Shown here: piece by piece, positions 1-64,000 of the stretch
Position numbering within the stretch: position 1 is the first letter of the stretch
Layout: each line of letters opens with the position of its first letter
Assembly: GCA_002269645.1 (NCBI GenBank)
Contig: NIVC01003981.1
Span: 2,591-66,590, forward strand
Length of the DNA stretch: 64,000 nucleotides
DNA from: Macrostomum lignano
Taxonomy: Eukaryota
Reading direction: 5' to 3'
Program-made: the position numbers and the translations under genes
The notes under the pieces: generated by a model
Databases searched by the model: none
What the model saw: only the letters and a program-made list of their open reading frames with translations
What the model was told of the DNA's origin: nothing

Positions 1-2
1 AG

Positions 3-197
3 CAGCAGCCCGGACGCTCCGATGAGGCCGAGATGGAGCGAGCCGCTACGGCCGTGTCAGCCGTGGGCGGCGGCGCCAGTCGCAAGCGGAACTCGGACTC
101 GGACTCGGACGTGTCCGGACGGGCGGCGCAGCGTCTGCTGTTGGACAACTGTGACATCAGCGGACAGGGCCCGGCCTGCCAGATCACCGCGCTGTGA
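3..197 (+). CDS. Probable terminal coding exon of a gene entering from the left (QQPGRSDEAEMERAATAVSAVGGGASRKRNSDSDSDVSGRAAQRLLLDNCDISGQGPACQITAL*)
   Basis: Frame 3 is open and GC-rich from the window edge to TGA at 195-197, then the sequence becomes AT-richer. It ends in T-A-L, which fits a class I PDZ-binding consensus. No family recognised. Confidence 0.4.
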   Translation, partial: QQPGRSDEAEMERAATAVSAVGGGASRKRNSDSDSDVSGRAAQRLLLDNCDISGQGPACQITAL

Positions 198-403
198 CTC
201 CGGGCGGTTCCAGGTGGCCGCTTCTGGAAGGCAATTTGAAAAATATTTGTGAGGAAAGATTCCCAGTCTGAGTATGGGGAACCCAGGTATGATAATTGAT
301 ATTTTTTCTGCTAGCCAGCGATGGTTAATTATTGGATTTCTGTCCCCACTCAAAGTATTCGCGTCACATCTACCTGTAGCCCTCCAAATTCAAATAGCTC
401 TAA

Positions 404-2357
404 TGCCCTCAGCTCCCTTGTCACTCGCTTTTATCTGTGCCCCCTTATCTCTGGTCACTCGCTTTTATCTGTGCCCCCTTATCTCTTGTCAATCGCTTTT
501 ATCTGTGCCCCCTTATCTCTTGTCAATCGCTTTTATCTGTGCCCCCTTATCTCTTGTCAATCGCTTTTATCTGTGCCCCCTTATCTCTTGTCAATCGCTT
601 TTATCTGTGCCCCTTATCTCTTGTCAATCGCTTTTATCTGTGCCCCTTATCTCTTGTCAATCGCTTTTATCTGTGCCCCCTTATCTCTGGTCACCCACTT
701 TTATCTGTGCCCCCTTATCTCTGGTCAGCCGCTTTTATCTGTGCCCCTTATCTCTTGTCAATCGGTTTTATCTGTGCCCCCCTTATCTCTTGTCAATCGC
801 TTTTATCTGTGCCCCTTATCTCTGGTCAGCCGCTTTTATCTGTGCCCCTTTATCTCTGGTCAGCCGCTTTTATCTGTGCCCCCTTATCTCTTGTCAATCG
901 GTTTTATCTGTGCCCCCTTATCTCTGGTCAGCCGCTTTTATCTGTGCCCCCTTATCTCTGGTCAGCCGCTTTTATCTGTGTCCCCTTATCTCTTGTCAAT
1001 CGGTTTTATCTGTGCCCCCTTATCTCTGGTCAGCCGCTTTTATCTGTGCCCCCTTATCTCTGGTCAGCCGCTTTTATCTGTGCCCCCTTATCTCTGGTCA
1101 GCCGCTTTTATCTGTGCCCCCTTATCTCTTGTCAATCGGTTTTATCTGTGCCCCCTTATCTCTGGTCAGCCACTTTTATCTGTGCCCCTTATCTCTTGTC
1201 AATCGGTTTTATCTGTGCCCCCTTATCTCTTGTCAATCGGTTTTATCTGTGCCCCCTTATCTCTGGTCAGCCGCTTTTATCTGTGCCCCCTTATCTCTTG
1301 TCAATCGGTTTTATCTGTGCCCCCTTATCTCTGGTCAGCCACTTTTATCTGTGCCCCCTTATCTCTTGTCAATCGGTTTTATCTGTGCCCCCTTATCTCT
1401 GGTCAGCCACTTTTATCTGTGCCCCCTTATCTCTGGTCAGCCGCTTTTATCTGTGTCCCCTTATCTCTTGTCAATCGGTTTTATCTGTGCCCCCTTATCT
1501 CTGGTCAGCCGCTTTTATCTGTGCCCCCTTATCTCTGGTCAGCCGCTTTTATCTGTGCCCCTTTATCTCTGGTCAGCCGCTTTTATCTGTGCCCCCTTAT
1601 CTCTTGTCAATCGGTTTTATCTGTGCCCCCTTATCTCTGGTCAGCCACTTTTATCTGTGCCCCCTTATCTCTGGTCACTCGCTTTTATCTGTGCCCCCTT
1701 ATCTCTGGTCACCCACTTTTATCTGTGCCCCCTTATCTCTGGTCACCCACTTTTATCTGTGCCCCCTTATCTCTGGTCACCCACTTTTATCTGTGCCCCC
1801 TTATCTCTTGTCAATCGGTTTTATCTGTGCCCCCTTATCTCTGGTCACCCACTTTTATCTGTGCCCCCTTATCTCTGTTCACCCACTTTTATCTGTGCCC
1901 CCTTATCTCTGGTCAGCCACTTTTATCTGTGCCCCCTTATCTCTTGTCAGCCGCTTTTATCTGTGCCCCTTATCTCTTGTCAATCGGTTTTATCTGTGCC
2001 CCCTTATCTCTTGTCAATCGGTTTTATCTGTGCCCCCTTATCTCTTGTCAATCGGTTTTATCTGTGCCCCCTTATCTCTGGTCACCCACTTTTATCTGTG
2101 CCCCCTTATCTCTGTTCACCCACTTTTATCTGTGCCCCCTTATCTCTGGTCACCCACTTTTATCTGTGCCCCCTTATCTCTTGTCAATCGGTTTTATCTG
2201 TGCCCCCTTATCTCTGGTCACCCACTTTTATCTGTGCCCCCTTATCTCTGTTCACCCACTTTTATCTGTGCCCCCTTATCTCTGGTCACCCACTTTTATC
2301 TGTGCCCCCCTTATCTCTTGTCAATCGGTTTTATCTGTGCCATCAGCTCCCTTGTCA
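404..2357. repeat. 34-bp minisatellite (TGTGCCCCCTTATCTCTGGTCAGCCGCTTTTATC and variants), ~56 copies
   Basis: Period of 34 read directly (tcactcgctttt at 421 and 455). The array is bracketed by a 20-bp near-identical direct repeat, TGCC(C/A)TCAGCTCCCTTGTCA, at 404-423 and 2338-2357. Confidence 0.97.
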
Positions 2358-3393
2358 TTAGCCACGCCAGAAATCACCGTAAATTATTCATTTAATTTCC
2401 CTCCCTAAAGTAACTGACTGTTGTTCCAAGTTGAAAAGTGAAAAAAGTCAAAACTGGATTGTACAAGCTATTTTTTAAGTCGTAAACATGCAAGATTTTA
2501 TTGTTCTCTAGATAGCTATTTTTTATGAAATGTTATTGACTCGAACGAAGGTTTTGTCATGCTAGTGGATCACTGTTTATAGTCTGTTTTGTGCTCGCTT
2601 TTATTGAGGAACAAATGGATTTCTGAACTCATTTTTTATTGTCCGTACAGAATCTCTGAATAAAAAATCATACATCAGTTTTAGAGCCGCTGTAATCAAA
2701 AAAGCTAATTTTGTCCAACCGTCAACTTTCGATGTAGTTTCGTCGTATAAATCAATGATTGTCTAAAAAACGAAAAAATACAATCGTGCGTTGTATGTAA
2801 AAGTTAAAAAACTCTAGCTATTTGCTCAGTGACAATCGTAAATCCTTTTCTGCATCAGAGAGGCTGGGATGCATCGCTTAGCTCAGCCAATGAAGCTCAG
2901 TGAGACTCGGCTTTTTCCAAGACTCCCATTTAGGCGGATACTGAAATTGAAGTATCATAAAGTTGTAGTGGATGGAGGGGAGGCAGCAGATGGAGGGATG
3001 CAGGGGAAAATCCTCATAGGTTGGCAGAGCGAATGTCAGACGATTTTTCAGACAATATGCCCTTGTGCAAATTTCAGACAATACATGTGTATAATTAGTC
3101 TGAAATTTGCTCAGCCAGTTTTTGAAAAAATTGAGAATGAAAGGAACATAAAAATAAAGCAATCAAAGCACTGATCGCCGCCAGAAATCCGTCTGAAGTT
3201 CCGACGTTCTGCATCGGATGGCAACAGAGAATCGAGTCGGGTAGACAAAGGTTCGAGCCAGTACAGAGTTAAAGCAGCTGGTTCCATGAGAGAGTGGAAT
3301 TGTGTAAATGATGATCCAAATAGATATTAAAGTACCCTTTTTGAAGGAGAGATCATTGTCGCGATCTTTTGGAGGGTCTTCCAAGAATTCGCG

Positions 3394-4090
3394 ACACACA
3401 CAAACTGACGACTCCAACTCAAGTCAGCCTTGAGCTTCAATTCCAACACACAAACTGACGACTCCAACTCAAGTCAGCCTTGAGCTTCAATTCCAACACA
3501 CAAACTGACGACTCCAACTCAAGTCAGCCTTGAGCTTCAATTCCAACACACAAACTGACGACTCCAACTCAAGTCAGCCTTGAGCTTCAATTCCAACACA
3601 CAAACTGACGACTCCAACTCAAGTCAGCCTTGAGCTTCAATTCCAACACACAAACTGACGACTCCAACTCAAGTCAGCCTTGAGCTTCAATTCCAACACA
3701 CAAACTGACGACTCCAACTCAAGTCAGCCTTGAGCTTCAATTCCAACACACAAACTGACGACTCCAACTCAAGTCAGCCTTGAGCTTCAATTCCAACACA
3801 CAAACTGACGACTCCAACTCAAGTCAGCCTTGAGCTTCAATTCCAACACACAAACTGACGACTCCAACTCAAGTGAGCCTTGAGCTTCAATTCCAACACA
3901 CAAACTGACGACTCCAACTCAAGTCAGCCTTGAGCTTCAATTCCAACACACAAACTGACGACTCCAACTCAAGTCAGCCTTGAGCTTCAATTCCAACACA
4001 CAAACTGACGACTCCAACTCAAGTCAGCCTTGAGCTTCAATTCCAACACACAAACTGACGACTCCAACTCAAGTCAGCCTTGAGCTTCAA
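3394..4090. repeat. 50-bp tandem repeat, ~14 near-perfect copies
   Basis: Unit ACACACAAACTGACGACTCCAACTCAAGTCAGCCTTGAGCTTCAATTCCA, period 50 (aagtcagcct at 3421, 3471...). Only one variant seen (aagtgagcct, 3871). No spacers. Confidence 0.97.
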
Positions 4091-4607
4091 CTCCAAGACC
4101 AGGGAAGTCGCCCAGAGCAGTCGCTCGGCTTTCCAAGAAGATGAAGCGCTCCCAACAGGAAGGGAAGCTGAGGAGAAATGACTCTACAGGCTCCGGTTTT
4201 GATTGATTGGCGGTGGTCCCAGATTCGCCCCATCCCCCCCGAGGCATCCTGTTTGTCCGGAGCTCAGCGGTGAGCAGACTTCTGAAATTCTGACGCATAG
4301 AACCTTTTCCAAGATTCACCGGTAGCCCGCATCGCTCTGTGGATGTCTCTCATAGTTTTTCCAGGGCAAACATCAGTGCGGCTGGAGCGGCTGCATCAGC
4401 GCTGAAACTGATGCTGAGCCTGCATGGCAACAGGAGGCTGCCAGAGATGTGTGCCGATAGATGAAAATTTCTGCGTTGGCAGGATTTTTCTGTGTGTGAC
4501 TAGACTGTCTAGCTCGAGCTGAAATTTTATCCTGCTAAATTCAATAGAAGTCGGGGTAGCTTGAGCATATTAAATAACTTTTGGATAGTTGCCAAGCAGT
4601 GGGTAAA

Positions 4608-5090
4608 TTGGTTGCTAGACAGCCAGTAGCTTGGTTGCTAGACAGCCAGTAGCTTGGTTGCTAGGAAGAGATCGAGTAGCGTGGTTGCTAGGCAGCGAGT
4701 AGCTTGGTTGCTAGGCAGAGATCGAATAGCTTGGTTGCTAGGCAGGCAGTACATGTAGCTTGGTTGCTAGACAGCCAGTAGCTTGGTTGCTAGGCAGGCA
4801 GTACATGTAGCTTGGTTGCTAGACAGCCAGTAGCTTGGTTGCTAGGCAGGCAGTACATGTAGCTTGGTTGCTAGACAGCCAGTAGCTTGGTTGCTAGGAG
4901 GGCAGTACATGTAGCTTGGTTGCTAGACAGCCAGTAGCTTGGTTGCTAGGCAGGCAGTACATGTAGCTTGGTTGCTAGACAGCCAGTAGCTTGGTTGCTA
5001 GACAGCCAGTAGCTTGGTTGCTAGGCAGAGAGTAGCTTGGTTGCTAGGCAGCGAGTGGTTTGGTGGCTGAGCAGCGAATAGTTTGATTGC
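4608..5090. repeat. Compound minisatellite with core AGCTTGGTTGCTAG (23-bp and 29-bp units, often as 52-bp dimers)
   Basis: Core followed alternately by ACAGCCAGT or GCAGGCAGTACATGT. Confidence 0.9.
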
Positions 5091-5799
5091 TAGATCTAGG
5101 ATCAATAAAAATGCTCCTAATGATCAAATGCCACTATTGTTATTGTTTAAAAGTGCACAAAGTAAGCCTGAACTGAATGAAAGCTGTGCTAAACAGAAGT
5201 TGCTAAGATTTATCGGCGCCATCAAATGCCTGATTAACGGAGACCAGTGACGCTGGTGGAGGCTTTGAATTGACTCTTCAGCTCACTCACTGCAGACGAC
5301 AATAGGACAAGATGAGAGCGACTGAAGCATCATGGCGTCAGTGGGCAGCGATAGTCGACAGGGCGGGATGCGAGACTTGAAGGCGCCGTGTGACCCCTGA
5401 GGGGGGGGGGCTTAGAATTCAAGCTTAAGACCCCAGCTTAATGGAATGATAAACTGATACCTGAATACCCAATCGCGTCACTTCATCAAACTTCAGTGCC
5501 AATTTCATTATCGTTATTTTTCCCAATTATCCCTCTCAGGCACACAGAGGGATTAAATCAGTCAATTTCCTGTATAAATCAGAGTCCTAAAATCTCTTCC
5601 ATTTCCCCTCTGCGCTCAATGCTTTCTCAGGCTGTTTCTAGCTGCCGTCAGAGAAGTTGAGGTCCCAGACTCTGGTTACGCCTTGACAACCATGACAGAG
5701 TTGTGCTAAAGTACACTTTGCTTTAAAAAATTGAAACTTCTAAGCAAAAGTAAGACAGCTGGTTTCTCGAAATACTGTAGTGAGCTCATCCGAAGCGAG

Positions 5800-8700
5800 C
5801 CGACCAGGACACAAACCCAGCCGAAGCGAACAGATCAGGACACAAACCTAGCAGGATCAGACCAAGGACACAAACCTAGCAGGAGCGAACAGATCAGGAC
5901 ACAAACCTAGCCGAAGCCAGCAGACCAGAACACAAACCTAGCCAAAGCCAGCAGACCAGGACACAAACCTAGCCGAAGCCAGCAGACCAGGACACAAACC
6001 TAGCCGAAGCCAGCAGACCAAGGACACAAACCTAGCAGGAGCGAGCAGACCAAGGACACAAACCCAGCAGGAGCGAGCAGACCAGGACACAAACCCAGCA
6101 GAAGCGAGCAGACCAAGGACACAAACCCAGCAGAAGCGAGCAGACCAAGGACACAAACCCAGCAGAAGCGAGCAGACCAGGACACAAACCTAGCAGGAGC
6201 GAGCAGACCAGGACACAAACCTAACCGAAGCCAGCAGACCAAGGACACAAACCTAGCCGAAGCGAGCAGACCAGGACACAAACCTAGCCGAAGCGAGCAG
6301 ACCAGGACACAAACCTAGCCGAAGCCAGCAGACCAGGACACAAACCTAGCCGAAGCCAGCAGACAAGGACACAAACCTAGCCGAAGCCAGCAGACCAGGA
6401 CACAAACCTAGCAGGAGCGAGCAGACCAAGGACACAAACCCAGCAGGAGCGAGCAGACCAGGACACAAACCTAGCAGAAGCGAGCAGACCAAGGACACAA
6501 ACCCAGCAGAAGCGAGCAGACCAGGACACAAACCTAGCAGGAGCGAGCAGACCAGGACACAAACCTAGCCGAAGCCAGCAGACCAAGGACACAAACCTAG
6601 CCGAAGCCAGCAGACCAGGACACAAACCTAGCCGAAGCCAGCAGACCAGGACACAAACCTAGCCGAAGCCAGCAGACCAGGACACGAACCTAGCCGAAGC
6701 CAGCAGACCAGGACACAAACCCAGCAGAAGCGAGCAGACCAGAACACAAACCTAGCCGAAGCCAGCAGACCAGAACACAAACCTAGCCGAAGCCAGCAGA
6801 CCAGGACACAAACCTAGCCGAAACCAGCAAACCAGGACACAAACCTAGCCGAAGCCAGCAGACCACGACACAAACCTAGCCGAAGCGAGCAGACCAGGAC
6901 ACAAACCTAGCCGAAGCCAGCAGACCACGACACAAACCTAGCCGAAGCCAGCAGACCAAGGACACAAACCTAGCAGGAGCGAGCAGACCAAGGACACAAA
7001 CCTAGCAGGAGCGAGCAGACCAAGGACACAAACCCAGCAGGAGCGAGCAGACCAGGACACAAACCCAGCAGAAGCGAGCAGACCAAGGACACAAACCCAG
7101 CAGAAGCGAGCAGACCAAGGACACAAACCCAGCAGAAGCGAGCAGACCAGGACACAAACCTAGCAGGAGCGAGCAGACCAGGACACAAACCTAACCGAAG
7201 CCAGCAGACCAAGGACACAAACCTAGCCGAAGCGAGCAGACCAGGACACAAACCTAGCCGAAGCGAGCAGACCAGGACACAAACCTAGCCGAAGCCAGCA
7301 GACCAGGACACAAACCTAGCCGAAGCCAGCAGACAAGGACACAAACCTAGCCGAAGCCAGCAGACCAGGACACAAACCTAGCAGGAGCGAGCAGACCAAG
7401 GACACAAACCCAGCAGGAGCGAGCAGACCAGGACACAAACCTAGCAGAAGCGAGCAGACCAAGGACACAAACCCAGCAGAAGCGAGCAGACCAGGACACA
7501 AACCTAGCAGGAGCGAGCAGACCAGGACACAAACCTAGCCGAAGCCAGCAGACCAAGGACACAAACCTAGCCGAAGCCAGCAGACCAGGACACAAACCTT
7601 GCCGAAGCCAGCAGACCAGGACACAAACCTAGCAGAAGCCAGCAGACCAGGACACAGACCCAGCAGAAGCGAGCAGACCAGAACACAAACCTAGCCGAAG
7701 CCAGCAGACCAGAACACAAACCTAGCCGAAGCCAGCAGACCAGGACACAAACCTAGCCGAAGCCAGCAGACCAGGACACAAACCTAGCCGAAGCCAGCAG
7801 ACCAGGACACAAACCTAGCCGAAGCCAGCAGACCAGGACACAAACCTAGCCGAAGCGAGCAGACCAGGACACAAACCTAGCCGAAGCCAGCAGACCAGGA
7901 CACAAACCTAGCCGAAGCCAGCAGACAAGGACACAAACCTAGCCGAAGCCAGCAGACCAGGACACAAACCTAGCAGGAGCGAGCAGACCAAGGACACAAA
8001 CCCAGCAGGAGCGAGCAGACCAGGACACAAACCTAGCAGAAGCGAGCAGACCAAGGACACAAACCCAGCAGAAGCGAGCAGACCAGGACACAAACCTAGC
8101 AGGAGCGAGCAGACCAGGACACAAACCTAGCCGAAGCCAGCAGACCAAGGACACAAACCTAGCCGAAGCCAGCAGACCAGGACACAAACCTAGCCGAAGC
8201 CAGCAGACCAGGACACAAACCTAGCCGAAGCCAGCAGACCAGGACACGAACCTAGCCGAAGCCAGCAGACCAGGACACAAACCCAGCAGAAGCGAGCAGA
8301 CCAGAACACAAACCTAGCCGAAGCCAGCAGACCAGAACACAAACCTAGCCGAAGCGAGCAGACCAGGACACAAACCTAGCCGAAGCCAGCAGACCAGGAC
8401 ACAAACCTAGCCGAAGCCAGCAGACAAGGACACAAACCTAGCCGAAGCCAGCAGACCAGGACACAAACCTAGCAGGAGCGAGCAGACCAAGGACACAAAC
8501 CCAGCAGGAGCGAGCAGACCAGGACACAAACCTAGCAGAAGCGAGCAGACCAAGGACACAAACCCAGCAGAAGCGAGCAGACCAGGACACAAACCTAGCA
8601 GGAGCGAGCAGACCAGGACACAAACCTAGCCGAAGCCAGCAGACCAAGGACACAAACCTAGCCGAAGCCAGCAGACCAGGACACAAACCTTGCCGAAGCC

Positions 8701-10648
8701 AGCAGACCAGGACACAAACCTAGCAGAAGCCAGCAGACCAGGACACAGACCCAGCAGAAGCGAGCAGACCAGAACACAAACCTAGCCGAAGCCAGCAGAC
8801 CAGAACACAAACCTAGCCGAAGCCAGCAGACCAGGACACAAACCTAGCCGAAGCCAGCAGACCAGGACACAAACCTAGCCGAAGCCAGCAGACCAGGACA
8901 CAAACCTAGCCGAAGCCAGCAGACCAGGACACAAACCTAACCGAAGCCAGCAGACCAGGACACAAACCTAGCCGAAGCGAGCAGACCAGGACACAAACCT
9001 AGCCGAAGCCAGCAGACCAGGACACAGACCTAGCCGAAGCCAGCAGACCAGGACACAAACCTAGCCGAAGCGAGCAGACCAGGACACAAACCTAGCAGGA
9101 GCGAGCAGACCAAGGACACAAACCCAGCAGAAGCGAGCAGACCAAGGACACAAACCCAGCAGAAGCGAGCAGACCAGGACACAAACCTAGCCGAAGCCAG
9201 CAGACCAGGACACAAACCTAGCCGAAGCCAGCAGACCAAGGACACAAACCTAGCCGAAGCCAGCAGACCAGGACACAAACCTAGCCGAAGCGAGCAGACC
9301 AGGACACAAACCTAGCCGAAGCCAGCAGACCAGGACACAAACCTAGCCGAAGCCAGCAGACCAGGACACAAACCTTGCCGAAGCCAGCAGACCAGGACAC
9401 GAACCTAGCAGAAGCCAGCAGACCAGGACACAGACCCAGCAGAAGCGAGCAGACTAGAACACAAACCTAGCCGAAGCCAGCAGACCAGAACACAAACCTA
9501 GCCGAAGCCAGCAGACCAGGACACAAACCTAGCCGAAGCCAGCAGACCAGGACACAAACCTAGCCGAAGCCAGCAGACCAGGACACGAACCTAGCCGAAG
9601 CCAGCAGACCAGGACACAAACCTAGCCGAAGCCAGCAGACCAGGACACAAACCTAGCCGAAGCGAGCAGACCAGGACACAAACCTAGCCGAAGCCAGCAG
9701 ACCAGGACACAGACCTAGCCGAAGCCAGCAGACCAGGACACAAACCTAGCCGAAGCCAGCAGACCAAGGACACAAACCCAGCCGAAGCGAGCAGACCAGG
9801 ACACAAACCTAGCCGAAGCCAGCAGACCAAGGACACAAACCCAGCAGAAGCGAGCAGACCAAGGACACAAACCCAGCAGAAGCGAGCAGACCAGGACACA
9901 AACCTAGCAGGAGCGAGCAGACCAGGACACAAACCTAGCCGAAGCCAGCAGACCAGGACACAAACCTAGCCGAAGCCAGCAGACCAGGACACGAACCTAG
10001 CCGAAGCCAGCAGACCAGGACACGAACCCAGCAGAAGCCAGCAGACCAGGACACAAACCCAGCAGAAGCGAGCTGACCAGAACACAAACCTAGCCGAAGC
10101 CAGCAGACCAGAACACAAACCTAGCCGAAGCCAGCAGACCAGGACACAAACCTAGCCGAAGCGAGCAGACCAGGACACAAACCTAGCCGAAGCCAGCCGA
10201 CCAGGACACAAACCTAGCCGAAGCGAGCAGACCAGGACACAAACCTAGCCGAAGCCAGCAGACCAGGACACAACCTAGCCGAAGCGAGCAGACCAGGACA
10301 CAAACCTAGCCGAAGCCAGCAGACCAGGACACAAACCTAGCCGAAGCCAGCAGACCAGGACACAAACTCAGCAGAAGCCAGCAGACCAGGACACAGACCC
10401 AGCAGAAGCGAGCAGACCAGAACACAAACCTAGCAGGAGCGAGCAGACCAAGGACACAAACCCAGCAGAAGCGAGCAGACCAGGACACGAACCTAGCAGG
10501 AGCGAGCAGACCAAGGACATAAACCCAGCAGAAGCGAGCAGACCAGGACACAAACCTAGCAGGAGCGAGCAGACCAGGACACAAACCTAGCCGAAGCCAG
10601 CAGACCAAGGACACAAACCTAGCCGAAGCCAGCAGACCAGGACACAAA
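5800..10648. repeat. 31/32-bp minisatellite (GGACACAAACCTAGCCGAAGCCAGCAGACCA), ~150 copies, with higher-order blocks
   Basis: Continuous array. Identical spurious ORF translations recur at offsets of 970 bp (6000/6970, 6346/7316), 592 bp and 499 bp. Confidence 0.97.
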
Positions 10649-12121
10649 CTAGGTCAAGCGGTCGGGCTTAGACTAAGGCAGTGAATTTTAGGCTTCACTG
10701 TAACTTTTAAACTCGTTCATAATAATCTTGGAAAATAAATCTCCGGGGTCTGATTTCGAGGAAAAATGCCAATATCCGGGGCCTCACTGATCTGTCACGG
10801 CACGTCATCAAAGGATAAAAAAATATTTTTCTTAAGACTGAAGTCGCGCACTTCGATTGCATGCAAGCTGAAGTGAGTGTGTGGATTGTGAGACAACATG
10901 TGAATAAATATATATGAGCCGCAGTGTATTAAGCAGTTAGTATTATTCATAGCCGCTGACGTGATTGATTTCTTAATGCCTTTGGCTTTCTTTTCCATCC
11001 CGGACTGCTCATTTTTCAGCCGAAGGGAATCTGCCATGCTTCGCGCAGTTTCTGAGACTTCGGATTCGCAATAAATCAAACGGGGAGACCGCGGAGAACC
11101 GAACCTGCACTGCTCTCATTTGCATGCGCTCTCTGCATGGACTCGTCTCAAAAGCAGAGAGGGAGAGAGACAAGATCGAAGTCAGGAACTCATTCGGGAG
11201 TATATGATCGGTGTCTGTCTCGGATTTCGAGTTCGGAGACCACTGCCAAACTTCTTGATCACTTGTAACAGGAAATGCAGAAAATGCTTTGAAGTTTTGA
11301 GGTAACGACTGCCACATCTAAACGATCGGCGCCCCCTATGATCGACCCCTGTTGATCCTCCTGGAGAGAGAATCTCTTGGAAAAAATGCACCGCGGAGAT
11401 TGGAAAAAATCATTTATCAATAATCAATGCATTTGATCTGGGGCAGTAAAGATTACCAAATTATTTTAACTTAGCATTCACAACGTGTTACTCTATTACA
11501 TATTATATATTTGTGTAGTTAAAGCTTCATTTTCTTTTTGTTTTCTTTTTGTTTCATAAGCCGAAGCCAAAGTTGTAGATGCTCGCGAGTGAAGTTTATT
11601 TTTTGTTCCTTCTTGAATCAAGTGCAAGTATATTTGTAGAAACGTTGCATACAAGTTCACTTAAGCCATTATTGTACCGGTAGGTATAGTTAAATGTAAA
11701 TTGCATATTACGCTCGTAGTAAGCTATTCCCAGACCCGTCTAAATAATTAAATGTAGAAATGTTTGCGATTATTATTTTTCATATTGTTGTTGACTTTGT
11801 CTTTAAAATGCAATCAATTTTTAAGCCAAGGCCCGGCTTAACGGTCGGTAAGGCGACGGATGTCCCGAATACGGGGCAAGCAGCCACTTCTGCTGCAGCC
11901 GAAAACTTAAAACCGAGTTCTATGGTAAGCACACCATAGAAACGGAAACCCCTGTGTTTGGGTACTCCATAAATATTTATTTAAATTTTATTAGAGGGGA
12001 TGGAAGCCTAGGGGTGGGGACAAAAGGGGGAGCAGGTTAGGAGTGGAGAGAACAAAGTCACGCAGGGGTGTGAGAGAAAAAAACAAGAACACCAGAAGGC
12101 CTGCAGTAACAGTCAGTGTGG

Positions 12122-13618
12122 TTACCTGTGCCAGTTTCTGAAGCACTGGCCTATGCAAAGTGCTGGCATTCCCGGACAATCAGGGCATATGTACACTGTC
12201 TTCTTCGCCATTCGGTTCTCGCGGCCGAACATTGGCAGCGTTCAATGGAGCTTTGGTCGGCGAATGCTGTACTGCAGGGCCATCACCTGACGGTCCGACT
12301 GCTGCAGGACAGCCTGCCCTGACACCTAAATGGCGCCTGTCTCTGCCAGTCTCCTCCACCTGGATGCTGACCGCTTTGCGCAGAAACGCCTCAAAGATCT
12401 TGGTACTCCGTGCTGGCGGTAGACGATCCACGAGTTCCAAACCAGAAGCAGCAGCAGGTAAAACGCGAGTTTCTGAAACCAGCGCAGCGTCTTCCGACTG
12501 GGCAGGTAGGGGTTCTCTGCCGAGTCCATACGGCCCACGCCGCCCATGCTCTTCGAGTAGGTGATCACTGTCACTGGCTTCGTTCACACAGGCAGCCTGC
12601 CCAACAGTGTCAAGGAGATCTACACGGTCTTTGTTCCGCTGCTCTTCCTGTCCACAAACTTACATTACAAGCGAGCGCCTCGCCGTTCCTCGTGAAAGCT
12701 GCCGCAGTCGGTCGCAGTTGCAGCTGCTGCAGCAGCTGCAGGAAGCCTCGATTGCTGCGCACGGTGCCGGTGAGCCGAGCTCCATTTGCCAGCAGCCAAA
12801 AGGACAGCCGATGCGACGTGAACCAGCTGTCCATGAGCACGTCATTCATGTGCAGGAGTTCACGGCACAGCTCGGCCAAAATTCGTTCACTAATAGAGGC
12901 CGCCGCACTCGAGTCCCAGTCTGAATTGTGCATTCGCGTGCTCCGTGGATTGAACTGCGAAATTCCGCAAGTAGCCAGTCTCCGACTCGCACGGACGGTA
13001 CAGCTTGACACCGTACCTGCTCCTCTTAGTGGGGATGTACTGCTTTAACAGCAGGCTCCAGCATGCAGTTGTTTCTTTACACCTGCTGCAGCTGGTGCAG
13101 AAACGGCTGGATTTGGCCAAGGACACCTCCTCGACATCTGTGCAGTCGTAGAAACGAAGACAGGAAAGCAGCTGCTTGAATCTATCTCTCGAGAGGGCGT
13201 TGGGCATGGACAGAAAGCAGCAATGGGAAAGAGGGTCCTTGCTCCAGTAGCTGCTGATCTCCGGCTTTTTGTCCAGGCCCATCAACAGAAAAATCCCGAA
13301 CAGCTTCCTCACCTCATCATTTGCGCAATCTCTCCAGTTCTTCACCAGCTCTTCACCAGACTCAGAATCTCCTCTTCGTTTCCATCAGCTGAAGCTGGAG
13401 GCCTCTAATCCGGGCGAACCCCTGGTGTTCCCAGAAGCTTGATCGGCTTCATTCGGCACAGCATCCATTCCAGCCTGAACCAACTGGCACTCTGGTACAT
13501 CACTAACTACCTCTGTCTCCCTGCCTTCTTCCCCCATAAAGTCGTTCTCGATTCCATCTAGCGACCTCAGCGAGTAGTCATCAGTCAAAATGTCTGCGTT
13601 TTCGTTCTCAGATTCCAT
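12122..13618 (-). pseudogene. Degenerate piggyBac-family (PGBD4-like) transposase
   Basis: Frameshifted segments carry diagnostic motifs: LFGIFLLMGLDKKPEISSYWS, LSRDRFKQLLSCLRF, KQYIPTKRSRYGVKL..CESETGY, MDSWFTS...GTVRSNR, YSKSMGGVG..D....Y...RKTLRW, and a C-terminal Cys-rich tail KTVYICPDCPGMPALCIGQCFRNWHR* (stop 12122-12124). Acidic N-terminus starts at ATG 13618. The first catalytic Asp region is deleted and GGVD is changed to GGVG. Confidence 0.93.
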
Positions 13619-14289
13619 GGGAAAAAAACCACGCAAGAAAGGGCAGCAGCTATATATATAGATAGAGTAGATATATAGTTAGAGTGAAAGTGCAGAGAAA
13701 AAGAGAGGCTATTAGAACAGCAAGTGTGGCACAGGGCCCTAAAAAGAATATTTTGGCTAAAAACTAGGGCTGGGCTATTGGGCTAAACAAGACATTACTC
13801 GTAAACAAGGGGGGTGAAGGGGGGGGTGAAATTCAGGTTGAAAAAAAGAGGCGAGGTTGAAAAGCCAATCAGAAGGCAGCGAGGGAAAGAGAAAAATAAC
13901 AAGACTGAACTAGACCAAGAGGGAGAAAACAGAGTACGAAACAGAGACAAGTGCAGATGAACTGAAGAAATGACTAAGAAAGTCGCGACAGGGAGGAAAC
14001 CGGCGGGAGAGGGGGTGCTGCTAAGCTAAGAGTGCCTCAGACATGCAACTTTTTTATTACAAATATACTGGATTCAAAAAGGAGCAAAACAGGTATTTCC
14101 CTTGTGATTATTTACAACTTTGTATTGGGTTTTTAAAATAAAAAGAAAACAATTACAAAAATGAAACTTTCACTACACAATTTTCACTACACAGTATGTT
14201 TAATATGCCAAATTAAAAGAATGGCAATCTATTCTTTTAATCCAAATTAAAAAACTTGCTTAAAAAAAGGCGAGTCTGTGAGCTTTCAA

Positions 14290-15511
14290 AAGTCGTACAG
14301 CAACGACGGTCTCGATCACCACCGCCCCTCTGGCGGTCAGGTACAGGGCCGAGGTCGGCACGACCAGCCCTCAAAGAATGAAAAGAAGCCCAGACAAGAC
14401 CGCAACTAGGGGTCCCAAATCCCGGACATTTTACAATCCCGGGATCCCGGACAAAAAATTGACCCAATCCCGGGCCAATCCCGGGATTGAACAAACAAAT
14501 TTACGAGAAGCTTTCCGATTGTCCACAAAACAATTTCTCAACCAATTTGAGCATCATTTAGGTTTCTACTTTCTATTTCTAGCTTATACGAGTAGAACTG
14601 CATTGATAAAATAGTTGAAGTTACATGTAGTTGTTAGTTGTACATACATACTAAACCACACCCTCTCCCCTCGGATTAGGACCGTATACGCTGCGCTGGT
14701 GCCTCTCTCTGCCCCCAACACAGACCACCTCACACACACACAGAGACTCAGACTCACAACCCAGTCCGCACCCCACCCCCATTTTCCCCTTTCCCTTCCT
14801 TAGCTGCGCCTGCGCACTGCGGCGGGGCCCGGGCCAGTGGGCCCAGTGTCCAGGCCATCGCCACTTAGACAGTTAGAGTCTAGACTAGAGTCAGACCCCT
14901 TAGTCTCGTGACTAGTAGTGCTTGACACAGTTGAATGAGTTGAATGATAGTCCTACTGTCCTTCATTCTATAACTTCATTCTCAGGATGCAAAAATTCTC
15001 CCAAAACTGTTAAGTGCTAACTGCAAGACGAAAAATATTCACTTCTGCAGAGTGTAAATTCCAATCCCGTGTTTACCGGGATCCCAGACCCCTAATCCCG
15101 GGATCCCGAACACTAACAAAAAGCCGGGATCCCGGGAATCTCGGGATCCCGGTATTGGGACCCCTAACCGCAACGACCCCTGCGGACGTTGGTAACCAGA
15201 CCGTTGGAGGTAGACGAACTGGTGACATCGCGGAAGTTCCCTCGCTTGTCCGCTAGCGCCTTGGCACAAAATCGCAGCTTCCGATGTCATCCGGCACGCA
15301 GTACCCGACGGTCATCTGCATGTTAGCCACAACAGTAGCGAGGTTGTCCTCAACAGTTGAGGACAGCACGGCGAGATCGTCAGTGAGCCAAGAACCGCTG
15401 AGCCGCTTCTCCTACGCGTGTTGACCCTGCACTCGACGCCGCAGCAGAAAGCCATCATCGTCGTTAGTCGAAGGATCTGTCTGCAGCACGCAACAGTTAA
15501 GTACGAGTACC
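14290..15511 (-). mobile_element. Degenerate non-LTR retrotransposon (LINE) reverse-transcriptase fragment, split by a hAT-type insertion
   Basis: Minus-strand pieces VLVLNC.LQT.PSTNDDDGFLLRRRV..EKRLS..LTDDLAVLSSTVE (xADD-like), EAAILCQGASGQARELPRCHQFVYL and LVWASFHSLRA..PDRQR..VIETV-LLY resemble a LINE RT domain, with stops and frameshifts. Confidence 0.75.
14407..15166. mobile_element. Non-autonomous hAT-type DNA transposon (MITE), 760 bp
   Basis: TIRs TAGGGGTCCCAA.../...TTGGGACCCCTA, subterminal (AAT)CCCGGGAT repeats, and a perfect 8-bp TSD ACCGCAAC at 14399-14406 and 15167-15174. Confidence 0.92.
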
Positions 15512-16479
15512 TGAGCAAAAAAAAGGCTCGTCAAAATTTTCAACTCTGTCGAATGTTGCAGATTAGTAAACTTGAGAATTGACGTTTTTAATCTTGAAAC
15601 TTAGATCATGATGCCAATTCCCATGGGTAATGGGGCTTCCAGTCAGAAAAAAAGCAACCAAAATTTAAAAAACCCAAAGCCAAGACACAAACAACCGCGA
15701 CAGTATAGTATAGTAGTCGCTCTAGCTATGCAAGGTGTGCCCAAGAGAGCACTTCTTACCACGAAGCTTCCCTCATTCCCTGCAGTGGCTGCACAACAAA
15801 TCCAAATGTAGATTGCGTGCAGTGATTAAGAAACTGTTCACAATGGCAATGTCGCAATACGTCCGAGAGACTATAGCCGAGTACAGTGACGCACAAGCAG
15901 CGTGGGACAATTGGCACGATCACCTTTATCAGCATGCTAATTATTAGAATGTCAATGCGTGCTCATCAGGGAACTGGTCGGAGTTGTTGTGCAATTCACA
16001 GAGGATGCGAACTTTTGAGTCAAAAAGTCAAAATGGAGCCCGAAACATTTCTCTACGCCAATCCCTTCATTTGGAGTTTCAAATGCTTAAATGACGAGAT
16101 GACCATGATAACGCTCTTTTTTATGTTTGTAAGGAAGAGTAGGAGCGATAGTAATGTTATGTTATGCCACCATTATGTTATCTCTTAATTAATAATGTTT
16201 ATGCTATCCTAAACGTGCATACCTTGAATCATTCTTATGTAACTAACGTCAAGTTTTAGTACAATGTTCCATAAATGGTTGTATACCAGAGGGTTCTGAA
16301 AAAACAATGAAAGCAGAAAGATTTCCGATCAATGTTAAATTGATCTTGTCATTATTTTAAACGTTTTTTCAAGTGACAGACCAATTTAATATGAAAAATC
16401 GATTAATGCGTCGTTAGAGCAGCATGTGAGGCACAAAATAGTGGGATTAGGACTTTCTCTGACACTGTTATGAGACCTA

Positions 16480-16784
16480 ATCACTGTTTTAGTGTTGAAA
16501 ATCGTGAAATTTCCTATCTCCATAGTGTATTTTCCGGTGAAACCTGCCTTTATAAAACTATTTCTGAACGAAAAGCTTTATGAATATCGATAGATCAATG
16601 CAATAAGAAAGGCACAACATATCAAAAGATGAACACTGGATCTGCCTCCTATCAAAAGCAATAACAATTTTTGTGCTGAAAAAATTAAAACCTCCTATCT
16701 CTATAGCGTATTTTTCGGCGAAAAGTTGCCTTCAAAACATTTACCATAGTTTTCGAGTGTTGCATCCTACTTAAGTTGTCCTTG
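16480..16784. mobile_element. One arm of the long-TIR element family seen intact at 45947-46639
   Basis: Matches 46410-46639 (GGCACAACATATCAAAA..GAACACTGGATCTGCCTCCTATCAAA..GCAATAACAATTTTTGTGCTGAAAA) and ends in CTACTTAAGTTGTCCTTG. The partner arm was not found. Confidence 0.75.
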
Positions 16785-16950
16785 CTCCAAACATGTACAG
16801 TTACCCGATCGAGCATGTCATGGGACTTCGTAAAGCGAAGTGTTCATCAGGGTTGCCCCGCAGAATGCTGAACAGTTGAGACTGGCGGCTCTAATGCCTG
16901 GCAACAGATGCTCCAAAAGCGTTCATCAACCGGCTGGTGATCAAGAATGC
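16785..16950 (+). pseudogene. Tc1/mariner transposase C-terminal fragment
   Basis: With frameshifts it reads P.M..PIEH(V)WDFVKRSVH..PQNAEQLRLAAL.AWQQM...FINRLV, like the Tc1 SPDLNPIEHLW...MPRR region. Confidence 0.55.
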
Positions 16951-18278
16951 CACGAGTGACGTCACTTTTGCCTTTTAAAGAAATACGTTTAACTATTATA
17001 TGAAATCAAAACTTTTTGCAGAATTGAAACAAAATGAGCGTGTTTATAGTATGTACACTGGCCTTGACCACCGATAAATTCTGATGATCGCGATAAAATC
17101 TGATAGACAAACCAACCACAAAACGGACACTTCAACGTATACACACTTGTACACTCATACTCGTTACTGATTAAGAACTCTGCATGTTACAGGAGAATGG
17201 AGATTTTCATTTTTTCCTCACAAAGCATTTCGATCTTTTGATCGCAGCTGCAGACCCAATGTTAATGTTTTGACATGAATTGATTTCTTATACTCTGATA
17301 CTTGTAGAGCTTCCCGTTTAGAAAAATAAGGATTTATGTTAATTTTATATCTTACGTAGATGTTCTTGGAAAACTTTCCTAGAAACTTATAGTTTCCCGT
17401 CCTTAGAAGCAATGCAGGCTTGTAAAGGTTAACTTGCAATGTTCTCAAGTACAGAAGTTATAGCTCGTAAAATTATACAGTTGGTGTCGTTTGGCCCTGC
17501 TTCCGAGTTACGATCTGAGGACATGGCTAACAACGATGCCCGGCACCAGGTGTTTCAAGCTATGCAAGAGAGCGCTACTAATTAAGGACATTGTCAAAAA
17601 TGTTATAGGTTCTTTTCATTCTATAAATAAAGGGCCAGTTGGCATATCAATGCGTCATGAGGATGTAGAATTTTGTCCGATAGGCTATTTAAGGATTCGA
17701 TAAGTATTTATTTTCCAGGAATCCCTTTAGTCTTAACCGCTTTTAGACTGAAAGCGAGCCGGGAGAGAGCACAGAATTAACACCGACAGGTACTGAATTT
17801 GCTGCTTTGTAATAATAAAAGAGTTCTTACCTTCTTTAGAGACATCCTAATCTAAAAGACCGAATAATACAAGTCATTAGATTGCAGGAGTTTACTTTAT
17901 TAGCTGCTAAACACACTAAACTTCAAACACCTTTTCGACTCGATTCCATTCCAGATAACTCAGTGGTCCATGCATTTCTCTCAAAGGCCAACAGAAAGCT
18001 AGTGGCATTAAAAAAGTGAATACACGTATAGAACGGGGTGCTGATTTTTTTGTCTAAATCCAATTAGCATTCACTTTCACCAACCCTATCTTCATAAACC
18101 GTACCTCAATATCCTAAATCATTAAGGAAAAGATTTACATGTAGGCTTTGTGAAGTTTTGGTTTTGTAACCATGCACAGTGAATTTGTATTCCAGGTTTG
18201 AATTTGGTCATTGTTTTAACTTTCTCATTGGCAAACTGCAATTTTTTAATTGGAAATAACTCCGTTGGTAGGAAAACT

Positions 18279-19042
18279 ACTCAGTTGTTGCAATTTCCAT
18301 TGGAATCACTCAGTTGTTGCAATTTCCATTGGAATCACTCAGTTGTTGCAATTTCCATTGGAATCACCCAGTTGTTGCAGGGTCCATGGGAATCACCCAG
18401 TTGTTGCAGGGTCCTTGGGAATCACTTAGTTGTGGCAGGGTCCATGGGAATCACTTAGTTGTGGCAGGGTCCATGGGAATCACCCAGTTGTTGCAGGGTC
18501 CTTGGGAATCACTTAGTTGTGGCAGGGTCCATGGGAATCACTCAGTTGTTACAGGGTCCATGGGAATCACTTAGTTGTGGCAGGGTCCATGGGAATCACT
18601 TAGTTGTGGCAGGGTCCATGGGAATCACTCAGTTGTTACAGGGTCCATGGGAATCACTTAGTTGTTACAGGGTCCATGGGAATCACTCAGTTGTTACAGG
18701 GTCCATGGGAATCACTTAGTTGTGGCAGGGTCCATGGGAATCACTTAGTTGTGGCAGGGTCCATGGGAATCACTCAGTTGTTACAGGGTCCATGGGAATC
18801 ACTTAGTTGTTACAGGGTCCATGGGAATCACTTAGTTGTGGCAGGGTCTATGGGAAATCAATAAGTTGTTGCAAGGTCCATGGGAATCACTCAGTTGTTG
18901 CAAGGTCCATGGGAATCACTCAGTTGTTGCAAGGTCCATGGGAATCACTCAGTTGTTGCAGGGTCCATGGGAATCACTCAGTTGTTGCAAGGTCCATGGG
19001 AATCACTCAGTTGTTGCAAGGTCCATGGGAATCACTCAGTTG
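18279..19042. repeat. 29-bp minisatellite (CAGGGTCCATGGGAATCACTCAGTTGTTG), ~26 copies
   Basis: Spurious ORFs recur at multiples of 29 bp (116, 145). Confidence 0.96.
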
Positions 19043-19679
19043 ATCTAGGGTTGATTACACAGTCAACTTTGCCTTCAGCTATACTCGTACTTCTAAAGCA
19101 TTGGTTTGTCGTGGAACCAAAAACATATTACAATATCTCGTAGATATACTTAAAAATATAAGTATGGAATGAAATGGGGCGTAACTTAACTTATGCTACT
19201 AAGAGTAACTAAAGCAGCGAACAACGCCTAACAAATGTCCAACTCAGATCCACAAGACTACACAGGGCAGCACGAAAATAAATCCGCATGTGCAAACACT
19301 ATATTTTGTTAATCGGAATACATTCAAATTCGCATTATTATTAATTAAAATGACACCGATGTTATAACACACTTTCAACTTTCATAATGTCATAACGCTT
19401 TCAAAGTTCTGTTAGGGCTACGAAGATAATCGAAATAGGTTGGACCAAGCAGAATTTATAACACATAGAATGAAAAGATGCATTCGAGAGTAGTTAATTT
19501 GAGACAGCGCAGCCCAGTAAGTAAAGCAAACAAAATAGCTAATTTGATCCAACATGCACGACGCATAAATTAAATGGACAAATTAAACTTCCTTCAACTG
19601 AATCGGACTGGTACGGTCTTGTATATCAGATGAAAAATAGCAACAGCAAGCTAGAAAGCCAACCAATAACACCAACACA

Positions 19680-19958
19680 CGAAGCCACAAATCTCACAGC
19701 TGATGATCGAAGCCACAAATCTTACAACTGAGGATCGAAGCCACAAATCTCACAGCTGATTATCGAAGCCACAAATCTTACAACTGAGGATCGAAGCCAC
19801 AAATCTCACAGCTGATGATCGAAGACGCAAATCTCACAACTGAGGATCAAAGCCACAAATCTCACAGCTGAGGATCGAAGCCACAAATCTCACAACTGAG
19901 GATCAAAGCCACAAATCTCACAGCTGAGGATCGAAGTCACAAATCTCACAGCTGGAGA
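19680..19958. repeat. 28-bp minisatellite, ~10 copies, reverse complement of the array at 51640-54465
   Basis: Unit GAAGCCACAAATCTCACAGCTGAGGATC, downstream of eIF2-beta copy A. Confidence 0.95.
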
Positions 19959-20308
19959 TCGCACCCAGGTCTTAAGACTCCAAAGCCGGACAATTTCGAT
20001 AAAAGCAACAACCAATTAAACAGCAAGTTTATTGCAGTTTGACAGCAAATATGCACTGAATAGATAACTTGTACCCATCCACTTAACAGCTTCACTTCTG
20101 ACAATGACTTCTCAGCTTATATTTGCAATCCAGACACTTAATCATTCAACTGATGACGATGTACATATTTGAGCCCAACATTGCCACATAAAGTTCACCC
20201 GCCAGCAGTCAAGTTCATGCAGCACAAGACATGGACAATCAATCAGTCAGCAACCATCTTCATACACAGAGCAATGCCCTCATTATCCAGCTCTTCTCCC
20301 TAACAGTG

Positions 20309-21007
20309 TCACGTGGCCTTGGCCCTCTGCGCAGCTCTCCTGCCCACCTGGGCCTGAAATCCAGACTTGATGCTGGCAACTGAGCACCGACTGCCGCAGG
20401 TGCTGCACTGCAGGAAGAACAGCCGAGTCTCCTTAACGAGCTCAGTGTCGTGAGACCGGCACGTGTGGCACATCACGTACTCCTTGATGTACGAGCGCAG
20501 CACCGATTCAATGTTCTTAGTCTGGAATCTGCCCTTAATAATGAGCTGGTTGTTCCCATCAACCGACCCGGTGGTGCCCAGCTCAGTTAGAAGGTAAGCC
20601 AACAGGTGGTCCGGCTTCCTTCGAATCTGCTTGCTGATCTCCGTGAAGTTGGCAAAGGCGGTCTTCTTGGTTCCAACTCGCATCAGAGACGGAGGCTTCA
20701 TCACCACCTTCTTCTTCTCCGACAGCATATCCGGGTTCCGCTCCATCATGGCGCGGAAGGCCCGGCTGAGCAGCTCGCTGTAGCTGTAATCCTTGTCCTC
20801 GCTTCCATCTCCCTCCACAGCTGACGCCGCGCCTTGGCCTCCGTCCTCCTCAGGCTGCTCAGCCGTCGCCGCGGGTCGCTCCTTCGGCGGCTTCTTCTTC
20901 TTCTTTGTTTCGAGGTTAAAGTCTGCTTCAAGCTCCTCATCCACTGCTGGGGTCTCCTCGGCCAGCTCCTTCTTCTTATTCTTCTTTTTTATGCTCGGGT
21001 CGAACAT
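20309..21007 (-). CDS. EIF2S2: Translation initiation factor eIF2 beta subunit, copy A, exon 2
   Basis: Lys boxes, [40 protein letters not shown] and C2-C2 zinc finger CHTCRS...[10 protein letters not shown]. Polypyrimidine/CAG acceptor immediately before ATG; AATAAA at 20028-20033 (minus strand). Confidence 0.97.
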
Positions 21008-22792
21008 CTGCGCGAGTCAAACAGGGGAGCGAAAGGCATGGCAAACAATCATAAATCATAATTATTAGTCGCTTAAAAGTGACACGGGCAATGCTTTTGA
21101 GTATTACAGTGCTAACTAAGACCACTCAGCTACATTCTAATTAAGTAATTGACAAAATTTGATAAGAATACAACTTCACATTTTTGTATCCATAAAAGCT
21201 TGGGTATAGTATTTAAAATATATACTTGTACCAACAATGTGTTTTCACAGAGTATTTTTCTGCAATTTTATAACATCTTTTGAGATACAAAGGTAGTGTT
21301 CCGCCATAAGGAGGGTCTATGTGCCATAGCCATAAACAAAACTATGGCTTATTCCAATTCTCTGTATTCCATAGCCATGGGGACCCCAAGATTCCCATAT
21401 TCCCATAGAGCCATAGCTGTAGTTTTAACAAAAAATCTAGGAAACCAAATATTTTTAACCTGGAAGATAACCTGGTGCTTAAAAAACTGCAAATTAAGGT
21501 AGAAAATAAAACAAACACTCGATTGCCTTTGTAGGATTATATTTAATCTTTTACAAAGACTAACAATACTTAATCACTACTGAAAGTACTACTGCTAACT
21601 TTTTCACATTAATAAAAGTTAGAGTTTGCTAATGTTTTATTGTACTTTATATATTTGACAAGAAGTTATATTATAATTAAATCTACCTATATGCCTAAAT
21701 AATTTTTTGTTTATGAGGATGACCATGCAATATTAACAAATCTTCTTACTTATTGCTTTCATTATTAAAATATAAAGTAATTCTTGCCTATATCTACATA
21801 TAAGCATTTATACTTGATTTATTTCTATACTATATATATAATGTATATTAGCAATCTTTTATAACTTTCTATTGTGCCTGACAGTGCAATTGAAACAACC
21901 TTCTTTTTTATATTTTAATAATTAATTAGCTTTCAATTTTCAAATTTCTTGGAAGAAGAAACTTCTTACTTTTTCTGCTTTTCGTAGTCTTTTATATATA
22001 AGCTTGCTTTTTTTATTTGTTACTCAATAAATTTTAAATCACTTGGATAAACTAGCATTTATGTTTAGGCTACTATGCTTCAAACAATTTCAGTTAGGCC
22101 CTAATGGTAAAGTGATATTACCATATTACCAATCAGAGTGTTGCTAAGCATAACATGCACAACTGCTGGCCAACCTGGCCGATCTGGCCACAATAAATTG
22201 TGGTGGACCAGGGGTAAGTTACAATAATGCCCAGCTTAAAAAAGACATAGTACTAATTAGATGATGAGACATTTAGCCCTTATAAGACAGTCATAGTTAC
22301 TCCAGCCGTTTACCCAAAATTGCATTTACAGGTAATTTGCATTTTTGGTCAAAAAGTAAGTCGCATGGCCAGTGTAAATCAGGGGGGTTGCGCATATATG
22401 TTGCTAAGCAATATTGAAACAATGTATCTTAAAAAGATTTTTACTTTATTTAATATAAATAAATCAAAGCTTATTTGATGTTAAACAATTGCACAAATAT
22501 TTGCTAAAAATAATTGAAGCAGGTCAACTTTGTTAAAAGTTACAGACAATTGTTTTTAATGTTTATCAAAATATTTATTGGAAATTAGAAAACCCTCAAA
22601 GACAAATAAATTAATAGTTTATAAAAAGAAAGATATTTTGTTTTAAATTTTTTTATACTAAAAGACCTATAAAATTTTTGTATATAGCAACTTTATTCTT
22701 GACCTCTGGGGTATTTTTTATATTGGAATAATATCAAAAAAAACAATAATTTTCATTACTAGGTAGGCCCCTAGGCCCTAGGCTATATCTAC

Positions 22793-24820
22793 GGGTCCTA
22801 GTCATTTCGTCAACTGGCGTTTCGTCAATTGGCCATTTCGTCAACTCAGTTTTTGCATTGGTCGTTTCGTCAACTAGCCAATGAAGCGGTCTCAAACCTC
22901 GGTCACTTCGTCAACTGACCAACGGGGAGTTCCCCAACATAGGTCACTTCGTCAACTGCCAATAAACTACCCCCTCCCGCGGCCGCAAAAAAACTAAAAC
23001 TGAACCCTGAGATGACTAGGGGCCTTTTCATATTGCTTGTTCTGGTTCCAGAACCAGAACCAATTTGTGAAGTATAACTTTTTGTCTCCATAACTAGAGG
23101 GAGATACGTGCTATAAAGTTTTTATTATTGAATGACAATCGCCAAGAAGAAAGTGAAAAATTGTGCTAAGTTAGGTTGTTAAGGCAGTCGAATATTAACA
23201 GAGTTTAATAGTTATACTGCTGTTTTTCTTGGAATTCCGAACCGATTCTGGTTCTGGAATTAGTAATATGAAAAGGCCCTAGGTCGACAGGCTATTTAAT
23301 ATATAGATACCCTTCTGTGCAACATCTGCCGGCTTTGATCGATGCGTCTCTGACTATACATTAACAAACAATAATTCACTCAGGTGTTTGAAACGTGTGC
23401 AGTATGACGCAGTTGATATCCCATGTTACACATTTGCATGACAAATTTTTGGATGTACACGTAGAAATTGATTAAAGAGTAGTTGATGAGTACTGGACCA
23501 AAGATAATAACGCTTGAAATGGTCCATGTACTCTACATGGTTTATTTTAAAAATCTAGCGTATATATATAAAGCATTCCAAATTAACCATAACATTTATG
23601 GTCATGTCGATGTCAATCACGCATTAAAATTTATATAATAATATATATTTTATGCACACACTATACTTAAAACCTATATTAAGTATTTAAACACAATCGT
23701 ACTGCTATCGTAGTGCGATTTTGTACCATTGTACACTGTACAATAGTACATGTAGTTCTGTATGGTAAGTGGTAATACAGTACTAAATGCAGACAAAAGA
23801 AAAAAATATTATTTTAAGAAAATTGCAATACTTCTTGGACTTGATTCATTCCACAAGTACGATGCTGCCAGCGCTCGATGCATTTATCACACTGCAGAGC
23901 CTGTTGTCGCGGTCGAACACGTTCGCTGCAGAGAATGCAGCTATCAGCTGTAGCCTGCTACATGATTGGTAAAGTATATATGTAATATTTAGGAAACAAA
24001 CTGATTTAATTGTGACTTTGACGGGACTTCCATTTATATAGCAGTTTGGATCGTTAGGGTGGGGTGACTTTGGAACTGGTGGGTTAAAGGACTTAACACT
24101 GGCTTAGCACTTTAGTGTTAAGCATGACAGGGAGTAAAATGGCTTACAATATGGCATGATGTGCGTGAATCGTGCATGATATGCTTCATTCAAGAGCATT
24201 ACCGGATATCAAGATTCGCTGCGGGGATCAGCTTCAGTTGACTGCGCACAGCGGGGTGGAGGGGTGGGAAGGCGCACGCTGCAGTCCACCAATTTTCACA
24301 ACTCCACAGGGGACTATTAGCAGTCCTCTCCATGTGTTTTGATAATATGAATGCCCACCATGTACGTGGACACATGTACTGTATGCATGCAGATTGCATA
24401 AAACACAGATGCTCAAGATTCATTGACACCCAGATGCATATGGGTATGAGTGTTCATAGGTGACACACTTGCATCTAGAATATTCGCATCGGAACATTTA
24501 ACCCATCGAATACATGTATAATGGGCATGCAATTAACATATATACTGTACACTGTAACGAAATTGCAAAGTTTGATCGTTTAAAATAAAATTAGGTACTT
24601 ATTAAAACAAACTCATTGATATAACAACTATTGTAAGCTACACAGCTGTATGAACTGCATATCATTCATATAATGACAATTTTGGTCACTTCGTCAACAA
24701 GCAAATGGGGAGGACATAGGCATTGGTCACTTTGTCAACCACCAGTAAAGTCGCCTTAACACTTTGGTCACTTCGTCAACCAAGTTGACGAAACGCCAAT
24801 TGACGAAATGACCATCACCC
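22793..24820. mobile_element. Non-autonomous TIR transposon (GG termini, 8-bp TSD) in intron 1 of copy A
   Basis: Ends GGGTCCTAGTCATTTCGTCAACTGGCGTTTCGTCAA / TTGACGAAACGCCAATTGACGAAATGACCATCACCC, many (C/T)TTCGTCAAC subterminal repeats, and a perfect TSD ATATCTAC (22785-22792, 24821-24828). Confidence 0.88.
23020..23279. mobile_element. PIF/Harbinger-like MITE nested in the 22793-24820 element
   Basis: TIR GGGCCTTTTCATATT / AATATGAAAAGGCCC with 3-bp TSD TAG and internal CCAGAACC repeats. Confidence 0.7.
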
Positions 24821-24843
24821 ATATCTACTTGCCCTGATCTAGA

Positions 24844-25725
24844 GGGGTCGCCATTATAAGCTCGAAAAATCACATTGTCAATAACAAGGCTCTATCACAA
24901 GCTTGAAAAGTCACAAGCTTAAAAAATAACATTGTCAAAAAGTTTAGCAAACATCATCATAAGCTCAAAAAGGCACAAGCTCTAACCCTAACCCCAAGGC
25001 ACTAACCCTAACTCTAAGGCACCAGTACCCTGCCTAACCCTGAACTATAACCCTAATCCCAACCCTAACCTAAACCTAAACCCTAACTTAAAGGCACTAG
25101 TTCTAAATTCAACCCTAACCCTAAACCCTAACCTTAAGGCATAAGCTCTAACCCTAACCCTATTCAAGCTTGTGATAGTGGTTACTAAACTTTTTGACGA
25201 TGTGACTTTTCGAGTTTGTGAATTTTTGAGCTTATGATGGTGGTTGCTAGACTTTTTGATGATATGATTTTTTGAGCTTATAACTTATTGAGCTTGTGAT
25301 GATGGTTGCTAAAACTTTTTGATGATGTGATTTTTTGAGCTTATGACTTTTTGAGCTTGTGATGGTGGCTGCTAAATCAATTTTTCAACAATGTGATTTT
25401 TTGAGCTTATGACTTTTTGAGCTTGTGATGGTGGCTGCTAAATCAATTTTTCAACAATGTGATTTTTTGAGCTTATGACTTTTCAAGCTTGTGATAGTGG
25501 TTGCTAAACTTTTTGACAATATGATTTTTTTAGCTTAAGGTTGAGCTTGTGGGTTGCTAAATCAGTTTTTGACGATGTTATTTTTCGAGCTTATGACTTT
25601 TTGAGCTTGTGATGGTATTGGCTAGATTTTTTGATGATATGATTTTTCAAGCTTATGACTTTTCAAGCTTGTGATAGTGGATGCTTTTTGACAATGTGAT
25701 TTTTTGAGCTTATGATGGGCCTCCC
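24844..25725. mobile_element. TIR element with subrepeat-built arms and an internal (CCCTAA)n telomere-like tract
   Basis: Left GGGGTCGCCATTATAAGCTCGAAAAATCAC versus right-end reverse complement GGGAGGCCCATCATAAGCTCAAAAAATCAC; 7-bp flanking duplication ATCTAGA; degenerate TAACCC repeats at ~24980-25165. Confidence 0.8.
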
Positions 25726-26091
25726 ATCTAGACTATGGTCCTGAATAAATATGTGTATCACGGACACAAAGTGCATGCTATATTAATATACCAAAATTCA
25801 GGCATATATGTTAGCTATCATAAATATAGGCCTAGCTAGGGCAAGGTAGAAATTACAAATAAGATGTTAGAAATAGGCCTATCTAGCATACCTGGTATAA
25901 TTAGACCTAGGCCTAGGCTGCCTAGGCCTAGCCTATGGCTATAATTTTCTAAATGTGGAATAGGCCTAGATATTGCCATTGCCAAACATCAAATAACTAG
26001 AAATTATTTAACATAATTTCTTTTTACCCTATTTATCTTAAGCTCAACGCTCAAGCAAGCTAGGCTTGGCTTAAAAAATAGCAATGCTTAC

Positions 26092-26118
26092 AGGCTCGGC
26101 AGGCTCCTCCATCTCCAT
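26092..26118 (-). CDS. EIF2S2: eIF2-beta copy A, exon 1 (MEMEEPAEP)
   Basis: ATGGAGATGGAGGAGCCTGCCGAGCCT followed by GTAAGC donor, phase 0. Joins exon 2 in frame and is homologous to copy B exon 1. Intron is about 5.1 kb. Confidence 0.8.
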
Positions 26119-27764
26119 GATGTCTTGATGTCCATGATGTCTTGTTGAATTATGATGGCAGTGCTGTGTCTAAAATCTCGCAGTTTGGTTCAAATATGGC
26201 TATGGTAGGCTTCAAAGTCTATATAAGCCTATTATTACAATCTTACTCGATGTATGTCACCATGTGATCGGGTTGGTTGGTTGGCGATAAGAGTCACCGT
26301 GGACAAATTCGACGACAATCTAGTCAAAATTAACGAAAAAAAGGGAAAAAAAATATTATTATTATTAATTTTTCCAGTACAATGGTATTAGTCAATGTAC
26401 ATTACAGTTTACTTTTTTATTAAGTTTGTTTTCTCTATTGTTTGTCCTCAAAAATTTTAAAATGAGCTTTCCAAGAAACGTTTCGCTTCTCTTCGTTCAA
26501 AAATACCTGTGCGTTACGCGTATATCTGTATATCATTATTTTTCTAATCGCAAACACTTAATGCCTATCTAAAACTTTGTTTTAAGCGCTCTATTTTTGG
26601 TTATTTACTTCTTCTCTATAAAAATATCACTCATCTTTATTACCTTATAATTGCCTGCAATCCTTACATTTGATATTTTTTTAATTGTCTGAATAATACC
26701 TATATACTTATTTTTGTTACCTACGGGATCAATTGAATTGCTATACATCGAGTTCATACAATACTTGTTTTTTAATTCCTTACTTAAATACTTTTTGCTT
26801 CGTTAGTCATTAAAGATTGTTTGAAGTTTCGTAGAAAAAAATTGGTAATGGCTAGAGTTCCGGCACCGGAACCCATTTTCTAACAGCTAGGGATCCGGCA
26901 GTGCCGTATAGAAGCATATAAAGCACCCGACGACAACCGGCTAGCCGGGCCAAAAGCTTACAAAATCATCGGGCTAACCGGCAGGAAAGCGCGCTCTCGA
27001 GCTCTCGCTTCTTCCGGCTAGACGGGCCCAAAGCGCGCTCCCATACAATCAAATGGGAGTGTATCAATTGAAAGCTTTTAACGGGTGTTTAATAACAATT
27101 TGCAGTAGAAAAATCGACGTTTGTTAATATTAATTCGCTTGCATGTAATTTGAAAACAAACTTTACAGGAATGAGCTATGGTTCCTATGTTCAACGTTCA
27201 ACAAAAGCTTTTAAGGCATATTTGTTGTGCTACTGTGCATTGCTGTGCTGGCCTATGCACTAGACTAAACAAGTGAAGGCTTCGTGTACAAGATAAATGA
27301 AAGGAGCTTTTCTTAAATTTCTTGTGCATTATTATGTGATTGCTTAAGTAATTTTGTTCTATAGTTTAAAGCCTGTCACATGTCAGTTAATTAATAATAC
27401 GCAGGCATTTGAAATATATATGTAGGTCTAATATTTTGAGAAGTAACTTATAAGCTGCTTTTATTCAATTATAAAAAAGCTTGAATTTAATTAAATTCTA
27501 TTTGTTTAGCTATAGCCCTATGTATTAGGACTATGTATGTAGGAAAGCCTATTGAGCACTAAGCCTAGGCCTAGCTTATTGACTTGGTCTTAATGAATAG
27601 ATTTAGCTAACTTACTAGATAAGAGCCTTAAAATTTTTGTTTTTTCTATCTATCTACTTTATGTATACCAATAGGCCTAGACTAAATAACAAACTATAAA
27701 ACTAAGCCTACAATATTTTATATCAAATACCTGATGTTTGACTTATTTTCCTTTCCTTAGATCC

Positions 27765-30060
27765 CCTCTCCCCTAACCTTGGATTTCCTCCCTCTAACCC
27801 TAGCTTCTCTCCCCCTGACCCCTGGCTTCTCTCCATCCTAATCCTTGGCTTCACTCTTAACCCTTGGCTTCCCTCCCTTGACCTTGGCTTCCCTCCCCCT
27901 GACCCTGGCTTCTCTCCTTACTGACCCCTGGCTTCTCTCCTCCCTGACCCTGGCTTCCCTCTTCTGACCCTGGCTTCTCTTCCCTTGACCCTGGCTTCTC
28001 TCCTCCACTGACCCTGGCTTCTCTCCTCCCCTGACCCAGGCTTCTCTCCTCTCCTGACCCTGGCTTCCTTCCCCTAACCCTGGCTTCTCTCCCCTTGACC
28101 CCTGGCTTCCCTCCATCCTAATCCTTGGCTTCACTCCTAACCCTTGGCTTCCCTCCCTTGACCTTGGCTTCCCTCCCCCTGACCCTGGCTTCTCTCCTTA
28201 CTGACCCCTGGCTTCTCTCCTCCCTGACCCTGGCTTTGCCCCCCTGACCCTGGCTTTTCTTCCCTTGACCCTAGCTTCTCTCCTCCCCTGACCCTGGCTT
28301 CTCTCCTCCCCTGACCTGGCTTCTCTCCTCCCCTGACCCTGGCTTCCTTCCTAACCCTGGCTTCTCTCCCCTTGACCCTGGCTTCTCTCCCCTTGACCCT
28401 GGCTTCTGTCCCCCTGATCCTGGCTTCCCTCCCTTGACCCTGGCTTCTCTCCTCCCCTGACCCTGGCTTTTCTCCTTACTGACCCCTGGCTTCTCTCCCG
28501 CTGACCCTGGCTTCCCTGCCCTGACCCTGGCTTCCTTCCCCTGACCATGGCTTCTCTCCCCCTGACCCTGGCTTCCCTCCCCTGACCCTGGCTTCCCTCC
28601 CCTGACCCTGGCTTCCCTCCCCTGACCGTGGCTTCTCTCCCCCTAACCCTGGCTTCCTTCCCCTGACCCTGGCTTCTCTCCCCCTGACCCTGGCTTCTCT
28701 CTCCCTTACCCTGGCTTCCCTCCCCTGACCCTGGCTTCTCTCCCGCTGGCCTTGGCTTCCCTCACTTGATCCTGGCTTCCCTCCCCTGACCCTGGCTTCT
28801 CTCCCGCTGGCCTTGGCTTCCCTCACTTGACCCTGGCTTCTCTCCCCTGACCCTCGCTTCCTTCCCCTGACCCTGGCTTCTCTCCCCTGGACCCTGGCTT
28901 CTCTCCACTTGGCCCTGGCTTCTCTCCTCTTGACCCTGGCTTCCCTCCCCTGACCCTGGCTTCTCTCCCCTGGCCCTGGCTTTTCTCCTTACTGACCCCT
29001 GGCTTCCCTCCCTCCTGACCCTGGCTTCCCTCCCCTGACCCTGGCTTCTCTCCCCTGACCCTGGCTTCTCTCTGCCTGGCCCTGGCTTTTCGCCTTACTG
29101 ACCCCTGGCTTCTCTCCCCTGACCCTCGCTTCCTTCCCCTGACCCTGGCTTCCTTCCCCTGACCCTGGCTTCCTTCCATCCTAATCCTTGGCTTCACTCT
29201 TAACCCTTGGCTTCCCTCCCTTGACCTTGGCTTCCCTGACCCTGGCTTCTCTCCTTACTGACCCTGGCTTCTCTCCTTACTGACCCTGGCTTCTCTCCTC
29301 CTGACCCTGGCTTCTCTCCTCCCTGACCCTGGCTTCTCTCTCTCCCTGACCCTGGCTTCTCTCCCCCTGACCCTGGCTTCTCTCCCTGACCCTGGCTTCT
29401 CTCCTCCCCTGACCCTGGCTTCTCTCCTCCCCTGACCCTGGCTTCTCTCCTCCCCTGACCCTGGCTTCTCTTCCCCTACCCTGGCTTCCTCCCTTGACCC
29501 TGGCTTCTCTCCCTGACCTGGCTTCCCTCTTGACCCTGGCTTCTCTCCCCTGCCTTGGCTTCCCTCACTTGACCCTGGCTTCTCTCCCCTGACCCTCGCT
29601 TCCTTCCCCTGACCCTGGCTTCCTTCCCCTGACCCTGGCTTCTCTCCCCTGGACCCTGGCTTCTCTCCACTTGGCCCTGGCTTCTCTCCTCCTGACCCTG
29701 GCTTCCCTCCCCTGACCCTGGCTTCTCTCCCCTGGCCCTGGCTTTTCTCCTTACTGACCCCTGGCTTCCCTCCCTCCTGACCCTGGCTTCTCTCCCCCTG
29801 ACCTTGGCTTCCCTCCCTTGACCCTGGCTTCTCTCCACTTGGCCCTGGCTTCTGTCCCCCTGACCCTGGCTTCCCTCCCCTGATCCTGGCTTCCCTCCCT
29901 GACCCTGGCTTCCCTCCCTTGACCCTAGCTTCTCTCCTCCCCTTGACTCTGGCTTCTCTCCCCTGACCCTGGCTTCCCTCCCCTGACCCTGGCTTCCCTC
30001 CCTCCTGACCCCTGGATTCCCTCCCTCCTGACCCCTGTTTCCTTCCCTCTTGACCCATGG
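27765..30060. repeat. ~20-bp C-rich minisatellite (CCCTGACCCTGGCTTCTCTC) in the left arm of the giant element
   Basis: Direct inspection; reverse complement of 36030-39660. Confidence 0.96.
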
Positions 30061-32689
30061 CTCCCTATCTCCTGACCCCTCTTGACCCGTAACTTCTGCC
30101 CTGCTCTGCCCTCTTCCTCTGACGTCTGCTGTCTGCTTTACCTTGCTCCTTTGCCCCCTGCTTTTCTGTCCTCTGGTTTTCTGCCCCCTGCTCTGCCCCC
30201 GCTGCTTTGCTCCCTGCTGTCTGCTTTACCCTGCTTCTCCGCCCTCTGCTAAAGTAGTCTCGTGTTAGTACCAAGCAGCACAGCTTATTGAAAGCACATT
30301 CTTCCTTCAGAAAAAGCTACCGGTGAAGCCCAGCTGCTGTACCATTGGCACCTTTGCTTTTGCCTCTGGTGCGATTGGCCTAGCAACAAACAAGCAGCTG
30401 TTTGTTCACAAGCAGCTGTTCACCCGCAAAAGCTATCCAAGCGCGAGCTTTCTAACTATTTGTACACACTGAGCTGAAATTAGTTTGTATGTGCCGCCAC
30501 TATGAGTTCTGATACGCTGACATCTGGTGCAACCGTTACGGCTGGGTCTGCCGCTGGTTCCACTTAAGCAGCTGCCTCAAACATCGCTGCTGCAGCCGAA
30601 ACTGAAGCTGGCTCCGCCAAAGCTATTTTTTAATTCTTTAATACATGTCGACAATCCCTTTAACATTGAGATCACCGAATTCTGTTAATACATGTTCAGA
30701 TCTTGTAAAGCTCAACAAAAGCACCCATTTGTCATCGCCCTTTTCCAATATTGCTACTCGCATTACTCCCTGTGCAAATGGAGCCACACTCGACGTTTTT
30801 GGTGTCGTTTTTTTAGGTTGTTTATGGGTGGATTTTCCATTTGTAAAAGCATTTTTCGAATCAATGCAGTTTGTAACATCGGAGCTTCATATATTTTTGC
30901 TGTGATTTCTGGGAGACATTTTTTCGAGACGATACTGCTCTGTGACAGGGTATGGTGTTCAACGTGTGCCATTTTAATTCAATCCTTGATCACAAAGCTC
31001 GGAGCAAGTGCCACTAGACTTCAGTGTCAGGCTTTCAGTTTAAGCAAATAATCCAAAATAATTTCGACTGTACCATTGTGGACCAACAATGACCAACCCC
31101 TTATACTGTCAAAATCCTGTTGTTTTTACAGGTTCTTATATTTCTACAAGGAACTGACAGGTGTTTTTTGTTGTTACCGCCAGTTAATTTTTTAAACATT
31201 ACTGCTCTTCATGAAGACGCGTGCAAAAAATACAGATATAAACTTTCATGTTACATACAGTTATGACCAGGAGCTTTCCGATTTTAGTTGGTCATATAAT
31301 TTTGTCGAAAACTTGGTTTTGTGTTTCTGGAGTATTTCTTAAATAGCATGCGCTCCGCAAAATTTTGTTGATTTAGCTTTACACTCCAGAAGTAAAATTT
31401 TCTCAGTGAACTCACATTTTATTTCGCTCTTAGTGGTGCAGCTTAAGCATGTTTCGAATGCTCCCAGCAAGCTGCCGAGAGTTCCTACACTGGCAAGAAA
31501 GGACGCTGCCTTGGTGTAGGGCGCTGAAGTGAACAAAAGTGCGCTCGATCGTCAGCGGTGCACATTTGCTGCATGGGCATTCAGTTTTGTGCTGAGCGGT
31601 GACGTACGCTTTTTTGAGGGGTCTGCAGTCCAGGCGGCGTCATGAAGGAGGGAGTGGGTGCTCCTGCTTCTGAGAAGCCCTCAGAGTACTCTGGAGTGAG
31701 ATTTCTGCTTCTCACATTCGATGTAGTTGAATATTTCCCGCATGCTAGAATATGCACTGTGCCCTTTGACAACCATTGTTATATAAGGTCTTGGTTGCAA
31801 GCTTGGTGCTCCTGAATATAGACCATGAAATGTCTGTTAATGGTGTCTTGGTAAAAGTGCTCAAGAGAGAAATCTTCATGCGATTCTGATGAGCGCTCAC
31901 CCTGGTGGGCCATGGGTATTCCGGCTATAGTGGTTGCATGGAGCAAACCTGAGGCAGGGGTCTAGCAAGGAAGACTCACTTATTGTGTATTAAAAATTTA
32001 CGCATATTCATACATGTAGGGTCGAATTGGGCTTCAGCAACGCAGGGGAAGCGGCAAAATAAGGGCGGGGGCTCGCAGCAGTCTACTGATTCAGTCGGAC
32101 TGCTAGTCTGGGGAGCTGTCAAAACAGCCGATGCGCGGTGCACCAGCTGCCGATGCTGCTTCAGTCGCCTACCAACCTGTTCGCGCTGCCAGGAGCGAAC
32201 TACAAATTAAGTTTTTCTGCTCGATCCAAGTCATGTGACGAAACCCGGGGGCTGCCTGAGAATATCTGTGTAAACCTCTGGGCTCTAGCGCTGAAAATTA
32301 CCAGCCGCCGTGCATGCCTCACATGGACTTTTCCACCTCTGAATGCTGTTTTGTAGCTGACGTTGCGGTCAAGTTTCAATTATCTCGACAGCGCGGGCCC
32401 GGGTTGTTTGTTTGCCGAAGGGCGTGGCCGCCTCTGCAGTCACCTGTGCAGGAGTACACCCGAAAAACTCGACACTACTAGAAATGGCACGTAAATGTAC
32501 ATGTAACACTCTAATGGACTCTATGCGAGGAGGCATACAAGGGACGGTTTACTTGTAATCAGTGCTGGAAATGAGGAATGTAAAGACTTTTGCATAAGGG
32601 GGATCTTTAGTTGGTGGGCGACTCTATAGGAAATGAAGGGGTTCCCGGCGGGGACCGGTGGTTCGGCTTCGCGGGAAAACAAACAATAA

Positions 32690-32980
32690 TAAAACAAATT
32701 TGTATCACCGCGCCGGCCTGGTGCGTCCAAGCGACCTGTTGCGCCGTCAGCGACTCCAGCTGGCAGGCCACATCATCCGCGCCGAATCGTACTGGCCAAA
32801 GCCGGTGCAGGAGGTGCTGCTGCTGACGCTGCAGGCACCGGCCCTACCGGCGGGGACAGGCGCGCACTCGGCGTTTCGACTCGACTAGCTGCCTGCTGGC
32901 TGATGCTGGCGCCCCGGAGCCGGCGGCGTGGCGTTCATTCACGACCTGTGACGCTGACTGCGTATTCTGTTGTTGTTGTT
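32690..32980 (+). mobile_element. 5'-truncated LINE 3' end with (TTG)n tail
   Basis: LYHRAGLVRPSDLLRRQRLQLAGHIIRAESY.PKPVQEVLLLTLQAP resembles the post-RT C-terminus of LINE ORF2 (R.RRL..AGH..R), followed by TGTTGTTGTTGTT at 32968-32980. Confidence 0.7.
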
Positions 32981-34246
32981 CTGGTACGTGGCGGCTATGC
33001 CTTTTGGCGTGTACCTATAAAAAACCCGGATCAGCCGCTAGTTTTGTTCAGGGGAGCTTGACCACTAATCAAGCATACACTATCAACTAAATTGATAGAG
33101 AGTGTTCAACTAAATTACAGCAGGATGCATACTATAGAGAGCGAGTTCTAGGGAGTCTTCACTGGAATCAATGTGTAATCGCTTGTACTTCTTCGTACGT
33201 ACGTATGGTCAAGTCACTTGGCTATTATTCTGTTACATGTAATTTCTAGCTCATGTAACTGTATATATGATGTATGGGATGTACGTATATGATACATGTG
33301 TAGATCACAGTTTGTGAGTTCCACAAGTCATAAATAATGTTACCAATATGGCATGATAAACATGGCCATGTACATGTATGCGCCTTATTGTAGGTAGAAA
33401 CTGTGTTCAGGTATATTCTATTGTATGTCAATACATTTTGCACTTACATGTATAGTCGTAGAGTTCACGTCCTGGAAAGCAATTACTCGTAGCACATGTG
33501 CATGAAGCTGTGTGATTCTTATTTTAAAGAAGATTCTTGACCAAATTTCTTAACAGTCTAGAGGTGCACGCACTAAATTCAGGGAACGGCAGGAGTCGCA
33601 TGCGGACGGCCGTTCTGTCTTCCGTACATGTACTTCTACATGTACGTATTAATATAAGAAATTCCATTGAAGCCATTCAGAATCGCTTCCGTATTTATTG
33701 GTGCTCTCCCAAGTGCTAATGACCCCTCCTCGCTACGCCCCAACATTGGCACCTACACAGAACACACTAACACCTAACCTCATCTTTTAATGAGTTGCAT
33801 AGCGCTATGCGTGATGAAGTACTGTACGAGTAACGCAAGTTACTATCGATAATAATATCAAAATTCTATCCCTTTTCTAACAGCCCGAAATACATGAACT
33901 CGATCCTATATAGTTACAGTGTATAGTGCATGTATATCGATTTATACCACTTTCTAGAATGTATCCTATTGTACACCACACCACTTCACTCAACACCCAC
34001 CACACCACCTTACTCAATGCAGGTACATTATATCGCAGAAGTCACATAAACGCTGGAAGAAATATTTATTAAACTGTTAGAAATCGACAGTAACTCGTAC
34101 ATGTACAAGGGTACATACGTAATTGTATGTGGCGCTTTCATCAATAAGGCTTTTTAGCATGTCCAAGTTTTTTAAACAAACGAACTAAAACAAGTTTATT
34201 AGAGCATACTTAAGGTCTTAAAAATAGGTTACACAGCTATATTCCC

Positions 34247-34674
34247 CTAGTACAGGAAGTTCCCAAAGCACTTCTCTGGCTAGAGTTGGCGCCAGAGGAA
34301 CTCGCTAAGATGGGACTCAAAAAAGGTCGTCACTAGTGCCATGCTGGCTGCAAAACTTCGCCTTCACGAGTGCCCAGGTGCCTTCGATGTTGTTTGTGGG
34401 CACAGTTGGATCGTTCGGATCAACGAAATGCAGACGGTGATTGACAAACACCTGGGGAAGCGCACTATATACCTGCCAGCCGTCAGTTAAAATGCGTGTC
34501 CCAGGCAACACACTGCTGAATAATCTGACTCAGCAGACCGGTTGGGTACTTGTACCATCATGCATTTGCGTGTACCTTGCTTGACCATCCCAAGCACCCA
34601 GTGGCCCTCGCGGTAAGCTCCCTGATAATATTTGCGATGAAAAAATTGAACTCATCCACTTCAACTTCTCTTCC
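34247..34674 (-). pseudogene. Merlin / IS1016 (IS1595 family, ISXO2-like) DDE transposase catalytic core, frameshifted
   Basis: Stitching three frameshifts gives GREVEVDE.N-FFHRKYYQGAYREGHWVLGMVKQGTRKCMMVQVPNRSAE..IIQQCVLPGTRILTDGWQVYSAL..VNHRLHFVDPNDPTVPTNNIEGTWALVKAKF...GTSDDLFESHLSEFLWRQL*. It contains the D(VDE)-D(TDGW)-E(NIEG) triad and the EF.WR motif. Confidence 0.88.
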
Positions 34675-35044
34675 TTTTATTGGCTTTTTTATTGCAAACA
34701 AAAAAGAACAATTATTTCTCAGTTTTCGTACAACATATCCTTTATTTTTCTCTCGCTCATCGCACATTCCATTGTCAGCTACTAGTATTTTCTCTTTGTC
34801 GTTTGTCAAAAAATGGCACAATTCAGGTACACTAAATGGCACACTATAATAAAAAACGAGAAAATAACACGGACAATTCGATTTAACAATTCCACAAGAC
34901 TTAGCAACAGCCGCAAAAACGAACGTACCACGACGTGAACACCTACAAGTCAACTTATGATTTTTTGACCAAAATATAAAATATGCAGAAGGTACAAGTG
35001 GTCAGTTCAGCCACACTGTCAGAGCGCGACGACAGTCCTTTGGT

Positions 35045-35445
35045 CAAACCTCTCAGCTCTCAACTTCCGCCACCTTCCCGCTCTCAGCTCCCGCCACCTT
35101 CCCGCTCTCAGCTCCCGCCACCTTCCTGCTCTCAGCTCCCGCCACCTTCCCGCTCTCAGCTCCCGCCACCTTCCCGCTCTCAGCTCCCGCCACCTTCCCG
35201 CTCTGAGCTCCCGCCACCTTCCCGCTCTCAGCTCCCGCCACCTTCCCGCTCTCAGCTCCCGCCACCTTCCCGCTCTCAGCTCCCGCCACCTTCCCGCTCT
35301 CAGCTCCCGCCACCTTCCCGCTCTCAGCTCCCGCCACCTTCCCGCTCTCAGCTCCCGCCACCTTCCCGCTCTCAGCTCCCGCCACCTTACCGCTCTCAGC
35401 TCCCGCCACCTTCCCGCTCTCAGCTCCCGCCACCTTACCGCTCTC
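35045..35445. repeat. 24-bp minisatellite (CAGCTCCCGCCACCTTCCCGCTCT), ~16 copies
   Basis: Produces the SQLPPPSR repeat ORF; lies just 5' of the Merlin transposase remnant. Confidence 0.96.
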
Positions 35446-36029
35446 CTCGCCTCTGCCAAAATTAGATATGGCTTGTCAATGCATGGCTTTTGTGTTATGG
35501 CTATTGGTGACTTGTGAAACCTCACTAACGGTGATCGGAAGTACTAATGCATGTATATGTGCATGCATAGAGTACATGAGCAAGAAACTAACAAGTTATG
35601 GATAAAAGTAGAGCAAGGGTAAAAGGTACGGATAAACAAAGTTAAAAAAATTGACTATAAATAAAGCTAACATGAACTGTCAATGATACGAATTTCCATT
35701 TGCTGACAGCTCAAGACAAAATGCTTTCAACGACCGTTCCATTCTGAGCTAACTTTGATACGATCACCGCATTGCTGAAGGTTATAGTACGCTTTGCACC
35801 GACTGTAGCGTTCGAGGCGGCTGTTCGAGCAGAACCAGCGGCAGTCCCGGCCGCAGCAGCGTTGTTCGAGACGGTGACCAAAGCAAAGGTGCCAATGGTA
35901 CAGCAGCTGGGCTTCACCGGTAGCTTTTTCTGAAGGAAGAATGTGCTTTCAATAAGCTGTGCTGCTTGGTACTAATACGAGACTACTTTAGCAGAGGGCG
36001 GAGAAGCAGGGTAGAGCAGATAGCAGAGG

Positions 36030-39000
36030 GCAGGGTCAGGGGAAGGAAGCGAGGGTCAGGGGAGAGAAGCCAGGGTCAGGGGGGAGAGAAGCCAGGGTCA
36101 GGGGAAGGAAGCCAGGGTCAGGGGGAGAGAAGCCAGGGGTCAGGGGAGGGAAGCCAGGGTCAGGGGAGGGAAGCCAGGGTCAGGGGAGGGAAGCCAGGGT
36201 CAGGGGAGGGAAGCCAGGGTCAGGGGGAGAGAAGCCAGGGTCAGGGGGAGAGAAGCCAGGGGTCAGGGGAGGGAAGCCAGGGTCAGGGGAGGGAAGCCAG
36301 GGTCAGGGGGAGAGAAGCCAAGGTCAGGGGGAGAGAAGCCAGGGTCAGGGGAGGGAAGCCAGGGTCATTGAGAGAGAAGCCAGGGTCATTGAGAGAGAAG
36401 CCAGGGTCATTGAGAGAGAAGCCAGGGGTCAGTAAGGCGAAAAGCCAGGGCCAGGCAGAGAGAAGCCAGGGTCAGGGGAGAGAAGCCAGGGTCAGGGGAG
36501 GGAAGCCAGGGTCAGGGAGAAGAGAAGCCAGGGGTCAGTAAGGAGAAAAGCCAGGGCCAGGGGAGAGAAGCCAGGGTCAGGGGGGAGAGAAGCCAGGGTC
36601 AGGGGAAGGAAGCCAGGGTCAGGGGGAGAGAAGCCAGGGGTCAGGGGAGGGAAGCCAGGGTCAGGGGAGGGAAGCCAGGGTCAGGGGAGGGAAGCCAGGG
36701 TCAGGGGGAGAGAAGCCAAGGTCAGGGGGAGAGAAGCCAGGGTCAGGGGAGGGAAGCCAGGGTCATTGAGAGAGAAGCCAGGGTCATTGAGAGAGAAGCC
36801 AGGGGTCAGTAAGGCGAAAAGCCAGGGCCAGGCAGAGAGAAGCCAGGGCCAGGGGAGAGAAGCCAGGGTCAGGGGAGGGAAGCCAGGGTCAGGGAGAAGA
36901 GAAGCCAGGGGTCAGTAAGGAGAAAGCCAGGGCCAGGGGAGAGAAGCCAGGGTCAGGGGGGAGAGAAGCCAGGGTCAGGGGAAGGAAGCCAGGGTCAGGG
37001 GAAGGAAGCGACGGTCAGGGGAGAGAAGCCAGGGTCAAGTGAGGGAAGCCAAGGCCAGCGGGAGAGAAGCCAGGGTCAAGGGAGGGAAGCCAAGGTCAGG
37101 GGGAGAGAAGCCAGGGTCAGGGGAGGGAAGCCAGGGTCATTGAGAGAGAAGCCAGGGTCATTGAGAGAGAAGCCAGGGGTCAGTAAGGCGAAAAGCCAGG
37201 GCCAGGCAGAGAGAAGCCAGGGTCAGGGGAGAGAAGCCAGGGTCAGGGGAGGGAAGCCAGGGTCAGGGAGAAGAGAAGCCAGGGGTCAGTAAGGAGAAAG
37301 CCAGGGCCAGGGGAGAGAAGCCAGGGTCAGGGGAGGGAAGCCAGGGTCAGGAGGGAGGGAAGCCAGGGGTCAGTAAGGAGAAAAGCCAGGGCCAGGGGAG
37401 AGAAGCCAGGGTCCAGGGGAGAGAAGCCAGGGTCAGGGGAAGGAAGCCAGGGTCAGGGGAAGGAAGCGAGGGTCAGGGGAGAGAAGCCAGGGTCAAGTGA
37501 GGGAAGCCAAGGCCAGCGGGAGAGAAGCCAGGGTCAAGGGAGGGAAGCCAAGGTCAGGGGGAGAGAAGCCAGGGTCAGGGGAGGGAAGCCAGGGTCATTG
37601 AGAGAGAAGCCAGGGTCATTGAGAGAGAAGCCAGGGGTCAGTAAGGCGAAAAGCCAGGGCCAGGCAGAGAGAAGCCAGGGTCAGGGGAGAGAAGCCAGGG
37701 TCAGGGGAGGGAAGCCAGGGTCAGGGAGGAGAGAAGCCAGGGGTCAGTAAGGAGAAAGCCAGGGCCAGGGGAGAGAAGCCAGGGTCAGGGGAGGGAAGCC
37801 AGGGTCAGGAGGGAGGGAAGCCAGGGGTCAGTAAGGAGAAAAGCCAGGGCCAGGGGAGAGAAGCCAGGGTCAGGGGGGAGAGAAGCCAGGGTCAGGGGAG
37901 AGAAGCCAGGGTCAGGGGAAGGAAGCCAGGGTCAGGGGAAGGAAGCGAGGGTCAGGGGAGAGAAGCCAGGGTCAAGTGAGGGAAGCCAAGGCCAGCGGGA
38001 GAGAAGCCAGGGTCAAGGGAGGGAAGCCAGGGTCAAGGGGAGAGAAGCCAGGGTTAGGGGAAGGAAGCCAGGGTCAGGAGAGGAGAGAAGCCTGGGTCAG
38101 GGGAGGAGAGAAGCCAGGGTCAGGGGAGGAGAGAAGCCAGGGTCAAGGGAAGAGAAGCCAGGGTCAGGGGAGGGAAGCCAGGGTCAGGGAGGAGAGAAGC
38201 CAGGGTCAGGAGAGAAGAGAAGCCTGGGTCAGGGGAGGAGAGAAGCCAGGGGTCAGTAAGGAGAGAAGCCAGGGTCAGGGGGAGGGAAGCCAAGGTCAAG
38301 GGAGGGAAGCCAAGGGTTAAGAGTGAAGCCAAGGATTAGGATGGAAGGAAGCCAGGGTCAGGGGAAGGAAGCCAGGGTCAGGGGAAGGAAGCGAGGGTCA
38401 GGGGAGAGAAGCCAGGGGTCAGTAAGGCGAAAAGCCAGGGCCAGGCAGAGAGAAGCCAGGGTCAGGGGAGAGAAGCCAGGGTCAGGGGAGGGAAGCCAAG
38501 GTCAGGGGGAGAGAAGCCAGGGTCAGGGGAGGGAAGCCAGGGTCATTGAGAGAGAAGCCAGGGGTCAGTAAGGCGAAAAGCCAGGGCCAGGCAGAGAGAA
38601 GCCAGGGTCAGGGGAGAGAAGCCAGGGTCAGGGGAGGGAAGCCAGGGTCAGGAGGGAGGGAAGCCAGGGGTCAGTAAGGAGAAAAGCCAGGGCCAGGGGA
38701 GAGAAGCCAGGGTCAGGGGAGGGAAGCCAGGGTCAGGAGGAGAGAAGCCAGGGCCAAGTGGAGAGAAGCCAGGGTCCAGGGGAGAGAAGCCAGGGTCAGG
38801 GGAAGGAAGCGAGGGTCAGGGGAGAGAAGCCAGGGTCAAGTGAGGGAAGCCAAGGCCAGCGGGAGAGAAGCCAGGGTCAGGGGAGGGAAGCCAGGATCAA
38901 GTGAGGGAAGCCAAGGCCAGCGGGAAAGAAGCCAGGGTCAGGGGAGGGAAGCCAGGGTCAGGGAGAGAGAAGCCAGGGTCAGGGGGAGAGAAGCCAGGGT

Positions 39001-39660
39001 TAGGGGGAGAGAAGCCACGGTCAGGGGAGGGAAGCCAGGGTCAGGGGAGGGAAGCCAGGGTCAGGGGAGGGAAGCCAGGGTCAGGGGGAGAGAAGCCATG
39101 GTCAGGGGAAGGAAGCCAGGGTCAGGGCAGGGAAGCCAGGGTCAGCGGGAGAGAAGCCAGGGGTCAGTAAGGAGAAAAGCCAGGGTCAGGGGAGGAGAGA
39201 AGCCAGGGTCAAGGGAGGGAAGCCAGGATCAGGCGGACAGAAGCCAGGGTCAAGGGGAGAGAAGCCAGGGTCAAGGGGAGAGAAGCCAGGGTTAGGGAAG
39301 GAAGCCAGGGTCAGGGGAGGAGAGAAGCCAGGTCAGGGGAGGAGAGAAGCCAGGGTCAGGGGAGGAGAGAAGCCAGGTCAGGGGAGGAGAGAAGCCAGGG
39401 TCAGGGGAGGAGAGAAGCTAGGGTCAAGGGAAGAAAAGCCAGGGTCAGGGGGGCAAAGCCAGGGTCAGGGAGGAGAGAAGCCAGGGGTCAGTAAGGAGAG
39501 AAGCCAGGGTCAGGGGGAGGGAAGCCAAGGTCAAGCCGTCAAGGGAGGGAAGCCAAGGGTTAGGAGTGAAGCCAAGGATTAGGATGGAGGGAAGCCAGGG
39601 GTCAGGGGGAGAGAAGCTAGGGTTAGAGGGAGGAAATCCAAGGTTAGGGGAGAGGGGATC
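36030..39660. repeat. ~20-bp G-rich minisatellite (AGCCAGGGTCAGGGGAGAGA / ...GGGA) in the right arm of the giant element
   Basis: Same unit and same outer variant order as the left arm, but about 1.3 kb longer. Confidence 0.96.
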
Positions 39661-41689
39661 TAAGGAAAGGAAAATAAGTCAAACATCAGGTATTTGATAT
39701 AAAATATTGTAGGCTTAGTTTTATAGTTTGTTATTTAGTCTAGGCCTATTGTTGGTATACATAAAGTAGATAGATAGAAAAAACAAAAATTTTAAGGCTC
39801 TTATCTAGTAAGTTAGCTAAATCTATTCATTAAGACCAAGTCAATAAGCTAGGCCTAGGCTTAGTGCTCAATAGGCTTTCCTACATACATAGTCCTAATA
39901 CATAGGGCTATAGCTAAACAAATAGAATTTAATTAAATTCAAGCTTTTTTATAATTGAATAAAAGCAGCTTATAAGTTACTTCTCAAAATATTAGACCTA
40001 CATATATATTTCAAATGCCTGCGTATTATTAATTAACTGACACGTGACAGGCTTTAAACTATAGAACAAAATTACTTAAGCAATCACATAATAATGCACA
40101 AGAAATTTAAGAAAAGCTCCTTTCATTTATCTTGTACACGAAGCCTTCACTTGTTTAGTCTAGTGCATAGGCCAGCACAGCAATGCACAGTAGCACAACA
40201 AATATGCCTTAAAAGCTTTTGTTGAACGTTGAACATAGGAACCATAGCTCATTCCTGTAAAGTTTGTTTTCAAATTACATGCAAGCGAATTAATATTAAC
40301 AAACGTCGATTTTTCTACTGCAAATTGTTATTAAACACCCGTTAAAAGCTTTCAATTGATACACTCCCATTTGATTGTATGGGAGCGCGCTTTGGGCCCG
40401 TCTAGCCGGAAGAAGCGAGAGCTCGAGAGCGCGCTTTCCTGCCGGTTAGCCCGATGATTTTGTAAGCTTTTGGCCCGGCTAGCCGGTTCTCGTCGGGTGT
40501 ATAAGGACTGCTAAGAACATATCTAAGAAGTCTGAATATTAAAAGCATCTCGTCCCGGACTCCCGAATCTTATCATATCGTCTTAAATTTTAATCTAGAA
40601 CAAAATCTCAATATCAGCCACCTGTAGAAAGAAAAATATAATGTTCCATCTATATTATAATGGCTCTGCTGTATCCATAGCCATTAGAAAATGGGTTCCG
40701 GTGCTGGAACTCTAGCCATTGCCAAAAAAATTAGGCATTCTTTTAAATAATATATTATTACAAAACTTGAAATTTCGTACAAGTACTTATGCATAAATAT
40801 CTCCTTCTATAAGTTCTACTCTTGAATTATTATTAAATATAAGAAAATTGACATAATACTGGCCAAAGAGGCTTCTTGCCTGAGCCAACTTATTACTTAC
40901 TACTACTTACTTACTTAGGCCTACTACTTGTTTCTTCATTCTTGAGTTGAAGAGGCACAATATGATGTTGTATTTGGATCAAACATTGTTTTGTCAAAGG
41001 TCATGAGCTTTAGTTTAAAATCACTTCACTTCCTTCACTTCAAAAAAACATATGCAATGTGATATTTTTTTTAGCTCCTTACTCTAAGTAGGCCGAGTGT
41101 TCCCCCTTTTAGAAATCTAATATGATATTGATATTATAATGATATAATGTGAAATATAATGTAAAAAGCTAGGAAGTGAAATTCAATTGAATAGATTTGT
41201 AAGCCTCTATTACTATAGTAGACAGTGAATATATATTTATAGTTATACTTTAATGATTTAAATCAAGAAGTTTAAAAATGCTAATTGTTCCTTAAGTTTT
41301 AAACTTCAGAGGAGAAGCTTATATTGCTAGATAGATCTTGCAATGCTAAGTTTAAGGATACAAGTTGTTTGCTTCAAATATAAAAAAGCATAGCATTAAA
41401 AACAGTTTTAATATGCTTAATAGAGTATAATTTTAATTTAATAAAGTCCTAATTAACTGCAATTAGATAGGGCCTAGAGATAATATTGATTGAATCAAAT
41501 TAGATTAGGCCTAAATTAAATTATATATGTTTCTTGGAGAGGATGTAAGTAAGAAATAATAGAAAATAAAAAAAGAAAGATCAAAGGATATAATATAAAA
41601 TTGATCATGGTTATATGCTATATCAGTACATGGTTAGATATTCTTTATTTATATTTTGGCTTAAATAAAGCTTAAAATAATTTACAAAA

Positions 41690-42460
41690 GTGTAGATATA
41701 AGAACACAGAAGAACACAGAGAGAAAGAGAAAAAAATAAATAGTAGAGAAAAAAGAATAGAAATAAGTATAGGCATGGGGTAGTTGCAAGAAAAGAGAAG
41801 ACAGATAAGAGAGGAAAGAAAAAAGAATAGAAAAAAGTATAGGCATGAGGTAGTTGCAAGAAAAGAGAAGACAGATAAGAGAGGAGAGAAAAAAGAATAG
41901 AAAAAACTATAGGCATGAGGTAGTTGCAAGAAAAGAGAAGACAGATAAGAGAGGAGAGAAAAAAGATAAGAGAGACATAAGGAAAGAGAAAAGATGAAAA
42001 ATGAGAGCAGAGAGGAAAAGAAAAAGAAAAGAGAAAAGAAAGAGGGATAGATAGAGAAAAGACAAAAAATGAGAGAATAGAGATGAGAAAGGAGAGAAAA
42101 GAGAGTAGAGAAAGAAGTGAGAGGAGAAAGGAGAAAGGAAAAAAATGACAAGAGAAATAAAAGTAGAGATGAGAGCAGAGAGGTAAGAGAAAAGAGAGAA
42201 CAAGTAGAGGAGAGACAATAGATAAGAGGAGAAAGAAAGTAGAGATAGAAGCAAGAGGAAAAGGGAGACAGATAACAAGAGAAATGGGAGAACAATGAGA
42301 GAGATAAGAGAGTAGAGAGGAGAGAGGAAAGTAGAAATGAGAGCACAGAGAGGAGAGATGAGAGAGCACAGAGAGGAGAGATGAGAGAGAAAAGAGAGGA
42401 GAGATAAGAGCAAAGAGGAAGATGAGAGAATAAAGAGAAAAGAGGAGATAGGAAAAAGTC
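41690..42460. repeat. Purine-rich (GA) low-complexity tract including 3 x 70-bp repeats
   Basis: Plus strand is almost all A/G; aggcatg at 41771, 41841, 41911. A second GA tract lies at ~43860-44075. Confidence 0.9.
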
Positions 42461-42995
42461 AGTCTGGACAATGGCAATCATTTTTTGCAAACAGGGAAAA
42501 CAAGATATGTTATTTAGGAGGTTTTAAAGAAGATTTAGAAGATTGGATTAGGGTCATAGGATTCAGCTAATAGATTTTAGGGAATGTAATTTTGGCAATG
42601 GGAATTCTATTCCCTTTCTCCTCCAATGGAGTTGGCATTTTTAAAAAAAACTAATTTTCTATTGGATTATCTAAGATCCATTTTCTTGACAATGCCATTT
42701 TTGTAAATAAATATTTGTATGCAATAGGGTCTAGGGAACTTTGTAGTTGTACCATGTGCATTGGTATACAAAAATGTATACTTCTATATGCAATAGTTAA
42801 ACTCTGGTATGCAGTCTGCAGGCCAAAATATTTGTATGCATAGTCTATATTTTGGAGGCTATTGTGTAGGATTATATTTATATTAGTATATTGATAAATC
42901 AATGATGTGTATTTGTCTAGTCTCCCAATTTTTTCCTACTATAATCCTAATATAGCTTTAAATATCATTTAGCCCTTTTTGCATCCATTTTTCAG

Positions 42996-43163
42996 GACTG
43001 CGTTGCTGTTCGACTTAAGCCTGGGGAGCTGCTGCGCGAGTCCCTGATGCAACTGGTGAAAGAGCAGGGCCTGAGCTCTGCTTTTGTTATCAGCTGTGTT
43101 GGTAGCCTCACCCAAGCTAGACTGCGCTATGCCACCTCATCTGATGGTTCTGGCACCAACCCA
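42996..43163 (+). CDS. PPC / DUF296-domain protein, internal exon (DCVAVRLKPGELLRESL...CVGSLTQARLRYA...TNP)
   Basis: TTTTTCAG acceptor, 168 nt (56 codons), GTAAGT donor, phase 0/0. RLxPGE and CVGSL motifs are typical of PPC domains. Start exon not identified. Confidence 0.88.
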
Positions 43164-43352
43164 GTAAGTATTCTGATTTTTCTAAAAAAACTCAAGCACT
43201 TGTGATATTATATTAGTCTCAGCAATACATAGAAATGAATTGTTGTCTAGATTTTATCTTTGTGTCATAGAATGTGATATAGAAGATCAAATTTAATTTT
43301 GACACGCTGAATTTAAACCCCAGATGCCATATTGACATTGGCATCATTTTCC

Positions 43353-43762
43353 GGGTCGCCATCATAAACCCGAAAAATCACAACTCCGAAAGCACTTCCC
43401 ATCATAAACCCAAAAAATCACAAACCCGAAAATTCACAACTCCGAAATTAATAGCAACGCCCATCATAAACCCGAAATATCATAAACCCGAAAAATCACA
43501 ACTCCGAAAACCAAAAATGGCAAAATAGCATTGCCCATCGTAAACCCGAAATATCATAACTCCGAAAGTGTTAGCAACGCCCATCATAAACCCGAAATAT
43601 CATAACTTCGAAAACCAAAATAGTGTTGGACATTGCTAGCACTTTCGGAGTTAGGATATTTCGGGTTTGTGATTTTTCGGGTTTATGATGTGCGTTGCTA
43701 TTTTGTTTTTCGGAGTTGTGATTTTTCGGGTTAATGATATTTCGGGATGTGATGCCCCCCCC
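43353..43762. mobile_element. TIR element related to 24844-25725, in the PPC gene intron
   Basis: Starts GGGTCGCCATCATAAACCCGAAAAATCAC. Inverted arrays of AAACCCGAAA/AACTCCGAAA subrepeats. ATTTTCC on both flanks (imperfect TSD). Confidence 0.72.
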
Positions 43763-44364
43763 ATATTTTCCTACCTATATGCCATTTAAATGAAGCTCCA
43801 TATTTGTCACATTTCATTTAAAGCATAAAGAGATAAATAACCTAGCTAATGGTCACTAGTCGGGGGAGAGATAGAGAAGAAGAGGGAATAGAGAAGAGAA
43901 GAGCGGAAAGTCGGAGAGAGGAGATGAGATATGGGACGAAAGAAGAGAAAAGGGAGAAGATAAAAAAAATAGATAAGGATAAGAGACGGCAGAAGAGAAG
44001 GCGAAAGCAGAGGAGAGAAGAGGGGCGAGAGGAGAGGAGAAAGAAGATAGAAGAGAGGGGAGATCAGATACGGGCCAGATTGCTATTGTGAAGTTTCGAG
44101 GCTTCGTGGGTCGGAGGTTGTCGACCTTTGGTTTAGAGTATCACTAATTTTAAAATTATTGGGATTCTTGAAATTTCATTAGTACTCTTTCAAATTTCAA
44201 ATTTGAGTAATTATTCAGTCTGGTAACTTCTGTAGGTCAGAGGGACTCAGCAGTATAAATGGTAGGGTTAAAATGTGAGGTCAATTTATTTGATTTTCTA
44301 ATTTTCAACTAACGCCAGTTGGCATCCGTTGTATTATATCCGATGGGATAATCTTTTATTGCAG

Positions 44365-44631
44365 TCCGAGGTGCTGCAACGCCACATGGAAATTGTTTCA
44401 CTGGTTGGCACCATCAGCCAGGGCGGCCAATCGTGCCATCTGCATATTTGCCTGTCAGACGAGCACGGCCGTGCGATTGGTGGCCACCTCCTTGGCGACG
44501 ATATTGTGTACACAACTGCCGAGGTTGTCCTTGGCTGTCACGCTGGTCTGGTCTTTACCAGGGAGCCGGACCCGGCGACGGCTTTTGACGAATTAGTTGT
44601 GACTGCGGCGCCGGCTTTGAAGCCTAAATGA
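44365..44631 (+). CDS. PPC / DUF296-domain protein, last exon
   Basis: TTATTGCAG acceptor; EIVSLVGT, HLHICLSDEHGRAIGGHL, YTTAEVV, REPDPATAFDEL; TGA at 44629-44631; AATAAA at 44653. Confidence 0.9.
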   Translation, partial: SEVLQRHMEIVSLVGTISQGGQSCHLHICLSDEHGRAIGGHLLGDDIVYTTAEVVLGCHAGLVFTREPDPATAFDELVVTAAPALKPK

Positions 44632-44954
44632 ATATTTTTTGGTGTAAACCAAAATAAATGACGGTTTGTTATTGTGCCAATATTTCGCTGTTTTAAAGGT
44701 CTCGTACAGTGCAATCAGGTCAGAATTAAATGTATAACTAAGCGTTATCACGACACTTCTATCTAGATTTTATACTGCGTTACTAACTTGTATGTACACA
44801 AGAAAGCAAATTCCAATATTTCAAATGCCAGAAACGATGCAACTGCAATAAAGATAATTACCTATCTAATTTATGCTTACTTACTATTTTATTAAGCAAG
44901 CCTTTTATTTTATTAAGGTGTATTTTTACTACTTTATTCTCTGCTTTAGACTAA

Positions 44955-45292
44955 AAGTGGGTTGTAGCCTAGTGGTCAGAGCGTCGGACTCACGACTTGA
45001 AGGTCGGGGGTTCGATTCCCGATCCTACTGAAACAATTTGTATCCTTGAGCAAGAAATTAAACTCTGCATTGCTTCAGTTCACCCAGCTGTAAAATGGGT
45101 GCCAGCATTAGCTGGGGTAATTGAGGGTGTGTGGCGACCCCCCCCCCCCCCAGTCCTTGGACTGAACAGCCGTACGCAGCCTTCAGATGCGCCGGGCAAT
45201 AGCTGCGGCTGAGCTGTCCGTTGCACACATCTGCTCATTAAGGCCCATTAAGACAGGTGTAATCAATTATTATTATTATTATTATTATATTA
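44955..45292 (+). mobile_element. tRNA-derived SINE with conserved central domain and (ATT)n tail
   Basis: A box TAGCCTAGTGG (44965), B box GGTTCGATTCC (45009), central CCTTGAGCAAGA..TTGCTTCAGTTCACCCAGCTGTAAAATGGGT, (ATT)n tail, 10-bp TSD TTTAGACTAA (44945-44954, 45293-45302). A second copy is at 55965-56243. Confidence 0.9.
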
Positions 45293-45946
45293 TTTAGACT
45301 AACCAATTGAAATTTCGGATACTCTGAATCTAAAGCGACTTTTGTCATTTAAAATTTTTAATCTTACATGTAGTAGATTGGCGTTAATCAATAACTACCC
45401 CTGCCCGTAGGTCTACTTAATTTCAGCTAATTAAATGTTAAATCTACATAAAATTTGAACAAGGATTGTTCGAGTGACAGAATTACTACGTTTAATTTTT
45501 GGAAATGTTTAGAAAGGCAGGTTTTACCGAAAAAATACGTCTATCTATGCATGCTCAGCTATATATAAGTTATAACTTTATAATCTGCAATCTATAATTA
45601 ATAGCCTTCATTAAACCAGAGAATAAAAGGCTTCAATTTTTAGGCTAAGTACTCTCCTACATGTATAGGCCATATTTATGAAAAAGCTTAATTTTTTTAG
45701 TAAGTCTAGTCAATTTAATTAACTTCGAATCCTTATCTTTTGAGCAAAAAAACTCTATGAACATCAATTAGAGCTAGCTATAAGAAAGGCAAGTCATATA
45801 TCAGAAGATGTACGCTAGGATCTGTCTCCTGTGAAAAGCAACGACAAATTTTGAAACGTAGTTTTCCATCCTGCTTCAGTAGTCCCCGAGTTGAAGCTTT
45901 CTATTTTAAGCTTTTTACGTTCGCTTTCGAAGATTAATATTGGAGC

Positions 45947-46639
45947 CAAGGACGACTTAAGTAGGACGGGAAACCTCGTTTCTTAGAAAAGTTTTGAAGG
46001 CACTTTTTCCCGAAAAAATACACTACGGGGATAGGAAGTTTTCATTTTTCAGCACAAAAATTGTTATTGCGTTTGATAGGAGGCAGATCCAGTGTTCATC
46101 TCTTGATATGTTGTGCTTTTTTTATTTCTCTATCGATATTTATAAAGCTTTTCGTTTAGAAAACTAGGATTCTATGTTAATTTTTGATTCTACGTATATT
46201 TCCTGTATCTAAAAATCACAAAAATGCATGACACAGCTCCAATATTTGGTTTTATGAACCTATTTTATCATCTCTGTTACAAATATTTGTTACACAGTCG
46301 GGTAAGAATGACAAAATAGACTCATAAAACCAAAGAGCCGAGCCGTGGCATTCTAATGTATTTCAAGCACAAGACACGCGAAAATATACGTAGAATAAAA
46401 AATTAACATAGAATCCTAGTTTTCTAAACGAAAAGCTTTATAAATATCGATAGAGCAATAAAAAAGGCACAACATATCAAAATATGAACACTGGATCTGC
46501 CTCCTATCAAACGCAATAACAATTTTTGTGCTGAAAAATGAAAACTTCCTATCTCCGTAGTGTATTTTTTCGGGAAAAAGTGCCTTCAAAACTTTTCTAA
46601 GAAACGAGGTTTCCCGTCCTTCTACTTAAGTCGTCCTTG
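45947..46639. mobile_element. Foldback-type non-autonomous DNA transposon, ~250-bp TIRs, 8-bp TSD
   Basis: Ends CAAGGACGACTTAAGTAG / CTACTTAAGTCGTCCTTG; perfect TSD ATTGGAGC (45939-45946, 46640-46647). CAAGG plus an 8-bp TSD fits hAT or P superfamilies. Confidence 0.9.
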
Positions 46640-47290
46640 ATTGGAGCAATGTCTGCAGTTTCGCGAATAACCGCTCGACACGCGCCTAAGCTAGTAGGCC
46701 GGCGGTGCAGAGTGCAGCGAGAAAAAGACGACCATCGACCTCCCACTCCCCTAGCCTCTGGCGTTCACTGACTTAAAGTTATCTGTTACTACTGTAAATT
46801 TTGCTGAAGGACAGCCTTTTCGCTACGGGGTACGTGTTTGCGTAGTACCTCATGTATATTTCACGGCTTAAAGTATATAACAAACTTATTTAGTAAAACA
46901 CATCTTAGATTTAAAAAATAAAAACTAATGTATAACAGTTGCTATATTTATTTTCGAAACGAAAATTAAACTGAAGCATTTATTCAACAAATCATATTTA
47001 TGATTGCGATGAAATAAAATTTCGTCATTTTCTTGACCTGGCCTGCCTCTTCTAGATCATCAAATAAATACGTTAAGATTACATACATAGATAAAGTATC
47101 TTGTTAATAAACTTCAATCCAATCGACCGACCTATTGTAATATAACGATTTATTAATTAATTTGAGCAAATTAGTGATATCTAATAAGTTTTAGTTCAAA
47201 TAAGTCAAGTAAAGTATCACTTTTTGGATAAAAAAGCAAGCTTGATTTTTTTGATTTCGTGTGACAGACAGACAGGCTTTGGAATTAACT

Positions 47291-47317
47291 ATGGACATGG
47301 AGGAATCATCTGAACCA
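47291..47317 (+). CDS. EIF2S2: eIF2-beta copy B, exon 1 (MDMEESSEP)
   Basis: ATGGACATGGAGGAATCATCTGAACCA followed by GTAAGT; phase 0; in frame with exon 2 at 50587. Intron is about 3.3 kb. Confidence 0.85.
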
Positions 47318-48471
47318 GTAAGTGTATACTAGCAGCCTACCAATTCATTTATTAAGGTATAAGCAGTGGTGTTGGAGCCAGTAGTGGATCCAGAAAATTT
47401 TGAATTGGGGGCACAGACTACTAACTTTAAGCCAGGTACATATATATGCATATCATGTACAAGTATTATATACATGATAATGTGTATTTTACATATAAAA
47501 AACTCGATGGGGGAGGCGCACCTTGTGCACCCCCTCTAAATCTGCTATTGGTTAGAGCATATTTCAAATTGGGAGGGGCCATTGTTGTATTGATGTGAGG
47601 GCACATTGCATGGCTCTGGCTGAAGTCATCATATTTGAGATTGTCATATTTGGTTACAAGAAAAACAACTAAATTATATAATCATGATTGTCTTAGCATT
47701 AGGCAATACTGCATTCACTAAATCATTATATTATATTTCATTGGCTACGCAAGGATATGGGCTCTCATAGTAGCAATATGTTCTTATTTGCCAACAAAAT
47801 GATTTTCAACTGTAATTGTAAATTACATTCATACCATTCGCTTAAAAGATAGGCCTATAAAAGCGTTGTACTAATTCCTATATTAAAGTTAATAGTCTAA
47901 CTGAATATTTAAGTTTTAATTAAGAATGATAGAAAGATTGCCTTGAAATGGTTTGATAGGCTAGGGCCTAACTCTATAATTAGAAGCAGATGTATTTTTT
48001 AAACTTGAGTTATAAACTTGAGTTATATTATTTTTTAGCTATTATAAAAATTTGCTTCAACTTATTCTAGGGTCCTATATTTTTTGTTTCATTTGGTTTC
48101 ATTTTCAAGAAACTTAATGAATTCGTGATATTCAAATGTTAACATCTTATGGATTGCCCCAACCAAGTTTTCATCTTTATATGATAATTTAGAATATAAC
48201 AATTTTGACCATACCCCATTGTACATGTCAATGTGCTCAAGCAAGTTAATGTGCCTTTAGATTAGCCTAAAAATGTATATCTTTAATTTACAAAATGGCA
48301 TTCTTTCATTTTATGATCACTTAGCACTGTCCCTATGGGAGTTGGGACTTTTGTTATACAATCCCCCCACAGAGGACAGAAAATTGCTCTTAAAATCAAA
48401 CTTCAAAATGGGACCACTTCTGTGTCATTTTAATATAAAATATTGTGTCTTATAGAAGTTAGAAGCCTATC

Positions 48472-49126
48472 CTTATATTTACTTTTGTTATGCGATCATT
48501 TAAATGGTGAATTTATATGCAGATGATTGCAAGACGAAACCAAAAGAGCTTGTAGATTTCGACTTACAATCACACCAATAGTAAAATTGTATTGGAAAGA
48601 TCGTATGACAAAATGGTAGGAAATTGTCACTATAATAGACGTTTCAACCAAACAATCAATTGCAGCCTCTAATATGTCTACAAACTGAAAGCCACCTGGC
48701 TCTTTTTACATGGCTCTTTTTGTATGCCTTTTTGGGCACCGCTGCCGCCCTATGCCCCCCTTCATTTTCGTCATACATTCACCCCTCAGTATAACACATA
48801 GGTCCAATGAACTGGGGGGATTTTATGACAAAAGTGAGGGGGTGGCGCTTATGAATCTTATAATGAATACAATTTTATTCTTGAACCCTGTAGATCAATG
48901 ATGGAGATCAATGTAGCAGTTCATATCTTAAGTTGCCGTGAACTAGTGCAACTTCACCAGGGATGTAATGTGTAATCCATTTACTTTCGTCATACAATCC
49001 CTTTAATATAATTCTATCAATGCGGTGATCGTAATTCAAAACCTACAAGCTCTTTCAGTTTTGTCTTGTGATCATCTACATATAAGTTCACCATTTAAAT
49101 GATCATATGACGAAAGTGAATATAAG
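48472..49126. mobile_element. Old inverted-repeat element (~145-bp arms, roughly 80% identical by eye) in intron 1 of copy B
   Basis: GATCATTTAAATGGTGAA..AAAGAGCTTGTAG at ~48495 is mirrored at ~49050-49105, with a shorter inner inverted pair at ~48755/48825. TSD unclear. Confidence 0.6.
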
Positions 49127-50586
49127 CTATGTGCTTTCATAACTAATGCTATGCCCACAATCCTCAAGTTGATTGAAAAGTGAGTTGCAGTGATGAATTA
49201 GGTTGACTGGAAAGTGAGTTGCAATGATTTTGTTCTTGGAAAATAAATGTGAAACATACTTTTTGATAAACTAAAGTGTCTTTTTTGACTCTTTTTAATG
49301 GGGATCGTAAGACAAAACTTGACCTTATCAGGGATTGTAAAACAAAAGAATGCCTACAAAATTAATGATTTTTCAATTACAAAAGCCAATTTTTACTAAA
49401 AATTACTTTTAATTTTGATATTAAAATTATTGTCTCTAGTATTTGGTTTAATGATAAATACTAAATAACAGCAATATATTCAATGAAAATATTGATACAT
49501 TTTAAAACAATAGACAATCAATTACTAATTAGTAAAACTGATGAATAGACAGTCCTATATATATATATATAAAAGCTGCAGTAATGAAGGCATAGTAGGC
49601 ATATCTATCTTCTTTGACTAACCACTCACTAAGTCTACCCATTTGTCTAATAGTCTAACTTTGTACCAAAGACATCTTTTAAGCCATGTCATTTTATGCT
49701 TATTTACAAAAATAATTTTGAAGTTTGCATTTTTAGATATAGGCAAAATGACATTAGTATCAAAAAGCATTGAACTGGCATTTAAATTAGCTAATAAGTG
49801 AACCAATTATTGAATCAATATTTACTATATTTATACTGCTTCTTGCTAGAATGTTGCATGCTTGTTTTTGGGCCATAGACAAAATTCATAGAAAAAGCTA
49901 TAGATAGAAGCCATAGACTCTAAGTATTTTTTACTCTTCAAATTTACACATAGCATGAACAAATCCAATCTAGTTTAGTTCATCTTCTAGAATATTATGA
50001 TATTATTATTAGCTTACCCTTCAACCATTTATTTGGTTCTATTGCTAGTTGCAATATAATCATATTGCAAAGCTATTGTTAAGTGCTCACATTACAAATA
50101 GCATGTCTTACATTAGAAAGATAGCAAAAACACATGCATTTTGAGCCTCACTGCTAGTTGTCTATAGTAAAGAGTATGTCAAACCCGCAGGCAATTAATT
50201 CCTTGGAGAAATCATTTAAGCACTATCTTGCTTGGCCTTTTCATTTATTTCATGCATGCCTCCAACCAAACCAACCAGGAAGCTCCATATGAAAAAGTTA
50301 CAATATAGAACAAGGTTCAGCAAGAAAAAGTTCACTTAACAAAACCTGCATATAAAGAAGCACATGACAAAAAGTTTTTTGTATGTTTAGACTTCATTAA
50401 GTTACATAATCACCTCCCCAGCGATACAGCCTGTGCGAATTCTTGCCTGTGTGCTAAGTTGGCAATGCTTCTATTGTTATCGCCTCTGTCAATAGTGTCG
50501 ATTATCAATCTATGCTTTTCGTCGCTAATCTTCGTTCGTTGCTCTTTGTTTGCAATGCCTTTCACTCCCCTGTTTGACTCGCGCAG

Positions 50587-51288
50587 ATGTTCGACCCGAG
50601 CATAAAAAAGAAGAAGAATAAGAAGAAGGAGCTGGCCGAGGAGACCCCAGCAGTGGATGAGGAGCTTGAAGCAGACTTTAACCTCGAAACAAAGAAGAAG
50701 AAGAAGCCGCCGAAGGAGCGACCCGCGGCGACGGCTGAGCAGCCTGAGGAGGACGGAGGCCAAGGCGCGGCGTCAGCTGTGGAGGGAGATGGAAGCGAGG
50801 ACAAGGATTACAGCTACAGCGAGCTGCTCAGCCGGGCCTTCCGCGCCATGATGGAGCGGAACCCGGATATGCTGTCGGAGAAGAAGAAGGTGGTGATGAA
50901 GCCTCCGTCTCTGATGCGAGTTGGAACCAAGAAGACCGCCTTTGCCAACTTCACGGAGATCAGCAAGCAGATTCGAAGGAAGCCGGACCACCTGTTGGCT
51001 TACCTTCTAACTGAGCTGGGCACCACCGGGTCGGTTGATGGGAACAACCAGCTCATTATTAAGGGCAGATTCCAGACTAAGAACATTGAATCGGTGCTGC
51101 GCTCGTACATCAAGGAGTACGTGATGTGCCACACGTGCCGGTCTCACGACACTGAGCTCGTTAAGGAGACTCGGCTGTTCTTCCTGCAGTGCAGCACCTG
51201 CGGCAGTCGGTGCTCAGTTGCCAGCATCAAGTCTGGATTTCAGGCCCAGGTGGGCAGGAGAGCTGCGCAGAGGGCCAAGGCCACGTGA
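50587..51288 (+). CDS. EIF2S2: Translation initiation factor eIF2 beta subunit, copy B, exon 2
   Basis: Same motifs as copy A; acceptor CTCCCCTGTTTGACTCGCGCAG; AATAAA at 51560. Confidence 0.97.
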
Positions 51289-51639
51289 CACTGTGTTAGG
51301 GAGAATAGCTGGATAATGAGGGCATTGCTCTGTGTATGAAGGTGGTTGCTGACTGATTGATTGTCCATGTCTTGTGCTGCATGAACTTGACTGCTGGCGG
51401 GTGAACTTTATGTGGCAATGTTGGGCTCAAATATGTACACCAGTTGAATGCTTAAGTGTCTGAATGGCAAATATAAGCTGAGAAGTCATTGTCAGAAGTG
51501 AAGCTGTTAAGTGGATGGGTATAAGTTATCTATTCAGTGCATATTTGCTGTCAAACTGCAATAAACTTGCTGTTTAATTGGTTGTTGCTTTTATCTAAAT
51601 TGACCGGCTTCGGAGTCTTAAGACCTGGGTGCGATCCCC

Positions 51640-54465
51640 AACTGTGAGATTTGTGGCTTTGATCCTCAGCTGTGAGATTTGTGGCTTCGATCCTCAGCTG
51701 TGAGATTTGTGGCTTCGATCCTCAGCTGTGAGATTTGTGACTTCGATCCTCAGCTGTGAGATTTGTGGCTTCGATCCTCAGCTGTGAGATTTGTGGCTTT
51801 GATCCTCAGCTGTGAGATTTGTGGCTTCGATCCTCAGCTGTGAGATTTGTGGCTTCGATCCTCAGCTGTGAGATTTGTGGCTTCGATCCTCAGCTGTGAG
51901 ATTTGTGGCTTCGATCCTCAGCTGTGAGATTTGTGGCTTCGATCCTCAGCTGTGAGATTTGTGGCTTTTATGTTTAACTGTGAGATTTGTGGCTTCGATC
52001 CTCAGCTGTGAGATTTGTGGCTTTTATGTTTAACTGTGAGATTTGTGGCTTCGATCCTCAGCTGTGAGATTTGTGGCTTTTATGTTTAACTGTGAGATTT
52101 GTGGCTTCGATCCTCAGCTGTGAGATTTGTGGCTTTTATGTTTAACTGTGAGATTTGTGGCTTCGATCCTCAGCTGTGAGATTTGTGGCTTTTATGTTTA
52201 ACTGTGAGATTTGTGGCTTCGATCCTCAGCTGTGAGATTTGTGGCTTCGATCCTCAGCTGTGAGATTTGTGACTTTCATCTCCAGCTGTGAGATTTGTGG
52301 CTTTTATGTTTAACTGTGAGATTTGTGGCTTCGATCCTCAACTGTGAGATTTGTGGCTTCGATCCTCAGCTGTGAGATTTGTGACTTTCATCTCCAGCTG
52401 TGAGATTTGTGGCTTTTATGTTTAACTGTGAGATTTGTGGCTTCGATCCTCAGCTGTGAGATTTGTGGCTTTTATGTTTAACTGTGAGATTTGTGGCTTC
52501 GATCCTCAGCTGTGAGATTTGTGGCTTCGATCCTCAGCTGTGAGATTTGTGACTTTCATCTCCAGCTGTGAGATTTGTGGCTTTTATGTTTAACTGTGAG
52601 ATTTGTGGCTTCGATCCTCAGCTGTGAGATTTGTGGCTTCGATCCTCAGCTGTGAGATTTGTGACTTTCATCTCCAGCTGTGAGATTTGTGGCTTCGATC
52701 CTCAGCTGTGAGATTGTGGCTTCGATCCTCAGCTGTGAGATTTGTGGCTTCGATCCTCAGCTGTGAGATTGTGGCTTCGATCCTCAGCTGTGAGATTTGT
52801 GGCTTTTATGTTTAACTGTGAGATTTGTGGCTTCGATCCTCAGCTGTGAGATTTGTGGCTTTTATGTTTAACTGTGAGATTTGTGGCTTCGATCCTCAGC
52901 TGTGAGATTGTGGCTTCGATCCTCAGCTGTGAGATTTGTGACTTCGATCCTCAGCTGTGAGATTTGTGGCTTCGATCCTCAGCTGTGAGATTGTGGCTTC
53001 GATCCTCAGCTGTGAGATTTGTGGCTTCGATCCTCAGCTGTGAGATTTGTGGCTTTTATGTTTAACTGTGAGATTTGTGACTTCGATCCTCAGCTGTGAG
53101 ATTTGTGGCTTCGATCCTCAGCTGTGAGATTTGTGGCTTCGATCCTCAGCTGTGAGATTTGTGGCTTCGATCCTCAGCTGTGAGATTGTGGCTTCGATCC
53201 TCAGCTGTGAGATTTGTGGCTTCGATCCTCAGCTGTGAGATTTGTGGCTTTTATGTTTAACTGTGAGATTTGTGGCTTCGATCCTCAGCTGTGAGATTTG
53301 TGGCTTTTATGTTTAACTGTGAGATTTGTGGCTTCGATCCTCAGCTGTGAGATTGTGGCTTCGATCCTCAGCTGTGAGATTTGTGGCTTCGATCCTCAGC
53401 TGTGAGATTTGTGGCTTCGATCCTCAGCTGTGAGATTGTGGCTTCGATCCTCAGCTGTGAGATTTGTGGCTTCGATCCTCAGCTGTGAGATTTGTGGCTT
53501 CGATCCTCAGCTGTGAGATTTGTGGCTTTTATGTTTAACTGTGAGATTTGTGGCTTCGATCCTCAGCTGTGAGATTTGTGACTTCGATCCTCAGCTGTGA
53601 GATTTGTGGCTTCGATCCTCAGCTGTGAGATTGTGGCTTCGATCCTCAGCTGTGAGATTTGTGGCTTTTATGTTTAACTGTGAGATTTGTGACTTCGATC
53701 CTCAGCTGTGAGATTGTGGCTTCGATCCTCAGCTGTGAGATTTGTGGCTTCGATCCTCAGCTGTGAGATTGTGGCTTCGATCCTCAGCTGTGAGATTTGT
53801 GGCTTCGATCCTCAGCTGTGAGATTTGTGGCTTTTATGTTTAACTGTGAGATTTGTGGCTTCGATCCTCAGCTGTGAGATTTGTGGCTTTTATGTTTAAC
53901 TGTGAGATTTGTGGCTTCGATCCTCAGCTGTGAGATTGTGGCTTCGATCCTCAGCTGTGAGATTTGTGGCTTCGATCCTCAGCTGTGAGATTGTGGCTTC
54001 GATCCTCAGCTGTGAGATTTGTGGCTTCGATCCTCAGCTGTGAGATTTGTGGCTTCGATCCTCAGCTGTGAGATTTGTGGCTTTTATGTTTAACTGTGAG
54101 ATTTGTGGCTTCGATCCTCAGCTGTGAGATTTGTGACTTCGATCCTCAGCTGTGAGATTTGTGGCTTCGATCCTCAGCTGTGAGATTTGTGGCTTCGATC
54201 CTCAGCTGTGAGATTTGTGGCTTCGATCCTCAGCTGTGAGATTTGTGGCTTCGATCCTCAGCTGTGAGATTTGTGGCTTTTATGTTTAACTGTGAGATTT
54301 GTGGCTTCGATCCTCAGCTGTGAGATTTGTGGCTTTTATGTTTAGCTGTGAGATTTGTGGCTTTCATCTCCAGCTGTGAGATTTGTGGCTTTCATCTCCA
54401 GCTGTGAGATTTGTGGCTTCGATCCTCAGCTGTGAGATTTGTGGCTTTTATGTTCAACTGTGAGG
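51640..54465. repeat. 28-bp minisatellite (GATCCTCAGCTGTGAGATTTGTGGCTTC), ~100 copies with interspersed variant units
   Basis: Period of 28 (gatcc at 51661, 51689). Recurrent variants ...TTTTATGTTTAACTG... and ...TTTCATCTCCAGCTG... Confidence 0.97.
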
Positions 54466-55127
54466 TTTTTTGGATGTTGATGCGAGTCGGTTAGAAGCAG
54501 TTAGCAGTTTACAATATTTTCGGGCACTCTGGCAGTTATTGTACCTTTAAATCGGCTAGTGAGCCTTTGCTGCGGTGTTACTGTATCCAGTTTCGGTCTT
54601 AAATATTACTCCAATACTCCATCTCATCGATTTCGAAGCCTTGTCTTATTTGCTCTTTATTCAGTGCTGGTGAAAACGTTTTGAGTTCAATTTCGAATAG
54701 TTAACAAATATAAATTGTCCGGAATGTTGATATAATGTGCACGGGAAAATCAGATATTATATTATAACTTTTGTTTTTGTTAGTTAAAACAATTGCAGTG
54801 ACTTTTTTGTTTGTCAAATCTGATTGTTGCTGACACAGAATATTGAAATACATATATTTTTTATTCGGCTAGCTTAAGTGTAAAGTTTGGGGGTATCAGC
54901 ATCAACAAATCGTAAAACAAAGAGTAATAATATATTTATAGGCAATATTTTATTCCAATAGAGTAACATTTTAATTCAAGCAACATCACGGAGGGTTTGA
55001 ACCAACAGGCTATCTACTCACTGCTTGCTAATATTTGAGGTGGAAGTCATTGGTAGTTGAAATTATTTGGAACTCATTGTCAATAACTTCATTTTTCTCC
55101 AGACGAGTTCGATTTGCGGCTTTGGTC

Positions 55128-55420
55128 TGTAAGGGGTGAGATTTGTGGCTCGGATCTGTAAGGGGTGAGATTTGTGGTTTGGATCTGTAGGTGGTGGGAT
55201 TTGTGGCTCGGATCTGTAAGGGGTGAGATTTGTGGCTTGGATCTGTAAGGGGTGAGATTGTGGCTTGGATCTGTAAGGGGTGAGATTTTTGGTTTGGATC
55301 TGTAAGGGGTGAGATTTGTGGCTTCGATCTCTTAAAGGGTGAGATTTTTGGATTCGATCTGTCAGTTGGTGATATTTTTAGCCAGGATTTTTAGTATATG
55401 GATTTTTACAGGGGGTGAGA
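55128..55420. repeat. 29-bp minisatellite (GGGGTGAGATTTGTGGCTCGGATCTGTAA), ~9 copies
   Basis: Period of 29 (55141, 55170). Shares the GTGAGATTTGTGGCT..GATC core with the 28-bp array. Confidence 0.88.
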
Positions 55421-55556
55421 AATTTTTCTTGCATCTACGAAGGGCTATTGTTAGTCGACTCTTGATGTCCAGGACAGATTACCGACTGCATGGTCTTTAA
55501 GCTGTTCTCCTAGAAGCTCCAATTAGCTTAATCAGTCAATTGGGTACTACTTTAAG

Positions 55557-58500
55557 CTACACCGGCGGTCTCCATAGAAACGAAGGCAGCGGGTCGTTGC
55601 CAGAGTCCGGTATGAATGGCATCCCCATTAGCGGTCCGGGCGCATTGAACACGGCGGGCTGGTCTTGCTGCTGCCCAGGGGCTTCGCCTCCTTGATCGCC
55701 AGCGTTGGCAAATTCTGGCGGCGGAGTCGTTGGTCTCTGCGGATCCGGGTCCGCCGCCTCCCCCGGCTTCTTGTTGATCGACGGGCTGACCGATGCTGAA
55801 GTGGCTGCTCGGATCTTCGGGCTGCAGAATGAGGATTGGGCGATCATCTAATGTTCGTACTCAAAAAATTAGAAAACTGTGATGATCGCGACTGTGAAGC
55901 GACCGATAGCAGGTAATTGGCCTCATTCGACGGCGGTTGCAGCACCAATTGTCTTCGAGTTTGTTATTACACTGTACACCTGCCCCAATGAGTAGATGTG
56001 TATATACAGTCGCAGCTATTGCGCGGCGCGCATCCGCGTACGGCTGTTTAGTCCAAGGACGGGGGTTCGCCACATCGCCCTCGATTACCTCAGCTAAGCT
56101 GGTACCTATTTCACAGCTTGGGTGAACTGAAGCAATGCAGAGTTAAGTGTCTTGCTCAAAGACCAATTATTCTGAGAATCGAACCCCCGACCTTTTCATT
56201 GTGAGTCCGCGACGCTTTATAACTACTAGGCTACAAACCCTCTACTCGTGACGAGTAAACAATGTTCTACCGGTATATAGATTAAGATACGCGTTAAACC
56301 CGGCCGGTTGATCGATCGATCGATCCACTCAGATTTAGAAATAATATATTTAATAAATACATCATACATATGTAGATATCTCGCGCTTACCTAGGTTTAC
56401 GCAAACCTGCATAACAATTAAAGACCTTATTTTTGTATTATTAGAGGCAGGGGGGTTGTGTGCACCCTGGCGCACTTTAAGCGACATAGGCACACAACCG
56501 GCGAGAGGCATTACTGCCCATTCCGCCGACTCCCCTGAGCAGGCATACAAGCGCGCGGATACGTACGCAGGCACACACTCACACAGGAGTGTACAGCGGC
56601 CCTAACTTTATATTATCGTTAGGCATGTACACTTCACTGCGCCTTGGGGGTTGGCTCTCAAGGCCGTTAATTGCACGAGCAGAGCCAAGCCGAGATTCCA
56701 ATTCAGCCCCAAATTAATGTGACTGCACTTGGAATCGAGCCTGGGTCGCTGGCACACCAGAGCAGCTGCGCTACCGCTGGGCTACGGCCCCCCTAATTTA
56801 AGTCCTTGGCTGTGGATTGCCTTGTAGTCTATGGGCCATAGACTACAAAAGCCAAGCAAAGTGATAAAAAGCTACCTACACTGAGAATCGACCAGCTGGT
56901 ACTTTTCCAGCTCTCTCCAGCTGACTGTTTGGTCAGTGCATTGAGGGACGGCCATTTTAGTTCCAATGTACGCCAACGTATAAACCGATTGATTCTCAGT
57001 GTAGGTGGCTTCTTATCAATTCGCTTGGCTTTTTGCAATCTGTGGCCCATAAGTCATAGACTAAGGCAAGACACAGCCGAAGGCCCTTCTATATGCATGC
57101 AGGCAGCGCAGGCAAATTTGAAGCTGATCAAGTAACGAGTTCGAATCTCACTTTTGGACACGCCTCGTACAAGATGATCAGGACAGATTCTGCGTCTTTT
57201 AGTGGAAAGAAATTCTGTGGTTCGCATGTGCACTACATGTACATGTACCTGTAAATACATGTACATGAACCATGCACACATCATACACAAGACCAAAGGC
57301 TCCAATTTCTCTTACACAATAACCAGCGCAACGACCAGTCCCAAAACGGTCAGAAGCGCTGCCGAGCTGACTATCCCGCCACCGATGGCGGCCTCCAGGA
57401 CAACTTTGGTTAGCTGGCCACTTCCGGTGCCGCTGCTGCTTTCGGAGCCTGAGCTGCCGCTGCTTGATCCACCACCCCCACCGCCGCCGCCGCCGCCGCC
57501 GCCCAGGCAGTAGGTTGGCCACTGCACCGTGGCATTTCTTGCCGATGTAATCACGGTGGCATAATAGCCGCAGCAGCCAATTGGGTCGGACCCGTTCCCA
57601 GCTAAACTGGCGTTGCCTAGCCGTAGAATTGACTCGAATGAGGACAGGTTCAGGTACTGACCGGAGCCTGCAGTGCAAGGTTTTGGTTTTACTAAACATG
57701 AACAACAACTACAGGAAATGTCATTTCATTTCATCTTTTTGTGTACCTTTTAGACGATTTTTCCCAACTGAGTTTGTCTGTCTATATCGTAATTGTTCCC
57801 TATTTAAACTACGGAGAAAAGAAAAAATCTGTACAAAATCCGTTTGGAGACACGCGAACTCTAAGTTCATGGAGAACTCAAAGTACATAAAGAACTCAAA
57901 ATACACGGAGAACTCAAAGTACATACAGAACTCAAAGTACACGGAGAATTCAAAGTACACGGTGAACTCAAAGTACACGGAGAACTCAAAGTACATAGAG
58001 ATCTCAAAGTACACGGAGACCTCAAAGTACACGGAGAATTCAAAGTACACGGAGAACTCAAAGTACACGGAGAACTCAAAGTACATAGAGAACTCAAAGT
58101 ACACGGAGAACTCAAAGTACAAGGAGAACTCAAAGTACACGGAGAACTCAAAGTACATGGATAATGGAGAACTGAGAGTATTCCTCACCGGAAGCAGTCA
58201 CCCGCTTGCAGAACGCGTCAGTGGATCTCCGCCTTGCGTACAGCACCACCTTGGTCTCGCCTGTCACCTCCTGCAGCGGATAATAGCCGCTGTCGGCTGC
58301 CACCACGCCAAAGTCGCTGGCATTGATGAACAGCTGGCTGTTGCCTGCCGTGGCGCCGGTGTCCGGGCAGCACAGCGCCGCGATTGCCGCGGCCGTCAGA
58401 TTCGATCCCAGGTCGTCACCGGAGCAGAATTTGTTGAGAATATCCGCGATTGAGGCGAGCACGGGTAACTGGAGGGAGCTCTGCCACTGTGGACGGAGGA

Positions 58501-60320
58501 GAGGCTGGTGGTTGGATATCTGACATGCCTTTACCCTACCCTACGCATTGACTTGTCACCCCCTCCCGTTCCTTTGAGGCATTGACTTGTCACTCCCTCC
58601 CATTCCTTTGAGGCATTGACTTGTCACTCCCTCCCATTCCTTTGAGGCATTGACTTGTCACTCCCTCCCGTTCCTTTGAGGCATTGACTTGTCACTCTCT
58701 CCCATTCCTTTGAGGCTTTGACTTGTCACTCCCTCCCATTCCTCTCAGGCACTGACTTGTCACTCCCTCCCATTCCTTTGAGATATTGACTTGTCACTCC
58801 CTCCCATTCCTCTGAGGCACTGACTTGTCACTTGACTTGGCTTATCACTTGTCACTCCCTCTCTTCCCCTAGGGCCATTCATTGACTTGTCACTGATCCC
58901 TTCTCTATTAGTAACTGGTTAACTAGTTAATCAGCGTGTTCAATCAATGCTACTTTAAGTAGGCCCATAAGGCAGCTAAAATTTATATTTTTATCTCTCA
59001 CCAAATACGTGGGTGTCGGATAGTAACTGCAGGACCGCACTCCGCCAGCAAAGCGCAGCTGAATGCCATTGTCCAGCTGACTTGTATCGACTAGAATAGA
59101 TCCACGCGAAAGAGCTTGCTGTCTAAGAAATTCACCATTCGCTCTGGCTCTTAATAGACTACCTTTCAGTTTAATTAAAAAGCTGTGAGCAAAGAGTCAG
59201 TTTCTAAGAATCCACTCTAATGACTGTAACAAAGAGTCAGTTTCTAAGAATCCTTTCTAATGGCTGTAAAAAGTGGAGTCATTTTCTAAGAATCGACACT
59301 AATGACTGTACCAATTGGAGTCAATTTCTTAGAAAATGCAATAGAAACCAAAAAAAGTAGTTTACAAGCCTTTCATCTTTCCAATGTAGCGCAGCTGCCT
59401 CATTAAAAGTTTTGCTAAGCTAGCAGACGCAACAAAGACGCAAAACTCACACTGGCACTGCGGCCCTGAGTAGCCGCTTGCGCAGGTGCAAACGCAGGCC
59501 CCACCGCTGCTGGACGTGTCGCTGCCATGAACGCACGGCGTGCCCGCAGCGCTGCACACCGAAGCAGTGCAGGCTGTACCAAGTGGTAGGAAGTTTCAAT
59601 TACAGTGACGGTTTATAGTTGAACTTATATAGGGATTGAATATTGGCGGAGCAAGAGGAAGTACTTTGTACGAGTATAGCTTGTAGTAAAAGTTTCATGG
59701 GGGCTTGGTACAAAGACTGGCTGTCGAATGCCGTGGGCCTTAGTTCGATACTCTCTGTGTGTCAAGGGGTTCCACACACAGCAATGTACCATATTCAACC
59801 AATGCTTCATCGATCGTCTGTGGCCAAAACCGTGTACTGTAATTCAGACTTCAAACTCAGAACCATTGGCATTAGACCGAGAATTGTTTGATTTGCGACA
59901 TGCTCACAGCGAACAAGTGAAACCATAGCAACTGTGACTAAACTGTCAGACAACATGTGTACAAAATCAGATATCTTCACGCTCGGGGCCTGAAGCGCAG
60001 TGCGGGAGCAAACTGGACTTCACTCGCATGGCAACCGTGAGGACATCCATGGATGGAACACCAATCCTATCGATTGAATGGGTCCGGCTGACTCCCCAAC
60101 TTCATTTATACAACAGGAGCCTCATGACTTGTCTGAATCTGACCATTCGTTTTGACCATAGACAAAATTAGAAATACTGGTTGAATTTGATTGGTAGTGT
60201 CTTTAAAAGTAGGACTAACTAAAAAGTCACCAATATGGAGCACACTTACAGGCGTTGTTGGTGCACTGGCACATGACATTCTCCAAGTAGGTCACGTGCT
60301 GACAGTCGTTGCAATCGGGT
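55557..60320 (-). CDS. Single-pass membrane protein with an EGF-like domain; exons 60250-60320, 59451-59573, 59002-59090, 58189-58486, 57316-57667, 55557-55821 (5' exon(s) not identified)
   Basis: All five introns are GT-AG and phases chain consistently (1,1,0,1,2), giving ~398 aa. Features: EGF pattern C..C...C...CVCTCASGYSGPQC, six N-glycosylation sequons, Gly/Ser linker, TM helix AAIGGGIVSSAALLTVLGLVVALVIV followed by PKIR, and a Pro-rich tail. Confidence 0.82.
55965..56243 (-). mobile_element. Second copy of the tRNA-derived SINE
   Basis: Reverse-complement homology to 44955-45260 (A/B boxes, central domain, GTCCTTGGACT.AACAGCCGTACG 3' part). Confidence 0.85.
56430..56793 (-). mobile_element. 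Probable second tRNA-derived SINE family
   Basis: Minus strand GGGGGCCGTAGCCCAGCGGTAGCGC...GGCTCGATTCC (A- and B-box-like) followed by an unrelated body ending in an A-rich tail. Only one copy in the window, so the 3' boundary is approximate. Confidence 0.5.
57860..58175. repeat. 18-bp intronic minisatellite (GAGAACTCAAAGTACACG), ~17 copies
   Basis: Produces the spurious ENSKYT repeat ORF; abuts the donor site at 58188. Confidence 0.94.
58545..58835. repeat. 34-bp intronic minisatellite (GCATTGACTTGTCACTCCCTCCCATTCCTTTGAG), ~8 copies
   Basis: Direct inspection. Confidence 0.92.
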
Positions 60321-60804
60321 CTGCAGGCTGTCGATTAGCAGGGATAAAACCGTGTGATTAAAAGCTCATGCTAATGCCGTGTAATTAGTGAAGCATCGGA
60401 TGCGCGGGCTTATTATCTGAGCTGCACTATTTTATTAAAGGCTTCTTTGAAACAGCGCGGGCTCTGAGGTGACTGCAGCTGGGGTCACGTGTGGAATTGA
60501 TGAGGAGCTGGGGAATAATGATGGGGAACGGCGCCATGCATTTGCCCGCACCTGCCGGCTGAAACATGCCCTGGTGCCCCCCCCCGCCCCTATACAGTGT
60601 ATGTGCGATTCCCGCTTGCACGCCAGCTCAAAGCTTTCCAAATCATTTGCTAAAGAAACACATTAGTCAAGCATATTCACTTTCAACCGCTGTTTTGCTC
60701 TGTCTAAGTCTGTCGTGACCCCTGAGACTGATCCAAACTGCATCCACCCCGCTCTCCAGACTCGTGTGTGAGGTACATGTAACAAAGCAGAAAGGTTAGC
60801 CGCA

Positions 60805-61465
60805 TTCAAACACAAAATGGCAGTCCACATAAAAAAATGACAGTCCCATTCAAACACAAAATGGCAGTCCAATTCAAACCAAAATGACAGTCCAATTCAA
60901 ACCCAAAATGGCAATCCAATTCAAACCCAAAATGGCAATCTAATTCAAACACAAAATGGCAATCCAATTCAAACACAAAATGACAATCCAATTCAAACAC
61001 AAAATGGCAGTCCAATTCAAACACAAAATGACAGTCCAATTCAAACCCAAAATGGCAATCCAATTCAAACCCAAAATGGCAATCTAATTCAAACACAAAA
61101 TGGCAATCCAATTCAAACACAAAATGACAATCCAATTCAAACACAAAATGACAGTCCAATTCAAACACAAAATGGCAATCCAATTCAAACACAAAATGGC
61201 AATCCAATTCAAACACAAAATGGCAGTCCACTTCAAACACAAAATGACAGTCCAATTCAAAACCAAAATGGCAATCCAATTCAAACCCAAAATGGCAATC
61301 CAATTCAAACACAAAATGGCAGTCCACTTCAAACACAAAATGGCAGTCCAATTCAAACACAAAATGACAGTCCAATTCAAAACCAAAATGGCAATCCAAT
61401 TCAAACCCAAAATGGCAATCCAATTCAAACACAAAATGGCAGTCCACTTCAAACCCAAAATGGCA
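60805..61465. repeat. 24-bp minisatellite (AAACACAAAATGGCAATCCAATTC), ~27 copies
   Basis: Produces the ELDCHFVF / MAIQFKHK repeat ORFs. Confidence 0.95.
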
Positions 61466-62840
61466 GTTATTCATTCTCAAACATGTCAACAGATGCGCTT
61501 TGTCATGCATAAATTACAGTCTTGAAAAGATACAAAAATGACAACTTTATCCGGAGGAACTAGTAAGGTATACATAGAAATTTCCTGCAAAGAGAGATTG
61601 GCAAAAGTTTTGCTACTGAATCGAGGCCGGAAGCAAGGATGCCAAAACGGTGGCGCCAGTCTTTCCAAACCGGAAATTGAACTTCCTGTCCGAGGCAGCT
61701 GTAAAGTAAGCTGCAGTCACTTCCCTGCTGGCCGGATATTAATATAGCTACAGCTGTCCCCTTGGAACTGTCAATTCCACGGACACAATTTAAATTTCAG
61801 TTTAATGAAAAAATATTTATATTTTTATTCTTTCAATCTTTTTCTGCCAGCCAGACAGGGGCTATACGAAGTGGTGGTCAAGATTTGTTGCACTCTGACA
61901 GTTCATTTCCTAGCATCACACAATGTCCTATTCACAGCAATTGTGGCGCCCCATTCACAGCAATTGTGGCGCCCCGTTCACAGCAGTTGTGGCGCCACTG
62001 GCACTGGTGCCCATTGATACTGGCGCCACTGGTACTGGCCCCATCAACCGCGCCCCCCAAAAAACAGCGCGCGCTTCCCTGAACAAGCAATTTCTTTGTA
62101 AATAGAAATAATTTCACAAAGAAAGGTCATTGCAGACGATTTGAAAACAAGAAGAGAAGCTTAGTCTGCCCCTTCTCATGCAGCATTGGTGCCCAACTAA
62201 TAATTTATTTAGCCAGTCGGATTTTGATGGCGTACAACAACTGCGATCTTCGAGGGAGGGATCGTGCTGCTATGTACAGGGGGGATCTGCACTACTGGGA
62301 ATGCATCGGTTGGCAGGACGTGGGGACCCAAGCGAAGAAAGAGGGTGGAGGGCGGAGTTAAGGACAAAAATATATTAAAAAGAAAAGGAATCATAAAAAA
62401 ACTGACCGAAAATCCAATGCTACTAACAGTAGGCGCAACGTCCATTCTTCTGCTGCGAGTTTCGCTTTGAACTGATAATTGCTCGCATTGTCCCTCCCAG
62501 GTGACAGAGCGGAGTAGGAAAAAACGCGCAGAAGAGAGGTTTGCAACAAGAAAAGGAAAACAGGAAAGAGAGACAAAAAGAAAATCGGGTAGCAGCAAAG
62601 GATGGCATTTATAAAGCGGGCCGAGGCGAGATATTGTCTAAAAATTAAAGTACAAACAAAAGTACACTTGGAGTGTTTTGACGTGCATTCAGTACTAGCT
62701 GTACAGTTTAAACAAAGATTTACTATAATATTGATAGTTTAATATGCGAGTATGTAGGAATATTGGTATGTAAAGAGTGCTGCTCACTACGATGTCGACA
62801 ACCATAAGCTATAGCGCTTCACTGCTGGGAGTCCCGCCGT

Positions 62841-64000
62841 TTATTCGCCTTGACCTTCGGACTCGCCGCCGGGGACGCCACCGGAGGTTGAAGAGGGAGC
62901 GGCCGCGGCCGCGGCTGCAGCGGCGGCGGCTGCGGAGGCGGCGGCCACGGCGGCGGCGGCTTCCTGGCCGGCCCAGAGCTGGGACAGCATGGCCACGGGC
63001 ACCGGCATCCACACGCAGCCGGGCGGGGAGAACGGCGACCCGTTGCTTGCATACGACGACGAGGCGGCGGTGAGGCCAGCGGCTGCGGCGTGCGGCGGAG
63101 CCGGCTGCTGATGGCTCAGGCCGTGGCTTGACGCTGACGGCGAGGCAGCCGCGGCAGCGACAGGATCCGCGGACTGATGCGTCGGCGGCGGCTGGTGCGG
63201 CTGCGTCGGTGTCAGCGACGGCCTCTTGAACAGCTTCTGCAGGCGGATGTGCTCTGCCAGCTTCTTCATGTTGGCCGCGTGCCGGCTGGAGTGCAGGAAA
63301 GCCGGGGGGCCGCCGCCGCTGCCTCCGCCGCTGCCGCTTCCTCCTGCGGCTGCAGCCGCTCCGCCAGCGAGCTCGAGAGTCAGCCATTGGATGTAGCTGC
63401 TGGGCAAGCCGCCGCCGCCGCTGCTGCCGCTATCTGGCGAGTCGGCAGCCGACGCCGCTGTCGCTGCTCCGACTGTCGCTCGGTTTTGATGCGAGGAGTC
63501 GAGCCGGCAGTAGAATTCGCTCCGGACGCTGCCGAGTCCACCGGCGACTCGTGGCAGCGGCAAGCGCAGCAGGCCGCTTGGCCGGCGGAGACTCCGGCGA
63601 TCTGGCGGAGGCAGGGCGGCGGCGGCGGCGGATTCGGCGAACGGAGCCGCTTAGACAGCGCCAAAGGCTGCGGCTGCGGCGGTGTTGACGCTGCTGACGA
63701 CGCTAGCAAGGCTGCGGCTGCTGCAGCCGCGTGCGGCAGACTGAGATCGAGGCCTTGGTGCTGCTGCTGCTGATGCTGCTGGATATGATGATGCTGCCAC
63801 AGCCTCCTGGCTGGTGGTTCAGCACCGCTGGCTGTGGGGGCGGAGTCAGCGACTCGGTCGGCTGATGCTGAAGCTGTTGAGGCGGCTGCGGCTGCTTCTG
63901 CAACAACGGGACGGGAATCGCCGCCTGCGCGCTCTTCGAGCTGCGGAGAGGCCGGCAAATCGTCGTCCACCGCTTCGAGCTTCGGGCTGACTCCGTCAGA
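62841..64000 (-). CDS. 3' part of a low-complexity (Ala/Gln/His/Pro-rich) probable nuclear regulator, with an apparent frameshift near 63400-63500
   Basis: Frame A (to 63380) has QHHHIQQHQQQQHQGLDLS, PLALS and IKTE motifs. Frame B (62841-63563) has strongly GC3-biased NMKKLAEHIRLQKLFKRP and poly-Ala. Family not recognised. Confidence 0.6.

Follow-up and report, generated by a model that had tools for sequence, protein, structure and literature searches.

A 64,000-nt stretch of the Macrostomum lignano contig NIVC01003981.1 (assembly Mlig_3_7), here called the window, contains two divergently oriented copies of a gene that, from the features of its deduced product, is eIF2-beta (the EIF2S2/SUI3 orthologue). 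Protein searches showed that the top match of the product is M. lignano PAA49088.1 (100% identity), that animal EIF2S2 proteins match in hundreds with 57-73% identity and that human eIF2 subunit 2 (PDB) matches with E = 5.8e-72. The PF01873 domain (eIF-5/eIF-2B) was found at residues 106-217 (E = 7.5e-40; score 135.9 bits, cut-off 27), and no second M. lignano eIF2-beta cluster was present among the protein-search matches. In the 233-aa product of exon 2, CHTC (residue 181) and CSTC (residue 202) make up a C-terminal C2-C2 zinc ribbon, and lysine runs occupy residues 7-10 plus 12-14 (a single interrupted box), 36-40 and 99-101. Canonical eukaryotic eIF2-beta has three N-terminal lysine boxes; because the M. 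lignano protein is short (241-242 aa versus 333 in human), the number of functional K-boxes in it is uncertain.

The same head-to-head pair was found at two more loci of the assembly, on contigs NIVC01000799.1 (locus B) and NIVC01000302.1 (locus C). The pair in the window is referred to as locus A, and the six copies, all from the one assembly, are designated AL, AR, BL, BR, CL and CR for left and right. The features of locus A are listed in Table 1.

Table 1. Features of the eIF2-beta pair at locus A (positions within the window)
Feature	Positions	Strand	Description
Left-arm 28-bp minisatellite, arm end	19680..19961		~10 copies
AL 3′-UTR and downstream homologous sequence	19962..20308	-	AATAAA at 20033..20028
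AL exon 2 CDS	20309..21007	-	699 nt, 232 aa + stop; eIF2-beta core, lysine runs, zinc ribbon
AL intron	21008..26091	-	5,084 nt; orthologous to BL and CL introns
AL exon 1, coding part	26092..26118	-	ATGGAGATGGAGGAGCCTGCCGAGCCT, MEMEEPAEP, 27 nt, then donor gtaagc
Insertion	26924..40499		13.6 kb; 748-nt terminal inverted repeats (1 mismatch); 7-bp target-site duplication TATAAAG/TATAAGG
Intervening gene, PCC-domain (PF03479) protein	42996..44631	+	between the eIF2-beta copies in loci A, B and C
AR candidate exon 1	47291..47317	+	ATGGACATGGAGGAATCATCTGAACCA, MDMEESSEP, 27 nt, then donor gtaagt
AR intron	47318..50586	+	3,269 nt; last 41 nt (50546-50586) homologous to left copy
AR exon 2 CDS	50587..51288	+	702 nt, 233 aa + stop; 0 substitutions versus left copy
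AR 3′-UTR	51289..51631	+	343 nt; AATAAA at 51560-51565, 272 nt past stop
Right-arm 28-bp minisatellite, arm end	51632..54468		~102 copies, ten times left arm

The arms of locus A measure 1.37 kb (~1.4 kb) plus the minisatellite, and the spacer between them measures 29.6 kb, or 16 kb without the insertion. The insertion, a recently inserted transposon that lies outside the gene pair proper, is missing from locus B and from locus C. It makes up almost half of the spacer. The term 'palindrome-like' used in the initial annotation overstates this arrangement, given the short arms, their 96.9% identity and the 29.6-kb spacer with its recent 13.6-kb transposon. A large palindrome with arm-to-arm conversion was likewise rejected, on the grounds of the 1.37-kb arms, the minisatellites of 10 versus 102 copies and the length of the spacer.

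Alignment of the two copies showed that the homologous tract runs from 21048 to 19680 on the left and from 50546 to 51913 on the right, with 96.9% identity. Exon 2 had been described as identical in the two copies, which is true of its coding part (0 substitutions in 699 nt and one AAG indel, at 50608-50610 of the right copy) but not of the whole exon, as the 3′-UTR part differs by 10 substitutions and 2 indels over 343 nt, bearing out the scattered SNPs and indels noted initially. The AAG is absent from AL and present in the other five copies. The 41 nt that precede the acceptor (cgcgcag, directly followed by ATG) again showed two mismatches, and the fully identical block lies between -23 and +704. 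Beyond the 3′-UTR, both arms continue into the 28-bp minisatellite. Upstream, the 5.1-kb and 3.3-kb introns proved unalignable, as previously stated: a word-7 blastn search of intron against intron found nothing in common except one 62-bp repeat family, a forced alignment mismatched 59% of positions, and resemblance to the right intron within the AL intron is limited to its final 41 nt (21008-21048). Thus, a high-identity tract with 0/699 substitutions in its CDS is bounded by unalignable introns, which is a signature of concerted evolution. Both copies have canonical gtaag donors and a cag acceptor, and a processed retrogene was rejected because an intron interrupts both at one and the same phase-0 site, ahead of ATGTTCGAC.

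The difference rate in the flanks is 12/374 (3.2%), at which ~5 differences would be expected at the 155 synonymous sites. The probability of finding none in the CDS at this rate is ~0.007, and Fisher's test gave p = 0.015. The identity of the CDS in excess of the 3′-UTR is only modestly significant (p ~0.007-0.03), and the comparisons for A and C are not independent of each other.

In the first exon, the 8/27-nt divergence between the copies (MEMEEPAEP versus MDMEESSEP) was confirmed. The annotated protein PAA49088.1 (P0001, MEEPAEP plus exon 2) connects AL exon 1 with exon 2, and the annotated models P0001 (AL) and P0122 (BL) both splice the left-type exon 1 onto exon 2. The right-type candidate exon 1 is the same in loci A, B and C; AR exon 1 is absent from the annotated and collected proteins, and exact look-ups of right-type full-length proteins gave no match. 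The sole right-type gene model, that of BR (PAA76727.1), is annotated as partial and begins at codon 2 of exon 2. A six-frame translation of the window contains exactly two occurrences of M[DE]MEE, one upstream of each copy and in the correct orientation, and no occurrence was found in 300 shuffles of the sequence. The M[DE]MEE..EP pattern and the donor make the kinship of the two first exons clear, implying that the whole gene was once duplicated. Both copies are presumably expressed.

SL trans-splicing is used by M. lignano (Mlig_3_7 assembly paper, PMC5730564). The start of the BR model at the exon 2 boundary is compatible with SL trans-splicing of the right copy, the shared exon 2 acceptor directly precedes ATG, and the M. 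lignano SL ends in ATG. A tentative and rather doubtful reading is that the copies are sub-functionalised in their regulation, with separate promoters and first exons and with the right copy perhaps SL trans-spliced at the exon 2 acceptor, conversion allowing two regulatory contexts without divergence of the protein core. If true, the arrangement would be reminiscent of Caenorhabditis elegans col-12/col-13, and conversion would let an essential initiation factor run from two regulatory contexts with its core unchanged.

Comparison of the three loci showed that intron divergence in the 477 nt upstream of -41 is 0.45-2.2% within a type and ~59% between types, and conservation across loci is 98-99.5% for introns of the left type and likewise for those of the right type. 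As the introns are orthologous within a type and unalignable between types, the duplication long preceded the split of the loci. In these comparisons it is the unalignable introns that constitute the actual evidence for age. Divergence of exon 1, to which the initial annotation had appealed, serves badly as a clock, since even the left exon 1 varies from locus to locus (MEMEEPAEP versus MDEPAEP).

Within the tract, no fixed left/right difference was found in the CDS across the six copies, and the two differences in the 41 nt before the acceptor (-33 and -23) are fixed in all three loci. The CDSs of AL, AR, CL and CR are identical except for the one AAG. That of BR has one change, also present in BL, and that of BL has five private changes, three of them synonymous, showing that synonymous changes do arise. 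B-specific states occur in both B copies, namely A>G at nt 145 of the CDS, plus one substitution and one complex multi-nucleotide change in the 3′-UTR. The copies of the tract do not group by left/right type: 3′-UTR divergence is lower between BL and BR (2.1%) than between BL and CL (4.5%) or BL and AL (4.8%). Hence the phylogenies are discordant, the introns sorting by type over the three loci and the B copies pairing in the 3′-UTR.

When the six copies are compared, their 3′-UTRs are mosaics in which left-type, right-type and locus-specific states are intermingled. Left and right copies have six polymorphisms in common, one at CDS offset 144 and the others at 3′-UTR offsets 705-6, 719, 980, 991-996 and 1024, and the change at 991-996 is complex (GTT--T to AGCAAA). 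Right-type states occur in BL at 851-882, and left-type states in BR at 755 and in AR at 904. The four-gamete test was failed by 34 of 78 informative site pairs, and the Hudson-Kaplan minimum number of exchanges (Rm) was at least 4 within 1.1 kb. The loci themselves are reticulate, C being 99.6-99.9% identical to B centrally and nearer to A around the left exon 2, so some of the incompatibilities could have arisen through recombination of loci or haplotypes with one another, or from chimeric contigs, and not through left/right exchange.

These comparisons indicate that the exon 2/3′-UTR tract of old inverted eIF2-beta paralogues has probably been homogenised by ectopic gene conversion. Conversion between old inverted copies, as first proposed, is supported by the type-specific introns, the shared left/right polymorphisms and the saturation of fourfold sites described below; that conversion 'keeps' the initiation factor duplicated is not supported by any evidence. 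Identical coding regions with unrelated flanks may also stem from partial duplication (review, PMC3966223). A one-off partial duplication or replacement of the segment from -41 to the minisatellite, shortly before the loci split and followed by purifying selection alone, would agree with the abrupt end of homology at -41 in 6/6 copies and with the uniform left/right divergence of the flanks (2-5%). We regard it as unlikely, since the shared left/right polymorphisms and the B-specific states present in both B copies, including the identical change at 991-996, imply exchange after the loci had split. The kinship of the right exon 1 to the left also indicates that the duplication once covered the whole gene, and a single replacement event would itself be a conversion.

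A further explanation is that the copies are old duplicates without exchange, held alike because the synonymous sites of a highly expressed gene are under extreme constraint. GC3 is indeed high (0.76, versus 0.33-0.35 in introns), but comparison with the transcript of another Macrostomum species showed differences at 63 of 85 fourfold sites. Fourfold sites are thus saturated between species, and synonymous constraint is not the cause of the CDS identity. Moreover, BL has gained its three synonymous changes at roughly the intron rate, and ~97% identity between copies extends to the unconstrained 3′-UTR, although the introns cannot be aligned. By these comparisons of fourfold sites and of 3′-UTR with intron, constraint without exchange appears effectively refuted already.

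True copy-specific exon differences might also have been wiped out by Canu read correction or by Pilon with multi-mapping reads. Mlig_3_7 was polished by Pilon with Illumina shotgun and RNA-seq data and is highly redundant (PMC5730564), circumstances that favour such an artefact, as does the near-uniform CDS of AL, AR, CL and CR. However, the transcribed 3′-UTR still has 2-5% copy-specific differences, starting 3 nt past the stop codon; five private CDS substitutions survive in BL, the AAG indel is preserved, and reads with a true SNP align best to their own copy. An artefact is accordingly judged quite improbable.

Homogenisation could in principle have been templated by RNA, with the reverse-transcribed mRNA of one copy recombining with the other. 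This would account for identity from the exon 2 boundary and for the intronless exon 2. The identical block is essentially exon 2 from its first base, and the gene has only a 5′-proximal intron, in a genome that averages 4.9 introns per gene (PMC5730564). Nevertheless, 41 nt of intron lie inside the homology, which also runs past the poly(A) signal into the non-transcribed minisatellite common to both arms; the short, patchy tracts in the 3′-UTR resemble heteroduplex repair, and nothing specific points to cDNA. We therefore consider an RNA template very unlikely, and the exchanges appear to be conversions at the DNA level, from one arm of a locus to the other.

Gene conversion would have acted as follows. 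An ancient inverted, divergent duplication of the M. lignano eIF2-beta gene may have been followed by divergence of the introns, the promoters and most of exon 1 past alignment. Repeated non-allelic conversion within one chromosome, from copy to copy, would then have homogenised one tract, which starts ~41 nt upstream of the exon 2 acceptor, takes in the 699/702-nt CDS and ~300 nt of 3′-UTR, and extends into the minisatellite. Conversion would be unable to spread 5′ because homology stops inside the intron, and the fixed differences at -33 and -23 may represent an edge effect or constraint on the splice signal. Across the 3′-UTR conversion would have been patchy, and in the CDS conversion together with purifying selection on the protein would have left no left/right difference.

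The process is already known, and the eIF2-beta pair is a fresh, clean but ordinary example of it. In Caenorhabditis elegans, col-12 and col-13 are old duplicates with CDSs kept near-identical by frequent gene conversion and with differing 5′ ends, one having a cis-spliced leader exon and the other being SL trans-spliced (PMC3966223). The eIF2-beta copies likewise have different first exons (the right one being a candidate), but they are inverted and 16-30 kb apart, whereas col-12/col-13 are tandem, direct and 1.8 kb apart. Another example is Drosophila Hsp70Aa/Ab, an inverted heat-shock pair under concerted evolution, as are the hsp16 modules and hsp70-7/8 of C. elegans (PMC3966223). Similar to the eIF2-beta pair, these are head-to-head or inverted paralogues with intrachromosomal conversion and identity mostly limited to the coding unit. 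However, the heat-shock genes lack introns, the distance within a pair ranges from a few hundred bp to a few kb, and one bidirectional control region often serves both genes, whereas the eIF2-beta copies flank another gene and each possess a separate large intron and first exon.

Conversion also keeps duplicated translation genes identical in bacteria (tufA/tufB) and yeast (TEF1/TEF2), as well as among duplicated ribosomal-protein genes. All of these resemble the present pair in being two-copy core translation components with near-identical CDSs and unrelated flanks, but they concern other organisms and factors and their copies are dispersed, not adjacent. We know of no case of conversion in eIF2-beta, and none was found in literature searches. 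The ampliconic palindromes of the primate Y have arms of tens of kb to Mb, >99.9% identical throughout, and short spacers. They too are same-chromosome inverted repeats exchanging sequence by conversion, but differ from the 1.4-kb arm plus minisatellite, the 96.9% identity and the 29.6-kb spacer seen here.

Knowledge of gene conversion and of eIF2 is unchanged by this locus; its value is as a case of concerted evolution, well delimited and internally controlled, from a model flatworm. The M. lignano genome is a hidden polyploid, and because one assembly contains the locus three times, the age of the duplication (type-specific introns) can be told apart from that of the last homogenisation (shared polymorphisms). 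Ages of duplicates based on dS can be badly underestimated in this genome. The assembled genome of the sequenced DV1 line contains six near-identical eIF2-beta coding units, so knock-out, RNAi, in situ and expression work must target or distinguish all six, for which the 3′-UTR variants and first exons are the sole copy-specific markers.

The right-hand ORF of the head-to-head pair in the window (locus A, with left copy AL on the minus strand and right copy AR on the plus strand) encodes a 233-aa product that was 100% identical to M. lignano PAA49088.1 (BOX15_Mlig014777g2) and 57-73% identical to animal EIF2S2 proteins. The eIF2-beta product carries a PF01873 domain (E = 7.5e-40), a zinc ribbon (CHTC...CSTC) and N-terminal lysine runs, and among solved structures its best match is human eIF2 subunit 2 (E = 5.8e-72). 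The locus fetched for PAA49088.1 corresponds, at 100% identity, to window positions 36112..10309 (window position = NIVC01003981.1 record coordinate - 2590). No further M. lignano eIF2-beta cluster was present among the matches of a similarity search with the 233-aa product, suggesting that the copies found are working eIF2-beta genes and not side copies.

Features of the window and contigs carrying the further eIF2-beta pairs
Feature	Position	Strand	Remarks
AL exon 1	26118..26092	-	MEMEEPAEP, donor gtaagc
AL intron		-	5,084 nt
AL exon 2 CDS	21007..20309	-	
AR candidate exon 1	47291..47317	+	MDMEESSEP, donor gtaagt
AR intron		+	3,269 nt
AR exon 2 CDS	50587..51288	+	
28-bp minisatellite, left arm	19680-19961		~10 copies
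28-bp minisatellite, right arm	51632-54468		~102 copies
Insertion	26924-40499		13,576 bp, between the two eIF2-beta genes
20/41-bp satellite, long inverted arrays	27766-30078, 36031-39654		inside the insertion
64-nt inverted repeat	26842-26905, 40662-40725		87.5% identity
62-bp tandem-repeat family	25167-25715, 43361-43614		
PCC/PPC-domain gene	~42996-44631	+	two exons; PF03479, E = 1.8e-22
piggyBac-type transposase fragment	12890-13345	-	degenerate; PF13843, E = 1.7e-18
Minisatellites	426-2341, 3396-4096, 5790-10649, 18279-19042, 57856-58161, 58545-58832, 60804-61465		
Locus B pair	NIVC01000799.1		BL = PAA76725.1 (P0122); BR = PAA76727.1 (P0123, annotated partial)
Locus C pair	NIVC01000302.1		CL and CR

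The second exons of AL and AR both begin with the A of ATG, directly after ...ctcccctgtttgactcgcgcag. Local alignment of the arms (21048-19680 versus 50546-51913) gave 96.9% identity over 1,374 columns, within which the exon 2 CDS showed 0 substitutions and one AAG indel, the 41 intronic nt before the acceptor 2 mismatches, and the 343-nt 3'UTR 10 substitutions and 2 indels; exon 1 differed at 8/27 nt. All numbers of the initial annotation (exon 2 and intron lengths and the exon 1, 41-nt and AAG differences among them) were reproduced. At the flank rate of 3.2%, ~5 differences would be expected at 155 synonymous sites (P(0) ~0.007; Fisher p = 0.015). An AATAAA signal lies 272 nt 3' of the stop codon, and a 28-bp minisatellite closes both arms; it lies just past the poly(A) signal and could be the start point of arm-to-arm exchange. 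A sensitive blastn search (word 7) of the introns and upstream regions revealed no hidden intron homology between AL and AR; the matches were the 41-nt segment at the acceptor, a 62-bp tandem-repeat family common to both and the 64-nt inverted repeat beside the site of the transposon insertion. When all six frames of the window were translated, the pattern M[DE]MEE occurred only in the two exon 1 peptides, and it was found in 0 of 300 shuffles.

The divergent pair is present twice more in the same assembly (loci B and C). Blast against the window showed orthology across loci A, B and C for the left-type intron, for left exon 1 and the outer flank on that side, and likewise for the right side. 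All six copies were aligned over exon 2, the 500 nt before it and the 3'UTR. Over the 477 nt upstream of -41, divergence was 0.45-2.2% within a type (left or right) versus ~59% between types, the level of unrelated sequence, and from -41 to -1 there were two left/right differences (-33 and -23), fixed in all three loci. The CDS contained zero fixed left/right differences: those of AL, AR, CL and CR were identical except for the AAG missing from AL, BR had one change (nt 145 A>G, Thr49Ala) that also occurs in BL, and BL had five private changes, two non-synonymous and three synonymous. The head-to-head duplication therefore long predates the separation of the three loci, yet the two coding exons were already identical when these separated.

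Could synonymous constraint alone have kept the CDS identical? This explanation is excluded, since a transcript from a different Macrostomum species (84% amino-acid identity; N-terminus MEEP|MFDPS; Logan SRR28338163) differs at 63/85 fourfold sites, and BL gained synonymous changes at a rate close to that of the introns. GC3 was 0.76 in the M. lignano exon versus 0.68 in the other species and is uninformative as a mark of biased conversion. An assembly or polishing artefact is a real caveat, as Mlig_3_7 was polished by Pilon with Illumina and RNA-seq reads (PMC5730564). Against it, copy-specific differences persist from 3 nt past the stop codon in the 3'UTR, which is equally transcribed, and the private CDS SNPs of BL and the AAG indel survived. 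An artificial palindromic contig derived from a chimeric PacBio read was rejected because the arrangement is found on three contigs, its introns are non-homologous, and the inner inverted repeat is a genuine insertion flanked by a target-site duplication.

The 3'UTR is a mosaic of states across the six copies. A left-type block at alignment offsets 851-882 (a CATCGT insertion and three substitutions) is present in AL and CL, whereas BL has the right-type state; a right-type G at offset 755 is shared by AR and CR and absent from BR, and a right-type T at offset 904 is shared by BR and CR and absent from AR. Copy-specific markers in the 3'UTR include A/G at 51342 and the CATCGT indel at 20156-20161. 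B-specific states at offsets 980 and 991-996 are common to BL and BR. The latter is a complex change from GTT--T to AGCAAA, for which an independent double origin is not plausible; the former converts AATAAA to AGTAAA in both copies. Consequently, the BL-BR distance (2.1%) was smaller than BL-AL (4.8%) and BL-CL (4.5%). Lys>Arg and Pro>Leu replacements are further present in BL, and locus B may be drifting functionally. The 1.1-kb tract holds 13 informative events; 34/78 pairs of them failed the four-gamete test, with a Hudson-Kaplan minimum of four exchanges. Six events were polymorphic in left and right copies alike, and shared polymorphism of this sort is the classical mark of paralogues that continue to undergo conversion.

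Locus C was 99.6-99.9% identical to locus B over the central ~9 kb and, from ~0.8 kb upstream of left exon 2 outward, nearer to A (97.3%) than to B (<=96.5%). The three loci are reticulate and locus C is a mosaic; the loci may be homeologues or haplotypes that recombine, or contigs that are chimeric in part. Because of this reticulation, some four-gamete incompatibilities may stem from exchange between loci; conclusions that rest on the ~1.5-kb linkage of intron type to 3'UTR state are unaffected by such exchange.

A partial duplication with its breakpoint at -41, an alternative against which a review has warned (PMC3966223), would explain the sharp homology edge there, but leaves unexplained both the homologous right exon 1 and the exchanges after the loci split. 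Conversion templated by cDNA would fit the exon-bounded identity and an exon 2 without introns; against it, the homology spans 41 intronic nt and runs past the poly(A) signal into the minisatellite common to both arms. A retrogene origin was discarded, as both copies have the intron at the same position. The proposal that exon 2 was homogenised by conversion between old inverted copies is therefore supported by the type-specific introns, shared polymorphisms and four-gamete failures, and the finding is real and adds a new case to a known process. Conversion also homogenises Drosophila Hsp70Aa/Ab, bacterial tufA/tufB and yeast TEF1/TEF2. Such homogenisation of adjacent paralogues, direct or inverted and often confined to the CDS, is well documented: in C. 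elegans, col-12/col-13 have identical CDS and different leaders, and the hsp16 inverted modules and hsp70-7/8 are adjacent paralogues homogenised by conversion (PMC3966223). When the literature was searched for gene conversion in Macrostomum, nothing relevant emerged. The practical value lies in the dating of duplicates and in gene-specific reagent design in polyploid M. lignano.

Two annotated models support splicing of left exon 1 to exon 2, and the sole right-type annotated model (PAA76727.1, partial) starts at codon 2 of exon 2. Exact look-up in the protein collection gave no match for the right-type full-length (242 and 240 aa) or left-type 241-aa proteins, nor for the bare exon 2 products or the form initiated at the spliced-leader ATG; these blanks tell neither for nor against use of the candidate right exon 1. 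In M. lignano 30-39% of genes are trans-spliced with a leader ending ...TTGCATG, so trans-splicing could also make use of the exon 2 acceptor. Neither a spliced-leader RNA gene nor a tRNA was found within the window. Left exon 1 reads MEMEEPAEP in A versus MDEPAEP in B and C, with 40 nt upstream scrambled, and owing to this variation exon 1 is a poor clock. In A, this region (26092-26160, minus strand; compared with ~9960-10025 of locus B sequence L001) contains a local tandem duplication with CAAGACATCATGGA twice, which gives rise to an out-of-frame ATG upstream and to the MEME start; the 5' leader differs in B and C. The extra ATGGANATGGAGGA is similar to right exon 1 and could reflect micro-conversion or simple slippage.

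The locus had been called palindrome-like. Unlike a Y-chromosome-type palindrome, its arms are 1.4 kb long at 96.9% identity and its spacer is 29.6 kb, of which 13.6 kb is an insertion absent from B and C. The insertion has 748-nt terminal inverted repeats with 1 mismatch (termini CACCCGACGA...) and a 7-bp target-site duplication (TATAAAG/TATAAGG), and no transposase-sized ORF was found within it. It is a foldback-like, non-autonomous element, recently inserted, as the empty site is intact in B and C. The 64-nt inverted repeat flanks this site, with arms only ~175 nt apart in B and C, and may represent a MITE or what is left of the midpoint of the original inverted duplication. In 3/3 loci the small PCC-domain gene separates the two eIF2-beta copies (L001 1335-2453; locus C sequence L005 953-2068). 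Its family, PF03479, is named 'Plants and Prokaryotes Conserved', yet the gene sits within a flatworm chromosome; horizontal transfer or an overlooked animal lineage could account for it. Overlapping, very GC-rich ORFs of 190-240 aa, rich in Ala, Gln and Pro, occupy 62800-64000; they gave no Pfam match and may represent exon 1 of a low-complexity gene at the contig end. The window is unusually rich in minisatellites (a 31-bp unit x156 over 4.9 kb; a 34-bp unit x56), which fits the reported 15% of simple and tandem repeats in the M. lignano genome.
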